Origin: Moniliella sp. 'wahieum' | Lineage: Eukaryota | Assembly: GCA_003971905.1 (NCBI GenBank) | Contig: RSEE01000003.1 | Location: 1,054,001-1,118,000 of the forward strand | Length of the DNA: 64,000 bases | Direction: 5' to 3' | Shown here: piece after piece, positions 1-64,000 of the stretch | Layout: the number at the start of each line of letters is the position of its first letter | Numbering within the stretch: the stretch's first letter is position 1 | The notes under the pieces: model-generated | What the model was told of the DNA's origin: nothing | What the model saw: the letters and a program-made list of their open reading frames with translations, nothing else | Databases searched by the model: none | Translations under genes and position numbers: made by a program

Positions 1-1694
1 ATAGTACTTTCAGGACTGTGATGCATGTTGTGATGACTGTGAGAGAGAGTCGAGATGTGAGTAACTGAGTTCAGTACTCATGGGCACATTTTGCGGGCCA
101 TAGGAGGGTCTAGGGGGATTCGCTTCGACCGCGACTGATTGGGTGACCGTGTGATAAATGTTGGATTCGTATTTGTTGGATCCGTGTTCGTGTGCACTTG
201 GTGGAGAAATACTTACTCTCGCCTTTTGTCGTTATCCATTCGACCTTATCTCACCGTTATAATTTTTCTTCAATCGGTTATCTCGTCGATGATCGATGAA
301 TCATCGATTGCCTTTTCAACGGTTCGGCACTGAGGCACTGAGGGGCTGGCTCCCAATGAGTGCGAGACCTGAATGATTTCAGCCGAGCGCGGCCGAATGC
401 AGCCAGACTTGTTACGTACAGTCTCCCGCTTCCCACGGAGTATACAGCGTACTGCGTACAGGCTAGGCGCTTGACGTTAAACGTTGAACGTTTAGTTGAA
501 CTCACAAGATAAGCCCGAGCGAGCCTGATAGGCGCCCAGCGGTTCGTTGTCCCAGCCTTAATCCAACGATGCTAGATATTAACCTCTCTGGGAATGATAA
601 GAAGGCAAGGGCGATGCTGTATGCTGTGCTCTGAAGTTCAACGTTCACGTTCACATCCAGTCTATTCACCATTCAATATTCACTATTCAATATTCACTAG
701 CACTAGGCGCAATGCTGCGGCGGGAAAGCACAGGGACGCATACCGCAGCACCTCGCAGCATCCGCGGCACCGGGACAACCACGGCCTGTCTCGGATGGTG
801 CTACATTCCCCATGTCACGTGCAGGTCCTATTTCTATATGGCCGAGGTCTGGGGTTCGCGCAAACCGGGCGAACAGAAAAACACGGGCATACGTATTTTC
901 CCGAGTGATCGTGGGGTCCTCGGACTGTCTGGGGGCCGCCAGCCAGAGACCAGCCATTGGTCACTGGCACTAGTCATTCTAGTCACTACCAAGTCACTAG
1001 CTTCACTAGTCAGCTAGTGACTAGTCACTGGTCAGGCCCAGGCTGCAGGCTGCAGGCCTCAGGTGACCGATGCGACCGGTGATCGGTGTCCGGTGGCCGG
1101 TGGCCGGCGACCTCAGGGGGTGCGCCTCAGGCTGAGGCCCTCACCGGTCACCGGTCACCAGCCACACTGACCAATCGAGGTTCGAGGTTGGACGTTGGAC
1201 GCTGGGCACGGCGCCAACGTAGACGTCTCATACGCGTCATATACCTACACCACCAGTCACTAGTCACTGCTAGTACCTAGCGACGGTCACTTGTTCATGT
1301 TACCCACATCACGATTTGGCATCCGCCTAGGTAGGGGCTTGTACAGGCCGGAGCGGAGGCAAGTCCAAAGCACAAGGCCACGGCCGCCATGCCCAAACCA
1401 AATTGCTGCTATTGGATCCAGCGACCCAACGGAAGCCATGCAGGTCATCATCATCCGTCATCCATCATGGGGCCAGGAGAGGTACGTCTGGTGTTGTGCC
1501 TTGTTGTGGCTTTTTGAGCCTAGAAGAACGCATCTTCCTCCAAGTCTATAACATTACTCAGCCCCTCAATACCAAAATAGGTGCTGTGCCTCAGCGCCCA
1601 GCGCGCCCAGTGCACTCAGCCTCAGTCTGCCTCAGCGCCTCAGCGCCACAGCGCGTTCAACGACACACCGCTTGTGACCGTGACCGGCCCCTCC

Positions 1695-1729
1695 TCAAGC
1701 TTCAAGCTTCAAGCTTCAAGCTTCAAGCT
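1695..1729. repeat. Tandem heptamer (TCAAGCT)x5
   Basis: Five perfect copies read directly. Confidence 0.95.
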
Positions 1730-1908
1730 GCCAACTTCAAGGATCGATGATTCCATGATAAATACTAGTCACACTGGGAGTGCTCCGCAATTGCCAACAT
1801 CGCCAATTGCTACCAAATTCAATTGTAGTATTGTAGGGCGCACGCTGGGCGCGGGGGCGCTGGGTCCTAGCCAACGAACAACCGCATCTCCTAGGCCTTG
1901 AAAAAACT

Positions 1909-1990
1909 AACCTTAGACCTTAGGCCCTTGGTCCTTAGCCCCTAGCCCCTAGCGTCTTAGCCCTTAGCGCCGTTAGCACCTTAGCCCTTA
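1909..1990. repeat. Degenerate CC(C)TTAG/CCCTAG repeat patch
   Basis: About 9-10 imperfect units, e.g. ccttagacct tag..ccttagcc cctagcccct ag..cccttag. Confidence 0.6.
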
Positions 1991-2917
1991 TAATAATAGT
2001 GGTCAGCGGCTACGTCACCCGTTACTAGCTACTAACTTACTGCCCCATGTCCCGCTGCATTCTGCATCACGCGTGACGTCACTCGTCTCGGTGATACAAT
2101 GCGCCATCCGCGTCACGCGTCACGCGTCACATCATGCATGGCAAAACGGGTCGCCCGCGCTGTGGGCTCCTGTGCGACAGATAGGGGCCGAGCGGTGGTG
2201 AGCGGCTGAACGCTGATAGCTTCTGGCGCACCCTGTCGCAGGTGTCACATATCACGGGAGCGATCATCGATCATCGACCAACCCCACTCCGCCACCGAGG
2301 TGGTGAGGCTCTGGCAGTGTTCTGGCGCTGTCGGTAGAGAAGCCTGATATGCGGCAGCCTGAGAGCTTGAGTGCTTGGAAGCTTGAAGCTTGAGAACAGC
2401 CCATGATTAATTCCGATAGATATGCTGCGCACCAACGGACATCTCAGTGGGCGCAAGGGCTGGCGCCGTGCTGGCCCAAACTGCAATTCAAATGTGCGCC
2501 CTCCTTGATCCACCGGAGAGGCCTCCTGCCCCCGAGTACCAAAACTGTACCGCCGCACTGCGTCAGTGTCGAGATGTCCCGAGGACCCATGAAATTCCCG
2601 CCCGCACAGGGCCAGTGAGCCGCCGTCTTCCCTCGCCGCAGAGGGCGCCCGCCGTTCACAAACGCCCAGTCGGCCTGCCTGCTTGCCTGCTGTCCTGCCC
2701 ACTTTTGCAAGCAAACTCTGTGGCTGGCCTAGTTCGACTGGCTGGGCTGCACCCAACCCCCTTTAGCGCCTCTCAGATCCTCCCCAACGCCATCTCCATC
2801 CCCATCACCACCACTCCCTCCGTCTTGTGGACACCATACAAGCATAAGCACTGTTGCGCCACCACTACCTGCGCTACCTCCAGCTTCCTCTATCTCTTCA
2901 TTTTCCTCACCCACAAC

Positions 2918-4529
2918 ATGGCCGACACCGTGTATGCCGCAGGGGCCGAGAATGACCGGTCTCTCACGCCTCGTGCCGACGAGCACTCCTACTCTTTGAA
3001 GGAAGAGAAGATGATTTCGGAGGACTACAATGGCGTTGTGTCCTCGGATGACTACGACGGGGAAGAAGTTTCTCTCAAGACCGTCTCCTGGTTCCGGATG
3101 GCACTTCTACTCATTGTGACTGCCATTGCGTTGGGTGCTCTCTCTCTACCAAATGCCTACGCTCAAGTCGGGTTGCCCGCTGGTGTCGTGCTGACTGTGA
3201 CCATTGGCCTCATCACCATTTACACCTCGTATCTTTTGGGACAAGTATGCAACAAAGAATGGGACATCGAGGTCCTCCATTATTCCGACATTGGCTTCCT
3301 TATGTGGGGCAAGTGGGGCCGCGAGTCATCGGTGCCGCCTTTGTCCTCTTCCTTATCCTCGTTACCGGGTCCCATGCCCTGACAGGTTCGATTGCGCTCG
3401 ACACAATCTCTGACGGGCGTGCTTGCACATTGGTCTGGTCGATTGTGTCTGCGGTGGTTCTGGTACGCTATTTATTCTTATTTCCTCATTGCGCGCATGA
3501 CCTGTGCTAACCGCTCTCTGCGTCCTAGTTTGTCCTCTCCCTACCCACCACTTTCGAAAAGGTTTCTTTGCTCGGCATCATCGATTTCATCAGTATCATT
3601 GCCGCTATTCTCATTACCATGATTGCAACTGGCATTCGCGCTCACAATGGGCCCGGCGGCCTCGACGGGGTAAACTGGCGCAACACCGCCCCTCCCGGCA
3701 CGAGTTTCTCCGACGCGTTTAACGCTGTAACGGACATTGTCTTTGCCTTCTCATTTGCCGTGTGCCAGCCCAGTTTCCAAGCTGAAATGCGCAAGCCGGA
3801 GGAGTACATGAAGTCGATTTGGACCCTTGGTCTTGCTGAGATTTTCATCTACACATTGACTGGTTCGATTGTGTACGTGTTCGTTGGTGGCGACGTTCAG
3901 TCCCCTGCGCTGCTCTGCTGGCCACACTGTCTCGCGTGTTGCCTTTGGTGTCGCGATTCCTGTCATTTTCATCTCTGGTGCAATCAACACACCACTGCCG
4001 CTCGTTACATTCACCTCCGTGTTTTTAAGAACACTCCCCATCGTTACATCAACACACCCTTTGGTATCGCCACTTGGGTCGCGCTCTGTGCTTTCCTCAC
4101 TGTCATTTCTTGGGTCATTGTACGTACCAGAGAACCCCCCCTTGCTTCTGCTCACATTCTAATCCTTTTCTCAGGCCGAAGCTATTCCCTTCTTCTCCTC
4201 TCTCCTCTCAGTCATTTCGAGTTTCTTGATCTCGGCCTTTACGCTTTATCTCCCACCGCGTACGTCTCCTCTGCTGTGCACCCGCCCGTCTTGTCCATAC
4301 TAATTCTGTTTTGCTGGCAGTGATGTACTTCTACTTGCTCAAGGAGGGCAAGTGGAACGCCAACAGGAAGAACATTTGCTTGTCAATCGCGAATGTGCTG
4401 ATCATCCTGCTGGGTCTTGTCGTTCTGGGTGCGGGTATGTACTCTGCGGCCGAGAGCATCAAGGAAGGCTACGCCGACGGTACGGTGGGCCATCCCTTCC
4501 AGTGCAAGTGGGGCGTGAAGGAGACCTAA
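2918..4529 (+). CDS. Neutral amino-acid permease (AAAP/Aa_trans family, Mtr-like), spliced
   Basis: ATG at 2918 (MADTVYAAG). Multiple TM segments with LLIVTAIALGALSLP, HYSDIG and IVFAFSFAVCQPSFQAEMRKP. Introns at 3463-3528, 4120-4174 and 4260-4320 (GTACG..AG). Stop TAA at 4529. A few frameshifts. Confidence 0.88.
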
Positions 4530-5688
4530 GAGGTCTTTCGAGCCTCAAAACGCCGATTTGGAAGGACATTTCCTGTTTACGACCATCACAATACGTTGGG
4601 TTGGCACAGAGTCCCCGATACAGGTAGAGTATAGCAGGATTGACTGAGGAAATGAGCAAGCTTAACATGAAAATAAATGAAAAGCTGGGACGAGGTCTGT
4701 AAACAAGCATGATCGTTTGCCTTGTTTTGTTGCATTTTGGGCTGCTTCTTTCTCCGCCCAATTTCAGCCTTGGCGCATGTGAGACATGTGAAGTGCCTTC
4801 TTCCGTCTCCTTCGCTACTTCGCTCTTCTTTACGTTGCTCCCTGCCTGCAGTGCGCCCTCCAGCCTGCTAGCTGCACAACCATTTATCAAGTGCGACACT
4901 TGAAGCTTATTGAATGTTGCCCCTCAGACCGCCATCGTGGCAGGGCGTTGCGCCCCTACTTCCATAGGGGGTCCAGAGGTGGGACCCACCCCTGTAGGTT
5001 AGGGTACCTGACCCGTGGACGGCCAATCGGAGCAACGTACTAGGGTATGCGCCCGACCTCAGATCCTGGTCGAACCGAGCGGGTGTAGAGAGGCGCAGGA
5101 GAGACCCTCTAGTTTGGGTGGCTGCCTGTGTGGCTGAGACGGCCTCAGGCCCTGAGGCCCCTGAGGCCTGAAGCCGCAGCCCGCAGCTCAGATCCACCGA
5201 GGTAGTAGGAACAGCGTACCTAGGTCGTCAGCCCCGTCGAGGGGGTCCACATGCACCACAGGAGCTCAGGGGTAGTGGGTTAGCTGAGCTGTAGCATGTA
5301 ATAGGCGGAATCAGACAGAGTCCTACTAATGAGGAGCAAGCGCTGCTGAGAGTAACTCCGCGGCTAGCAGTGTAATCAACGTGAGTCAGAAATTCGTAAG
5401 CATGGTAGAAGGTGGAAGAGGGAGGAATGGAAACATTGGAACGAGGACTAAGGACCACAGCTAGCAAGCCTTAGACATGATGTGCATGATACACGACTAG
5501 CTCATGACTGCAACAAGCAACAGGGTCGATCAGAGCACCACTGTTGTCGAGGTGTCGACGCATGCTCAGCGCGGCTGTTGGCTGCTGTTGTGAGTGGCAC
5601 TGCCCTCGTTAGAGATTTGTTTTAGGCGTAGCCTGCGCCCCGCGTCCTAGCCGTAGCGCCTCCACATTGTTCCAATTGTAATAAGCCG

Positions 5689-6034
5689 CTCGTGTAGTAG
5701 ACACCGCTGGCGCATTCCTTTGTTCTTCCCTACCACCGCCACCTCTTCTCTCAACTCGTTACCACGTTCTCCCTCACCTGCTTCTGGTAGCTCAGACCGC
5801 GCCGTCTGCCTGCTGTAGTACGTTGCTACACGGCGGAATATTATACGTTTGGTGCAGCAGCGTATATTGGGAGCGACGCAAGTATACCAGAACGCAAACG
5901 AGACACGCCGCATCAGTCTCTTCGGTGCAGACCTGAGCGGATACAGCGGAGAGAGAGAGGAGTATCGAGTATAAACGGGAGCAAGATATAGGCGGTGGTG
6001 AGGCCTGAGGCAAATACAGGCGATGCTACAAGAG
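5689..6034 (+). ncRNA. Candidate structured non-coding RNA (long irregular stem closing a multibranch loop), family unknown
   Basis: Nested complementary blocks found by eye. Several G-U pairs work only on the + strand. No family motif recognised. Confidence 0.35.
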
Positions 6035-6354
6035 GAAACCCTTCTGAGTAGGTAAGCTAACTGAAGACCAGACCTAGCCAGCCGTGGCAAAACAGATTGA
6101 CCCAAGGGCCCTCCATTGGGCCCCAGCATCCACTTACCGCATATCTTCTCTCCATTCATACACTTTGAAGAAAACGCAGACGAAGGGTCCCGGGAGATGA
6201 GTGAGACTACCGTACACCTGATGCACACTGCAGGGGAATGGGTAACAGAACCGGCGTATACCAATGCATCTACAAGGGAGCCAATCACTATGCGATTCCA
6301 TTTGGTTGTATCGCACGCAGACAGGTCCGCACAACGTCCTCAAATCACTGGCAT

Positions 6355-9300
6355 TTACCTAGCAGTGCCGTCGCCCGCACCGGGCGGAGGCGGTGGCGGG
6401 TTGTCGTCCTTCTTGTCTTTCTTCTCGGGCTGGTCCACCCCCATGCGCTCATCCGGATCGTCCCCATCCTCCTCGTCCATCTCCATCGCACGCGCAATGG
6501 CCAGTGCATCCTCGGGTGAAATTTCTGAGTCGTCGAGCACTGTCTCTGCCGCGGCAGCATCCGCTGCATTGCCCCCTGGAGCCGCATCGCCCAAAGCAGG
6601 AGGCTGGTCAGGAGGCGCACTGCCCGCGTCAATGCCAAGGTCCATCTCGACCAATGGCTCGCTTGGTTTGCGGTCAATCAGCAGCACAATTCCACCGCCG
6701 GAAGTAATCGCACGAGCGCCGAGGATCGCACGCGCCTCCTCGCCCGGAGCGGGCGTTTTACGCTCCTCCTTTTTGTCGCCGGCATTGGATGAAGGCCTGG
6801 GCGTGCCCCGGCCCGAGACGCTGGGAGTCTCCCCAATATCCAGTAGCCGACGGTTGGCCAGGATCGAGCTGATGTCATAGACATCGTTCTCGTCGCTTGC
6901 CAAGCTGCGGATGGGGGCAAAACGGCCGTCGGAGGGGAAGGAAACAAACTTGGCCTGAGCTGGAGTGACACGCGAATAGTTGTGCAGCACTTCAAACGAA
7001 GGTTCGGGCTTGCGCTTCTTGCTGCGTCCCTGTCCGTCCTCTTTCTTTTCAATACCTTCTTCCCCGCTTGCGCCGTCGGCGGCCGCGTCGTCAACCTCCA
7101 TTTCGTCTCCGCCTTCCTCAATGCGACGGGCCTTGTCCTTGGTCCGCTGGCGAGCTTGCGCCTTAGCCGTCGTGGACAGCACAGCCACCTCGACCTTCTG
7201 GGCGCGCTTCTGAACAGGGGGCTTGGTAGGCGCCGGGTAGGCGAACAGACTCGGACGCACATTCGAGATGAACTTAAAGTCTGGCACGCGCAGGTCACGC
7301 GTCAAGCCAATCAACGGCGTAGGGGTAAATGCAAGGGAAGCGAAGTGAGCCAGAGGGAACCAGTACCAGAACTGGGTAAAGAGGGCCATGGATACAATCG
7401 CCGGCATGTTGTTGGACCCACCGCGAGACTGAAGAGAGATGGTCATGTTCCGTCCTCCGGCATCCAAAATACCCGAGGCGAGAACCGCGCCAAACTTGGC
7501 CATAATTTCCTCGTGTTTGTCGGACAAGATTTTGGAAAATGTTTTCCTCGCTGTCGCCACAGCCGGGTTGAGCGTTCATTCTGTTGGATAAGCACCATCG
7601 ACAAGGCAATGCAGGCCCCCTGCCGGACAAAGTCGGTCGGGTCCTTGGTCATAGGCTCGAGCAACGCCACTGCTTCGGCCAAGCCAGTGCCAGCACATGC
7701 AATGCCCAGTGCCAGGGTCGCACCATAACGAACGTGCGGGTTAAAGCTTTCGGCCAAAAGCTCGACAATGCGAGGGACCTGCGTCGGGTTGCGGAATAGA
7801 AGGAAACCAAGTGCCGTCACTGACGCACGGCGGACATCATCACTCACATCGCTCACGGACACATGGAGCAAGCGTCGAACGGCTGAGTTGTTGCCTGTGC
7901 CCGCGTAGGCAAGCGCAATGGTATAGATACCACCGTAACGCAAGATTGCGTCCTTGTCGTTCAGAAGCTCAGTAATGATACCCTCAGCCGCTTCCTGCTT
8001 GCCATAGTAAAACATGGCCGTACCAATAGCCAATCCACGTGTGATCTTTTGGTGTGACGTCTCCCGAGCGTACTCCAGCATCTCCTCCACTTTGGCCTCA
8101 TTGGCCGTGCCCAGCATGACCAGACCCATGGCATACCCGCAAGCCTCACCAGCGACGGCATTGTCAGACAGCAAAACAGTGCGGAGCTCGTCATAAACAT
8201 CTTCGTTGCCCGTAGCCATCCCAGCGGCACCCAGCCCCAGTGCGGCGCCGTGCTGGACAACCACTTCATTGCTTGTCCGCAGGTTGTCCTTCAGGAGCTC
8301 AAGCACTTCGCCGCCATGGTTAGCGTGAATGAGACCCAAGGCATAGAGCGAACCTCCTTCTTGGTACACTGAGGCGTTGGAGCCAGTACTGCGGGGCAGG
8401 TAGGGTCGAAGAATCTCAATTCCATCCTTAAGGTTACCCCGGTTCAGCACACCCAGTGCAGCAGTGGCGGTGAACTTGGACCAGTTCGTTGCCTTGATGA
8501 GCCAGTCAAGGTTGTTCCGGAGGAAGTCATCTGAAGCCGTGCCTGCGTTCATAAAGGCGTTGGCCAGGGACATGGCAGTGTGATACACGCTGTTGCGTCC
8601 ATCAATCGAATCCTTGATATTCTTGAGAATCAAGGGATCGGTGTTGTTCTTCGTCTTTAGGAACGTGAGGTACAACTGGATACTCTCCTCGCCCTTGAGG
8701 ATGGCGCGGATTCGTTCCAAGACAGAAGAGGGAGATGGCTTTGGAACGGTTGGGGCGGAGGGAGCAACCTCAGTGATTGCAACATCGCCATCTGTATCGG
8801 TCGAGGCAACTGCAGCGGGAGCGGCCGCGGCTGGCTCGTCCTTGATGTGGGTCTTGAGTGTGGTGCGGATGGACTCGAGGAACTCCTGGGTGGCCGATTC
8901 AGCCAAATCAAACGCGACTTGATAGGCGATTAACAAGGGATCGTCACGTGTGTTCTCCAACTTGGCTGAGGCGGGGGTCAAATGCCTTGTTGGTCAAGTT
9001 CACCAGCTGAGCCGCCCTCTGTGGCTCGGCAAGGTACACGAAGCACTGCGCGACAGAAAAGTAGTCGGGCGAGAGAGAGAGAGACTTGTAGAGCTCGACA
9101 AGTGTATTGAGCAGCTCTTTACGGAAGTCGAGGCGTTGAACGACACCCATGGCGGCGTCTTGGATGTACGTGAGGAGAGCCACGTCACGCGATGTCTCGA
9201 ATACGCGTTTGATCACATCGATCCGCTCGGCTTCGATAGCAATGCCGACAGCTTGCTTGTACTCCTTATCTTGAACGCACTGGTCGAACATCTGTTCAAC

Positions 9301-9779
9301 AATGGAAGAAAGACCCGCGCGGTACGTCTTGTCCTCTGTGGGGACCGAGGGCTTATGCGACAGATCAATGTAGGTGTCGATAGCCTTGCTGACGACAGTC
9401 GTAGTGTACTCGTCATCGCGGTCCTCAGCTGGCTTGAACAGAGGGCCAGCTCCAAGCGCGAAGGTGAGAGCATCATCAAACTCGCCGAGGTGAAAGTAGA
9501 CCTTGGATGCTACAAGCGCAGCGAGCTGACGGTGGGGAAACGAGGGATCCTCGTAGAGGGTCTCACTGAAGCAGGGTCAGCTGGGAAACAAGGGCAGAAG
9601 GTAGAAGAGAGGGGGAGAGAGACTGAAGACGCACAGCTTCGATACCGAGTCAGCAATTTCGGCCCAGAAGTGGCTGGCAATGCTGTTGAGCTTCTCGAGA
9701 GCGTAGGACTGCAGTTCGACATCGTCTTCATCCAGAAGCGACAGGACGCCGACGGCGCAGACGAGACAGGTGCGGCCAT
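6355..9779 (-). CDS. RPN2: 26S proteasome regulatory subunit Rpn2 (PSMD1)
   Basis: N-terminal GVLSLLDEDDVELQSYALEKLN. PC-repeat motifs NWSKFTATAALGV, HGAALGLG, VSDVSDDVRR, FNPHVRYG, GILDAGGRN and QFWYWFPL. Intron ~9557-9635. The 3' end is uncertain and there are several frameshifts. Confidence 0.95.
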
Positions 9780-10399
9780 GGCGGGGAAAGCCACAGGCGA
9801 CGCGATGGAGGTGTTGGTGGTGGGAACCTAGGTGGAGGGCCAGGTGGGGTGGAGCGGAGGGCAAGGCGATGCTGTGGGCTCTGGCCTGTGGATGCTGTAG
9901 GGTTGCTCTTTGGACGCGTGTGCCTCGACAGCGGAATGAGTACGGATGGCTTCCGCCCTGGCACCCAGATGATACATTTCATGTTTCAATGGCATACAGA
10001 CGGCACACGCAGCTGGGCGCACGGACCACCTCTGCTCCAATGTTCAACTTTATCCCAGCAAAAACGGCTGAGGCTGAGCAGGCTGAGCGGCTGAGGCGCT
10101 GATATGGATGGCCACCGTTCCCTTGTCCACGCTGTGGTTGCCACCTTCAAGTTTAACGTGACCCGCCAGGCCTCTGCCACCACCGCCACCACCGCCACCA
10201 TTAGCAACAGCAACAGAAGATTGTACTTGCTGCTCAGCCTGCGCGACAGCGTCCATTTCCGCCCTGTCCATCGCACGCTTTTCCCACCCATCCAGCGTCG
10301 GTTTGCATCCTTTTTCACTAGTTCGCCCTCCTCCAACCGATTCGCCCGCGCCTTTTTGCGACCGTCTAGCACTGCGGCGGCCACGTCCCCCCCAACACC

Positions 10400-11110
10400 A
10401 TGACGAGCAAGAGCCAGCAACCCTCAACGTCCGGTCGGTCGTCTCACCTGAGCATGTGTACTACTGCTTCGACACACTGGTGGCCTACCTGAACAACAAG
10501 CCTCAGCCAAAGCCTGCGTTCAAGAACCCCACGATGAAGTCGTACGTGTATCTCCCCCCTTCGTATATAAGGCGAGCGTGCCTCGGAGATGCTGCCAACT
10601 AACCTTGGTCTACCGCCCAGGCCTATTTTTGTGACCTGGGACACTGTCGTGGGGTCCGAGTCAGAACTACGCGGATGTATCGGTACATTTTCCAACCCGT
10701 CATTGGAAAAGGGATTGGCGTCCTATTCGCTCACGAGCGCTCTGCGTGACACGCGATTCCCCCCCATCACCAAGGCCGAGCTTCCAGAGCTCGAATGCAC
10801 CGTCAGTCTCTTGACTGGATTTGAGGATTGCAAGGATTGGAAAGACTGGCAAGTGGGAGTACACGGGATTTACGTCTACGTCCCTTCCTCGTCTGGCACC
10901 CTTACCGCCACTTTTTTGCCAGATGTGATGCCCGAGCAAGGATGGGATCATCAGCAAGCTGTGGACCATGCGATTCGCAAGGCTGGCTACTATTCCCGCA
11001 TCACCCCCCAGTTGCGTGACCAGTGTCGCGTGGAACGCTACCGTTCCGAACGCATTACCCGCTCTTATCAGCAGTATTGCGACTGGAAAGCGTCAACCGC
11101 ATCAGCCTAA
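10400..11110 (+). CDS. AMMECR1-domain protein
   Basis: HVYYCFDTL, then after intron 10542-10620 PIFVTW, LRGCIGTF, SALRDTRFPPI, ATFLPDVMPEQGW and RKAGY, all AMMECR1 hallmarks. Confidence 0.92.
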
Positions 11111-12307
11111 GCAAAGTTGAACGCTTCCAACGTTGCCCTGCATATCCCCTCTCATTGTATATTGCTCTGTATCTCGCTTTCCCAAACATCGTGGATGGCC
11201 ATATAAATCCACGTTGAACGTTGAACACACGAGCCCGCCCACCCAGGTGTACATAAGCAGCATATTACTTCTTCTCTGGGTGCTCAGGCATACAGTCTGC
11301 TTGTTTGGCTAAGGGAGAAAAAGAGGAGAGACGTACTGCATGATGATACCTTTCATCGACTTGGGCATAGGCCTGGAACCATTTTATATTGACTATAGAT
11401 ACCGAGACTGTGGCAGAAGGATCTCATTACACTTCACCCAACGGCTCAGGGGAGGGGGCAAGCTGGTAGCAGAAGATGCTAAATCGATGTGTGCGAGGGG
11501 GCTGCGGTGGTACCTTTGGGAAATTCGCAAGCGCCATTGAATAGGGAAGTACACGAGGCCAATGCGGCGGCCTGTTTAGTGCTGTCTCCTACGTCGCGCT
11601 CAACACGGCCGCAGGAACAAAAACCCAAATTCTATACAGGATCGTCCATCGATCTCCTTGTAGTCTGTTTCACGCGGAGAATTGAAGAGGATAAATCGTG
11701 TTCGATGCACTGCAGAGGGATTCCAGAGTTGCGGAAAAACTCGTACACCTCAGACCGAGTCGCTGTGTTACCGGTAGGGATGTCTCCATATGAGCGGGGA
11801 TCAACACACCGAGATGATCTCCAGCAACGTTTGTGTGGGGCTCGGCGCTAGTATAAGCCGTTGACCTTATCAACAAATCATCCCTCCACACGTGCTTTCC
11901 GAAACGCCCGATCCACGTCAGGCACTGTAAGCGCCAGCTATTCATTTGGAATCTATCCCCTCTCGACTCCCCAGGGCCAAGGATCCTATGGTAGTCCATC
12001 ACTGACGCGGACACCTGGGCTTACTGGAGTTGTACTTGTAATGTGCATTATTAGATAAAGAGGCACATGGCGAAGGGGGGCTACCGCAGTATACAGGGGT
12101 GTCGCGATGGGCGTAGACCGAGCAAAATTGAGTGGGAGAAGGGACGTCATCGGGCAAGAAAGAGACCAAGATGCCAGTTAAAGACAGAGAGAGAGAGAAG
12201 TTATTGAGAACGCATGATATCACGAGCCATGCAGGATCCAAACGCTGAGCGCAGCGGAGATGCCCCTTCCACTGAGAAGAGAACGATTAGTACTAGAGTA
12301 CACAACG

Positions 12308-13960
12308 TCAACTAGGATTGTATGTTGGGGCCATCTTTCCGCACGCTGGGTTCGGAAGTTGAGCAATGTACTGAGCCACGGACTGGTTTTTGCCAATGGG
12401 CGGGATCACCCCCAATGCAGCTTGTTGAAGGAAAGAGAACTGCATTTGGTTCAACGGCGGCTCCGCTTGGACCATGGAGGTGGAATTCATCACTTTGAAT
12501 GACCAGAAGAAGGAACCTGCTCCCGCAGAGTATGCGGCTGCTTGGGTAGCATAGTATTGCTTGTTCCACGCCGTGTCCGTCGGACCGGAAACGACACAAT
12601 ATTCCGTCTTGACCATCGGAACGGGGAAGCCATCGTAATCAGAAACTTTTTTGCATACCCGCTGATTGATCTCCGTCACGTTGGTCACGGCAGGGTACCA
12701 GGCTGGGTATGGATTGTCATTGATCACGAGCATGGACCCATTCTTCCCTGTTGCAAAGGGTTTCCAGTACGTCGCCGGATTGGAGGCAAAGCCGTGATGG
12801 AAGAACATGCTGTATCCTGCTTTTTGGAGCGTTTGGTACGACCGCTCATAGAATGCCTCAGTCACGTTCAAGTGAGCTGGCGAAGTATTGGAGACACCGT
12901 TGGGCTCATTGACGGGGAGATGGCACTGACAACGGATTTGTAAGGGTTGTAGGAAAGCCAATCGATGAGGGCAGCCAATGTCTGGTCTGAACGGTTTTGG
13001 TTTTCCTGAGTCCACCACGTAGGTGATGTTGTGTTGAGTCCTGAGGATTGGTCCCCCGACTGTTGATGAAGAGATGAAAGTGTTAGGGATATACTATACC
13101 CATAGTGCCATGGAATATAGCGGGAAATGACTTACCTGGGAACCAGGCATACCGTGAAGGTCAATGATGGCGTACATGCGCCTCTTCCAGAGCCAACCAA
13201 GCATGCGGGTGAGGTAGTGCAGTTGGGTTGAGTTGCTGTAGGGCTCGCCCGCTGCGAGAGGAATAAACGGCCAAAACCAATCGGAATCCGGAGCTGGTTA
13301 ATCCCATGCTGGAACATTGTTTCCACTTCGGCCTCAGAGACCCACTGATCGTAATGCTCGCTCAGTACCTGGGACGCATTGGAGCCGACCGTCTGGGTAA
13401 AGTGCCACTCATCCCAGTCGGAGGGAGCATACTGCGTGAACCAGTTTTCGTCGATCCACCGTTCGAGGATAAGCCACCCCCAAGTGATACACCCATGACC
13501 TTTTGCGTATTGTCTGCCCAATTCCAAAACGGCAGGGCAGTAATATGATTGGGGTCGTTACCGCTACTGTCGAGTGGTGCTTTGTCGCCGCCTCCACTTA
13601 CATGGGAGTGCTTATTGTTGCTGAGACCAACACCTAGGCCAACACCGAGGGCTACACCAACGGCAACTAGGACACCGGCCAGTGTCCCCGCTAGCTTTTT
13701 GTGAGCTGCCAGCCAGGACTGAGGCTTTTGACTGGGCCCACCTGGAAGGGAATAGGGATGCTGGGCGCATATGCCATGGAAGTGGGAGTTTCCGATTTGG
13801 GCCCGCCCGTGAGTGCGATTTTGCTGGAGTTGGGACCAAAATCAACCGAGTCGGAGCCCCCCCAGCCAACAGCACTGGGCACACTGCTGGTCCCGGTACC
13901 GGGGCGAGGCATGAGGCGTATCGAGTTGGGCGCCGGGGAGCGGTCGTACGATGTCTCCAT
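12308..13960 (-). CDS. Glycoside hydrolase family 5 (exo-1,3-beta-glucanase-like), probably N-terminally membrane anchored
   Basis: GVSLGGWLILERWI, GINQLRIPIGF and IIDLHGMPGSQ. Acid/base motif VNEP, probable nucleophile in KTEYC, and GSFFWSFK. A hydrophobic VAVGVALGVGLGVGL segment precedes the catalytic domain. Intron donor GTAAGT at ~13134. Start approximate. Confidence 0.85.
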
Positions 13961-14926
13961 CCTCCAAAGCGTCACTTGAGATGTAAGGTGGAGGGTGGTA
14001 TAAAGGAGGGAGAGAGCAGAAAGCGGCGATTGGCTTGTATCAAGTGTGTACCATCGCTATGAGCGCGTAACTTCGCTCTCGAAAGTGGCTTTCGCTTTAG
14101 CCGACGAGCCGGTGGGCCCCTATAGCACATGCGATCTGTCCTGTTCTACTCTGCTCTCGTGGATGGCTCGGAGCGAAATGGTCCGTCAGAGGCGATGTGC
14201 CATTGCACTAGGAGCAATCGCCAGATGCCCCAATGCAACTGGGCCAGCTACTACCTACTGCAAATCCTGAGAGTGCCCGGGGCATCGCCGCCGCTCATGC
14301 ACCGCCGGTATGCACCGTCAGCAGAAGGCAACAGTGCAGAAGCGCCACACATTGCTGTCAGAACTCGCTTCCTGTTGAGGCCAGGCGATCGTGCCTGTCG
14401 GCATGCCAACAAGACAGCCTGTGTCCCAGCCAGGCGTCAGCATGACTCACAGATCCGTCTGTGGAGCGAGGGAAGGCGAAAGAGGCACCTGAGGGCTGCT
14501 CTCGTTGCGGGGCGCCTGGGCGGGTATGTATCTGATGGGCGTCAGCAGCGGCCAGTCGCGAGCAAGAGCGTCCCGGTGTCCCTCCCGCCTTGGGGCCTGC
14601 CAAGCTGGAGCGGAGAGGAGCGGAGGCAGAGAGACTGGGGTGCTGCCCCATGCTACGATTTTCCTGTCGATTGCATCACACATACATCATGCGTCACCCT
14701 TGCAGCAGATGCTATTTGGCCGCGCTTGCAAACCACGGCCGCGATTCTGTCGCGCTCGACCCCCCGCTGGCTCAAGTCGCTCGCCTGTTGCTCCATCTCG
14801 CGCAACCCTTTAGCTGCTAGCACACACTCACGCGCGATATAGGGCTCGGACCCGACATCAGCAAAACACACTGGCGCCTGCGAGGCACAGCAGCAAGGAA
14901 AAGGCTATCAAGGTCATCGGTTGCAT

Positions 14927-16549
14927 TTAGTTCTCCCGCACCACCAGCCCCGCACGGTGCACGGCAAGCTCCTTGCCAATCAGGTGCGATGTGCGCTCTA
15001 CCAGACCCAGCAAACTGCCCAGGTCCGACGTCCAGTCGTTGAGAATGTCCACCTGCTGCTTGGGAGGCTCAAAGGACACCACTCCGTTTGGCCGGTCGAT
15101 CCGAGCAAACAGCATCTTGCTCGCCACCAGGTCTGCCAACGCCTCTTCCGCCTTGGCTTGCTCCAAGTCCAGCAGCTGGCCCAGCCGAGAGAGCGTAATG
15201 CGCGTGTAGTACTTGCTAACCACGCGGATGTTGTGCTCGACCACCCGCTTGTGCAGGATTTCCCACCGCGCCGTCCCATCGGCTCCAGGGCCAAACACCG
15301 GCGAGACTCGGAGGATAGGGCTGTACAGCTCCTCGATCCCCGGCCAGCGCATGAGCTCGGGGGTGGTAAAGCACTTGAGCAGGTTTCTGCGTCCAAAAAT
15401 TGTCAGTCAACGTTCCTCTCTAATGGTCGACAAGGCAAGGGTGACATACCGGTGCTCAGGACCTTGTCCAAGTCATCCCCCGCTTCCACACGAGCCATCA
15501 GATCACTTTGCTCATTGTCATACTGCGACAGGACGAGATAGACGACGATGTTGCGCAGAGCTTCGGCGGCAGCAGTAGGGTCATCCTTGACTGACGGGGT
15601 GTTGTAGATTTCGCGGTAGTACTTGCACACATCCAGATACTTCTTTTCGTGCACGGCATAGAGCACCATTTGCTGGTAGTAGTCCAGCTTCAGATCCTGC
15701 TGGTCCTTGTCGTCAAAGAAACGGATGTTGATCTTCCGCGAAACAATGTTCATACGCGTAAAGTCGCTGCGCTCGTAGTTCAGCCGCATCTGCTCCAGAA
15801 TAAACTCCACCTTCTCCCCGTTCCATGGAGCCAAACGTCTCGACCGCCACCTCCTGCAACGTGTCAGCGGCCTGGTTGATCTCTCCTTTGGCCCGCAGAA
15901 TATCGACGAGCATCTTGGTCACCCGTGCCCGCTCCACCTCGACAAGATTTTCCCTTCGGTGATCGTTCGCAGCGTTTCGACCAATTTGAGACGATTGTCC
16001 GCATCCAGATGCGCATCCCCAATCTGTTTACCTTCGTTCATCAGTTCAGTGATCTTGGGGTGCTCTTGGCCTTGCCGATCAATCTCTTCTTCCCGAGTCA
16101 CAGGCAGTCCTGTCTTCTTTGGCTTCGTCTCCTCGTCTGCGTCCGCTTTGTCAGCGGGAGACTCCTCCTTGGGCTCCTCGACCATTTTGACATCCTCCAC
16201 CTGCTGCTCCGACGCTGGCTTGAGAAAGGCCATGGCGAGTTGGACCATGCGGGCGATAGCAGATTTGAGTTGGCCATGCTTCTTGCTCAAGGACACAGCC
16301 GTTTCACACAGCAGCTCCCAATCCGTGTTGCTCGGCGAGGGCGTCTCCCGGATCAAGAGGAGCGAAAGAAGAAGCAAGCGGGTGGTGCTGGTCAGTCCGC
16401 CGCATTGCGCGCCTGCTTCTCCAAGGCACCAATCTGCTCCAGTGCGCTGTTCAGACGACCAGCCTTGGCCTCAGAGCGCACGTTAGGGTGAGAGCATCGA
16501 CCTCCTTGGAGAAGTCGGCTTCTTGTTTGCGCTGGACAGCATCAGACAT
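14927..16549 (-). CDS. RPN5: 26S proteasome lid subunit Rpn5 (PSMD12)
   Basis: MSDAVQRKQEADFSKEVD, LSKKHGQLKSAI, TITEGKI, VETFGSME, KVEFILEQMRL, RVVEHNIRVVSKYY, ARIDRP and HLIGKE (PCI domain). Introns near 16345-16400 and 15387-15450. Confidence 0.95.
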
Positions 16550-16820
16550 GGCAAGGGATGGAGGCGGTTGGTAGTCAAGCAGGCCCGCAGGCCTCCTCCG
16601 TCCAATGGTCTACTGGGCAAGTCAACGCGTAACCCCTCGGGCGGAAATATGCCTTTTCCGCCATCCTTGCGAGTGAAAGTTTAACATCTTCGACCATCGT
16701 TGTTCATTTGCATCACTCAACTCTCCGCAACTCAATCGCACCTGGTTTCAAAAATTTGAAACCCAACAGGTGCCCAGGAACATATCAGGTGCGTAACTCG
16801 ACAGGACAGTGGCTGGGGGA

Positions 16821-16869
16821 GGCGTAGCCAAAAGAGGAATGGGCAGGCGTAGCCAAAGAGGAATGGGCA
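16821..16869. repeat. 24/25-nt direct tandem duplication
   Basis: GGCGTAGCCAAA(A)GAGGAATGGGCA x2. The copies differ by one A in the homopolymer. Confidence 0.9.
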
Positions 16870-16939
16870 GCATTGCTCCGTTTCTCATGGTCCCACCTCC
16901 TCGACCCAGCAAAGGGAGAAGCTGCGTGAACTGCAAGTG

Positions 16940-18465
16940 GTTCAATTCAATATCCAGCTCAAACTGGTACGCTTTCGACTTTTCACCATGTGGCAGGTGT
17001 CCTGAAGGCAAGGATTTGTCAGGTGTATAGAGACGATCGACAACATGAAAAGCAACATACCTGGAGATACCTGGCCTGGGAGGGTATCGGGGGGGTCGCT
17101 TCCGTCACCAATGCGCGAGAGGTGGTGGTGGTGAGCCAAAGAAGAAGGTAAGTGGATGTCAGGTTTCAATCAGGCGCATGGGGGAGGGTATGCCCATAGC
17201 ACGTACCGTTCGCCTGCTGCGGTAGACGGAAGGAACCAAATGTATCTGGGTGAGCAGGGAGGGGTTCTTCCTGAAACCAAGGATGGCGTAGAGCCTCTTC
17301 AGCAGTCAAACGTTGAGCAGGATCGTAGGTAAGCAATCCTTTGAGTAAACTCAGACCTTTGTCTGATAAGAGGGTAGATCGGAACTTTGTTCGTAACTGG
17401 TTCCCCATAGTCGCAGGTTGTGGGGCGATCCGGCTCGCATGGGCCAATCGTGTAAAACCAGGCCAGGTAGATGGGGTTGGGGTCCAAGCAACCGAAATAT
17501 TCGACTGGTTTGGTCCGTCGCGTTGGATCCCGCAAACAATGGTTCCCGCAGCAACAGTTACCCAATACGCATCCTACGCTCCAAAGGTCAAGAGAAGTAT
17601 CATATTCTCGTGCACCAAGTAGGAGCTCTGGAGCTCGGTACCAAAGCGAAACGACATTGAGCGTCATCCATTTGGCGGTGGTGGGTCAGAAAATTGTCGT
17701 GCAAGGCCAAAGTCAGCCAATTTAATCTGCCCTTGGTTGGACAGGAGAATGTTGGAGGTTTTGATATCGCGATGAATAAGCCAGTTGTAATGCACAGCGG
17801 CAAGGCGGACAAGAGCTGCTGCATCATCGTCTTGATTTCCGATACTAGGAAAGGCGTGCGCATCCGGCGCAACAGGGTGTATAGATCATGCTCGACGAAT
17901 TCCATGACGAGGTAAATTTGGGACACGCCGCTCCCCTACAACCACCTCACGGATCTGGACAATGTTGGGATGGAGGGACTCGGTCAAGGCATGAATCTCG
18001 CGTAGGCTCGTAATGGGGAAGCCATTCCCATCATTCTCGTCCAACTTGATCTTCTTCAGCGCCACTATCTCCCGTGTCTTGCGGTTCCGGGCACGGAAGA
18101 CAACACCATAGGAACCCTCTTGAATCTTGTTAAGCTGCTGGTACCGGTTCACGCTCAGGCATCCGGCAATAACTGGGTGGGCCGTTCGGGCGGGCAACCC
18201 TGCCGAGGGCGGCGCACTTGGAGCAGGACTGGAACAAGAGGGCAACTGATGACCCTGATTCGATGGCTCGATAGGGCGAATGAGCTGGGAGGATCGGGCA
18301 CCAGGCAAAGGTGAGACGGCGCGCCGCTTTCGGTGTGGTCGCGGGGACGCGGGACGGGGGGGAGTGAGGAAGAGAGGCATCCCAATGGGACGATGATAAC
18401 GCTTCCGGGGCCTGAGAAGAAATGGAGGCGGCAGATGATCCATCGGCATCGGCTCCAGCGTCCAT
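16940..18465 (-). CDS. Cyclin-dependent kinase of the CDK11/PITSLRE class
   Basis: [60 protein letters not shown] and [17 protein letters not shown]. Start and end approximate. Confidence 0.9.
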
Positions 18466-18645
18466 CCTGCGACGGAGCGGTAAGGTGATTGAGCGATGCG
18501 CAAGGTAGGATGGGCGTGGTGGCACTGAGATTTTTCGGGATGAGATGGAGCTGCTGGCAAGCGAAATGGCGGGAAAGACTCGGGCGGGAGTTGTATCTTT
18601 TTGCATGTTTCAAAAGGGGAGGCGGCCAGCTGCCGCGGCCTGAGA

Positions 18646-18890
18646 TCAACGTTCAACTTGAACCTTGAACGTTCAACGTTCGACTGAGATCTGAGAGCGA
18701 GCAATATCAGCATCGGCATAAAAACGTACGATGGCAGTGTACGTAAGCACAACCATTGAACGTTGGTTAATGACGTTAAACGTTACGCGTTAAACGTTAA
18801 TGGTTGAACGTTGCACGTTCAATGAATTGGACGTTGTTGAACGTTGAACGCTGCACGTTCAATGAATTGGACGTTGTTGAACGCTGCACT
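18646..18890. repeat. AACGTT/TGAACGT-rich repeat patch with a ~40-nt tandem duplication
   Basis: Many TGAACGT/ACGTTCA units. TGCACGTTCAATGAATTGGACGTTGTTGAACG occurs at 18812 and 18852. Confidence 0.85.
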
Positions 18891-19078
18891 CAAATGATGA
18901 CCGAGGAGCGAGCCAGCATTCCGCGGACACTTGCTTGGTAACCCCAACCAGTCTCCGCGGCACCACGCCGCATTCCAGTGCGTCTGCCGCGAACCGTGAA
19001 GCTTTAAGGCTCTCCCATTCGGTTCCTCTTGTTTCGCCGCCATTGCCGTCGCCCCTTCCGCCGCCACCCGCCCTCCAC

Positions 19079-22000
19079 ATGGCAGATGGCGCCGCGGTAG
19101 CTATGCCCAGTGCCATCCCTCGGCGCGACCCGCGCCCCATGCCCCTCCCGCCGCTCCCGCCCGGGCACACACGCGCCCCGCCCCCGTGGCCTTCGTGAGC
19201 AGCTTGATCCATTCCATTGGCCTGTTCCTCCTCAGGGTCATTCCTGGGATTTCCTCGGCCATGATGGATGAGCCCACCAGCTCCAAGGACCGGGACCAGG
19301 GGCCGTGGCACTGCTTCCGTGTCTACTTTGTACGCTGGCTGATTGGTGTCGTTATCTTTACCGGCAACATATCCCAGCTACTTGCTGCCCTCATCGCCCC
19401 CGTCTCGACGCTACTCGTCATCCCAGCCCTCTCCCAGCCATGGTTTCGCCTCCGCCATGGCACTCACTCGGAAGTACCCGACACTGCCGTCAATTTGGTC
19501 CTGTCAGCGATTAACCTGTTCACCAACACCCTTGCCAACGCGTTTCTTCTCGTCCGTTTTTCTGTCATTGATCGCCACATTTGGAAGATCGCCATCCGCA
19601 TCTCCCTCTTCTTGTGGATAGTGAATCTGGGCTTTGCGCTTGCCAACTTAGCCGTCTTCTCCAGTGGATCCTACCGCAATAGGGACAAGTACGAGTTCAT
19701 GGAAGGGTATGCTTATTCATTCCCCTTTTGCCTCCTTTCATTGCAAACTAATCATCCCTCACCAGATTCTGGTGGCAGTATTCTCCTGCATCGCTGCAGG
19801 GGCCGTGACGCTCCTACTTCTTTTTCATTATACGGTTCGCTTTGGACTGATGGCATATCAAATTCGCCAAGAAGCGGTTCGTGTTAGCGAAGCGGCTGCC
19901 GCCAACGGTGCCGAACCACATGCTCATGCAAATTCATTCGCACCAGGCACCACTCATGACCCTCAGGTCAATCCCGGAACACATCATACCCATTATATAC
20001 GGCTGCACCACAAGCGCCTCATCCAGCGACAAGCGATGGAAAAATGGGAGCTCCAACAGCGTGAGCGGGATACCCGTCTGTCGACCGAGGGCGGACCTTC
20101 CTTGTCTCTCAGGCGGCCTTGTTTTTTCGCTGGGGATATTTGGCTTCATGTTCAGTCGCCTCGAGCATTGGACTTTCTATAATGGCGTTTACTTTTTTCT
20201 CGCCGCCACGCTCACAGTTGGGTATGGCAACCCGGATCCGACCCAAACAGCGTCCAAAGTACTGCTCTTACCAGCCGTCCTCATTTCGACCATGTTACTG
20301 TACAACCAAATCGGTACTATTGTTGGTGTTCTCGACCGGTTGCGCAGCAATCGGAAATGAAGTGGCGACAAGCGTTTGAGCTGCGAGTTGAGAGGGACCA
20401 AGACAAAATCATTCACAAGATCATGGGGCTTCCGTTCCAGAGCTGCCGGAACCGACACCACCAGCCCCTGATTTGCATTTCTTTCGCTGGTGCCAATCCT
20501 TGTATGATCACTGGAGTCATCATAGCGACGACCCGATCCAAGCGGAAAAGTCGATCTCCTCGTCCCAACCCACCTCTTCTGGAGAACCTGGGCGTGGCAC
20601 GAATTCTGGGCTAACCATGGGGCGAACCCTGTCCATTTCCATCCCGCTTTGCCAGATGAGTGGCCACCAAGCCCACGGGAGGAGGAGTTGATGCAGCGCG
20701 AGATTCGCCATCTCAACGCTCTTACTGACCGAGAAAACGCCGAACTGGCTTCAACTGACTTGGCGTTCAGCGTTATGCTCATGGCTTCCTTTCTCGTCAT
20801 TGGTGCTGGTATCTTTCATACAACTGAGAATTGGTCGTTTGGGAATGCGCTTTACTTTCGTACATCTCCGTTTTGACCCTTGGCTTTGGCGACTTTGCTC
20901 CCAACTCGGCGGCCGGGAGGGTGGTTTGGTTCATCTATGCGCTAACAGCCGTCCCGATTGTCACCTCGTTTGTTGTCCAGACTGTGGCCAATCTGGTGCA
21001 TTCTGCTGCACAACGGTTTTCGGCCGCTCAGCATTTGAAAGTGGTCCAAGTCATGCGCCAAGCAAACGGCTTGCCCCCCCCCCCGCTCCAGTCGCTAGCC
21101 AGGGCACCCTCCTTAACCGTTTTCACCATCAACTCAACCACGAGTTTGAGCGCTTGTTCGGTGAGCGTGATTTCACAGTGGAACATGACCCGGACTATGA
21201 AGAAGATGATTCCCCTCCTGATGATCCCGGCCCTGACCAAGACCCGCCACCTCGTCCTCAGTCAGAGAAGCCCGATGGACTCCCTGAGTTGGACGACGTC
21301 GTGCCAAATTATGAGACCAATCATCCTGTCCACACCACTCATGTTTCGTCGGGTTCCACGGTATCCGATTCAGGCACCCTTGATGGGGAACCTTCGCGCC
21401 CGCCCCACTCTAAACGCAAGGATTGGGGCTTCCAAGCATTCCCTCCCCCATAGTTCCTCCTCCCAGCGACCTTCCACATCTCCCCCTCCGCCTAGCGCAC
21501 CCGCGACGACCGGTCCCGGGCAGCTGGAGTTCGACTCGCTGGAACGGTTGATCTATTCCCAGCACATGCTGTTGGATGACATGGTGGATACATTGTATGC
21601 CATGGACGGTATGGTGCGCAACATCCTTGCGCACCCTTCCCCATGGCGGGGAGGCTTGGACCGTGCTCCGAGCCGACATGATCCTCTATCGCCGTACGAT
21701 CAATATTTGGACCAAGTAGCAAAGCGCGTGCATGAGGGCAAATTCACCGAGGTCCCCAAACCTGTTCCTGAAAAGCGAGAGTATGCGTCGCCATCCAACC
21801 AGGCGCTGAATGAGATTTCAGACCCTTCGGCTGGTCTATTTACACCGGAAGTGGTGTCTAACCCGGCCAAAGCGGCGGGGGTTGCCGTCTCACGATACGG
21901 CTCGCAGGCAGAGTCCAAGTTGGCTCAGATTCGCAATCGGATGGCGCTCCTGATTCCTGCGCACGTTGCGACCGAAGGCGAACCGACGATGGGCCATATC

Positions 22001-22117
22001 CACCGCTTCCGCGAGGCGACGGCCCGCTTGGCTGTGTTTGGCGAGGAACTGGACCGAGTGACCGAGGCTGAGGCCACTCTCCGCCGAGGCGAGGGCACGC
22101 ATGTCTTTCTCCCGTAG
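19079..22117 (+). CDS. TOK1: Tandem-pore outward-rectifying potassium channel (TOK1-like)
   Basis: Several N-terminal TM helices and two pore loops, TLTVGYGN (~20210) and LTLGFGDF (~20875), each preceded by an ExW(T/S)F motif. The C-terminus may extend past 22117 through a frameshift. Confidence 0.85.
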
Positions 22118-22895
22118 TCAGAACCAAGATGCCGAGGCAGTAGGACGCCATGCCACACCTGCGCCCGGAGTGGCCACAAGCCAAGAATTGCCCCCTGATC
22201 TTGTGCTGCGCGAGCAGGAGAACATGCATCACACTTACCATGAAATCCGCCGGCGCCATACTTCTTTCACCGGCACCGATCCCCTGCTTTTCCCACGGCG
22301 CGCACTCTATGGGATTTGTTGGAACATCCTCTCGAGCCATCGCCTGCCTCCCCGTAATAGGGGGGGGGTAGATGGCACCGCCGCTCTCCGAGACGTCGAC
22401 TCAGTGCTAGAATGGTTGGTACTGACCTCTCTAGCTTTGATGGCGAACCTTTTATTTATCCTTGCGCCACCTCTTTGTTCAGTCTATGTTCCCTTTGCAT
22501 CTGTTGGACGCTACCAGCGATCTACACGTCTCCATGGTCTATCATTCTTGTTGCATGTGCCACCGTCTTGTCTATATCGCGTTTACTTCACTGTTAGGTA
22601 GTATGACCGACAGATATCATATGTGTTTTTGTCGCCCGTATCCGATTCCTGCTGAGAAAGGGCAAACATGTGAGCTAATGAGTCCTAGCGCCGGCGTCAT
22701 GACGCACGCGCCATGTATGCCAGCACATGTGCAAATCCATTGACATAATCGACATAATCCACGTTCCCGGCAGCGACAATGTTCGGCAGTCCGTCTACAG
22801 TGTCCAACGACAATCAATGAATGACATCCACCATTCCGACTCTGGCTCTAACTGTAAAATGTAGCAGTAAGGATAAGGGTTTTCGGAGCAAAAGC

Positions 22896-25800
22896 TCAGA
22901 TGGACAAGGGAACGGACACGAAAGAGTCATTCGCTGCAGGTGCCTCAAGCCTCGAGCTTGACCCGACGAAGCTCAAACACGCCCACCGTGTAGCCTGAGC
23001 GAGCCGTACGATGACCGCCGTGCTGCTCCGCGTTCCGTACGCCCTGAGCGCGTGCCGGCGACCATCGTGACCAATCGCATGGACCCCGAGACCATCAGCC
23101 TCGGACGAAGCGTAATGAACCAAGGTAGGCTCGGCGCTCGCGCCGCCTCCCTCGGTCGTGGTGCCGCCTTGCCCCCCCGCTGGGCGCCAAGGCCAAAGGC
23201 GTCTTTTCCAGCGTCCACTCTTGCCTCGTGCGGATCTCTGGAGGAGGGGGAGGCACTCCAGGTCGTGGTTTGGGCTTGGGGGTGTACATTGGCTCCTTGC
23301 CCGCTTGGGTCAGTTGGAAATCACTGAGGGTGCGGTCAAACAGCCCGTGTTGGACCGTCATAACGAGAGCCCGGCCCCCAGGACGAAGGGTACCCAGGAG
23401 CGAGGGCAACAGGTCCTTGTAAAACTTTCGCAACTGGGATGCACTCATCGTCTTTTGGCCCATGGCAGTTCCGTTAGCACCGCATCCGCCCCTTCGTCTG
23501 TGTCCTCGGCCAAGCCAAGCCACGAGCGGAGGGTCGCGTCGTCGGTTGCATCCACCACCTTGGTTGCAATCGGATCTGAACCTCGTCCCTCCCCAGCACG
23601 TAAGAGCAGATCCGAGGCCATGGTTACCGCATGGGGATCCACGTCGCTAGCGTACACGCGCGCAGGAGTTTTGGTCGCTCTCAAAGCCTCGCGCAGCTCG
23701 GCTGGAATCCGGCCCCAGCCCACGCAAGGCTCGAGTATTTTGGACGGCTGCTCAACCGGAAGGCAGACCAGCGAGGAGAGTGTGTAAGCACGATCCGGCC
23801 GGAGAAGGGTTCCTCCGCCAAAGGTATCGGGCGGCAAGGTGGGACGGCCAGGAGTGTTGGAGGGGTAAGGCAACTGAATCGTAGCGAATATGGTCCCAGG
23901 GGGAGGATCTGCGGATGCAGTCTCATCAATTGGCTCGGCAGCTAAGCGGCGAAGCTCGTCAGCTTGGTCAGACGTCCACTGTTCCGGCATTTGGAGCCAA
24001 GAAGGGACAAGGCGAAGAGCAACCGTCATCTGTGCGGTGCGCAGGTTGACGGGCCAGGTCACTTCAGGGTCGCTTGGCGCAAGCGAACCATTGAGCCAAG
24101 TCCACACTGTCTCTCCCAGAAAAGGCTCTACCTCGGCCGGTTTGAGCGAGGGAAGCATATACCCCCCACGGTCGAAGGATACCTTGAAAGAAGTGCCCTG
24201 ACCTGCCATGGCCTTGGGCTTGCTCGTCTCCACCTTCTGTCCATCCCGAGCAAGACGGGCGTCGTTCCAGATCTCCAACGCATCATCTCTTCCCTCGGCT
24301 TCCGCGCTGTTCCACACGTCCCGCATCTTCTGAAGAAGAGCACCCTCAGATACCGGCAGACCTTTGAGGTCCTCCTCAATGGACTCGACTTGCGCTGGGT
24401 CGAGCAGAGATGGGCGGTCTTGTACGTTCACGTCGTGCACGCCACCGACAATTTCCATTAGGGTAGGCGTTGCCTTCTGTTTCGTTGCAGGGTTTTTGCG
24501 CTTGCCACCACTGGCCCCCGTCTTTCCCAAAGCATGACGCTCCGTCAAGAGAGCGCGGGCCATCACGCGCGGAAGCTCCGCTTGGTGCAGGACGAGATGG
24601 GCTTGGTCCGCACTGCGTAGCTCCGTCCAGCCAGGCACAAGGAGGAGGGTGGCCGCCTCTCCCCCCGATACTAAGACCTGGCCCGAATGCAGGAACGCTA
24701 CCGTGTCCCACCGTTGTGGCGGGGGAAGACCGGGGTCAGCCTCGTATTTGGTTCGGTAGGCCTGCAGGACACGCCGGACATCCACTTCGGCCACGTCTTC
24801 CAGCCCTTCAAACACCCCTAGAGCCAGATCCATAGAACAAGGGATAAGTTCAGGGCGGCTAGGAGAATCATTCTCAAGTTGGAGGAGCGGACGGGCCACG
24901 AGCCGAGTCCAGCCGGGTCCCGTTCGGAGTTGGCTTAAACCCCAATTTCCTCCCTTTGGGTACCCGTAATGCCCTCAGCGGCAAGAGGATCCAGGTAAGT
25001 GCGCATCATCTCGTCCCGCTGGTCGGACGGGGTAGCGGTGTCCTTGGTAGGTTGGCCAGCGATATGGCGTTGTGGGGCAGGGACTTGTTCGTCATCGGGG
25101 ACTTGGAAAAATACAGAGTGGTCTTCCCCCTTTTGAGCAGCGGCTTGCCTAGTTTCCCTTGCGCGAAGGATCTGGTCGTACCAGTCGTCCTCGGCCCACC
25201 AGGGGAACGAATCTTCAAAGGACCATTGATCCGTTTCGTACTTGAATGCATGGAGGAAGATAAACAGACTCTCGGGATCTGGGTCCGGCAAAAGGGGTAC
25301 TTTGCACTCTGGACACAGGCCTTTGAGCTCGTCATTCTTAACCCGATCCATAAACCGGTTGTCCGACATGTGGAACCCAAGTTGGGCAAGAATCTCTTCC
25401 TCGTCTCTGTGGCATCACTCGGGATGGCCGACATGGCATTGACTCCAGGCAGATGAGCAGGGACTTCGTGTCCGTTCTCCTGCAGTAACCGACCAAAGAT
25501 CACCTCATCTTTCCACCGCGCCCAATCCTCCGTTCCATCGCGCTGCTTCTTGACTGCAGCAATCACCGCATCCACCGCCGCTGAGCCGGTCGAACCCGTC
25601 CCACCCGCCTGCAGTGCCAAGGAAGGGTCCACATTTTCCCCCCCATCTTTTGAGCCGGCTGTTCGGCCCAGATCGCGTGCCCATAGACAGGGTCATTAGC
25701 AATGGGGTGCCCGAGAAATGGCAATGAACACGGATCTGGGTGTGCGCCCCGTGACGGGTTGGCAGCGCACAACACTCGTATCCGTAGAGGCGTGGTACGA

Positions 25801-26566
25801 GACGCGCTCAAAAATTGTCTCGCATGGTCTTCCCAATGGGTGAACGATGTTGACGCCGCTCTGAGCATCAACAGGAAGGATGGCTCGGTGCAGACGATGC
25901 GCTCGGCAGGGAACTCGCCTCGGACACGGGCCACGTAGAATTTGCGCACCCTACTCTGTTTAAAATCGCTTGCAAGCTCCTTGGCCGCTTGGTGGTAGTG
26001 GAGAGAACCATGACACCACTAGTGAGCCGATCCAGACGGTTGGCCGTGTACACCTTGGGCAAGCCAAGCTGGTGACGCAGCATCTCAATCAACGTCGAGT
26101 GGTGGTACCGCCCCGCCGAGTGAACGGGGATAGAGCCGGGCTTGACGACACCAGACGGCCCTCCGCGTCATTGCGATACAGGATGCGGATGGGGGCAGCG
26201 GTGACGGGGGGTTCGTGGCGGTGGACGCGGTTGACGAGACGGTCGTTGCCGTGGATGATGTGGCGGGGGCCTGCCTTCTGGCCATTGACGGTGCAGATGC
26301 CGCTGTGGATGGCCCAGAGGTAGTATTCCTTGTGTGCGGTCGCGGAACTCGTTGGTGTACACCTCGAGCAGTTCGCGGCCGATCCAGCGGGCCTTGGCAT
26401 GCGTCGCGTAGTCGTGCCAGTAAGGCACGATCTTCAGCAGCTGGAGCCCCAGCGCGGCGGGACTGTCGGAGGCGCGGAGCGGAGCGGAGGCATGGCTGGG
26501 CGCCAAGTCCGGAGGGGCGGGGGAAGTCCGGCCGTGCGCTTCGGCTACGCGGGCGGCTGCGGCCAT
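22896..26566 (-). CDS. RluA-family pseudouridine synthase (Rib2/Pus9-like) with a C-terminal THUMP/UPF0020-type SAM methyltransferase region (probable fusion)
   Basis: N-terminal half: KARWIGRELLEVYTNEFRDR, HRHEPPV, catalytic NRLDRLTSG, LGHPIANDPVYG, CPEC..IFLHAFKY. C-terminal half: LEPCVGWGRIPAE, YASDVD, DAVLTELPW, LRPGGRALV. Confidence 0.8.
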
Positions 26567-27602
26567 GCTGGACACGTCGCTTGTGGTGGGCAAGGCAGGA
26601 CGCAGTCCAACCACTAATTGCAGCCTGCTGTCGGGTGCGCGGAATTCGTCCTTGGAAAAAAAATAGTTGCGCCGGGCGGAATGGATGTGGGGCGACCGGC
26701 GCGCGAAGCATTGGACTCACCGAGTCGGGCTGCCAGCCAGGCCTCGCTTGCTTGCCTCCATATCTGCTCCCATCTTCGCCAAGTCGAGGCAACCGAAGAG
26801 CGCGCTGAGAATGCGCGCCTTTCAGCTTTGTCAGAGCAACTGCCATTGGGGGGTATGGTCATGGCAGCGCTTGGCCGCAAGGGAATGAACAAGATGCTCC
26901 AGTCCATCTGCTGTAACTAGTACACAACGACATCGTTGGTATCAACAATGGCCGCTGCGATTCTCCGCGCTCCATTCACATTGAAATGCTGCTGCAGTGA
27001 TCGCGTTAACATTTCCAAGGCCCAGGATGACGAGGGGGCGATGGAACGACCCCGTGTGCGTTTTGGCTTTGTAACTACTGCGGGTGGAGGAGACCCCGTG
27101 TGGAGCGCCGCATCCACCCTCGGACGATGTGTGGACAGCTATCGCATCGCCTCCAATGCCAACTTCATGCCCTGGCCCAAGACCATGTGTGCGACCCAGC
27201 CATCTTCCGAAGAGATTTTTGCTATCAGGTGGAGCGCATCAAGGCAGATGGGAGCGACTGGTTTGGCAACCGCCCCTTATATGCGATTACAAGATGGGAT
27301 GGACTGGGAGGATTGCAAGGGCATGGGATGGGATTGGGTGGAAGGGCAAGCGATCGCCGCGGTGGTGGGTACTTTCAGGACCTCGTAGCGGCGCATTGCC
27401 GGTTGCCGCGGCGGGAAATGAAAGTTGCAGCTTCTTGGTTGGGGGGCTGGGGCAGAGGGTTTGGGATGGGGCTGGCCACTACGTACTGCATCCCCGCCGC
27501 CCGGCCTTGGCGCCGCCCATCGCTTCTTCTCGCCGCGCCGACCCTGCTCTCTGATCTCCACCCGGCCCTCCCGGCCCCACCGCGCCGACCCCTGCTCCCG
27601 CC

Positions 27603-29463
27603 ATGCGAAGCCGTGCGAGCACCCTCGAGACCCCACCGCCGCGCCTGTCGACCTCTTCGTCGACACGCGCGACGCGCGCATCGTCGAGGAAGGAGGAGGA
27701 GCCGAGTCGGCCTCCTTGGGCACCAGTGACAGCCCCTTCTTTTTCTTCCTCCGCGACGGTCGCGACATATACCTCCGTACCATGTCGAGAATGTGTCGCA
27801 CATTGCGATTGATGTGGGTGGATCGCTGGCCAAGGTCGTCTTTTACCCACACTCCCCGCCCTCGCCCCCAGCCAGCCCTTGCCCCAGCCTGTGCCCTCCA
27901 CATCCACAGCCACAGCTGCAGCCACAGCCACCTCCACACCCACCGCCGTGCCACAGGGGCTGTTCTTCCGTCCCCCTCTCGCAGTCGACAGGCCAGCCCC
28001 CACTCAAAGCAGTCGAGTCGTTATCCGGAAGCGCCATCCTTGTCTCACCCCGCCCCGACCTGTCCAACGACGATCCCACTGCTTCCTTCGAACCCAAGCG
28101 CCTCGCCCGGGCCTGAAACGGCGAGCCAGCCGGAGCTCCTCTATGGATCTCCCTATTGCGGAGGAGGAGCTTACCCGCCCCCCTCCCGGGTGGACGGCTT
28201 AACTTTATCAAGTTTGAGACCGACAGGATTGATGAGTGCATTGCCTTTCTGAATGACCTGCTGGAGCGCTCGGCACAGGCCCATCGCATTCCCGTTGAGC
28301 AAATGCGGAACGGAGTGCGCCTAATGGCCAGGGGAGGGGCTCATAAATTTGAGCACCTGTTCCAACAACGTCTTGGTGTCGAAGTGTGCAAGGCGGACGA
28401 GATGGCGTGCCTGATCACTGGCTTGAACTTCATCACGCTCATTCCGGATGAGGTCTACTGGTACTCGACGAGCTCGTCTCCGCCCTCCATGCACCCCATC
28501 CACGCCCACGCTCACCAGGGAACATTCCTCTGCCTCGGGGGCAGCAGCCGATGCCGGCGCTCGTCCCCCCCCGCCGGTACAGGATCCATTGCCGCGTCCG
28601 TCGGCCAACCCGCCCTTGTACAAACCTGTGTTCGATTCGCACCCTTCGCCCAAGTTGCCCTGCTTGTAGTGAACATTGGCTCTGGGTGAGTATCATCAAG
28701 GTGGATGATCACGGCAAGTTTGAGCGGGTGTCGGGCACGTCGTTGGGGGGAGGAACATTGTGGGGACTACTCAGCCTTTTGACCGATGCGCAAGACTTTG
28801 ACGAAATGCTCGCCCTGTCGGAAAAGGGAGACAATGCTAATGTCGACATGGATGGTGGGCGATATTTATGGCAACGTTGGGTACAATGCGTTTGGACTCA
28901 AATCCACCACGATTGCTTCCTCCTTTGGTAAAGTCTTTCGTAAAGAAACCGACCCTCCCCTCTGCCTGCCTCCACTGCGGGCTCGCCTGCGCCCTTGGCA
29001 GAACGAAGGAGGCGCCGTTTTGCCCAGGAGGATATTTGCCTCTCCTTGCTCTACGCCATCTCCAACAACATTGGCCAGATTGCGTACGTTACCTGACCTG
29101 CCTCTGCTCTTCCTCTGCCTCTCCATTCCAAAATAAGCGCTTGATGATTAACCCGGATCGATGCTGCAGGTACATGAATGCCGCGAGAAGTACGAGCTGG
29201 ATCGGATTTACTTTGGCGGGTACTTTATTCGTGCCCACATGAGCACCATCTCTACCTTATCGTACGCCATTCGTTTCTGGTCCAAGGGCACCAAGCGAGC
29301 CCTCTTCCTTCGTCACGAGGGGTACTTGGGCGCGGTGGGCGCTTGGATCGCCAAGCCCGAGCAGGCCGGGGCTAGTCCTGCTCCTCCCAGCGCTGGACCG
29401 GACGAACTAGCCCAGGCAACTGCCCTGCTCAGCCTTCAAACGGAGACTCCGCCTCCGTCTTAA
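27603..29463 (+). CDS. CAB1: Type II (eukaryotic, fumble) pantothenate kinase
   Basis: [62 protein letters not shown] and [13 protein letters not shown]. Intron 29084-29169. Start approximate. Confidence 0.93.
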
Positions 29464-29893
29464 GCCAGACCCGAAGGCTTACCCTGAAACCAACCCTCCC
29501 GCTGCCTATCTTCGCTTCGCCGCTCATTAATATTGCGCCCCTTCTCTGTGTTGCACACACTTGCCAATGGAACCTTTGTGACGAGCCTGATGACCGGGCC
29601 TGATCGATCCGGTGCCGGTGATCGGCACTGCTCAGTAATGATGCATGATGATCGATGACCAGCACCTAGCTGCTAGCTTACCCTCTTGTTTCGTCATGTC
29701 CATTTTTCAACACCATATATGAATTGGGGATCACCTGCCCGCCGCTGCCCTTACCAATAGATACTTAGTTGATACGTTTTTCCTTTCTCTAGAGACCCAG
29801 TAAGCACAGCTTGCCAGCATCTATAGAAATCGCCAGGACGAGAATGGTACAGAGGAGCTTCATTGACAATTAGTAGCCTCGTTTTTTTGTATC

Positions 29894-31197
29894 TTACTGC
29901 TCCGAAACAATGACCGAAGCCATGCCCATGCCCGTGCCAATGCACATGGAAGTGACAATCAGCTGGGCCTTCTCGCGCTTGGCCTCAGCAAGCGCCGTCG
30001 CGATTTGACGCGAGCCCGTGGCACCCAGCGGGTGGCCCAATGCAATCGCACCACCGTTGGGGTTCACCTTTTCGTAGGGGAGCCAATCGTGTCAATGCTC
30101 ATAATGGCCTGCGAAGCAAACGCCTCGTTGATCTCGTAAATGTCAATGTCCTCCTTCTTGAGCCCGGTGAGCTCGAGGACACGCGGGATGGCAAACGCCG
30201 GGCCAATGCCCATCACATTGGGAGGCACACCCACCACCGCGGCAGTCACAAACTTGCCCAGAATGGGAAGACCCAGCTTCTTGGCCACACTCCGGCGCGC
30301 CAACAGCACCGCCGCAGCGCCATCGGACACTTGCGACGCATTGCCCGCGTGAGTGGCACCGTTCTTGTCAAACGCCGGCTTGAGCTTCTTGAGGCCCTCG
30401 GCCGTGACACCTTCACGAATGCCATCGTCGGCCGAGACGGTGCGTTGGTTGCCATCGTCATCCTCATACGTGACCGTCACAATCTCCGACTCGAACTTGC
30501 CGGCCTTTTGGGCGGCAAACGCCTTTTGCTGGCTCTTGGCCGCAAACTCGTCTTGCACCTCGCGCGAGACATTGTACTTTTTCGCCACATTTTCCGACGT
30601 GATGCCCATGGGCAAAAGACAGTCGCTCGCCTGCTCATTCTCCAGCACCGCGTCCGACATCTTTTCCGGCATCACCCCAGCGCCATAGTTCTGCGTCATC
30701 GACTCCACACCGGCGCCAATGCCAATGTCAATCTGGCCCATGGCAATCTCGTTGGCAATCTGGTTGACCGTAGCCAGGCCGGACGAGCACTGGCGGTTGA
30801 CCGTGTTGACGGCTGCCGTGTCGGGGATGCCAGCCCAGAGGGTAGCCATGCGAGCCACCGTGGCGCCACCGCCGGGCGGCAGCACATTGCCCACCGCAAC
30901 GTCCTGGATCAGTTTGGGGTCAATGCCCGATTGCTTAATGACCGCCTTCAACACATTGCCCAGCATCTCCTCGGGGCAGGCCTGAGCCAGGCCGCCCTTC
31001 TTGGCGCGGGTAATGGCCGTGCGCAGGGCAGAGACAATGACGACTGCGGGGAAGGACACCAAGACAGACCCAACACAGACACGAACACGAACACAAACGG
31101 TCAGTACCAGGAGCAGCACCGGCGCGGGTGCGGGGACTACGCACCGTCGTCGTCGTTCTTGGCGAGGATGGCAGTCTTCCTTGGGGATGGGCGACAT
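29894..31197 (-). CDS. POT1: 3-ketoacyl-CoA thiolase (Pot1-like)
   Basis: VNRQCSSGL (catalytic Cys), GNASQVSDGAAA, YEINEAFASQ, GHPLGATG and SMCIGTGMG. ATG at 31197, one intron ~31044-31144, TAA at 29894. Confidence 0.93.
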
Positions 31198-31869
31198 GGT
31201 GGGAAGGGGAGGAGGTGGGGTGGTGGGGGGGGCAAGGCGGCGTGACGGCGTGGTTCTTAAAAGCACTGGCGCTGCCTCGCACGCCGCGGCCCAGCAGCCG
31301 GTCGGCGCATCACCCTGCGCATCACGCTTGCGCGTGCCCCATCTGATTCGCACGCGGCGAGCCACAGCGCCAGTGTGCCTGCCCCGAGCGGCGGGTGCTA
31401 CGGCCTGCGGCCGGTTGCCGGTGCGCCAGCCTCCTGGGCCCAGTTTCACGCCGACCCGGGCGGAAATGCCCCGCGCGGAATGGGCGCAAGTACGCGGGGC
31501 ACGCATTTCAAGCGTGGCGCAGCCCACGCACACGCGTCCTGCACGGCCCCGCCGGCCCGGCGCCAGCCGGATGTGACGTCACATGCCCCAGCCCCCGGGC
31601 CGGGTGGCACGTGACAGTAGGGCACGGTTACTGTCACGTGCGCCTGTTGGCCAAGGGATGTATTGAACGTTCATGTGGGGGCTAAAGAGACTGAAACTTG
31701 AAGCCCATCTGGCTGGAGAACCTCCCACTCGTACCTGCCCATCTCGCGTTTATTGGTCTACTGGCCATGCCCTCCTCCCTGTTCTGCCCCTCGCCGCCCA
31801 TCCTCCTCGCACCCGACGCAGACCAAGCGATGATGAGCGCGAACCACATCCAAATTAACTCCGCTCCCT

Positions 31870-34800
31870 CTACACCGTCACCACCCCAGTTACTTGCGTG
31901 CCAGCGTCACCTTGCGACTCCCCAGCGACAGGCGCAGCTTGATCCCGATCCTGAGCCCCAGCCCGAACCCGAGCCGGAGCGCTGGGCTGCCGGGGGAGAG
32001 GCACGCGTCGTGCCATCCGTCGTGCCATCTGTCCCGGCTGGCGGAGAGGCCGTTGGAGCCGGGGCGACCGGTTTGGAATCTGCCTTGCGCACCGAGGGGT
32101 TCCCGCCCGCGTCCGGTCCAGGTAGGGGACCGTGTGCGCCGGTGCGCCTGGCAATGATCAAACGGAGACTGGTGTACCATCTTGTCCCACGCCTCGTCCC
32201 ACGCTTGTTGCAGTATACGCGCGTCCTCCCAGACCCAGCTGCCTTCTTGGTTGTAAGTCTGGGCGTTGCGCACCATCAGGTGGACATCTTGCGTTGCCGA
32301 CGTGAGGTCCTTGTACACACGCCCGTCGATCCGCCGTTTGATCTGGCGCATGCAGATCGGCTCGCGGATCAGGAGGCGGTAGTTGGGATACAGCTTGGCG
32401 CTGGGCAAGTCGATGAACAGCGCCGCCCTCGATCGGCCCGTCTCGTCTTTGCTCTGCAACAACGCGGCATAACATTGTGCCAGACCGCGCCGAATCAGAT
32501 CGCGCTCGCCTTTGCTGCCCGCATCCGACTTGCGCTTTTTGGTGCGGGCACGCTCAAGTTAGGGCTAGCTCCCGTCGAAGGCGTTTCCCGTTTCCGCTTG
32601 CCCGCCCCTTGAGGAGGCGAAGAAGGCGTAGAGCCAGTCCGGGACAGAGCGCCCAAGTCAGGGGAGCCAGAGGCCAGATCGGTCCTCCGATTTGCTCGGA
32701 CGCGGTCGGGCACGCGCCTCGCGCGCACGCTTCGCCTCAGCCACCGCCATTGGGTCCTGCTCGCTCTCAACCGCCGCAATGAACTGCGACTCGGTCAAGT
32801 TGTCGTCGTAGCGGACCACTGCGGCCGCCCTCCGGCGAGGCGCCAAGTCGTCCATCAAGGTAGGATCGTTGGCCGCCGCGACAGATGCATTGTACTCGTC
32901 TTCAAACGCTTGCTGGAAATGTTTGGGTAACTCAGCTTCGGTAATCAGGCGGGGCGGGTGGGCACCATGGCCTCCTCGGGCCACCCATTCGGCTTGATCC
33001 GCCTCCTCCCGCTCCGCGTCCATCTCGGTAAACCGGCTCTCTTCTTCCGACGAGCGGGCAAGAACGGCATTGATTGCCTCGTCGGACAATTCGCCTTCGC
33101 CTTCGCCCTCCTCCTCCTCTCCGGCCTCCAACATGGCCCGCAACAGCGTATCTCGCTCTTCGTTCGTTGCCGATTCGTGGAATCGGCCCGCTTGAATCAC
33201 CTTGCTGTCCATGTCGAGCTTGCGATGGGCAATCTCGAGGATTTTCTCCTCGACCGACTTTTCTGTCACCAGACGAAAGATGCGCACCTCCATCTTTTGC
33301 CCAATTCGATGCGCACGGTCTTGCGCTTGCAAGTCTTGATGCGGGTTGAAATCCGAGTCAAAGATGATCACCGTGTCGGCGGTCTGGAGATTGAGTCCCA
33401 ACCCGCCGGCACGGGTGGAGAGAATAAACATAAAGTAGGGCGAATCGGGCTTGTTGAATTCGGTCAGCATCGCCCCACGCTCGTCCTGTTTGGTCGCTCC
33501 ATCCAGACGAAGGTAGGTAAATCCACGGTAGCGCAAAAAGTCCTCCATAATGTCCATGATCTGGGTCATCTGGAAAAACATCAGCACCGATGGCCCGTGG
33601 CGCGAAGCTTGGGAAGGATTCGGTCCAACAGCTCAAACTTGCCCGATACGCGGTACAGATCCGGTCCGGTCGCTTTGGTGGGATTGACGGCCGCCTCTAC
33701 TTCTTCAAACACATAAGGGTGTTGGCAGATCTTGCGAAGTTGCATCAACATGTTCTGCAGCCCACGCAGTCCTCCCCCTGTTGTGCCGGCCGGCCGAGAG
33801 CCACCCAACTCAGCGCCAGTAAAGAGGGTTTTGTGCTTGGACATTTGGGTATAGAGCTTGGCCTGCAAGGCCGACTTGGCACACTTGATTACCTTCTCCA
33901 CCTTGTCGGGTAGCTCTGACTCGACATCCTTCTTGAGCCGACGTAGGAGGAAGGGGCGAAGGACCTTGTGCAGACGTTTGATAATCAGCAGCTGCTCTTC
34001 TTCGTTGAGCTGAATGCTCGTATCCCCGCCTCCAGCATTGGCAAAGGGCGTATTGAACCATTCGTCAAAACTCTTGACCGAATCAAAAATCTTGGGCAGG
34101 ACAAAGTTGAGCAACGCCCATAGCTCCGGTAGATTGTTTTGCAGTGGTGTCCCCGTCAACAGCAGGCGGTACCGCGAAGTGTAATACTGAGTAAGAGTAA
34201 CAGCAAGCTTAGAGGAAGCGTTCTTCATCCGATGGCCCTCGTCCATAATCATATGAATCCACTTGACTTTGCTGAGCAACTTCTTGTCGCGGATAATAAA
34301 CTCGTAGGTCGTCAAGAGTACTTGCCAATTGCCTGCCCGTACACGGGTTGCCAGCTCCTTACGATGGTTGGGCTGACCCTTGTATACCAGCACGCTCACA
34401 CTTGGCGCCCACTTGTGGAACTCGGAGACCCAATTTTGCAGTGTAGAGAGGGGAACGATGACCAGATACGGCGACGGCTGCCGCTTTTGCTCAATCAGAT
34501 ACGTGATCAGACTGATGGTCTGAATTGTCTTTCCCAACCCCATCTCGTCGGCGAGAATGCCGTTGAGATGGTTGTTGTAGAGCGACACCATCCACTGTAA
34601 CCCTTTGATCTGGTACTCCTTCAGCTCGCCACCGACCAGAATCGAAGGTTGCTTCGTCACCGTCTCGCGAATCCGATGGGCTGTACCATAGTCCACCTTG
34701 CCCGCACCTCCCCTTCGTCCATATCTTCCTCTGGCTGGGCAGCACGCGACGTCAACTCGTCCACTCCATCCGTACCGATCTGTTGGTGCACCTCATCCGA

Positions 34801-36445
34801 CTGCTGAAGTTGTACGGCATGCGCAAGATTGTCCAGATACTTGTCCGTCTGGCCCAAGAGATGAGCAATGCGGGTATCCTTGGCCGTGTCAATCAATTTG
34901 AGGTACGCCTCCTCATCATCAGCCCGGAGGGCTTGAAGACGTTCCTTGGCAATCTTCTCGATCCGTTTGGCCTCCTCCCGCTCCGCGTCACTATGGAGCT
35001 TGAGCAGACTGCGTGTCAAGCGCGTGTTGGCTAACTGAGCACTGCGATGCGCAGACAAGAGGCTGCTGCCGTGCTGGGTGATGGTGGAGAGGTAAGTGGT
35101 GTGTTTTTTTTTGCCTTCTTTTCGTCCTCGGCACGTTGCTTGCGCTCGAGCGATTCAGTCATTCGAGCCTCGCGCAGGGTCTGTTTGCGGAACTTGCGGA
35201 AGGCCGAACGGTCATTGACCAAGGTCGCCGCTTGATCCATGCTCTGCGCCACTTGTTCTCTCAGCTCCCGCTGCTTGGGCAAGAGCTGGAGCGACTTGAG
35301 CTCGATCAGGCGCGCAGCTTGGAACTTGCTAACGCATGTGCCGAACCATCTGCTGTTCCCCCGCCGTCACCCGCTTCCCGCTGCCACGGGAGTGAAGGAC
35401 GAAGAAGAAGAAGAGCCACTGGTGATGATGGAAGGCAGCGCCTCCAATTCGGCAATCCTTCTTTCGATCCGCGCCGCTACACATGCGTCTCGCTCTTGAA
35501 GTAGCAGCGCCGGATCTACCCCGGCCGGGAGCATGGTGGGCGTGATGAGAGCAGTATGGACCATGTTCTCAAACAGGGCGTTGTGGGGCGGGGGGAGGGT
35601 AGGGGTGGAGAGGTACGTGAACGGATAGGTGCGAGGATCGGAAGGGTAAGCCGCGTCGGGTGGTGCACCCACACGCGTGAGGATGGACGCATCCACCTGT
35701 TTCGGCTTGCCGTCTTCGCCCAGAGGAAGAAGCGAGATATCCTGTGTCTGGATGGCGTGGGCCAGCCGAGCGGCCAAATGCGACTCGGCCGCCACTTCGG
35801 CCACCTTGCCCCGGCACCAAGGCGGGACAGATCAGGCAACTGGGCCGTCAGCTTGGCCAGCGCCGCAGTGGGCGCAGTCATGGCGTTCTGGACCTGGGTC
35901 GGGAGGGGTACGCCCCGAACAAGCAGCTTGTACGCCTGCAGCTGCGCTTGCACCATCCGCACTTGCTCCGGGGCGAGCAGATTGGGAAAGCCGCCGCTTT
36001 CAGCCGAGGCAGGGCGAGGTGCGATCGGGGGGCGGGGCAGCAGCCGAGGTGGCAGCGCCGTCTTGCGTCGAAAGCGCCTGCGCTGCAGAAGAAGCGTCGC
36101 GTGCACGGGCCTGTGCCATGTGGCGCAGAGTGAGGAGCGCGGTGCGCAAGGCGGTGCACTCGGGGCCAGCCGGATCGCCGGTGCGTTCGAGCTCGCGCAG
36201 GCGCTGGGGAAGACGCGGGCGGGGGTCAGACGGGGGGCACGGGCAGGAGGAGGAGGGGGGACGCACAGCTACCATGGTGCGGACCTGCTCGGGGTCCATC
36301 GTGGGGCGCTGTGGACGGGGGGCGGAGGGGCGGGCGCAGGCGGGGGAGCAGACGGGGGAGCAGACAGGGGCGACGGGCGGGTGGAGGAGGTGGTGGCAGG
36401 ATGCGGGGGCTGAATGCCGGCGGGCGGGGCGCTGGCTGCGGCCAT
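31870..36445 (-). CDS. SWI/SNF-RSC catalytic ATPase (Snf2/Sth1/BRG1 subfamily)
   Basis: QLQ-like [14 protein letters not shown] helix, [47 protein letters not shown], a SnAC region, and a bromodomain ([17 protein letters not shown]). End approximate. Confidence 0.95.
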
Positions 36446-36731
36446 GGCGGGCGCACGATCGACACGGGCGCGGGCACTTACTTGGGCTTGGGCTGGCGCG
36501 GCGCGTGGCTGTCCAGCGTGCGCCCAGCAGCTCCGGTCTCTGGCCTCGCCGGGTGGTCGCCACCGTCCCGCGCAGCCCATCCGCTCGCAGCGCCTTCGCT
36601 GGCTTACGTCAGCGGCTGTCTTCCGCCCGCCTGTTCCGCCGCCCCTGCTGCAACATTGCATGCGCCGCTCGAGCCCCGAGCCCCCCGGAGACGCCGGCCA
36701 CGCCCCCCCCAGACGACGCACCGCCACCGCC

Positions 36732-38082
36732 ATGCCGCGCCCGCCCCTCGGCCTGGCCGGCCTTGTGCTGCTCAGCGTCGCCGCCAGCGCCCTCGTTTTC
36801 TCCGCCCCCTCAACGGGCCCTGGCAGGAGTCCGAGTTCATCGCCATGATGGGCCCCGTCCACATCCGCCGCTTCCTCGACCTGCCCCCCACGGCCGGCAC
36901 CTGGGCCTCCTTTGTCGGCCCGCTCGGCGCCCAGAGCCCTGTCCAGCGCACCTGGGACGCCGCCATGGACTTTTTCTGGTCCATTCTTGTTGTCTTTCGC
37001 AACATGTTCCGCACCCGTCTCGCACGCGGGGAGATGCTGTTGCTGACGGTGGCTGCTGCCCCCGTCGTGACGTCGATCTTTGTCGACGCACTGCGCGACA
37101 GCAGTGCCACGCTCGCCGCCGTCTTGGTCGGCACCCTGGTCCTCTCCCTGGGCCAAGTCATCACCATTGGCGCTGCACTGACCCTGTTCTACGTGCCGTA
37201 CTACGCGTGGCAGCGGGTGCGCCAAGTGCGCTCGGACCCGCAAGCCATCTATCCCTCGCCGCCGCCACCGTCGGTTTCGCTCCTGTGGCTCCGTCTCGTG
37301 CTTCTGGCCGTAGCCGGTATCACATTTAGTACCACCTTTATCAATGTGGCCCGCACAGAATGGGTGTGGACCAACATACTGTTCCAGTTCTACCCGCTTG
37401 CCTTCCTCCCCCTCGCACTCTGGCCTTGGCTTCGCACCCGCCTCGGCCCGGCCGGAGCCAAGGTGACCAACACCACCCCGACCGATGACGGCAGTGTGAT
37501 TGTGTTTGCGAACCGGCAGGCCGCCTCCTTGTACCAAGGCATTTCGCTCCTGTTGTTGGTAGGGTACTGGTTCAGTCTCGCGCTGTTGTACCCGGTTGCC
37601 AAACCCGTTCTGGCCTCCCTCTTCACAGGCTACCGGACGTACTGAACGCGCCGCTGCTCGTCGCGGACCCGCGCAGTTACCTCTCTCGTGTCCACACCCT
37701 TGTCAAGGACGGTGGCGTGGTCACGATGGCGAGTGGTTGCTGGCGTTTGACATTTTGGCATTGTCACGGCCCAGTACCTCCTGGTCCTCATCGATGCCTA
37801 CATCGACGACTGGCACCACTCGCTTCGGAACAAGGGACAACGGATCCACGCGCCTCGCTTTGTAGCGGAAGATGTACGTCCGGCACCCCTCCCCTGCCTC
37901 TAAGCTCAGCACCAGAGGCTCAACGAAGTACTAACCCCTGTGTCGATTAGCTGTTGGTGGGACTACCGGCCATCGCTCTGCTCGGCCCGGGCGTGGCCTA
38001 CGCGCGCTACCTCCAGCGCAGGGAAACCGAGGCGGAGAAGGCACGCTTCCAACTCCTCTCGGGCGCAAGTAAGGAAGAATAA
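36732..38082 (+). CDS. Uncharacterised multi-pass membrane protein
   Basis: About 7-8 hydrophobic helices. Probable introns ~37639-37707 and 37874-37950 (GTACGT..ACTAAC..TAG). Last exon LLVGLPAIALLGPGVAYARYLQRRE...KEE*. Confidence 0.65.
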
Positions 38083-38399
38083 AAAAAGCAAGCGCATCCC
38101 CCGCATCACGGTACTAACCCTCTCCCGGCTACATCGACGCATACTGAAGGCTCATGGCTCATGCATCGTGTCGCCCCCTTGCTAAATTACGAACTCAATT
38201 CAAACAGTCCGCGCACCCCTCGTAGGGCACCGAGGGACATGTAGCATCCTGTGGTCCAGGCAGGAATCCCGCCCAAGTCAGTCTGATGGACTGTAAGTGG
38301 ATAGTGTGCAAGGCACTGAACTAGAGCAGCGCAGCCGAGTGCAATTTGTAGATGGATGAAAGGTGCGTGCATAAGCAAACACGCAAACGAATGAAACTA

Positions 38400-40544
38400 G
38401 GACATGGGGGGACGTGGGACACTGGGTGGGGGACAATCCAGTGGACTTGTATTGTTGCGGTCGAGGGGGAGGTGGGGGGGCGACGGAAGTTTCCCTTGCA
38501 AATCAACGGTACCTTGAGGGAAGCGCGCGTCGCGCATACTCTCCCAGCTGGGAGTGGAGCGGTGTGATTCAATGCGGGTGTCTGCTCTGTCAGGCAGCAC
38601 GGACGCGGGTCGGTACCCAAGCACATGCTGCCTTTCGCATCCGTACGAATCGAGGGAGGGGGGCGAGGTCGGGCACGGGCTCGCGGACTTCGAAAGTCTT
38701 CAGGACGAAAGGTGGGTACGGTAAGTGGCATGGTAGAGATGGGCATGCCCTTGCTTTCGGATTCCGGCGGCGGCGAAGCGGCGCAGGGTCGGGTGAGTCG
38801 TACGGATCGTACGGATCGTACGGGTCACTGGAACGAGGCGTGTCGATGGAGGGAAGCGCGCCGTAGGGGACGGGGAGGGGTCAAGCTCAGGCCCAGCTTC
38901 GTCGACAGAGGTAGGGGTAGGGTGTGAGGAGTAATAGGAACCGGCGTGGTGCGAGTTGAATTGCTGCTGGTGCTGATCCGGTTGGGACGCGGGAGCTGCG
39001 TGGTTCGCGACTCAACCGAAACGGGCGAATCGGGTTCGTGGGACAGATGAGACTCGGTGCGAGGTACACAGGACGAGCCTTCGTCCTTGGATGCCAACTC
39101 AGTGTCCGCGCTAGAGAGCAGGCTGGTGGGACAAGGTCTGCCCCTGAAACGGCGAGTAGCTCATTGGCATACCAGAAAAGTGGGTCGCGGCACGGCCCCT
39201 CTTCTCCTGGCCTTCTTTCCTGGCATCCGCTGGATCCGGAAGGGTTTGATCCAATACAATGGTGGTACCGATTTGTCTGAAGTGCTCTGCGGTGTGCTGG
39301 ACAACTCCTCTTCCCCGTACCTGGAGACTGGAAGAAGGGAAAAAGGGGGTCGGAGGATGGATCCACCGAGTGGTCCCGATAGAAGGTGGCCCGACCAACG
39401 AAGGAAGGACAGGGGCAAGGAAGCTTGTCGAACCGGCGTTTTTTGGCCGACGGAAGAAGAACGCATGCGCTGATCCCTCTGGGGGGACAAGGTGGCACTG
39501 GTCCATTGTGCGAAAGATGACGCGTGTCATCGGGGGAAGATACCACAGAGGTCTGGGACCCTATTGTGCTTGCATGAGCCCGATTGATTAGATCCACGTT
39601 CTGGTACGATGGTGGCTCTGGGGCAACCACTATCCTCATAAGTCCTTGATTGCTGCTGCCTGTTCCTCTCCATCGTCCTCCAACGATCCGCGGTATGAAT
39701 GACGTGGCGACCCTGTCATCGAAGATGCGCGGGTACGCATGCCGGAATGCAAGGCCGGCCCCCTTCCTCCTCCATTTCCATGTTGGTGCTTTGCGCCTGA
39801 GAAGAAGACATTGGGGAAACGCCGTGGGGTCAACCTCGGTACTGGCCGCATGCGCATCTACTCCTTTCTTCTGCTGGAGCGCCTTCTCCGATTCGAGCCT
39901 CGCAAGCCAGGACTTGGCATAACGCAAGTGACCGCGGTAGTTCATCACCCCTTCAGCACATCCACGGACCACGCCGTCAGAGTCAATGATGAAGGGACGC
40001 GTTCTTCATCAAAGCAAGTGAGATAGTAGCAGGGGGGGGTTAATAGCTGAAAGGCAAGAGACAAATGAAATGGGGATGAAGAGAGAAGGAGAAAGAGCGC
40101 GTACTGTTCACCATTCCGAACAAATGAGTGCCAACATCCATTCTTGGTGCACTGTGCGTTCAACGTCGGACAAAACGGGGTAGGTCAAGTTGTGCTGCTC
40201 GACAAATTTGCGTAGCCGGTCCGGTGAGTCTTGAGAGAGACCAATAATGGTAGGGCTCATTGAGGAAGCGGATGGAGCCTGCTCTTGAACAGAGCGAAAG
40301 GCACATGCTTCCTTGACGCAGAACGGGCTACCAGAGAGGGGGAAAATAAGAGACAGACGGACCGTGAGCTAGGTAGTCATACAGACGGTGCAACCGTCCT
40401 TCGTGGTCGGGCAAGATAAAGTCGGGAGCGAGCTGGCCAATGAGTTGGACAGACGGTGGTGCTGACGGGCAAGGAGACGAGGGTGGTCATTTTGATCGTC
40501 ACGCCGTTCTCCTTGAGCAGGGGGAATGTTTGATGCGCGCGCAT
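38400..40544 (-). CDS. Peroxiredoxin Q/BCP (AhpC-TSA) domain protein with long low-complexity C-terminal tail
   Basis: Manual translation across frameshifts gives GQLAPDFILPDHEG..FPLSGSPFCVKEACAFR..IIGLSQDSPDRLRKFVEQHNLTYPVLSD, intron 40004-40104, then FIIDSDGVVRG. The core is absent from the ORF track. The 3' end is very uncertain. Confidence 0.8.
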
Positions 40545-43459
40545 GATGGGGTACGGTGTATGGGTGAACAGAATGGACGAGTTCACTCAGAGTGGCTGAG
40601 CGAGGTGGTAGTGGTGGTGGTAGACGCGAAACACCGGAAGAAGGTGGCGGCGCAAAAGGGTCACTGCGCCCAAATGTTCTCTTTTTGTCATATCTCCAGG
40701 TTGCACCTTTTTGCCCGCAACAGATGAGGAGTGATCTTCTGCCCTTTGCTGCCTTCAACGTGGGTCTAAAGAAGTATTGGGGCACGCAGGACCATGCAGG
40801 TACCGAGCGAACCATGCAGATGGTACTGCGGGACACGCGCACGATGCGCGCATCAGTATTCTTCAGTAGTACTACTGTTAGTCACTCCAGTCAGTCACCT
40901 AGCCGCCCTACTGTCACCACGGCAGGTACACTCGGGCATATCACATGTGACTAGTGACTCGTGATTAGTGACTATGGACAGTGTGCATCAATCTGTGCTC
41001 ATATTTATACCCTGTCTTCCCTACGGCGAGCAACCGTTCACCCTGGGCTCAGGCCTCAGGCTGAGGGCACCGCCCATTAATCATTCGGCTGCCGGTCAGC
41101 GCTCTCAGCGTGTCAGCCTCAGCTCAGCCTCAGCGCTTACCTTTTCATTTGGATACAGCAGGAAGCTTGAAGGCATTGAGGCCTGAAGCCTAGAGGTAGA
41201 GTCGATGAGCCGATTCCATGATGGATGCGACGTGGGAGCATGGAAAAATCTGCTATTCGGCTGTCAAACTTGCTGGATATCATGTCACACCCCTGGCCAT
41301 ATCCTCTGCCAGGAAAATCTGAGTATTGGCTTAACTGACTGCTGTAACTCGTGTACTGAATCCTCTTTGGACTGTACTGATGAGCGTAAGCAAGGGTGTG
41401 GTACTGTCGTCACATGTCACCGAAGCTGGAAGTGGTCTGTGTGCTCCTGTTGTGATACCAACGATAGCCAAGAACCAATCGAACGCCCCTTCCATCGTCT
41501 GTGCCTATACAAAACACGTATCCAGTAGTCAGGAATCCATCACACATTTCCACCCGGTCGCCCCCGTTTTGTTCCGTTGTCATCCCCTGTGGACTGGGTG
41601 CGTGGGCACGCTCTAGATGGTAAGTGTTGGGATTTGCACGCTACTGTGGCGTGCGCCATGCAGATAGCTGGTTTTATATATAGGGACTACTCCGGGGCCG
41701 CGGGCCAACAAGAAGGATAGTGAATAGGGCTTTTATATAGACTGTCCACAAAACAACTTGTCTAGCTGTGCTGCGCGCGCACACCAACGATTATCCTCTG
41801 CTTCTCAGCGCCTGCATCCCACCTCTCATAATGCATAACTCATCGATCTCACCGGCGCAACTCAGATCACAGATCTCACCCCCGCTCGACTCTTCTCCCC
41901 ACTGTTCACAACTTCGCTCTGTCTCCTTTTTTGGCGACTGTAGTAAATATTATCGATCACCTCTTGTCACATGCATGGCACATGTAAGTCGCCTAGCCAC
42001 CGGACCGGCCACCGGCCACCCCTTTCTACCCCAGCATCTCTCACAGAGTGACTAATAGTGATCGCTGTGCGCCACACGATGAAACACATCTAGCACCACA
42101 AGGAGTCACTAGAGTAGCACAGCGTCACTATATTCACTCGCGTCAGGCCAATCACATTAATCACTACTGGAACTCAGTACTCAGGTACTCACCCCACTAC
42201 CAGGAGGCACCAGGCAGTGTACTCCTGCTGAGAAGCACCCCCCGACCGAGAAGCACGAAAACTTATACTCACGCGACTCACGGCCGTCTCGCTATATCAC
42301 CGGTCTTTCTCCCAGGCAAGGCAGATCCTCAGATCTCCGAACATAACAAAGACACAGAGGCGGCGGAGTAGCAGAAGCTAAGTAGGTCCCAAAAGCACAG
42401 CGATTGCATTAGAAGAAAAGGCAGGTATAATATAAGGCGTAAGAAAGGGTGATGTGCCAGTATGTGCACACTAGATAGGGTGTGAGTTATGCTTACGTAT
42501 GTTATAGTGATGAGCAAGCAGTCGATGCAGTGACGACCCAATGCCTACTACACTGCCGACGCATAGTATGCCATGCAGTTTCGAAACCGTAATGTGCCTG
42601 TGACAACGGTGACCAGAGAGTACTCAGTACTCAGTATCATACCCATCTTCGTCGCCGTGTGTCCAACTAGCAGAGAGAGAAGAGAGAGACAGGCTGTGGC
42701 GGCAATAACTAATCTCGGTCCACATGCAAGCCGTAAGCGCGTAAGCAGCCTCCCCACGCTGACCAACATAATGTACCGCTGTGGAAATCATGCATCATGA
42801 GAGAGGGTCTAAAATCTCTACCATCGATACACACTACTAGTACTGTACTGTAGCGGTGAACATCTCCGTCGTTTTCCATCGCTTTCATCATTTTTATCGA
42901 GTTCATCCATCGTTTGTACCAACAGTTTTTGTTAGGCGTGTCATGCGGCCGGGGTTTGCCTCACATTGCACTGACTACCCCAACGTCAAAAAACCGCGTA
43001 ACGGGCCTACTCCTAGTCTCGGTTGTGGGCATTGATGAGATCTGAGACCTGGGGTCTCCTGATCATGTGCCAGGTCCTCGAGGGAATATGCATTCGCACT
43101 GGTCCTGATGGTGGCCAAACTAAGCCAACCAGCAACGCCTACAGAGGAACATAGAGCACCCAGTCGCCACCAGGGGCTGGACTGTGGTTGGAGCAATAAG
43201 GAAAACGGGAGGACGAAAACGACGGAACTCCTTGTCTGAGGAGGACTGAAGGCCAAAAAACACACAAGCCACCCGCGGTGTGGCTCAACAGGTACGCTTC
43301 AAGCTTCACGAACAGCCTCGGCGTGCTGTCTACTACTATAGTCCTCTATCTCCTCTATCTCCTCTCTCTCCTCTCTCTCCTCTCGGGGATGCCGAACGGT
43401 CCGTCTTGCCGACAGACTGTCATGGTGCCCGGGGCTGGTCCCCTGCCGGTCTCGCTGGA

Positions 43460-43508
43460 TGAAGCTTGAAGCTTGAAGCTTGAAGCTTGAAGCTTGAAGC
43501 TTGAAGCA
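43460..43508. repeat. Tandem heptamer (TGAAGCT)x6 plus a degenerate copy
   Basis: Six perfect copies, then TGAAGCA. This is the reverse-complement phase of the 1695 array. Confidence 0.95.
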
Positions 43509-43833
43509 TGAAGGGACATATAGTAACCGGACTCCAGGTCTGGCAGCACCAGCAGCAGCGCAGTCCTCTTCTATATATGCAACGGGGTTCAACTCGCCCT
43601 TCCGTTCACGTGACATCATTGTGGCAGGAGCCTAGCTAGTGTCGTACATTGTGCTGTTAGTAGTCTGCCTTTCTTGGTCATGTACTCTTCTTCTCCCCCC
43701 ACCTTCCACTTCCCGCTACTCTGGCCTCACCCGGAGCCTGCAATCGATCTCACTTGTTATCTGGCGATTCCTCTTGCGTCTCTGATCTTTCGCTCGCATC
43801 GATACTTCGCCACAACCGGGTCAGGGGGTCTCA

Positions 43834-43867
43834 CCATGCATCATGCATCATGCATCGTGCATCATGC
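43834..43867. repeat. Tandem heptamer (TCATGCA)n, ~5 imperfect copies
   Basis: ccatgca tcatgca tcatgca tcgtgca tcatgc. Confidence 0.85.
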
Positions 43868-44027
43868 GCCACGAATCGGTGAAACGACATGAGTGTCATT
43901 GACTCCATAAGTGGGGAAACATCAGAGGGAAGAACAAGGGTAGTAAACATCGAAAAAAACGGACCAACAAAGCCACCCCGGCCCAGAGACGAGACGAAAC
44001 GTCAGTACCAACTCTCCGCCTCTGGTC

Positions 44028-47000
44028 TCACAACGACGCAGGTTCAGGCGCAGTAGCCGGGTGCGGCAGGCCAGGCGCCGAGGCAAACTACGACGAAAAT
44101 CCCAAAATCCAAGAGGTTAGTTGATAGTTCCTAGTTCTCACACCAGAAGGGAGCACGAAGGAAGTGTAGGGGGAGGGGGACGTACCGTCTCTTCCACCAG
44201 AGCGCAATGTTTCGTTCCAGCAGCCAAGTCCATCAGGTAACACAGTACCAACGTATCTGCCGTATCGGTGAGCAGACCGGTTAAGGCCGTGCCAACCAAC
44301 AAAGGCGGCACCGCACACACTGCCGCCGTGACAAGCGCATGGCCACCCGGTTCGTCTCGTACCACCGCCACATAGCTCGCGCAAACCGCTGCAATCAGTA
44401 CTGTTACACTGTACGTCACGCGCCCGCCCCAAGCGGCGCAACACGCGCCGCATGGACAGGCGCCCGCGGTCGTCCTACCGCACCTCAGCCGGTACTGAGC
44501 TTCGTAGTGCCGCCGCACGGTGCGAGGCCGTTCCCATAGGCGCACCAGTGATGCCCGTGTAGAGAATGGCGTTCGACGCATGTTCCTCCACCACCGCTTC
44601 CACCCCCACGATGAGCGAGGCGAGGTAGGCCAACGGATCCAACAGACGTGCCACCCCCCCAACAGCCGACTGAGCAGGCCCCCCCTACCATCATCGATGC
44701 GCCAGCGCCAGGCGGGAGCGCGGCTTGGCCAGCGGTAGCGGCGAGGCGCACCAAGGCCACATGGTGCATCCACGATACCCCCTGCACAAATGCGCGAGCA
44801 AACAGGATCAGGATCCGGGCCAAGCCCAACGCGGTGCGCAAGAGCGACGAGGCCATCACACTTCCCAACGCAGGACCCAGCGCGACGAAGGCCATGCGAA
44901 ACCACGTGGTCCCCCTCAGCCACTGTGCCCACCGCTCCCTCTTCTTCGTCTTCATCTTCGTCCTCGGATCGGCATCAGTCGACATGCCCGACGAGGACCC
45001 GGTCAAGCTCGCTTCCGACTCCGACTCCGACTCGCTCGACGCTTGCCTCGCCTCCGACGCGGAGGAAGAGTAGAAGTACCAATAGCTCACTGCCGCTGAC
45101 GTGGTGAGTTTCAGCACATTAAGTCCTGTTGATGTCACCCCCCCCGGCAAGCAGGAGGGCAAGACTGAGCGGGAGCGGAGCGAGTCCCAATGGATCCGCG
45201 GGCACCGGGGGAGGTTTAGGTCGCTTGCCAGGGCTAGGACGTGGTAGTGCGCGAGAGGCAGCTACCGCGGCCAGACGAGTGAGAGGACGAGGCAAAAGAC
45301 AGCGAGAGCCACGAGGGCGAGGCTGGTGACACACGCTACGAACGCAAGTGAAGATGGGTCCTGACCACGTGAGCGGCCAAGATCGCCGTCCGACTTGCCT
45401 GCGGTAGCTTCTTACGTTCGGCCCAGACCCTCGACCCCGTTCGTACCGCCGCTACAGCACAGAGCCCAGCACAGAGCGGCAAAAGCCAAGAAAAGGGCGT
45501 GGAGGGAGAAAAAGATCCGCCCAGCAGGGCGATCGAAGCGGCCGCCAGGGCAAATGGGACAGTTGCACTCATCACCCGAAACAGGGCAAGGATGGTGGCG
45601 AATTTGCGGGAGCGACGAATCGAGGTGTGGGTTCTAGCAAGACGCTGGAACACCGAGAAAAAAAGACGCCCATCCCGCCTGCCAGCACACTCGACAACGC
45701 TAGCAGCGGTGCCGTTCGCAACATAGCATCGTGCAATGGTTCCTTCCCACCTCCGAGACCCGGTACCGCAGGGAGTGAGGGTGCCTCCCATGCCCCCAGC
45801 ACACCCAGTACCAACACAGGAAATACAAAGAGCACAAACAGGATCAACGCCCAAAGATCGTGCCTTTCCCGCAACCACGTCGCTGCCGCTGGACTTGCTC
45901 CCTGGGCAAGGCGCGGAAGGGGACGTGCCGGGTAGGATCCAGCAGTGCACGTCGGGTCCCTGAGCGGGGGTGTGGACGAGAAGGAGCAGCCGGGCTGCCT
46001 ATGAAGCTGCCGGTCGTGCTGCGCAGCATGGGGATACTCTCTTGGCCCGCGTGGTGCGAATCGTCCTTTCGTCGGGGCGGCGAACCAAACAGCGCACGGA
46101 AAAACGTAGAGTGAGGACCCGTATCGGACCGGCGCTTGCTCCGCCGCGGCACAGTCTCTGTAGCATCGGACTGCTCACTTGTCTCCTCTTCACTCTGTGT
46201 GGGCCCAGCAAACCGCGAGGGCGGGGCCCCTGATTTGGACGGAGCGCTTTGCCCTGATCCACCGGCGGAGGAATGGGAATGGCGATACTAGGTTGCAAGC
46301 CTAGGACCTGCTCGTCGTATACGTCCTGTTGCAGAAAGCGCTGCTGGTGGACAAGGAGGTGGGAGGGCGCGGGGGGGCAAGGTACGAGCCACGAACTTGG
46401 GCTTTGTGCATCCGCAGAGGATTGCCCCATCGCCCGCCAAACGATGCCGAGGGCGTCGAGTCGTAGAACGATCCACTGCTCTCGGTGGCCACGTGTGAGG
46501 GGTTGGTCCGGCCAGGGGGTCGGAGGCGGTGCTGATGCTGATGATGGTGGTGGTGTTGGTGCTGATGCTGGTGTGGGCGCGGGTGGCGGCTGGAGCCCAC
46601 AGGGCTGGCCGTGCCGGCACTCTCGTCGCCCGAGTAGGACGCAGACGAATACTCTTCGACAGAGTGCATCTGTGCTGCCTCATTCTGCAGGCGCAAGATG
46701 GAGCGGTGGGCGTCCTGGGCAGCCTGGGTGCGGGGGGAGGGGGGGCGCGGGGCATCAAAAAGGGGGAGGAGAGGGCGGGGTCGAGGGTGGGCATGCCGGC
46801 GCGCACGCGGGCAGGGTGGAGGCGGGGCGGATGCGGGGCGTGGATAGGGGGGTCGTGCGGGGTGTCGAGGAAGGGGTCGAGGAGATCGCCATCGTCGGCA
46901 TCGGGGTGGGCGGCGGCGGGAGCGGCGGGGGCAGGGAGGGTGGTGGCGGCGGCGGCGGGGGCAGAGGGGTCGTCGGGGTCGTCGGGGTCGTCGGGGTCGG

Positions 47001-47067
47001 TGTCGGGGCGAGGCGGAAGGGGGAAGAGGGGCGCGGCGGCGGGGTCTGGGCGGCCAAAGGGCAGCAT
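44028..47067 (-). CDS. Choline-transporter-like (CTL/Pns1-type) membrane protein
   Basis: Long Pro-rich N-terminus and HDLWALILFVLF. Multiple TMs including TSAAVSYWYF, ALGPALGSVMASSLL and DTADTLVLCYLMD (CTL-like C-terminus). Last intron 44088-44185. Confidence 0.65.
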
Positions 47068-47543
47068 GGTGGTGGGGGCGCGCGTCAGGGGGCGGGAGGT
47101 GCTGGGGGTGCTGGAGGCGCCGAGGGGGTTGATTAATGAGTAGGGTTGATCGAGATAAGCTGGGGCTGGAGGCTTACGTCAGCATCCAGGCGATCGTAAG
47201 CCACCATGCATCATGCATCACGCTCGCTTGGGCCGTGTCCGCCGCAGCGCCAGTGGCGCACCTGCAGCCTCACCGGTCGCATCCCCGCGCCAGCTCAGCC
47301 AGCTGATTAATCTGCCACTGCCGACCCTCGCCATCGATCTCAGCGCACCAGGCACACCACACGCCCTCGACGGATCCGCATGCCTCCCCCTTGAAATTCC
47401 ATCCAACTCCCCCCCCAGCGCAGACGAGTAGGATTTCGCATAATATGTTTGTAATGTACTGGCAGGTGGTAGCGGCGACATGGTGCAGAGACAAAAAAGA
47501 GGGGAAACGAGACTAGGGCGCATTCCGATAACGACATCAGGCC

Positions 47544-48486
47544 TCAGGAGGAAGGCGAAGCGGCAGGTTCGTCCTCCAAGCTAACAAACTCTTTGACCAA
47601 GCTCGTGTTGAGGAACTGGGCCATCTTGGGCTGCACAAACAGCCCCGCAGCCTCGGCCAAGATGGTGCCATCGATCGTCCGCATCGTCGCAGTGACCGTC
47701 GCTTTGCGGCCCTTGGCTTGCTGGATGTGGTCTGAAGCACAATATTCTGATTGGCAAACGTAGGCGAGCGGTAATTGACCTCGAGCTTGGCCGTCACGCC
47801 AACGTGGGCGGGAAGAACATGGAAGGCTGATCGGGCCATGTTCTCATCAAACAAGGTTGCGATCAGACCACCATGGACCACACCATCGTGTCCACACAGC
47901 GAGCGACGACCCATGCAACAGCACCGTCGTGTCGCCAGCATGGCCGCCCTCCACGGCCGCCCCATGCGCCGTCTTGGTGAGCACAATGGGCGCAGTGGCC
48001 AAGAGACCCGGGCCGCGCAAGGTGCCGGCAGTGAGGTTGTGCTGCCGCCTTTCCTCGGGGTAATTCTCATATGGCCGACTGAGACGGTAGTGGGCAGAGG
48101 GAGAACGGTCGGACGGTTCGGCGCTTTCGGACACAATCACATCTCCGTTTGTGTCACGCTGCTCGGGCACCGACACGCGGTTGCGCAATCTTGCACCAGC
48201 TCGAGGGCATGGAGATCGACTCGACCTGGCGGGTCAGAGCTTTTCCCTCTTCCGACTCGGCGTCGGGGCGGGGTGGGGCGAGGCGTGGGGACGCGAGAAG
48301 CGCAAGACTGGGGGGGTAGAGGGCGCCGCCGGCGTACCCGAGGCCCAGGGCGCCAAGGACGAGGAGAGTGGTGCGGACGGGCCGCTTTGGCCGGGTGGAG
48401 GAGGAGGAGGCATGGGTAGAGAGGTGGGCGCGGGCGGCGGCGCCGGCGACCGAGAAAAGGATTGTTGGGCGCGAAAGCGGGCGCAT
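47544..48486 (-). CDS. Hotdog-fold acyl-CoA thioesterase (THEM4/Fmp10-like), probably mitochondrial
   Basis: HNLTAGTLRGPG, LCGHDGVVHGGLIATLFDE and VTAKLEVNYRSP. Arg/Ser-rich N-terminal presequence plus a TM segment. Confidence 0.85.
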
Positions 48487-49010
48487 GGAGCAGTGTGGTG
48501 GGGGCGGGAAACGCGAGAGAGGGCGCGGCGGGAAGATGTAGTGATTAATGATTGGAGGCACTGATGGTCCGCTGAACGTGGCGGCGGCAGCACGTGAAAC
48601 CGGGGAGCCTGGCACCGGCGGAGGGTGACGGTGAGGCTTGCTTGGCGTGAGGCTTGCTTGATGCGCTTGATCGATGCGGCGCCGCGGCTGCTGCAGTGCG
48701 CCAGCAAAAGCTCTAAGCTGCGACACGCGCCCACCTGTATGCACGGGGGATCGCATTTCACTTTCCCTTTCACACTCCTGGGCCGGCCCTTGCATCGGGG
48801 TTGTGAGGCTGCGGCCTCGGAGGATCAGCGTTCAGTGCGATCAGCGGCCGCGCCAATCTCCGTGCTGTTGCACCGAGCGGACGCTGAGCTAAGCACGCGT
48901 GCGATGCGGTTGCGCGCAGCCGTTGTTGGCCTTTCCAGCGGCCCTGCCCCTTGCAGCGACAACCAACAGCAGCTGTCCGCGGCCTCGGACGCCGCTCCAC
49001 CGCCACCGCC

Positions 49011-51494
49011 ATGCCTGCCTCCCCTCCGCTGCATGCGCCAGCCGCCCCGCCCGCCCCCGCCTCCCCTCCGCCTCCGCCACCACCTCCACCACCACCCCTG
49101 CCCCCGCCCACCCCCTCCTCCCCGACCCATCCCCTGCCCCTGCGCCCACAGCAGGTGCCAGCACCAGTGCCCCCGCCCCCATCTCCCCGTCCCCCCTCCT
49201 TGATCCCGCCCCGACGGTCCACTCGGCTGCCCAGCGGGGCGATGTCGCCACGCTCGACACACTCATCTCCTCCACCAGGCCCGCGCCACCGACCGCGACG
49301 CCGACGGCATTACTCCGCTCCACTGGGCCGCCATCAATGGCCAGATCCCCGCTTGCCTCTACCTCCTGGATCATGGCGCCGAGGTAGACGCCCGCGGTGG
49401 CGAACTCGCCGCCACCCCCTGCAGTGGGCCACCCGTGTAGGCCACCTCTACGTCATCCAGCTCCTCATTGACCGCGGTGCCGACCCTCTGATGACCGACG
49501 CCCAGGGTTTAATACCCTCCACCTTGTTATCCATTCCTCCACTGTCATGCCCCTTGTGTTCTTGCTGCAGCAACCTGTCTTTGCTGCCAGTGCAGCCGAC
49601 ATACCCCCTGGATCTGCTGCTCCCTATCCTCAAGGCCCCCGACCCCGCGTATTGCGCGGTGTGGATTCGGAGGATACACAGCGCCACACATCTCATGTGG
49701 GCCGCGTACCAAGGGGATGCACTGAGCGTGGAGCTGCTGCTCGCTCATGGCGCAAGTGTGGCCACCCATGATGACCTTGGTCTTACCCCGCTTCACTGGG
49801 CTGTCGTAAGAGGAAATCGGCTGTGCATCCGTCGCTTGCTTGAGGCCGGTGCAAGTACCTCGGCCAAGGAGAACGAGGGCAAGACGGCAAGGGAGATGGC
49901 CGATGAACTCAAGTCCCTCAGTGCCTACGACAAGGCATTGGCCGATGCAGGGTTGGACTCGCAAGGACATCGCAAAAACGTTTCTTCAGTCCGTATATGA
50001 CCAACGTCTTGATTATGCTGCTTCCTTTTGCTTTGGTCGGTGTGGTGGCCAAGACATTTGCTCTGGTGCCTTGGTTTGCTGCTTTGCTTTTTGCCGTACC
50101 ACAGGCGTATGCGATGCATTACACCGTGGCCAAGATCTTGCTCGACGATCAAGAGCCACAGTCGATCCAAAGGTCGGTTTACTTTTTGGCCATCGTCTCG
50201 GGCTCCATTGCCTGGGTCGGGCTGGTATGGGCAGTCAAGTTTGTGTGGGCCACCCCGGCCACGGCTGGTCCAATACGGCGATGTTCGTTGCTCTTCTCGT
50301 TTGCTGCTACACACCTGTACCGATCTGCCGTGATGGATCCAGGCTATGTTGGTCGCCCTCAAAGCGAGGTCGAACGGAGAACATTGGTGGAAACATTGCT
50401 CAAGGAGAATCGGCTCAACGGACAAAATTTTTGCATTCCCTGTTTGGCGCGTAAACCACTGCGCTCAAAACATTGCCACATCTGTAAACGTTGCTCGGCC
50501 CGGCACGATCACCACTGCCCTTGGACAAGCAACTGCATTGGCGTCAATAACCATCGCCAATTTATCCTGTTCCTCACGGCGCTTGTTTGGGCGTGATTGA
50601 CTTTGCGTATCTCTCATCTATCTGTATGTACAGCTCTCTGGTTGACGTTTGATATACTACCCCTGCTAACCTCTGTGCTCGCCCGCCCAGATTTGGTCAA
50701 CCAAGTAAGTTCATGGGAACCCCCTGAGCAGTCGTTCTGTCTATTCCCCAACGACGTGTGTCGAGCGATGGAAACCGACATGTTTGCCGTTGTGATTACC
50801 CTTGGGCATGCCTGCAGTTGACATGGACGGTGGTACTACTGCTGGCGCAGCTGCTGCAAATTGCGCGACAGATGACGACCCTGGAGATGAGCAATCTTGG
50901 TCGCTACGGCTTTATGGGCGGGGCGGTACCAGCATGGCATCGCAAACCAACTTTGTGGCACAACGTCAAGGGGCCACGGGCGTAGCTGGCTCGCCCGAAG
51001 GCTCGGATACTGGCGCGAACGCGGGACAAGCCCAGGACCACCACCACACCACCCCTGGCTTTCGGCAGACGATGGCTGGCATGGGCGGGTGCCTGCTCCG
51101 TGTTGTCGGGCTCGACCTCTACACCCGCGGCAAGGCTGGCGAGGGCCTACGTCGCGCAGGCAAAGGCGGCAATCCATTTGACCTTGGTCTCGTTGCCAAT
51201 TGCCGCGACTTTTGGACGCGGGGAGACGAGCTGGGAGTGGATTATACCAAACTGTACGACGTGCCGCCGCAAGGGTTTGCTGCGGTGGTCAAAGAACGCA
51301 AGGCGATGCACCGCTCCGACCCATCCCCGTTCTTCCACCACCGCCGGATCAAGTTGTTACCTTTGACCAGCCAAGATGTGGATGCGGAGCGACCGAGAGA
51401 CACTCCGAGGCAGCGCTGGACCTTGCGCTCGCCGTTTGGTGGTGTGCGAGATTCCAGTCGCGGCCAGTACGCTCACCTTGCCTCGGAAGTATGA
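49011..51494 (+). CDS. AKR1: Ankyrin-repeat DHHC palmitoyltransferase Akr1
   Basis: Ankyrin repeats ([29 protein letters not shown]), [30 protein letters not shown] and NPFDLG..NCRDFW. Confidence 0.93.
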
Positions 51495-52282
51495 AGTATG
51501 ACCCACGCAGCGCTTTGCGCCTCGTGCTGCCGTGTGCTATGGCTATGTATGACGCATGACGCGCGTCGTCCAAAGAGATGCTTGGCGCCCGGGTGCCGGC
51601 GGGCTAGTCGGTCTGCTGCCCTGCTTTACTTGGAGAAGGGTGTGGTGGACGCTGGTCCAGAGGCGCTAGTAGGCAGTAGGCATAGGATCGATGACAGTCG
51701 CGTGCGAGGCAAGGGCGGGCGTGGGGCTGAGGGCGAGGCGAGTCGATGCATTGGCTGCGCAGGGGGCGGGCCCCTTCTGGGGAGCAAGGTGGAGCAGCCT
51801 GGGCCTCCTTGACCTCCCTTGGAGTGTTGGCGGGGAGTGTTTGGCGGCTGAAGCTCCCAAGGGGCGCAAGGGGACTGGACCGGTGGACGTGTGCACGTGT
51901 GCACGTGCGGGGGTGACATGTGACATGTGACAAGGCCAGCATTGGGCACTGGGCGCCGAGGCGGCGGACTTAAACCCCGGAATTTGTCAATCGGCGAGGC
52001 GGCCGGCGCACCAGGGCAGTGTGCCTGCTCCCTGTGAATGGCAAGCGGGCGCGGAGAAAGACCGCAGGAGTGGCAATTAATTCTTCCCTCTGGCGGCTCG
52101 GAGCTGGCAGCTGGGCCGCCCCGACCCGCGCAACGCTTCAAATAAGGCTGCTGCCAACAACCCCGGGCGAGTTGGTTGTCTACCACCTTCTGCTCTGCCC
52201 TTGGCGCCTTGTAGCAGCCGTTTGTCTTTCCGTTCGTCCGTCCGTTCGTCTGTCCGTTCGTCTGGTCTGTCCATTTGTCGCT

Positions 52283-53381
<1,099 letters not shown>

Positions 53382-53951
53382 ACGAGGGCGATTCGTTGGC
53401 CAACTCGGTTTCCTCTCTCCCTCCCGTACCGAGGGCGGGATCAACGATGCGTTCCTCGCTTCCCATCCGGCACCCTCGCCCCGTCGGGCCAACAGGGATT
53501 TAACGATGCTCTGTTGAGTACGCTGGGCAAATCAGCCGAGTGAACTGAGAGGCCGTGTTACTTTGTATCTCCCCTCCCCTTTCCTTGGCCAAGGCGCTGT
53601 GCTGTGATGCATTTTTGCAGTCTACGCTATGGATGCTCGCTGTGGATAGTATCCTCTGGGTGTATGGACCCGGACCCGGGTCAAGGAGATGCAGTGGCAG
53701 TTGCATAGCATTCCAACTGCCCCGCCAGCACGCTATTTGTCAGTATGATGACGCCTCCACCAGAAAATGGACCAAGATAATGAGCAGCAAGTCTGCGGGT
53801 ATGGATAAAACAAAGAGGTAGTGGACTGGGAGGAGGAGGAAAGGGAGAAAGAGATGCCATGGGATGACATGAGATGAGATGGCATGAGAGTGACGATGAA
53901 AATCCTGCACTTTGAAGACCAAGGCCAAGGCAAGACAGTACCCAGCAGCGT

Positions 53952-56206
53952 TCATGGTACGTTCTTTTGTTTTCCCGACTGGGAGAAGGCCGAGTGCGAA
54001 CGCGGATCCTAGGTGTGTCCAGCGTGGATTTGGCGCCTGCAACGCGTCGAGGAACCCAAGCGCCTTGCGGGGGGATCTGGCCACCTGAGTCGCGGGAGGA
54101 GCAGTCGAGTGCCGCCTCGGGCCGGACGAGGTGGGGGGTGAGAGGGAGCACAGCCACCACGGAGGCCCCCCACATAGGAAATAGTTGCTCATCGATCCCC
54201 ACCTCCCTCGGCCAGCATCAGCCAAGGGACCATCTAACGCATCACTTTGACCTTGGTTGAGCACGGGACTGGACGGACCACTGCCCGCCTTGGCGTCATC
54301 GTGGTTGACAAAAAGCCAAGACCGCGCCAACTCGTCCCCGCTATCTTTTTGCTCGTTGGCCAGTCCTCCCGGCGGGGGGATGTACCCTGCCGATTCATCG
54401 CCGTCACAGCTAACCGCCGCAAACTCGCGGTGCCAGCGGCAAAGCAGCGCCTGAGGCGGCGATGCTCTTGCCCAGCGCAGCACGTGGCTCGTCCAACGTG
54501 GCAGCCAAACGTGCCGACACACCTTCAAGGACCGACAAGCGCCGTTCAAATGGATGCTGAATCCCTTGTCCCGTCGGGTCGATCGGGTGGATGCTTCCAG
54601 ATGTGATAGGCAGGCGTTTTGCCAACCGCACGACAGAACACCGACCAAAATGGGAGATAGCCAGAGTGGCGCTGCTCATCTCAGCAGTGGCAGGTGCAGT
54701 AGCTGGTTCCGTAGGCGACATTGGCCTGTGCAAGGTCGGGTCGGTGGGGTGTGCCGGGACAGTGGCGGGCCACCGGACCCAGAGAGGCAGGCACGGATGT
54801 ATACCATCAGAGGGCACTACAGTGGCAGTCCCTCCCGAGGAAGCCTCGACTCCTCGGCTTGACGAGTGGCCATCAACAGCGAGGTAATGTACCTTTGAAA
54901 TCGTTTCCCGAAGCCATTCGTCCGAGCCACGGAAGCCCAGGGCAGGTCTGGTCCGGCTTGGTGGTATCCCACCCTTCCAGCACAGCTGGAATGATCTCCT
55001 CCTCCATCCAGCGCTTGTCGGCTGTGGTGAGCAAAACCGCCTGTTGCAGCTCCAGGGAGTCATTGGACGCGGGGCAGAGTACACTCGACTCTATGCCAAG
55101 GGCGGAGGGGGGTTGTGAGATGGAGGAGAGGTAGATGGTGAAGGGTGAACGTTGGGATTGGGGTTATGAGAGGGAGAGCTTGGTGCATCCCCAGACTCGT
55201 CCAGGCTGCAGCAGATGATGGACATGTCCTCAATGTTGACGATAACGTCAATGCTGATATCTTGCTGACTTAACACGATCGGATTGCTTGTCCTACCAGC
55301 CAAGAGGTAGCTTTGAGAGAATCAAGGTGCTGTAATGGAGGTACGGATGAAAAATGGCGTTGCCACTAAAGATTGGCACAGTCTGGGGGAACCAGGTGGA
55401 CAAATGGGTTGGGCCTCGGCACAGTCGTCCAGGTGGGTCATCAAGCCTGGGAAGCAGGAAACCAAAGAATATTGTGCCATACACAACTTCTCAATTGGGT
55501 ATCCGAGAACAAATTCTCCGCTGGAGTAGATGAGCTTGAGGAGGATGAGCGTGTGGCTCCTCCACTCATACACAAAGCGGCGCAGGTTGGTCCCCATGCC
55601 CAAGGCGATATCTAACAAGCGCAGTGAGGTGGGCAAGGACAAGATGGAGGGCTGGACTCCCGATCCCATCGAGTCGGTCGGTATGGGCAAGCTGGGGTTG
55701 GATTCGATTCCTTGAGCGATTGACGCAGAGCTGCTTCCAGCGTGCTCTCGAGGCTGTGGCTAAAGTCAGCAAGCAGCTCGCGATCGTTCAAGTCGCCTGG
55801 TGAAAGTAAGCACGTGTCACAATGGCTAGCTTGTCCTGCACCGGATGGAAGACGGAGCGCGAGTGAGGATCACAACTGCCTTCTGGATGGTGGAGCGGGT
55901 CATGCCCGTTTTAACCTTTAGTTGCGACACGGCACTTGCCTGGTGCAAGAGACACCAAAGATGGTGCCACCAGGGCGGATGGGATGCTGTGCATATGAAA
56001 GAAACAAAAGTCCTCTTCCAGACGGTTGCTACCGTCGGGCAGGGCAAAAAAGGAAGGTCGTTCATCAGCTGGGGATCGTCGCCCAACGAGTCGGGATACG
56101 TCCACTCCACTTGCGGGCCGACCTGGTGGTGGAAGTTGACTACCGCCACGCCGACCACCAAGGGGAGGGTGGAAGTGGCAGGAGCAGGACCAGGGACGGT
56201 GGACAT
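53952..56206 (-). CDS. AVL9: Avl9 / DENN-like late secretory pathway protein
   Basis: VAVVNFHHQVGPQVE, FFALPDG, TRSTIQKAVV, GYPIEKLC..QYSLVS and GSDEWLR. End approximate. Confidence 0.85.
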
Positions 56207-56965
56207 GGCGTGGCTGGCTCCCTTGGCAGGGGTGGCCAGAGAAAGAGAGGTGGTGAGCGCAGCCGTGGTGGTTCGACCGACGATCCCCGTCCCCTTGAGT
56301 TGGTTCTGCCTGTAGCGCCTCCCGTGTCCTCCTAAGTCGCATATGCTCGCATGCGTCATGCGTCCTCTCACAGGGGCTGCGCGCTTGCGCGGGCGGGCTG
56401 GGTGAACGTTTCAAATACGGTCAGCTAATTGTAGTCCGCCCCACTTTACCATCACGTGGTCTACATGGCCAGCTGCTAGGCGCTCGCCGGACTGGGGCCT
56501 GGGCTGCGTAAGGCCCAAAGCCTACTTAATACCATACACAGGGACTGCCGATTACCGAGGATGGACTGCCCTCCATTCTCAGCAGGCCGTCTGGGGCCCT
56601 AAGGCCAGGGAATGCATTGCTACTGCCCCTCATCATGCCAGTCAGGCCTCAGACCAGGGGGCGGGGGTGCATAACGGATCGTGGGGTTCGGCTGGAACGG
56701 CAGAATGGTGCTTGGGTGGGATCCAACGCTCCTGAGACGCACCCGCAAGTTGGCGCCCATCCGTTTCAAACCAGCGCACGCTGCGCGTGTGCAGCGCACA
56801 GCCTTCCGTTTAAATGCATTGACGCGTCGCGCGCGCGTCCGGCGTGGCCAGATTACATAAGCCACGACGCGTCGCCGGTGGTCGGCCGTCCATGGCAGCC
56901 CAGCGCACCGCGCCCATCTCGGGGTTTGATCCTCCCATCGGCTGTTGCTCTCGCCTGCTGCTGCC

Positions 56966-58731
56966 ATGGCGTCTCTGGTGCGACCTGACGCTGTCCTCAC
57001 TGCTCGCGCCGCCTTGCTGCTGCCTCCTGGACTTGATGCTGGCGCCCCCGTCGCTGACCCCCGCACCATCGAAGACGACGATGCGGATGAAATGGACCTC
57101 TTCTTGCTCCAGACCGAAGACGAAATGCACCGCCAGAACGCCGCCTCGGCCACGCCCACACCGTCCGCTTCGTCCCCTTCCCCACCTGTCCAGCCCAAAT
57201 TCTCCCAGGTGAAGCAGGAGCGGTTGGACACGAGCCCGTTGCTCGCGCCACACACCCCAGGCGAAGCCTCCTCGGGCTCTGCCTCGGCTCAGGAAGGAAA
57301 CGCAAGCGCCCCACCTCGGCCAACCCTAAACGCTCCCCTCAGACGCCGGTCACGTCGTCTGGATCAAGGAAAACCGCTTTTTCTAACGACCACGACGGGA
57401 ATCTGCCTTTCCATCTTAAGCGCAAACGTGCATCGGATGGTACTTCCCCACCCCCAATCGCTGCGCGCCACTCCTCGTGCGCTCGCAACCGATCTGCAAG
57501 TGCTGCAGCTCGAGTGGTACGCTGCCTGTTGATGGCGATTGGCACAAGAAAAGTGGATTGGACTGCCCCCCGCATGTATCATCGCGATACCGCACAGAGC
57601 GGCGCATCCGGCGCTAAACACTTGGCCCTCACTGCTCAAGACGAAGAGGGCGAGGACATACCACTGGGGCAAGTTGTGTCCAGTAGAACCATCTCGGTGG
57701 AGTTTCAAATCACCGTCTCCGCCCCTAGCAGCTGATGATGGATTTGTTTCGCGTTCGCCATCGGATATGGTTGAGAGTGAACGGGAGGACGTTACTGGCA
57801 CAAAAGTGGTCGGTGACCCGTCACTGGCTCTCGACGTAGAGTCGAGGATGACGAAGCGGAAGAGGAGTACGCCGATGAAGTGGATGAAGCGGAAGAAGAT
57901 GATCCCATGAAGCTACCTGGGGTGATCTCGTCTCTGGGTCCCACAATGGTCTGGGATGACTCTGAGCTGGTCGATACATGGGCCCAAGCTGAGGCAGAGT
58001 ATGCTATCCTTCATGAGCGGCGCAAGAAACATCGAGAGCTACTGCAGCTCAAGGCCAAGGCGGTACAGACGCGGGCCAAAGTGGAGCGGGAAGCCCGGAA
58101 GACGGAGACACCGGCACCGGTCTCCTCTCTGTTTGATCGGGTGGATCAAGCTGCATACTCTGCTACTCACAAGTCTTCAGCCTCGCCCAGAATCCTGTTG
58201 TGGGGGCTCAAGTTACATCAGAGGATGCCGATAAGAAACAACCAAATGGTTCATCGCACTGCCAACGCCAGCAAAGATGGAGCCACCCATTTCCCGCCCC
58301 TCGCCCGCGCGACTGCCACTTCCACCCGTCCCACCGTCCAACCTGGCGCCGGCGCAGGCCATTGGTCTAACCCACGACGAGATCGCAGAACTTGGCTTAC
58401 TCTTCGTTCTACTTTGGGTATTACCGTGCTTGGCCGATGTTTCTAGCAGTCAAAGTGGAGATCCATCTTCAACTCCTCCCGCACCCTCTGCCGCGACAAC
58501 GCAGCAATCCAACTGGTCCGTGTGGCTCCTCAGCAAGGCGCTTCTTCCATGCCACCACCTACGGTGCAACCACCCTCTGCGCCTAACTCAGCAACACATC
58601 CCAGCCAACCGCCCATGCCGTACGCCCCCTATACAATAGGTCCCAGCATGGCTTACCCCAGTCCCATGCCCTATATGCATATGGCGGCGCCTATCCCCCT
58701 GGGATGTGGTCTCCATTTATGCCCTCCATGA
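56966..58731 (+). CDS. SMN (survival motor neuron)-like protein with long N-terminal extension
   Basis: Gemin2-binding-like VWDDSELVDTWAQAEAEY at ~57949 and YG-box-like LAYSSFYFGYYRA at ~58392. The upstream acidic/Pro-rich frames appear continuous from ATG 56966. Confidence 0.7.
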
Positions 58732-58848
58732 GGCATCAATAAATGTCCCGTTTGCAGGGTGTGCACACCAAGACGATAGATGGGATGAATGGGTATCAGT
58801 GCAAGGCGGAGAACGACAGTCCCAGTTAGACGAGGGGACCAAGGGACT

Positions 58849-59740
58849 TCACTCAAAGCTCTCCTCGCCCTCATTGCGAATCGTATTCAGTGTCTCCACC
58901 CGAGCACGGCCCTTGGTCTCCGATTCGAGTAGCTCGTTGAGCGACTTGAGCGCCCCCGGGTCAATGGTCGCGATCAGCTCCCAGCCATCGTCCCATTCTC
59001 TCGACTCGATCTTTTCAACAAGCGGGTGAACCTTTTCTTTGAGCTTCTTGCCCTCCTTGTTGGCCGCCGTCACGCGCACACGCAGCTTGACTCGCTCCAA
59101 GTCGAGAATCTTCTTTCTTGCAGCTGACGCATCACGTCAAGAGCTTGTGCCTTGGCACTCTTTCCTGGCTTGACGCTGTACCCAATCTCGGTCATCGACT
59201 TCTCAATCAAGCCCACTGTAAAGGGCCGCTGAGACGCGCGGTCGACACCTTGGTTCGAAACCAGCGTAGCGATCTCCCGGAACAAATTGCCAAGCTCTGT
59301 ACTGCGCTCCTTTTCGCCCACTTGAAGTTCCCCCTTTTTAAGGATCTAGAGCGGAAACCAAAGCGTGTTAGTAAGCCCACACAAAACGAAGCTGGGCAAA
59401 GAGGACGTACCTGAAGCACAATCTCTTCTGGTCCGTCGTCCCAAATGCCTTTTGAAGGTCGCCATTGGGAGCCGTCTGCCCTTTGCTAACATTGAAGAAG
59501 ACAGAGTGGATCTGCACCACCTCGTCAATATCCTTCTCGACTCCAGTGCGCCACTCGCGGACCTTGTTCTTGTAGCACGCGATCTCAAAACGCTTTCATT
59601 GGATGCACTGAGGTCAGTCTGTACGCCCTGATGCGGAGGAGTGGGATGGGGATGACATGACATACCTTGCCCCCCTTACGCAGCCGGACAACCGATACGT
59701 TGGTGAGCTTAATCTGCCCTGAGGGTTGGATGATGGGCAT
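58849..59740 (-). CDS. SDO1: Ribosome maturation factor Sdo1/SBDS
   Basis: [34 protein letters not shown] and IDPG. Introns 59593-59665 and 59346-59410. Confidence 0.95.
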
Positions 59741-60220
59741 GGTCGCCGAGGGGGTGAGACTGGTGGTGGTGAACTTGTGCAAAAAGCAGCCGGCGCGATG
59801 CCATCAATCATTTCAACCCAGCTCACCTGAAAAAAGTTTCCGCGTTACGTAACTCGCACCGCCTTTGCAAAAAACTTGCGACGGACTTTAGAACCGCTGC
59901 GCCCCCACTCGCTCTTCCCGTCACGCGCGTGACGACCAAACCAAGTCTTTCTGTGAGTCTGCCAGACAACGCTCAAGGTGATGCTCCTACACGGTCCTAA
60001 TTCAAGACCCAAGGGAAGGATGAAGCTTCAAGCTCTAGGGATGAGGAGTTTATCGTTACGCAAGTCGGTGTGGGAGTGTGGGGGGTGAGAACGTAGTAGT
60101 GTCGAATAGAACGGCGCAGGCATGACTGCTGTACACGACCACGACCACTTGTGGCCCCGGTAAATGCAGGTGGGCAACATGAGCAAAGGAAGGACAGCAT
60201 CAATGCCGTACTCGTATTTT

Positions 60221-60792
60221 TTATGCGGTTGGTGGTGCTTCGGCGCCAGCAGGAGGCGGAGGAGGGTTGGCTTGCTTGCGCAGAGCGTCCCACTCGGCCT
60301 CGAGACGTTCCCGTGCGCGTACAATTTTGCTTTGAATGTAGAAACTCCCTTGCCCGCCGCCCTGGCGACCCTTTGGTGCGGGAGGGGCGTTGATCTTGAA
60401 GAGACGTCGTACGTCTGCAGGCGAATGGGCAAGATATGGTCAGTACCGAAGCATCCAGGGCACTGGCAAGCCCTCTTGTCCAAAGGAGGAGTGCGAAAGA
60501 AGAAAGACACGTACTTTGACCATCTGTTCGATTCTTCTGGCGCAGGAACTTTACCTGGTTTGCGTCCTTGAAATTGAGGATGAGCATGGCCCGTCCGTGT
60601 CATGCGGTGGGCGCGGGTCAATTCGCCACTGACGCCACCAGCTTTGGAGCCAGAGGCAGCCGCGGCGCACCTGCAGCCGCGGTTTCCGGCGTGGCACGAA
60701 TGTTGCGCACCGCCTGGCGGCCGGCCTCATGAATGCCTTACCACGAGGGAGCCAACAAAGAAGACCTGGGCCAGAATCTTAGGCAGCGACAT
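60221..60792 (-). CDS. PAM16: Mitochondrial import motor subunit Pam16 (Tim16)
   Basis: Manual translation: MSLPKILAQVFFVGS..KAFMEAGRQA..MT..AMLILN, intron 60415-60514, then GQGSFYIQSKIVRARERLEAE..*. Confidence 0.88.
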
Positions 60793-62711
60793 GGCGATGG
60801 GGAAGAGCGCTGGTGTGTGGCTGGTCGAGCGAGCTAGGCAATTGCCAACGGAGGTTTCGAAGACGGATTAGTCAGCAGAAAGCGACACTTACAATCTGCA
60901 ACTTGAACGTTGCAGCGCATTCATATTCTCGGAGAGGCAGGTGTATAATATTTCCTCGACGCCCCTCAGATCTTACTACCGTGGTCTTCCTCCTTCAAAT
61001 GGAGGGAGCCTCGCATTCCCCAGGGCGACTTCTCTAGAGGCGTCGTTGAGAGAGAAGCAGGAACTGGAACGCAAGCGGCACGGGGACATTGAGATGGAAG
61101 ACAAGGTAGACCCCAATCTGTCGGATGGATGGCAATCAGGGATGGACCGGGTCCAGGCTAACCTCGCCCTATACGTGTCTTATGCCAAAGAGAGACCCTC
61201 AACAGCCTTGTTCTTCTTGCTCTCTTTGGCCCTCTTCACGGAGCAAACGTCTTTGTCTCGGGGAAGGGGGCAGCGGCAGAGTAACTGCACGATCCCCACT
61301 TTTTTTGGCAGACGGCGGGCACAGCAAAATGAGATAAACGGAAACAATGCCAAAATGGTGTGCTCAAGTATGAAAGTCTCCGCCATGCCTGTTGACCGTG
61401 TGAGGTTGACGATGCGGTGTGGTGTCTCTTCCAATCAACACACACCAAACATTGACTCTTACGAGCATGCAATATTCACTCACCAAACATTGTGGCTCCG
61501 CTTGACCCGCTTCCCTGAGGGCCCAAGTACGAGCCAGCGCACACGCTCATCACGCAGATCATGCGCGAGGGCAAATCCTTGTTCATTGATGTGGGACACA
61601 GTACGAGTCCGGCAGTGTGTCCCATTTGCAGTCCTGTTGGCAAAACGCACTGGGAACTGCGACACCACCAAACGATTGGTTGTGACGACCCCACGCAATA
61701 TAGGAGGGCCGCGAAGGCTGCGGTGCCAGAAGCTTGATCAAGCATTCTCACCACTTCCCTCTGGTGCCAATCAGCTGAGGCCTGAGTTAGGCTTCCGAGC
61801 GTGATGGACGATTGGTTGATTGACGCTACAAATAACCCACGCGTTGCCCCTTTGCCTCTCGTACGACTATTGCTTCTCGACATGTCCTCGTGCACCTGTT
61901 GAAGGCTATATGCCCCCAGGCCGCCGCTGCCATATCACTCATCCCACCTAAGTAACCCCATATCGTAGTCTGTTCACATCCCTGTTGAACAAATGCTGGT
62001 ACTGGAATTGTGGTCGTCATTGACATTATGTGAACCCGTCGATGAACGGAGATCGCCAAGTGGCAATATAGATCCGAGATAGTAGTTCTCGGATCTCATA
62101 TCTCAGCGCGTGCTGTGGGATATTCCGTGGGCAGGGCTTGGCGGTCCTGGCAAAGGAGCGATTCGTGCCGGGTGTAGATCATCAGTCATCGACTTGATCG
62201 ATGCCCTCCCGGCTGGCTTTCCCAGGAGCCGACGACCAAACGGGGACTAGTGATTAAGTGATTGATGATGACCGATGACTTGATCAGACAGGCGGCGAGC
62301 AATTGATAATCTGGGTCATCGATAATCGAGCGGGGTGGGGGCCGGTGCGCGCCGGACACTGGCGCTGTGGCGGGGGCGGGGGGCGTGCGCTAGGGGTATC
62401 GGGGGGAATGCGCCGGGCAGCGGAGGCCTGCGCCTACCCGTGCCAGATGTTCGCAGTGATAACATGCACAACACCTTAGGTCTGGGGAGCCGCGCCGTGC
62501 TTATCAATCGGCCCTGGCGCCTTGCTGGCTGGTGCGACGTTCCACCGGCTCAGATCGGCCCAGCTGACCCATGCGTCCACAGCGTATAAAAGGCCGCCGC
62601 TGCTGAGCCGCCGCCTCGCCCTTCTCTCTCTCTTCTCTCTTGGGTTCGTCCCCCTTGGCCCGCTGCCCAGCCCCGCCTTGTGCCTTGACCCCCCTCCCAC
62701 CCTCGCCTCAC

Positions 62712-63465
62712 ATGAGCACCACCACTGCCACCCCCTCGCCCGTCCCCGGCGTCTTGGTCATTGACCATCCGCTCGCCAAGCACCACCTTGCCAACCTGCG
62801 TCTCGCCGAGACGTCGGCCCGCGACGTGCGCTTCCTCATTGGTCAGATCACCTCTGTGCTTGTGATTGAGGCAACCAAGGACCTGCCCACTCACCAGGTC
62901 CAGGGTGCCGGTCCGCTTGCCCAGTTCACAGGCAGCGAGGTTACGCCCCGGATCGGTGTTGTGCCCATTCTTCGCGCCGGTCTGGGCATGACCGAAGCTG
63001 CGCTCAACTTGTTGCCCGACAACACCTCTGTCCTTCACATTGGCCTGTACCGCGAAAAGGTATCGCTGCAGCCAGTCGAGTACTACAACAAGGTATGTTG
63101 TTTGTCATTTCTTTTCTCCACTCGACCTTGGCTCCTCGTCCTTGGCCCCTCCAAATACTGACGTTGAATTGTTCTTGGCAGCTTCCATCCCAACCCACTG
63201 TGGGCAAAGTGCTCATCCTCGACCCCCTCGTCGCAACGGGCAACACGGCTGTGGCCTGTGTGCGCATGATTCTCGATTGGGGGCTCAAGGTGGAGGACAT
63301 TCGCTTTCTCTCCATTCTCGGGTCCGAGCCCGGCCTTGCCCATCTCGCTGCGTCGTTTCCCGGTCTGACTATCTACACGGCCGCGATTGACCAACATCTG
63401 GATGATAAGGGGTATATCCTTCGGGTCTTGGCGATACGGGCGACCGGCTGTTTGACACGTTGTAA
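62712..63465 (+). CDS. Uracil phosphoribosyltransferase (Upp-like)
   Basis: DHPLAKHHLANLR, VPILRAGLGM, HIGLYR, PVEYYNKLP, LDPLVATG and GYI..GLGDTGDRLF. Intron 63092-63181. TATAAAA at ~62586. Confidence 0.93.
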
Positions 63466-64000
63466 CACTACGCGGCCGGCCTTGCACAAGTTCGATTCTC
63501 AGCACTTTCCAGAACGGGCGTTCTCCTGGGGTCCCTGCTGATCGAGCTGATCTAGCACAACAACGCCTGCAACTTGCTGGGTTGTGGTTTCTCCCCTGAA
63601 CATGCCTTCCAACCATATAAGTACCTGTACCAAAACCAAACCAATCGTATACATCTACTTATCTTTCTTCTGGAGATATTCGCATGTCCAGCACCATCTA
63701 TATTAGGAGACCAACTGAAGACCTCGAGCCTCGGGTTGAATGGAGGTGTGCGCTCCAAGGGCACAAAGTCAATTAGGAGCAATCCATCGACCTGTGGGCT
63801 CGTTCGGCATCACGGATTGATGGATCCGCCGTTTGCTTGAGTGACAAGGGCGAAAAGTGCCAGTGATCTACCCTGACAAGCAGCTTGGCCAAAAGCCATC
63901 GTATGGCTGGCGCACAGTCGGGCTAGTGAGGAGGCGTGTGGATCCAAACGTTGCCCATCAGCACGAGGTGCCCTTGCGGGGCGTGTCGGTATTACTAAGG

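Follow-up and report, generated by a model that had tools for sequence, protein, structure and literature searches.

In the portions of the literature cited here, hAT, Transib, MULE and RAG reactions place hairpins on flanking DNA, which host enzymes open, and end joining leaves footprints (PMC5499845). Transib and RAG transposition is described as giving 5-bp duplications at GC-rich targets (PMC1131882). Footprints of Ac/Ds with P nucleotides occur in Candida, yeast and plants, and 128 excisions in Candida yielded 28 footprint types (PMC5873905). The targets reported for hAT elements are T..A-symmetric (nTnnnnAn, nnnTAnnn) (PMC10512250). Target duplications of 7 bp are recorded for two basidiomycete elements, hAT7 of rusts (Pucciniales) and Kyakuja of Laccaria, so elements with the stagger required below exist in Basidiomycota; as far as the cited portion of that source goes, neither is reported from Ustilaginomycotina (the term occurs 0 times) and their footprints are not described (PMC12730594). 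Alignment of two rice genomes yielded 94 excisions, and the cited part of the account gives both duplications as intact in 8 of the 94, deletions (∼18 bp) and fillers (∼13 bp) dominating (PMC4423477). A literature search found no published account of the 7-base T-N-A scar pattern described here.

We analysed a 64-kb stretch of DNA from a fungus related to the smuts (the window, meaning this whole stretch) for which a first-pass annotation had reported an excess of 10-mers made of two TCA/TGA triplets around a four-base palindrome. We confirm the excess. Of 111 occurrences of T[CG]A-N4-T[CG]A, 56 have a palindromic N4 (37 loci, taken as more than 50 bp apart), against a mean of 3.68 (sd 1.88, maximum 9) in 200 dinucleotide-preserving shuffles; the annotation's chance expectation of about 4 per window agrees with this mean. 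Each of its 13 groups of positions holds the 10-mer named, and nine further 10-mers lie at 5162, 7295, 18666, 18838, 31664, 40948, 41410, 60021 and 61776. Its figure of 13 palindromes in use among the 16 four-base types was confirmed by count, with AATT, TATA and GCGC absent from full 10-mers. Among 32 trinucleotide classes the enrichment is confined to TCA/TGA (runner-up CCC/GGG, 16/165), and N4 is the sole enriched spacing when spacings of 0–12 are compared (N2, 11/49 with a null of 25%; N6, 1/93; N8, 0/53). Palindromic spacers account for 66 of 146 TNA-N4-TNA matches in the window (45%) and for 106 of 1502 (7.1%) in a control of 80 unrelated eukaryotic metagenome loci (524,627 bases). Of the periods that are not multiples of 3, period 7 alone is strongly over-represented (151 vs 67 runs; 39 vs 4.7 at 14 nt or more); period 8 is mildly over-represented (20 vs 5.2).

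The 10-mer had been called self-complementary, but this is true of only 6 of the 56; the other 50 repeat the triplet directly, its central base unchanged (TCA..TCA or TGA..TGA). The statement that the arrays read the same on both strands apart from the central C/G is correct. A strictly TSA centre holds only as a strong preference for C/G within T-N-A: the central base of 45 flank-templated sites was S in 42 and W in 3, where the available sites (255 W, 656 S) would predict ∼12.6 W. The C/G preference counts against the transposon model given below.

Nor is any palindrome freely allowed, as had been supposed. In 31 of 39 same-flank runs the palindrome is copied from the two bases flanking T-N-A, the test being one-sided extension of the 7-nt period by at least 2 nt (null 0.121, or 12%; binomial 9e-22). 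Total periodic length was 12–13 nt in 18 of the 39 runs and 14 nt or more in 15. The perfect 12-mer of this rule, x1x2TNA-x2'x1'-x1x2TNA, occurs 62 times in the 64-kb window and twice in ∼525 kb of control DNA. An unbiased scan for a 5-mer, 2 nt and the 5-mer again, where the 2 nt are the reverse complement of the second copy's first two bases, found 111 matches vs ∼8 expected (4^-7), and positions 3–5 were T in 68, S in 90 and A in 69 of them. The +7 scars are templated by the left flank only in 14 cases, the right only in 14 and both in 17, as expected if the target is symmetric about N. Copies with a single violation of the rule number 66, against 9.2 in shuffles, an excess expected of decaying scars.

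The range of footprints agrees with duplication of a 7-mer, X = nnTNAnn, whose copies are linked via 0–4 palindromic (P) nucleotides (Table 1). The +7 class dominates; X+1+X and X+2+X are rare, with four loci each. Against a null in which each tandem repeat was kept and its unit shuffled, X+1P+X accounts for 4 of 20 runs of period 8 (0.61 expected, P = 0.0025) and X+2P+X for 4 of 31 of period 9 (0.30 expected, P < 0.0005); the figure for period 7 was 11 of 39 vs 0.90. The +7 class alone fits a 5-bp duplication with two P nucleotides equally well, and the 7-bp duplication rests on the eight loci of the two rare classes plus the symmetry. The first-pass annotation had placed the motifs mostly between genes, which is borne out by an ORF proxy: DNA free of stop-to-stop ORFs of at least 150 aa (a proxy, not an annotation) makes up 27.6% of the window (∼17.7 kb) and holds 41 of 53 same-flank matches vs 45 of 80 non-palindromic TNA-N4-TNA.

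Table 1. Positions and composition of scar loci and arrays in the window
Position	Class	Details
288..299	+7 scar	core TCGA, centre TGA; perfect 12-mer x1x2TNA-x2'x1'-x1x2TNA
329..343	+8 scar	X (ACTGAGG) + 1 P + X
636..647	+7 scar	core ACGT
671..696	two +7 scars	core ATAT, spaced 14 bp
1016..1029	+7 scar	4 P (TGA..TCA, true palindrome), core CTAG; within complex CTAG locus 960-1034
1141..1159	array	TCACCGG, 2.7 copies
1255..1268	+7 scar	core CTAG, 14-nt periodic
1630..1644	+8 scar	X (CCTCAGC) + 1 P + X; within period-8 array 1588-1654
1695..1727	array	TCAAGCT, exactly periodic over 35 nt
2065..2078	+7 scar	4 P (TCA..TGA), core CGCG
2111..2129	array	TCACGCG, 3 copies
2262..2275	+7 scar	core TCGA
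2382..2393	+7 scar	core AGCT, centre TGA
5151..5171	compound locus	+9 scar X (CCTGAGG) + 2 P + X, overlaps +7 scar core GGCC
5999..6010	+7 scar	core GGCC
11213..11226	+7 scar	core ACGT
18646..18696	complex locus	+7 scars, cores ACGT and GATC; exact X-X duplication 18657-18670; 4-P scar 18664-18677
18781..18849	T-W-A-centred scars	CGTTA/CGTTAA units, with ACGT scar; within 40-nt tandem duplication
22744..22759	+9 scar	X (CATAATC) + 2 P + X, centre TAA
29639..29658	two +7 scars	adjoining, cores TGCA and TCGA
38150..38163	exact X-X duplication	GCTCATG x2, joint non-palindromic, 0 P
40948..40959	+7 scar	core CTAG
41049..41060	+7 scar	core GGCC
41827..41838	+7 scar	core TGCA, centre TAA
42150..42165	+9 variant	3 P, 1 base lost; X = AGTGATT on minus strand
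42172..42183	+7 scar	core GTAC
42267..42282	+9 scar	X (ACTCACG) + 2 P + X
42622..42635	+7 scar	core GTAC
42732..42746	+8 scar	X (CGTAAGC) + 1 P + X, centre TAA
42788..42799	+7 scar	core TGCA
43036..43047	+7 scar	core GATC
43297..43308	+7 scar	core AGCT
43460..43506	longest array	TGAAGCT, 7.7 copies; sole array with clearly stable single-strand hairpin
43839..43852	+7 scar or short array	core TGCA
47209..47220	+7 scar	core TGCA
47537..47548	+7 scar	core GGCC
48542..48553	+7 scar	core TTAA
51914..51932	array	TGACATG, 2.9 copies
60019..60032	+7 scar	4 P (TGA..TCA), core AGCT; within long ORF, may be chance
62249..62263	+8 scar	X (AGTGATT) + 1 P + X
63537..63552	+9 scar	X (GCTGATC) + 2 P + X; at long ORF's edge

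We conclude that the motifs are very probably mutational scars of a break at T-N-A and not recognition sites. The primary event would turn x1x2-T-N-A-x6x7 (N mostly C/G) into two copies of the 7-mer, with a small, flank-derived even palindrome at the joint between them. A 7-bp staggered opening centred on T-N-A would duplicate the 7-mer as target-site duplication does, and we infer that the stagger is such a duplication. The intervening DNA would then depart and both flanks be sealed as perfect (even) hairpins; a host nuclease would cut each hairpin ∼2–3 nt past the tip, so that the 3′ strand overhangs with a self-complementary sequence while the 5′ strand is recessed to T-N-A; the overhang of one end would then be ligated directly to the recessed strand of its partner. 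Because the p palindromic bases gained on one side equal the p lost on the other, the net change would always be +7, whatever p. The product would be two fresh target copies whose flanks are now symmetric, and repeat events with later slippage would build in-phase (TNA + 4-bp palindrome)n arrays, each with a local 'dialect' that its own flank determines. An arm of 2–3 nt, as in these scars, is the classic size for P nucleotides at hairpin-opened ends. Even palindromes templated by the flank point to hairpins that were sealed precisely at the boundary and later opened a few bases away from the tip before end joining, and this putative hairpin route is a probable origin of the scars.

The agent would most likely be a cut-and-paste transposon that duplicates 7 bp at nnTSAnn, forms RAG/Transib-like exact-boundary hairpins and has gone through many rounds of insertion and excision. 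We rate such a putative transposon as the agent at even chances, and the full reading (a 7-bp staggered break, even hairpins and, most likely, transposon insertion and excision) at slightly better than even. None of the 129 stop-to-stop ORFs of at least 150 aa in the window matched a transposase or integrase family, and a search for segments bounded by inverted repeats and flanked either by TNA or by any 7-bp duplication found none there. The density of scars (32 perfect loci in the ∼17.7 kb of ORF-free DNA) would demand a very active element, yet the window holds no copy. The scars are also far more uniform than documented excision footprints, which counts against excision.

These points lend some weight to an origin without any mobile element, which we nevertheless consider unlikely. 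A host or domesticated nuclease (e.g. transposase-derived) might make a staggered or hairpin-capped break at nnTSAnn, or a repair polymerase might turn round, filling a 7-nt overhang, turning at its end and adding 1–4 inverted bases; either would write +7 scars directly. A window with neither element nor transposase suits this explanation, as do joints so uniform that they resemble a concerted enzymatic reaction more than the messy excision repair of rice and Candida; and a domesticated hAT transposase making hairpin-capped breaks, Kat1, exists in yeast according to the cited part of PMC4763223. On the other side, it comes with no candidate gene, a nuclease scarring promoters genome-wide would be costly, and duplication of the full 7-mer, the hallmark of strand transfer at a staggered target site, is not needed by a simple nuclease. 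No feature of the window separates this element-free origin from the transposon model.

Template switching or slippage had been suggested as the source of the arrays. A mutational mechanism is upheld by the flank templating and the near-miss excess, but the one named fits poorly, since slippage needs a pre-existing repeat and cannot make the minimal 12-mer, the T-N-A centre or the inverted two bases. It is accordingly improbable that the pattern reflects microsatellite dynamics, in which heptamers arise by chance and slippage and hairpin-folding units (6 of 7 bases self-paired) are favoured in expansion or persistence, by analogy with (CNG)n. Arrays of 2.7 to 7.7 copies do exist, and slippage probably contributes to them once at least three copies are present, but most loci are single 12–13-nt structures beyond slippage to create. 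Folding of the arrays into hairpins, also part of the first-pass annotation, holds for the longest array, which as single-stranded DNA folds at -14.6 kcal/mol (z -5.9 vs shuffles) and speaks for this explanation; four shorter arrays do not outdo shuffles in folding (z -1.4 to -2.0). Moreover, heptamers consisting of a 6-bp palindrome plus one base are centred on T-N-A in 43 of 55 cases (GNC 9, ANT 1, CNG 2), although the other centres would pair equally well, and the +8/+9 classes carry P nucleotides between complete 7-mers.

A protein reading structure or half-sites and marking promoters and terminators was the other earlier suggestion. As functional cis-elements, the motifs would offer TCA/TGA half-sites 7 bp apart or a palindrome recognized by DNA shape. 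TGA and TCA are half-sites of several fungal factor families, and the motifs are concentrated in non-coding DNA, but that restriction is expected anyway because +7 shifts the reading frame. The 13 cores vary by locus, each copied from its own flank, which a binding protein would not require; the reconstructed targets showed no preference outside T-N-A; and decayed copies are abundant. Convergent, tandem and divergent spacers carry motifs alike, and one 742-bp divergent promoter region (9829–10570) has no motif. We regard this explanation as highly improbable and find no support for a protein-binding or structural role. An assembly or polishing artefact is least credible of all, as neither the flank-templated rule and T-N-A centring, nor the avoidance of long ORFs (41/53 in 27.6% of the window), nor mutated older copies would be expected from it.

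Read as scars of a T-N-A break, the loci share with (CNG)n, a hairpin-forming microsatellite class, the capacity of long arrays to form hairpins in which each unit contributes a single C.C or G.G mismatch. They differ in that they would originate by a templated insertion always centred on T-N-A instead of by slippage of an arbitrary unit, and in that most are too short to fold. Like RAG V(D)J coding joints and Transib, they have even palindromes templated by the last flank bases (for the pathway, as covered in the cited part, see PMC5499845). However, complete 7-mers are duplicated here and not 5 bp, coding joints vary, showing deletions and N additions, whereas these scars are nearly uniform, and neither a RAG- or Transib-like gene nor a CAC-type end was seen in the window. 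With footprints of Ac/Ds and other hAT elements, as portrayed in the cited part of PMC5873905, they share a target duplication kept on both sides and short palindromic insertions of the kind left by hairpin resolution and host end joining; the T..A symmetry of hAT targets is a further likeness (PMC10512250). The hAT joint is an odd palindrome centred on the complement of the element-adjacent base, a signature absent here (0 'both complemented' 14-mers in the window), and hAT elements make 8-bp duplications with heterogeneous footprints, whereas these scars are 7-bp and far more uniform. hAT7 and Kyakuja match the scars in having a 7-bp duplication in Basidiomycota, a likeness in duplication length (PMC12730594). 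The rice study, in the part cited, likewise identifies cut-and-paste excision as a measurable source of small non-coding insertions (PMC4423477); here, by comparison, one rule covers hundreds of bases, is visible in a single genome, and leaves scars that stack into tandem arrays.

The 10-mer T[CG]A-N4-T[CG]A occurs 111 times in the window, and in 56 cases, at 37 separate loci, the spacer is a 4-bp palindrome. Dinucleotide shuffles (200, of the window only) gave a mean of 3.68 palindromic spacers and a maximum of 9, which bears out the excess suspected in the first-pass annotation. The 10-mer was present at every position given there and at nine further sites; of the 56, 50 are TCA..TCA or TGA..TGA direct repeats and so not self-complementary, as they were described there. 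The effect is specific: among 32 trinucleotide classes it is seen only for TCA/TGA (56/111; the runner-up reaches 16/165), and among spacings of 0 to 12 only at a spacing of 4. With any central base allowed, the palindromic share of TNA-N4-TNA is 45% (66/146) in the window against 7.1% (106/1502) in control metagenome loci. Rotated, the unit reads as the 6-bp palindrome A-NNnn-T with a single C or G added; there are 60 instances of C[ANNnnT]C and 49 of G[ANNnnT]G, the remaining flank combinations around A..T palindromes numbering 3 to 19.

All results come from one 64-kb window with a G+C content of 58%, in which 'non-coding' and 'ORF-free' denote an ORF proxy. Its genes form an ordinary eukaryotic housekeeping set: an amino-acid transporter, RPN2, AMMECR1, RPN5, a protein kinase, a K+ channel, pantothenate kinase, thiolase, a Snf2/Brahma ATPase, an ankyrin-DHHC palmitoyltransferase, DAHP synthase, Avl9 and UPRTase. 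An unnamed protein shares 85% identity with the RPN2 fragment, whose best named relatives are from Ustilaginomycotina (Tilletiaria anomala, 71%; Violaceomyces, Testicularia and Sporisorium, 69%). Control DNA (80 unrelated eukaryotic metagenome loci, ∼ 525 kb) was obtained by scanning metagenome contigs with this fragment; the five of the 80 loci that were checked (L016, L058, L059, L062 and L064) match RPN2 proteins of fungi at only ∼ 40–58% identity, and none is a close relative.

Of 39 same-flank runs, 31 carry the 7-nt period at least 2 nt past the 10-mer on one side (null 0.121; binomial 9e-22). The minimal object is therefore a 12-mer, x1x2-TNA-x2'x1'-x1x2-TNA, and the 'palindrome' is two flanking bases preceded by their own reverse complement. 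Thirteen cores are used, each a copy of the local flank. An unbiased scan for any 5-mer followed by 2 nt and the same 5-mer, where the 2 nt are reverse-complementary to bases 1–2 of the second copy, found 111 instances against ∼ 8 expected (4^-7, both strands), and T, C or G, and A emerged at positions 3–5 without being imposed. The window has 62 perfect 12-mers, against 0.37 in shuffles and 2 in all 525 kb of the control loci; once merged, they make up 32 loci and 489 bases. Copies that break the rule once are over-represented as well (66, with 9.2 in shuffles), as anticipated if older scars decay. Palindromic nucleotides templated by the flank beside the break are a feature of flank-hairpin transposon footprints and are present here. 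One control contig (L062, 15.3 kb) has 6 palindromes among 37 TNA-N4-TNA, 4 of them with the same TNA, which is slightly above the 6% null; it contains no perfect flank-templated 12-mer, and its slight surplus is probably chance.

Flank templating argues for a mutational origin, and we hold firmly that the motifs are very probably scars. Template switching or slippage had been suggested in the first-pass annotation. Of this proposal, the mutational part stands. Slippage does not, since the unit is not arbitrary and most loci are only 12–13 nt long: a TNA-plus-palindrome unit accounts for 43 of 151 period-7 runs against 2.7% expected (7/256), whereas slippage-born microsatellites have an arbitrary unit grown from a pre-existing repeat, and the scars fit neither description. 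Slippage would probably assist once several units are present. Hairpin folding of the arrays, also suggested there, is supported by single-stranded DNA folding of a 7.7-copy array (-14.6 kcal/mol, z -5.9) and not by that of four shorter ones (z -1.4 to -2.0). The remaining suggestion, a protein that marks promoters and terminators, is not supported, given the 13 flank-copied cores, the lack of a preference beyond T-N-A and the empty divergent promoter (Table); arrays of transcription-factor sites would have a fixed recognized sequence, conserved whatever the flank.

ORF-free DNA holds 41 of 53 hits, compared with 45 of 80 non-palindromic controls. Since reading frames do not tolerate a +7 change, the bias can be explained without any regulatory role. 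In ORF-free DNA the site supply is 656 TSA (central C/G) and 255 TWA (central A/T), from which ∼ 12.6 A/T centres would be expected; in fact, 42 of the 45 events have C/G there, a real preference. No clear target preference beyond T-N-A was seen in 28 reconstructed sites. Heptamers centred on G-N-C (a 6-bp palindrome plus one base) form 9 runs (6 GCC/GGC, 3 GAC/GTC) against ∼ 4 expected per centre type; either chance or a second, weaker target of this process could account for them.

We favour duplication of 7 bp rather than 5 bp at the break, judging from eight loci with a net gain of 8 or 9 bases and from the symmetry of templating. In the 7-bp model the 7-mer X (x1x2-T-N-A-x6x7) is duplicated, one copy keeps p palindromic (P) nucleotides at the joint and the other loses p' bases, for a net gain of 7 + p - p'. 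At every scar nnTNAnn, or 5/7 of its bases, occurs twice, with complete X..X in the +8 and +9 classes; a target duplication kept on each side of the joint is likewise a trait of flank-hairpin transposon footprints. For the +7 class alone the 5-bp and 7-bp models yield an identical product; 5 bp plus 2 P nucleotides suits that class and fails on the +8 and +9 classes. Under a stricter null, in which each tandem repeat is kept and only its unit shuffled, the motif exceeds expectation at period 9 (4/31 against 0.30, P<0.0005), period 8 (4/20 against 0.61, P=0.0025) and period 7 (11/39 against 0.90). Templating is from the left flank only in 14 cases, from the right only in 14 and from both in 17. 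Such equality is as expected of a target with symmetry around its central N; in a 5-bp target, TNA would lie at one end. The 7-bp model also accounts for the period spectrum, in which 7 is the sole strongly over-represented period not divisible by three (151 runs against 67; 39 against 4.7 at ≥ 14 nt) and 8 is mildly over-represented (20 against 5.2).

Joints are 4-base (2+2) palindromes, with some variants of 1+1 and 4+4. The pairing of T with A makes the products of p = 2 and p = 3 identical. Other variants with p = p' are rare: there are two loci with p = p' = 0 (exact X-X), two with p = p' = 1 and four with p = p' = 4 (counted five times over two strands, against 0.45 in shuffles), the last converting TCA..TCA into a true palindrome, TCA..TGA. 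Products of +3 (TNATNA; 57 against 37.7, maximum 59) and +5 (7 against 4.6) were not above shuffles, and the +6 class was not significant (5 against 1.05, shuffle maximum 5). Two other constructions were rejected: a scar built of transposon tips (3-bp duplication with 2+2 terminal bases), because the flank supplies the core, and a whole 5-mer copied inverted, because the central base is kept and not complemented (50 against 6).

Table. Coordinates of scars, spacers and neighbouring repeats in the window
Feature	Position	Description
X+2P+X (+9 class)	5151, 22744, 42267, 63537	complete 7-mers with P between
X+1P+X (+8 class)	329, 1630, 42732, 62249	complete 7-mers with P between
Convergent spacers (examples)	4924-5649, 22599-23097, 28929-29955	contain hits
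Large spacer	1-2273	16 hits
Large spacer	40882-44140	17 hits
Divergent promoter	9829-10570	no hits
G-N-C-centred heptamers, e.g. (CAGGCTG)n	1039-1057, 1033-1063 and other runs	6-bp palindrome plus one base
Heptamer array	1911-1990	CCTTAGC / CCTTAGG variants, ∼ 10.7 copies, 76% matches; breaks the T-N-A rule
Tandem duplication, 40 nt	18796-18875	90% identity; built of ACGT/TGA units; upstream of kinase and channel genes
GC-rich imperfect palindrome	31542-31613	41-nt arms, 76%, centre GTGACGTCAC; adjoins thiolase gene start
Pyrimidine-rich array (TCCTCTCTC) x4.8	43342-43384	between two heptamer loci
Inverted repeat, 84 nt	46904-46987 / 49045-49128	73% complementary, G-rich / C-rich low complexity, arms 2 kb apart, within or next to long ORFs; probably coding low-complexity sequence
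Period-8 array (GTGCACGT) x3.1	51883-51907	palindrome-rich, without T-N-A; adjoins (TGACATG) array at 51914

A hairpin route to the scars is probable, and we hold it with moderate confidence. Both flanks would be sealed as even hairpins, both hairpins would be opened equally few bases past the tip, and ligation would join the 3' overhang of one end to the other end's recessed 5' strand. With p inverted bases gained on one side and p lost on the other, the net change is +7 for any p, hence the strict period. The hairpin-opening nuclease cuts ∼ 2 nt 3' of the tip. The product would contain two targets with symmetric flanks, and further hits would add units in phase; the 'local dialects' would arise because each array repeats the two bases of the flank beside it. 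The 40-nt tandem duplication shows that scars are also subject to larger duplications. According to the accessible parts of two reports, flank hairpins are an established route of hAT, Transib, MULE and RAG, in which host enzymes open the hairpins and end joining leaves footprints (PMC5499845; PMC5873905).

Our overall proposal is tentative, and we would put it a little short of even: an extremely active, previously undescribed DNA-breaking system in this Ustilaginomycotina lineage, either a cut-and-paste element or a domesticated derivative, may cut nnTSAnn with a 7-bp stagger and RAG/Transib-like even-hairpin chemistry. It would repeatedly write a stereotyped +7 scar, create heptamer microsatellites de novo, re-create its own target and have rewritten promoter and terminator DNA to a measurable extent. 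The chances that a transposon is the agent seem to us evenly balanced, the main rival being that a host or domesticated nuclease makes the scars instead. No transposase family was matched by any of the 129 ORFs of at least 150 aa in the window, where TIR-bounded segments that carry a TNA or 7-bp duplication, and dispersed repeats usable for copy-to-copy comparison of insertions, are likewise absent.

If the proposal is true, tandem repeats can be born from single templated insertions and not from slippage, and the hairpin-opening and end-joining preferences of the fungus can be read from its genome (P length 2–3, loss equal to gain), which would be a natural archive of thousands of such events. 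It would also point towards a transposon, or a nuclease derived from a transposase, that is unusual in both activity and target (nnTSAnn, 7-bp stagger) and has yet to be found. Scars in promoters and terminators may be a lineage-specific source of regulatory variation. Our full-text literature searches, which covered only a minority of subscription-journal papers, turned up no account of a pattern like this across a genome, and they do not prove that there is none.

Known families match only partially. Kyakuja of Laccaria makes 7-bp duplications (PMC12730594), although the accessible part of that source contains nothing on its chemistry. The part available of a report on the T1 transposon of Cryptococcus likewise has nothing on its duplication or footprints (PMC9942834). 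The hAT elements resemble the present system in their T..A-symmetric targets (PMC10512250, in part), and hAT7 of rust fungi is described in the accessible text as a 7-bp duplication variant (PMC12730594), which, unlike the 8 bp of canonical hAT, would agree with the 7 bp inferred here from the +8 and +9 classes. However, hAT joints centre on the complement of the base adjoining the element and form an odd palindrome that is absent here: 14-mers with both sides complemented in the hAT manner number 0 in the window, and 14-mers with only the left complemented and no even palindrome number 2 (0.15 in shuffles). Transib and RAG share even P nucleotides, with the hairpin at the exact boundary, and the joints here are likewise even. 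Their duplications, as partly seen in one source, are of 5 bp at GC-rich sites (PMC1131882), whereas eight loci here duplicate all 7 bases; taken alone, the +7 class is compatible with 5 bp and 2 P nucleotides, but the eight full-7-mer loci and the 14:14 templating are not. The scars are also uniform, in contrast to natural excisions in rice, clean in only 8 of 94 in the accessible part of one study (PMC4423477), and to Ac/Ds excisions in Candida, where 128 events gave 28 footprint types in the available text of another (PMC5873905).
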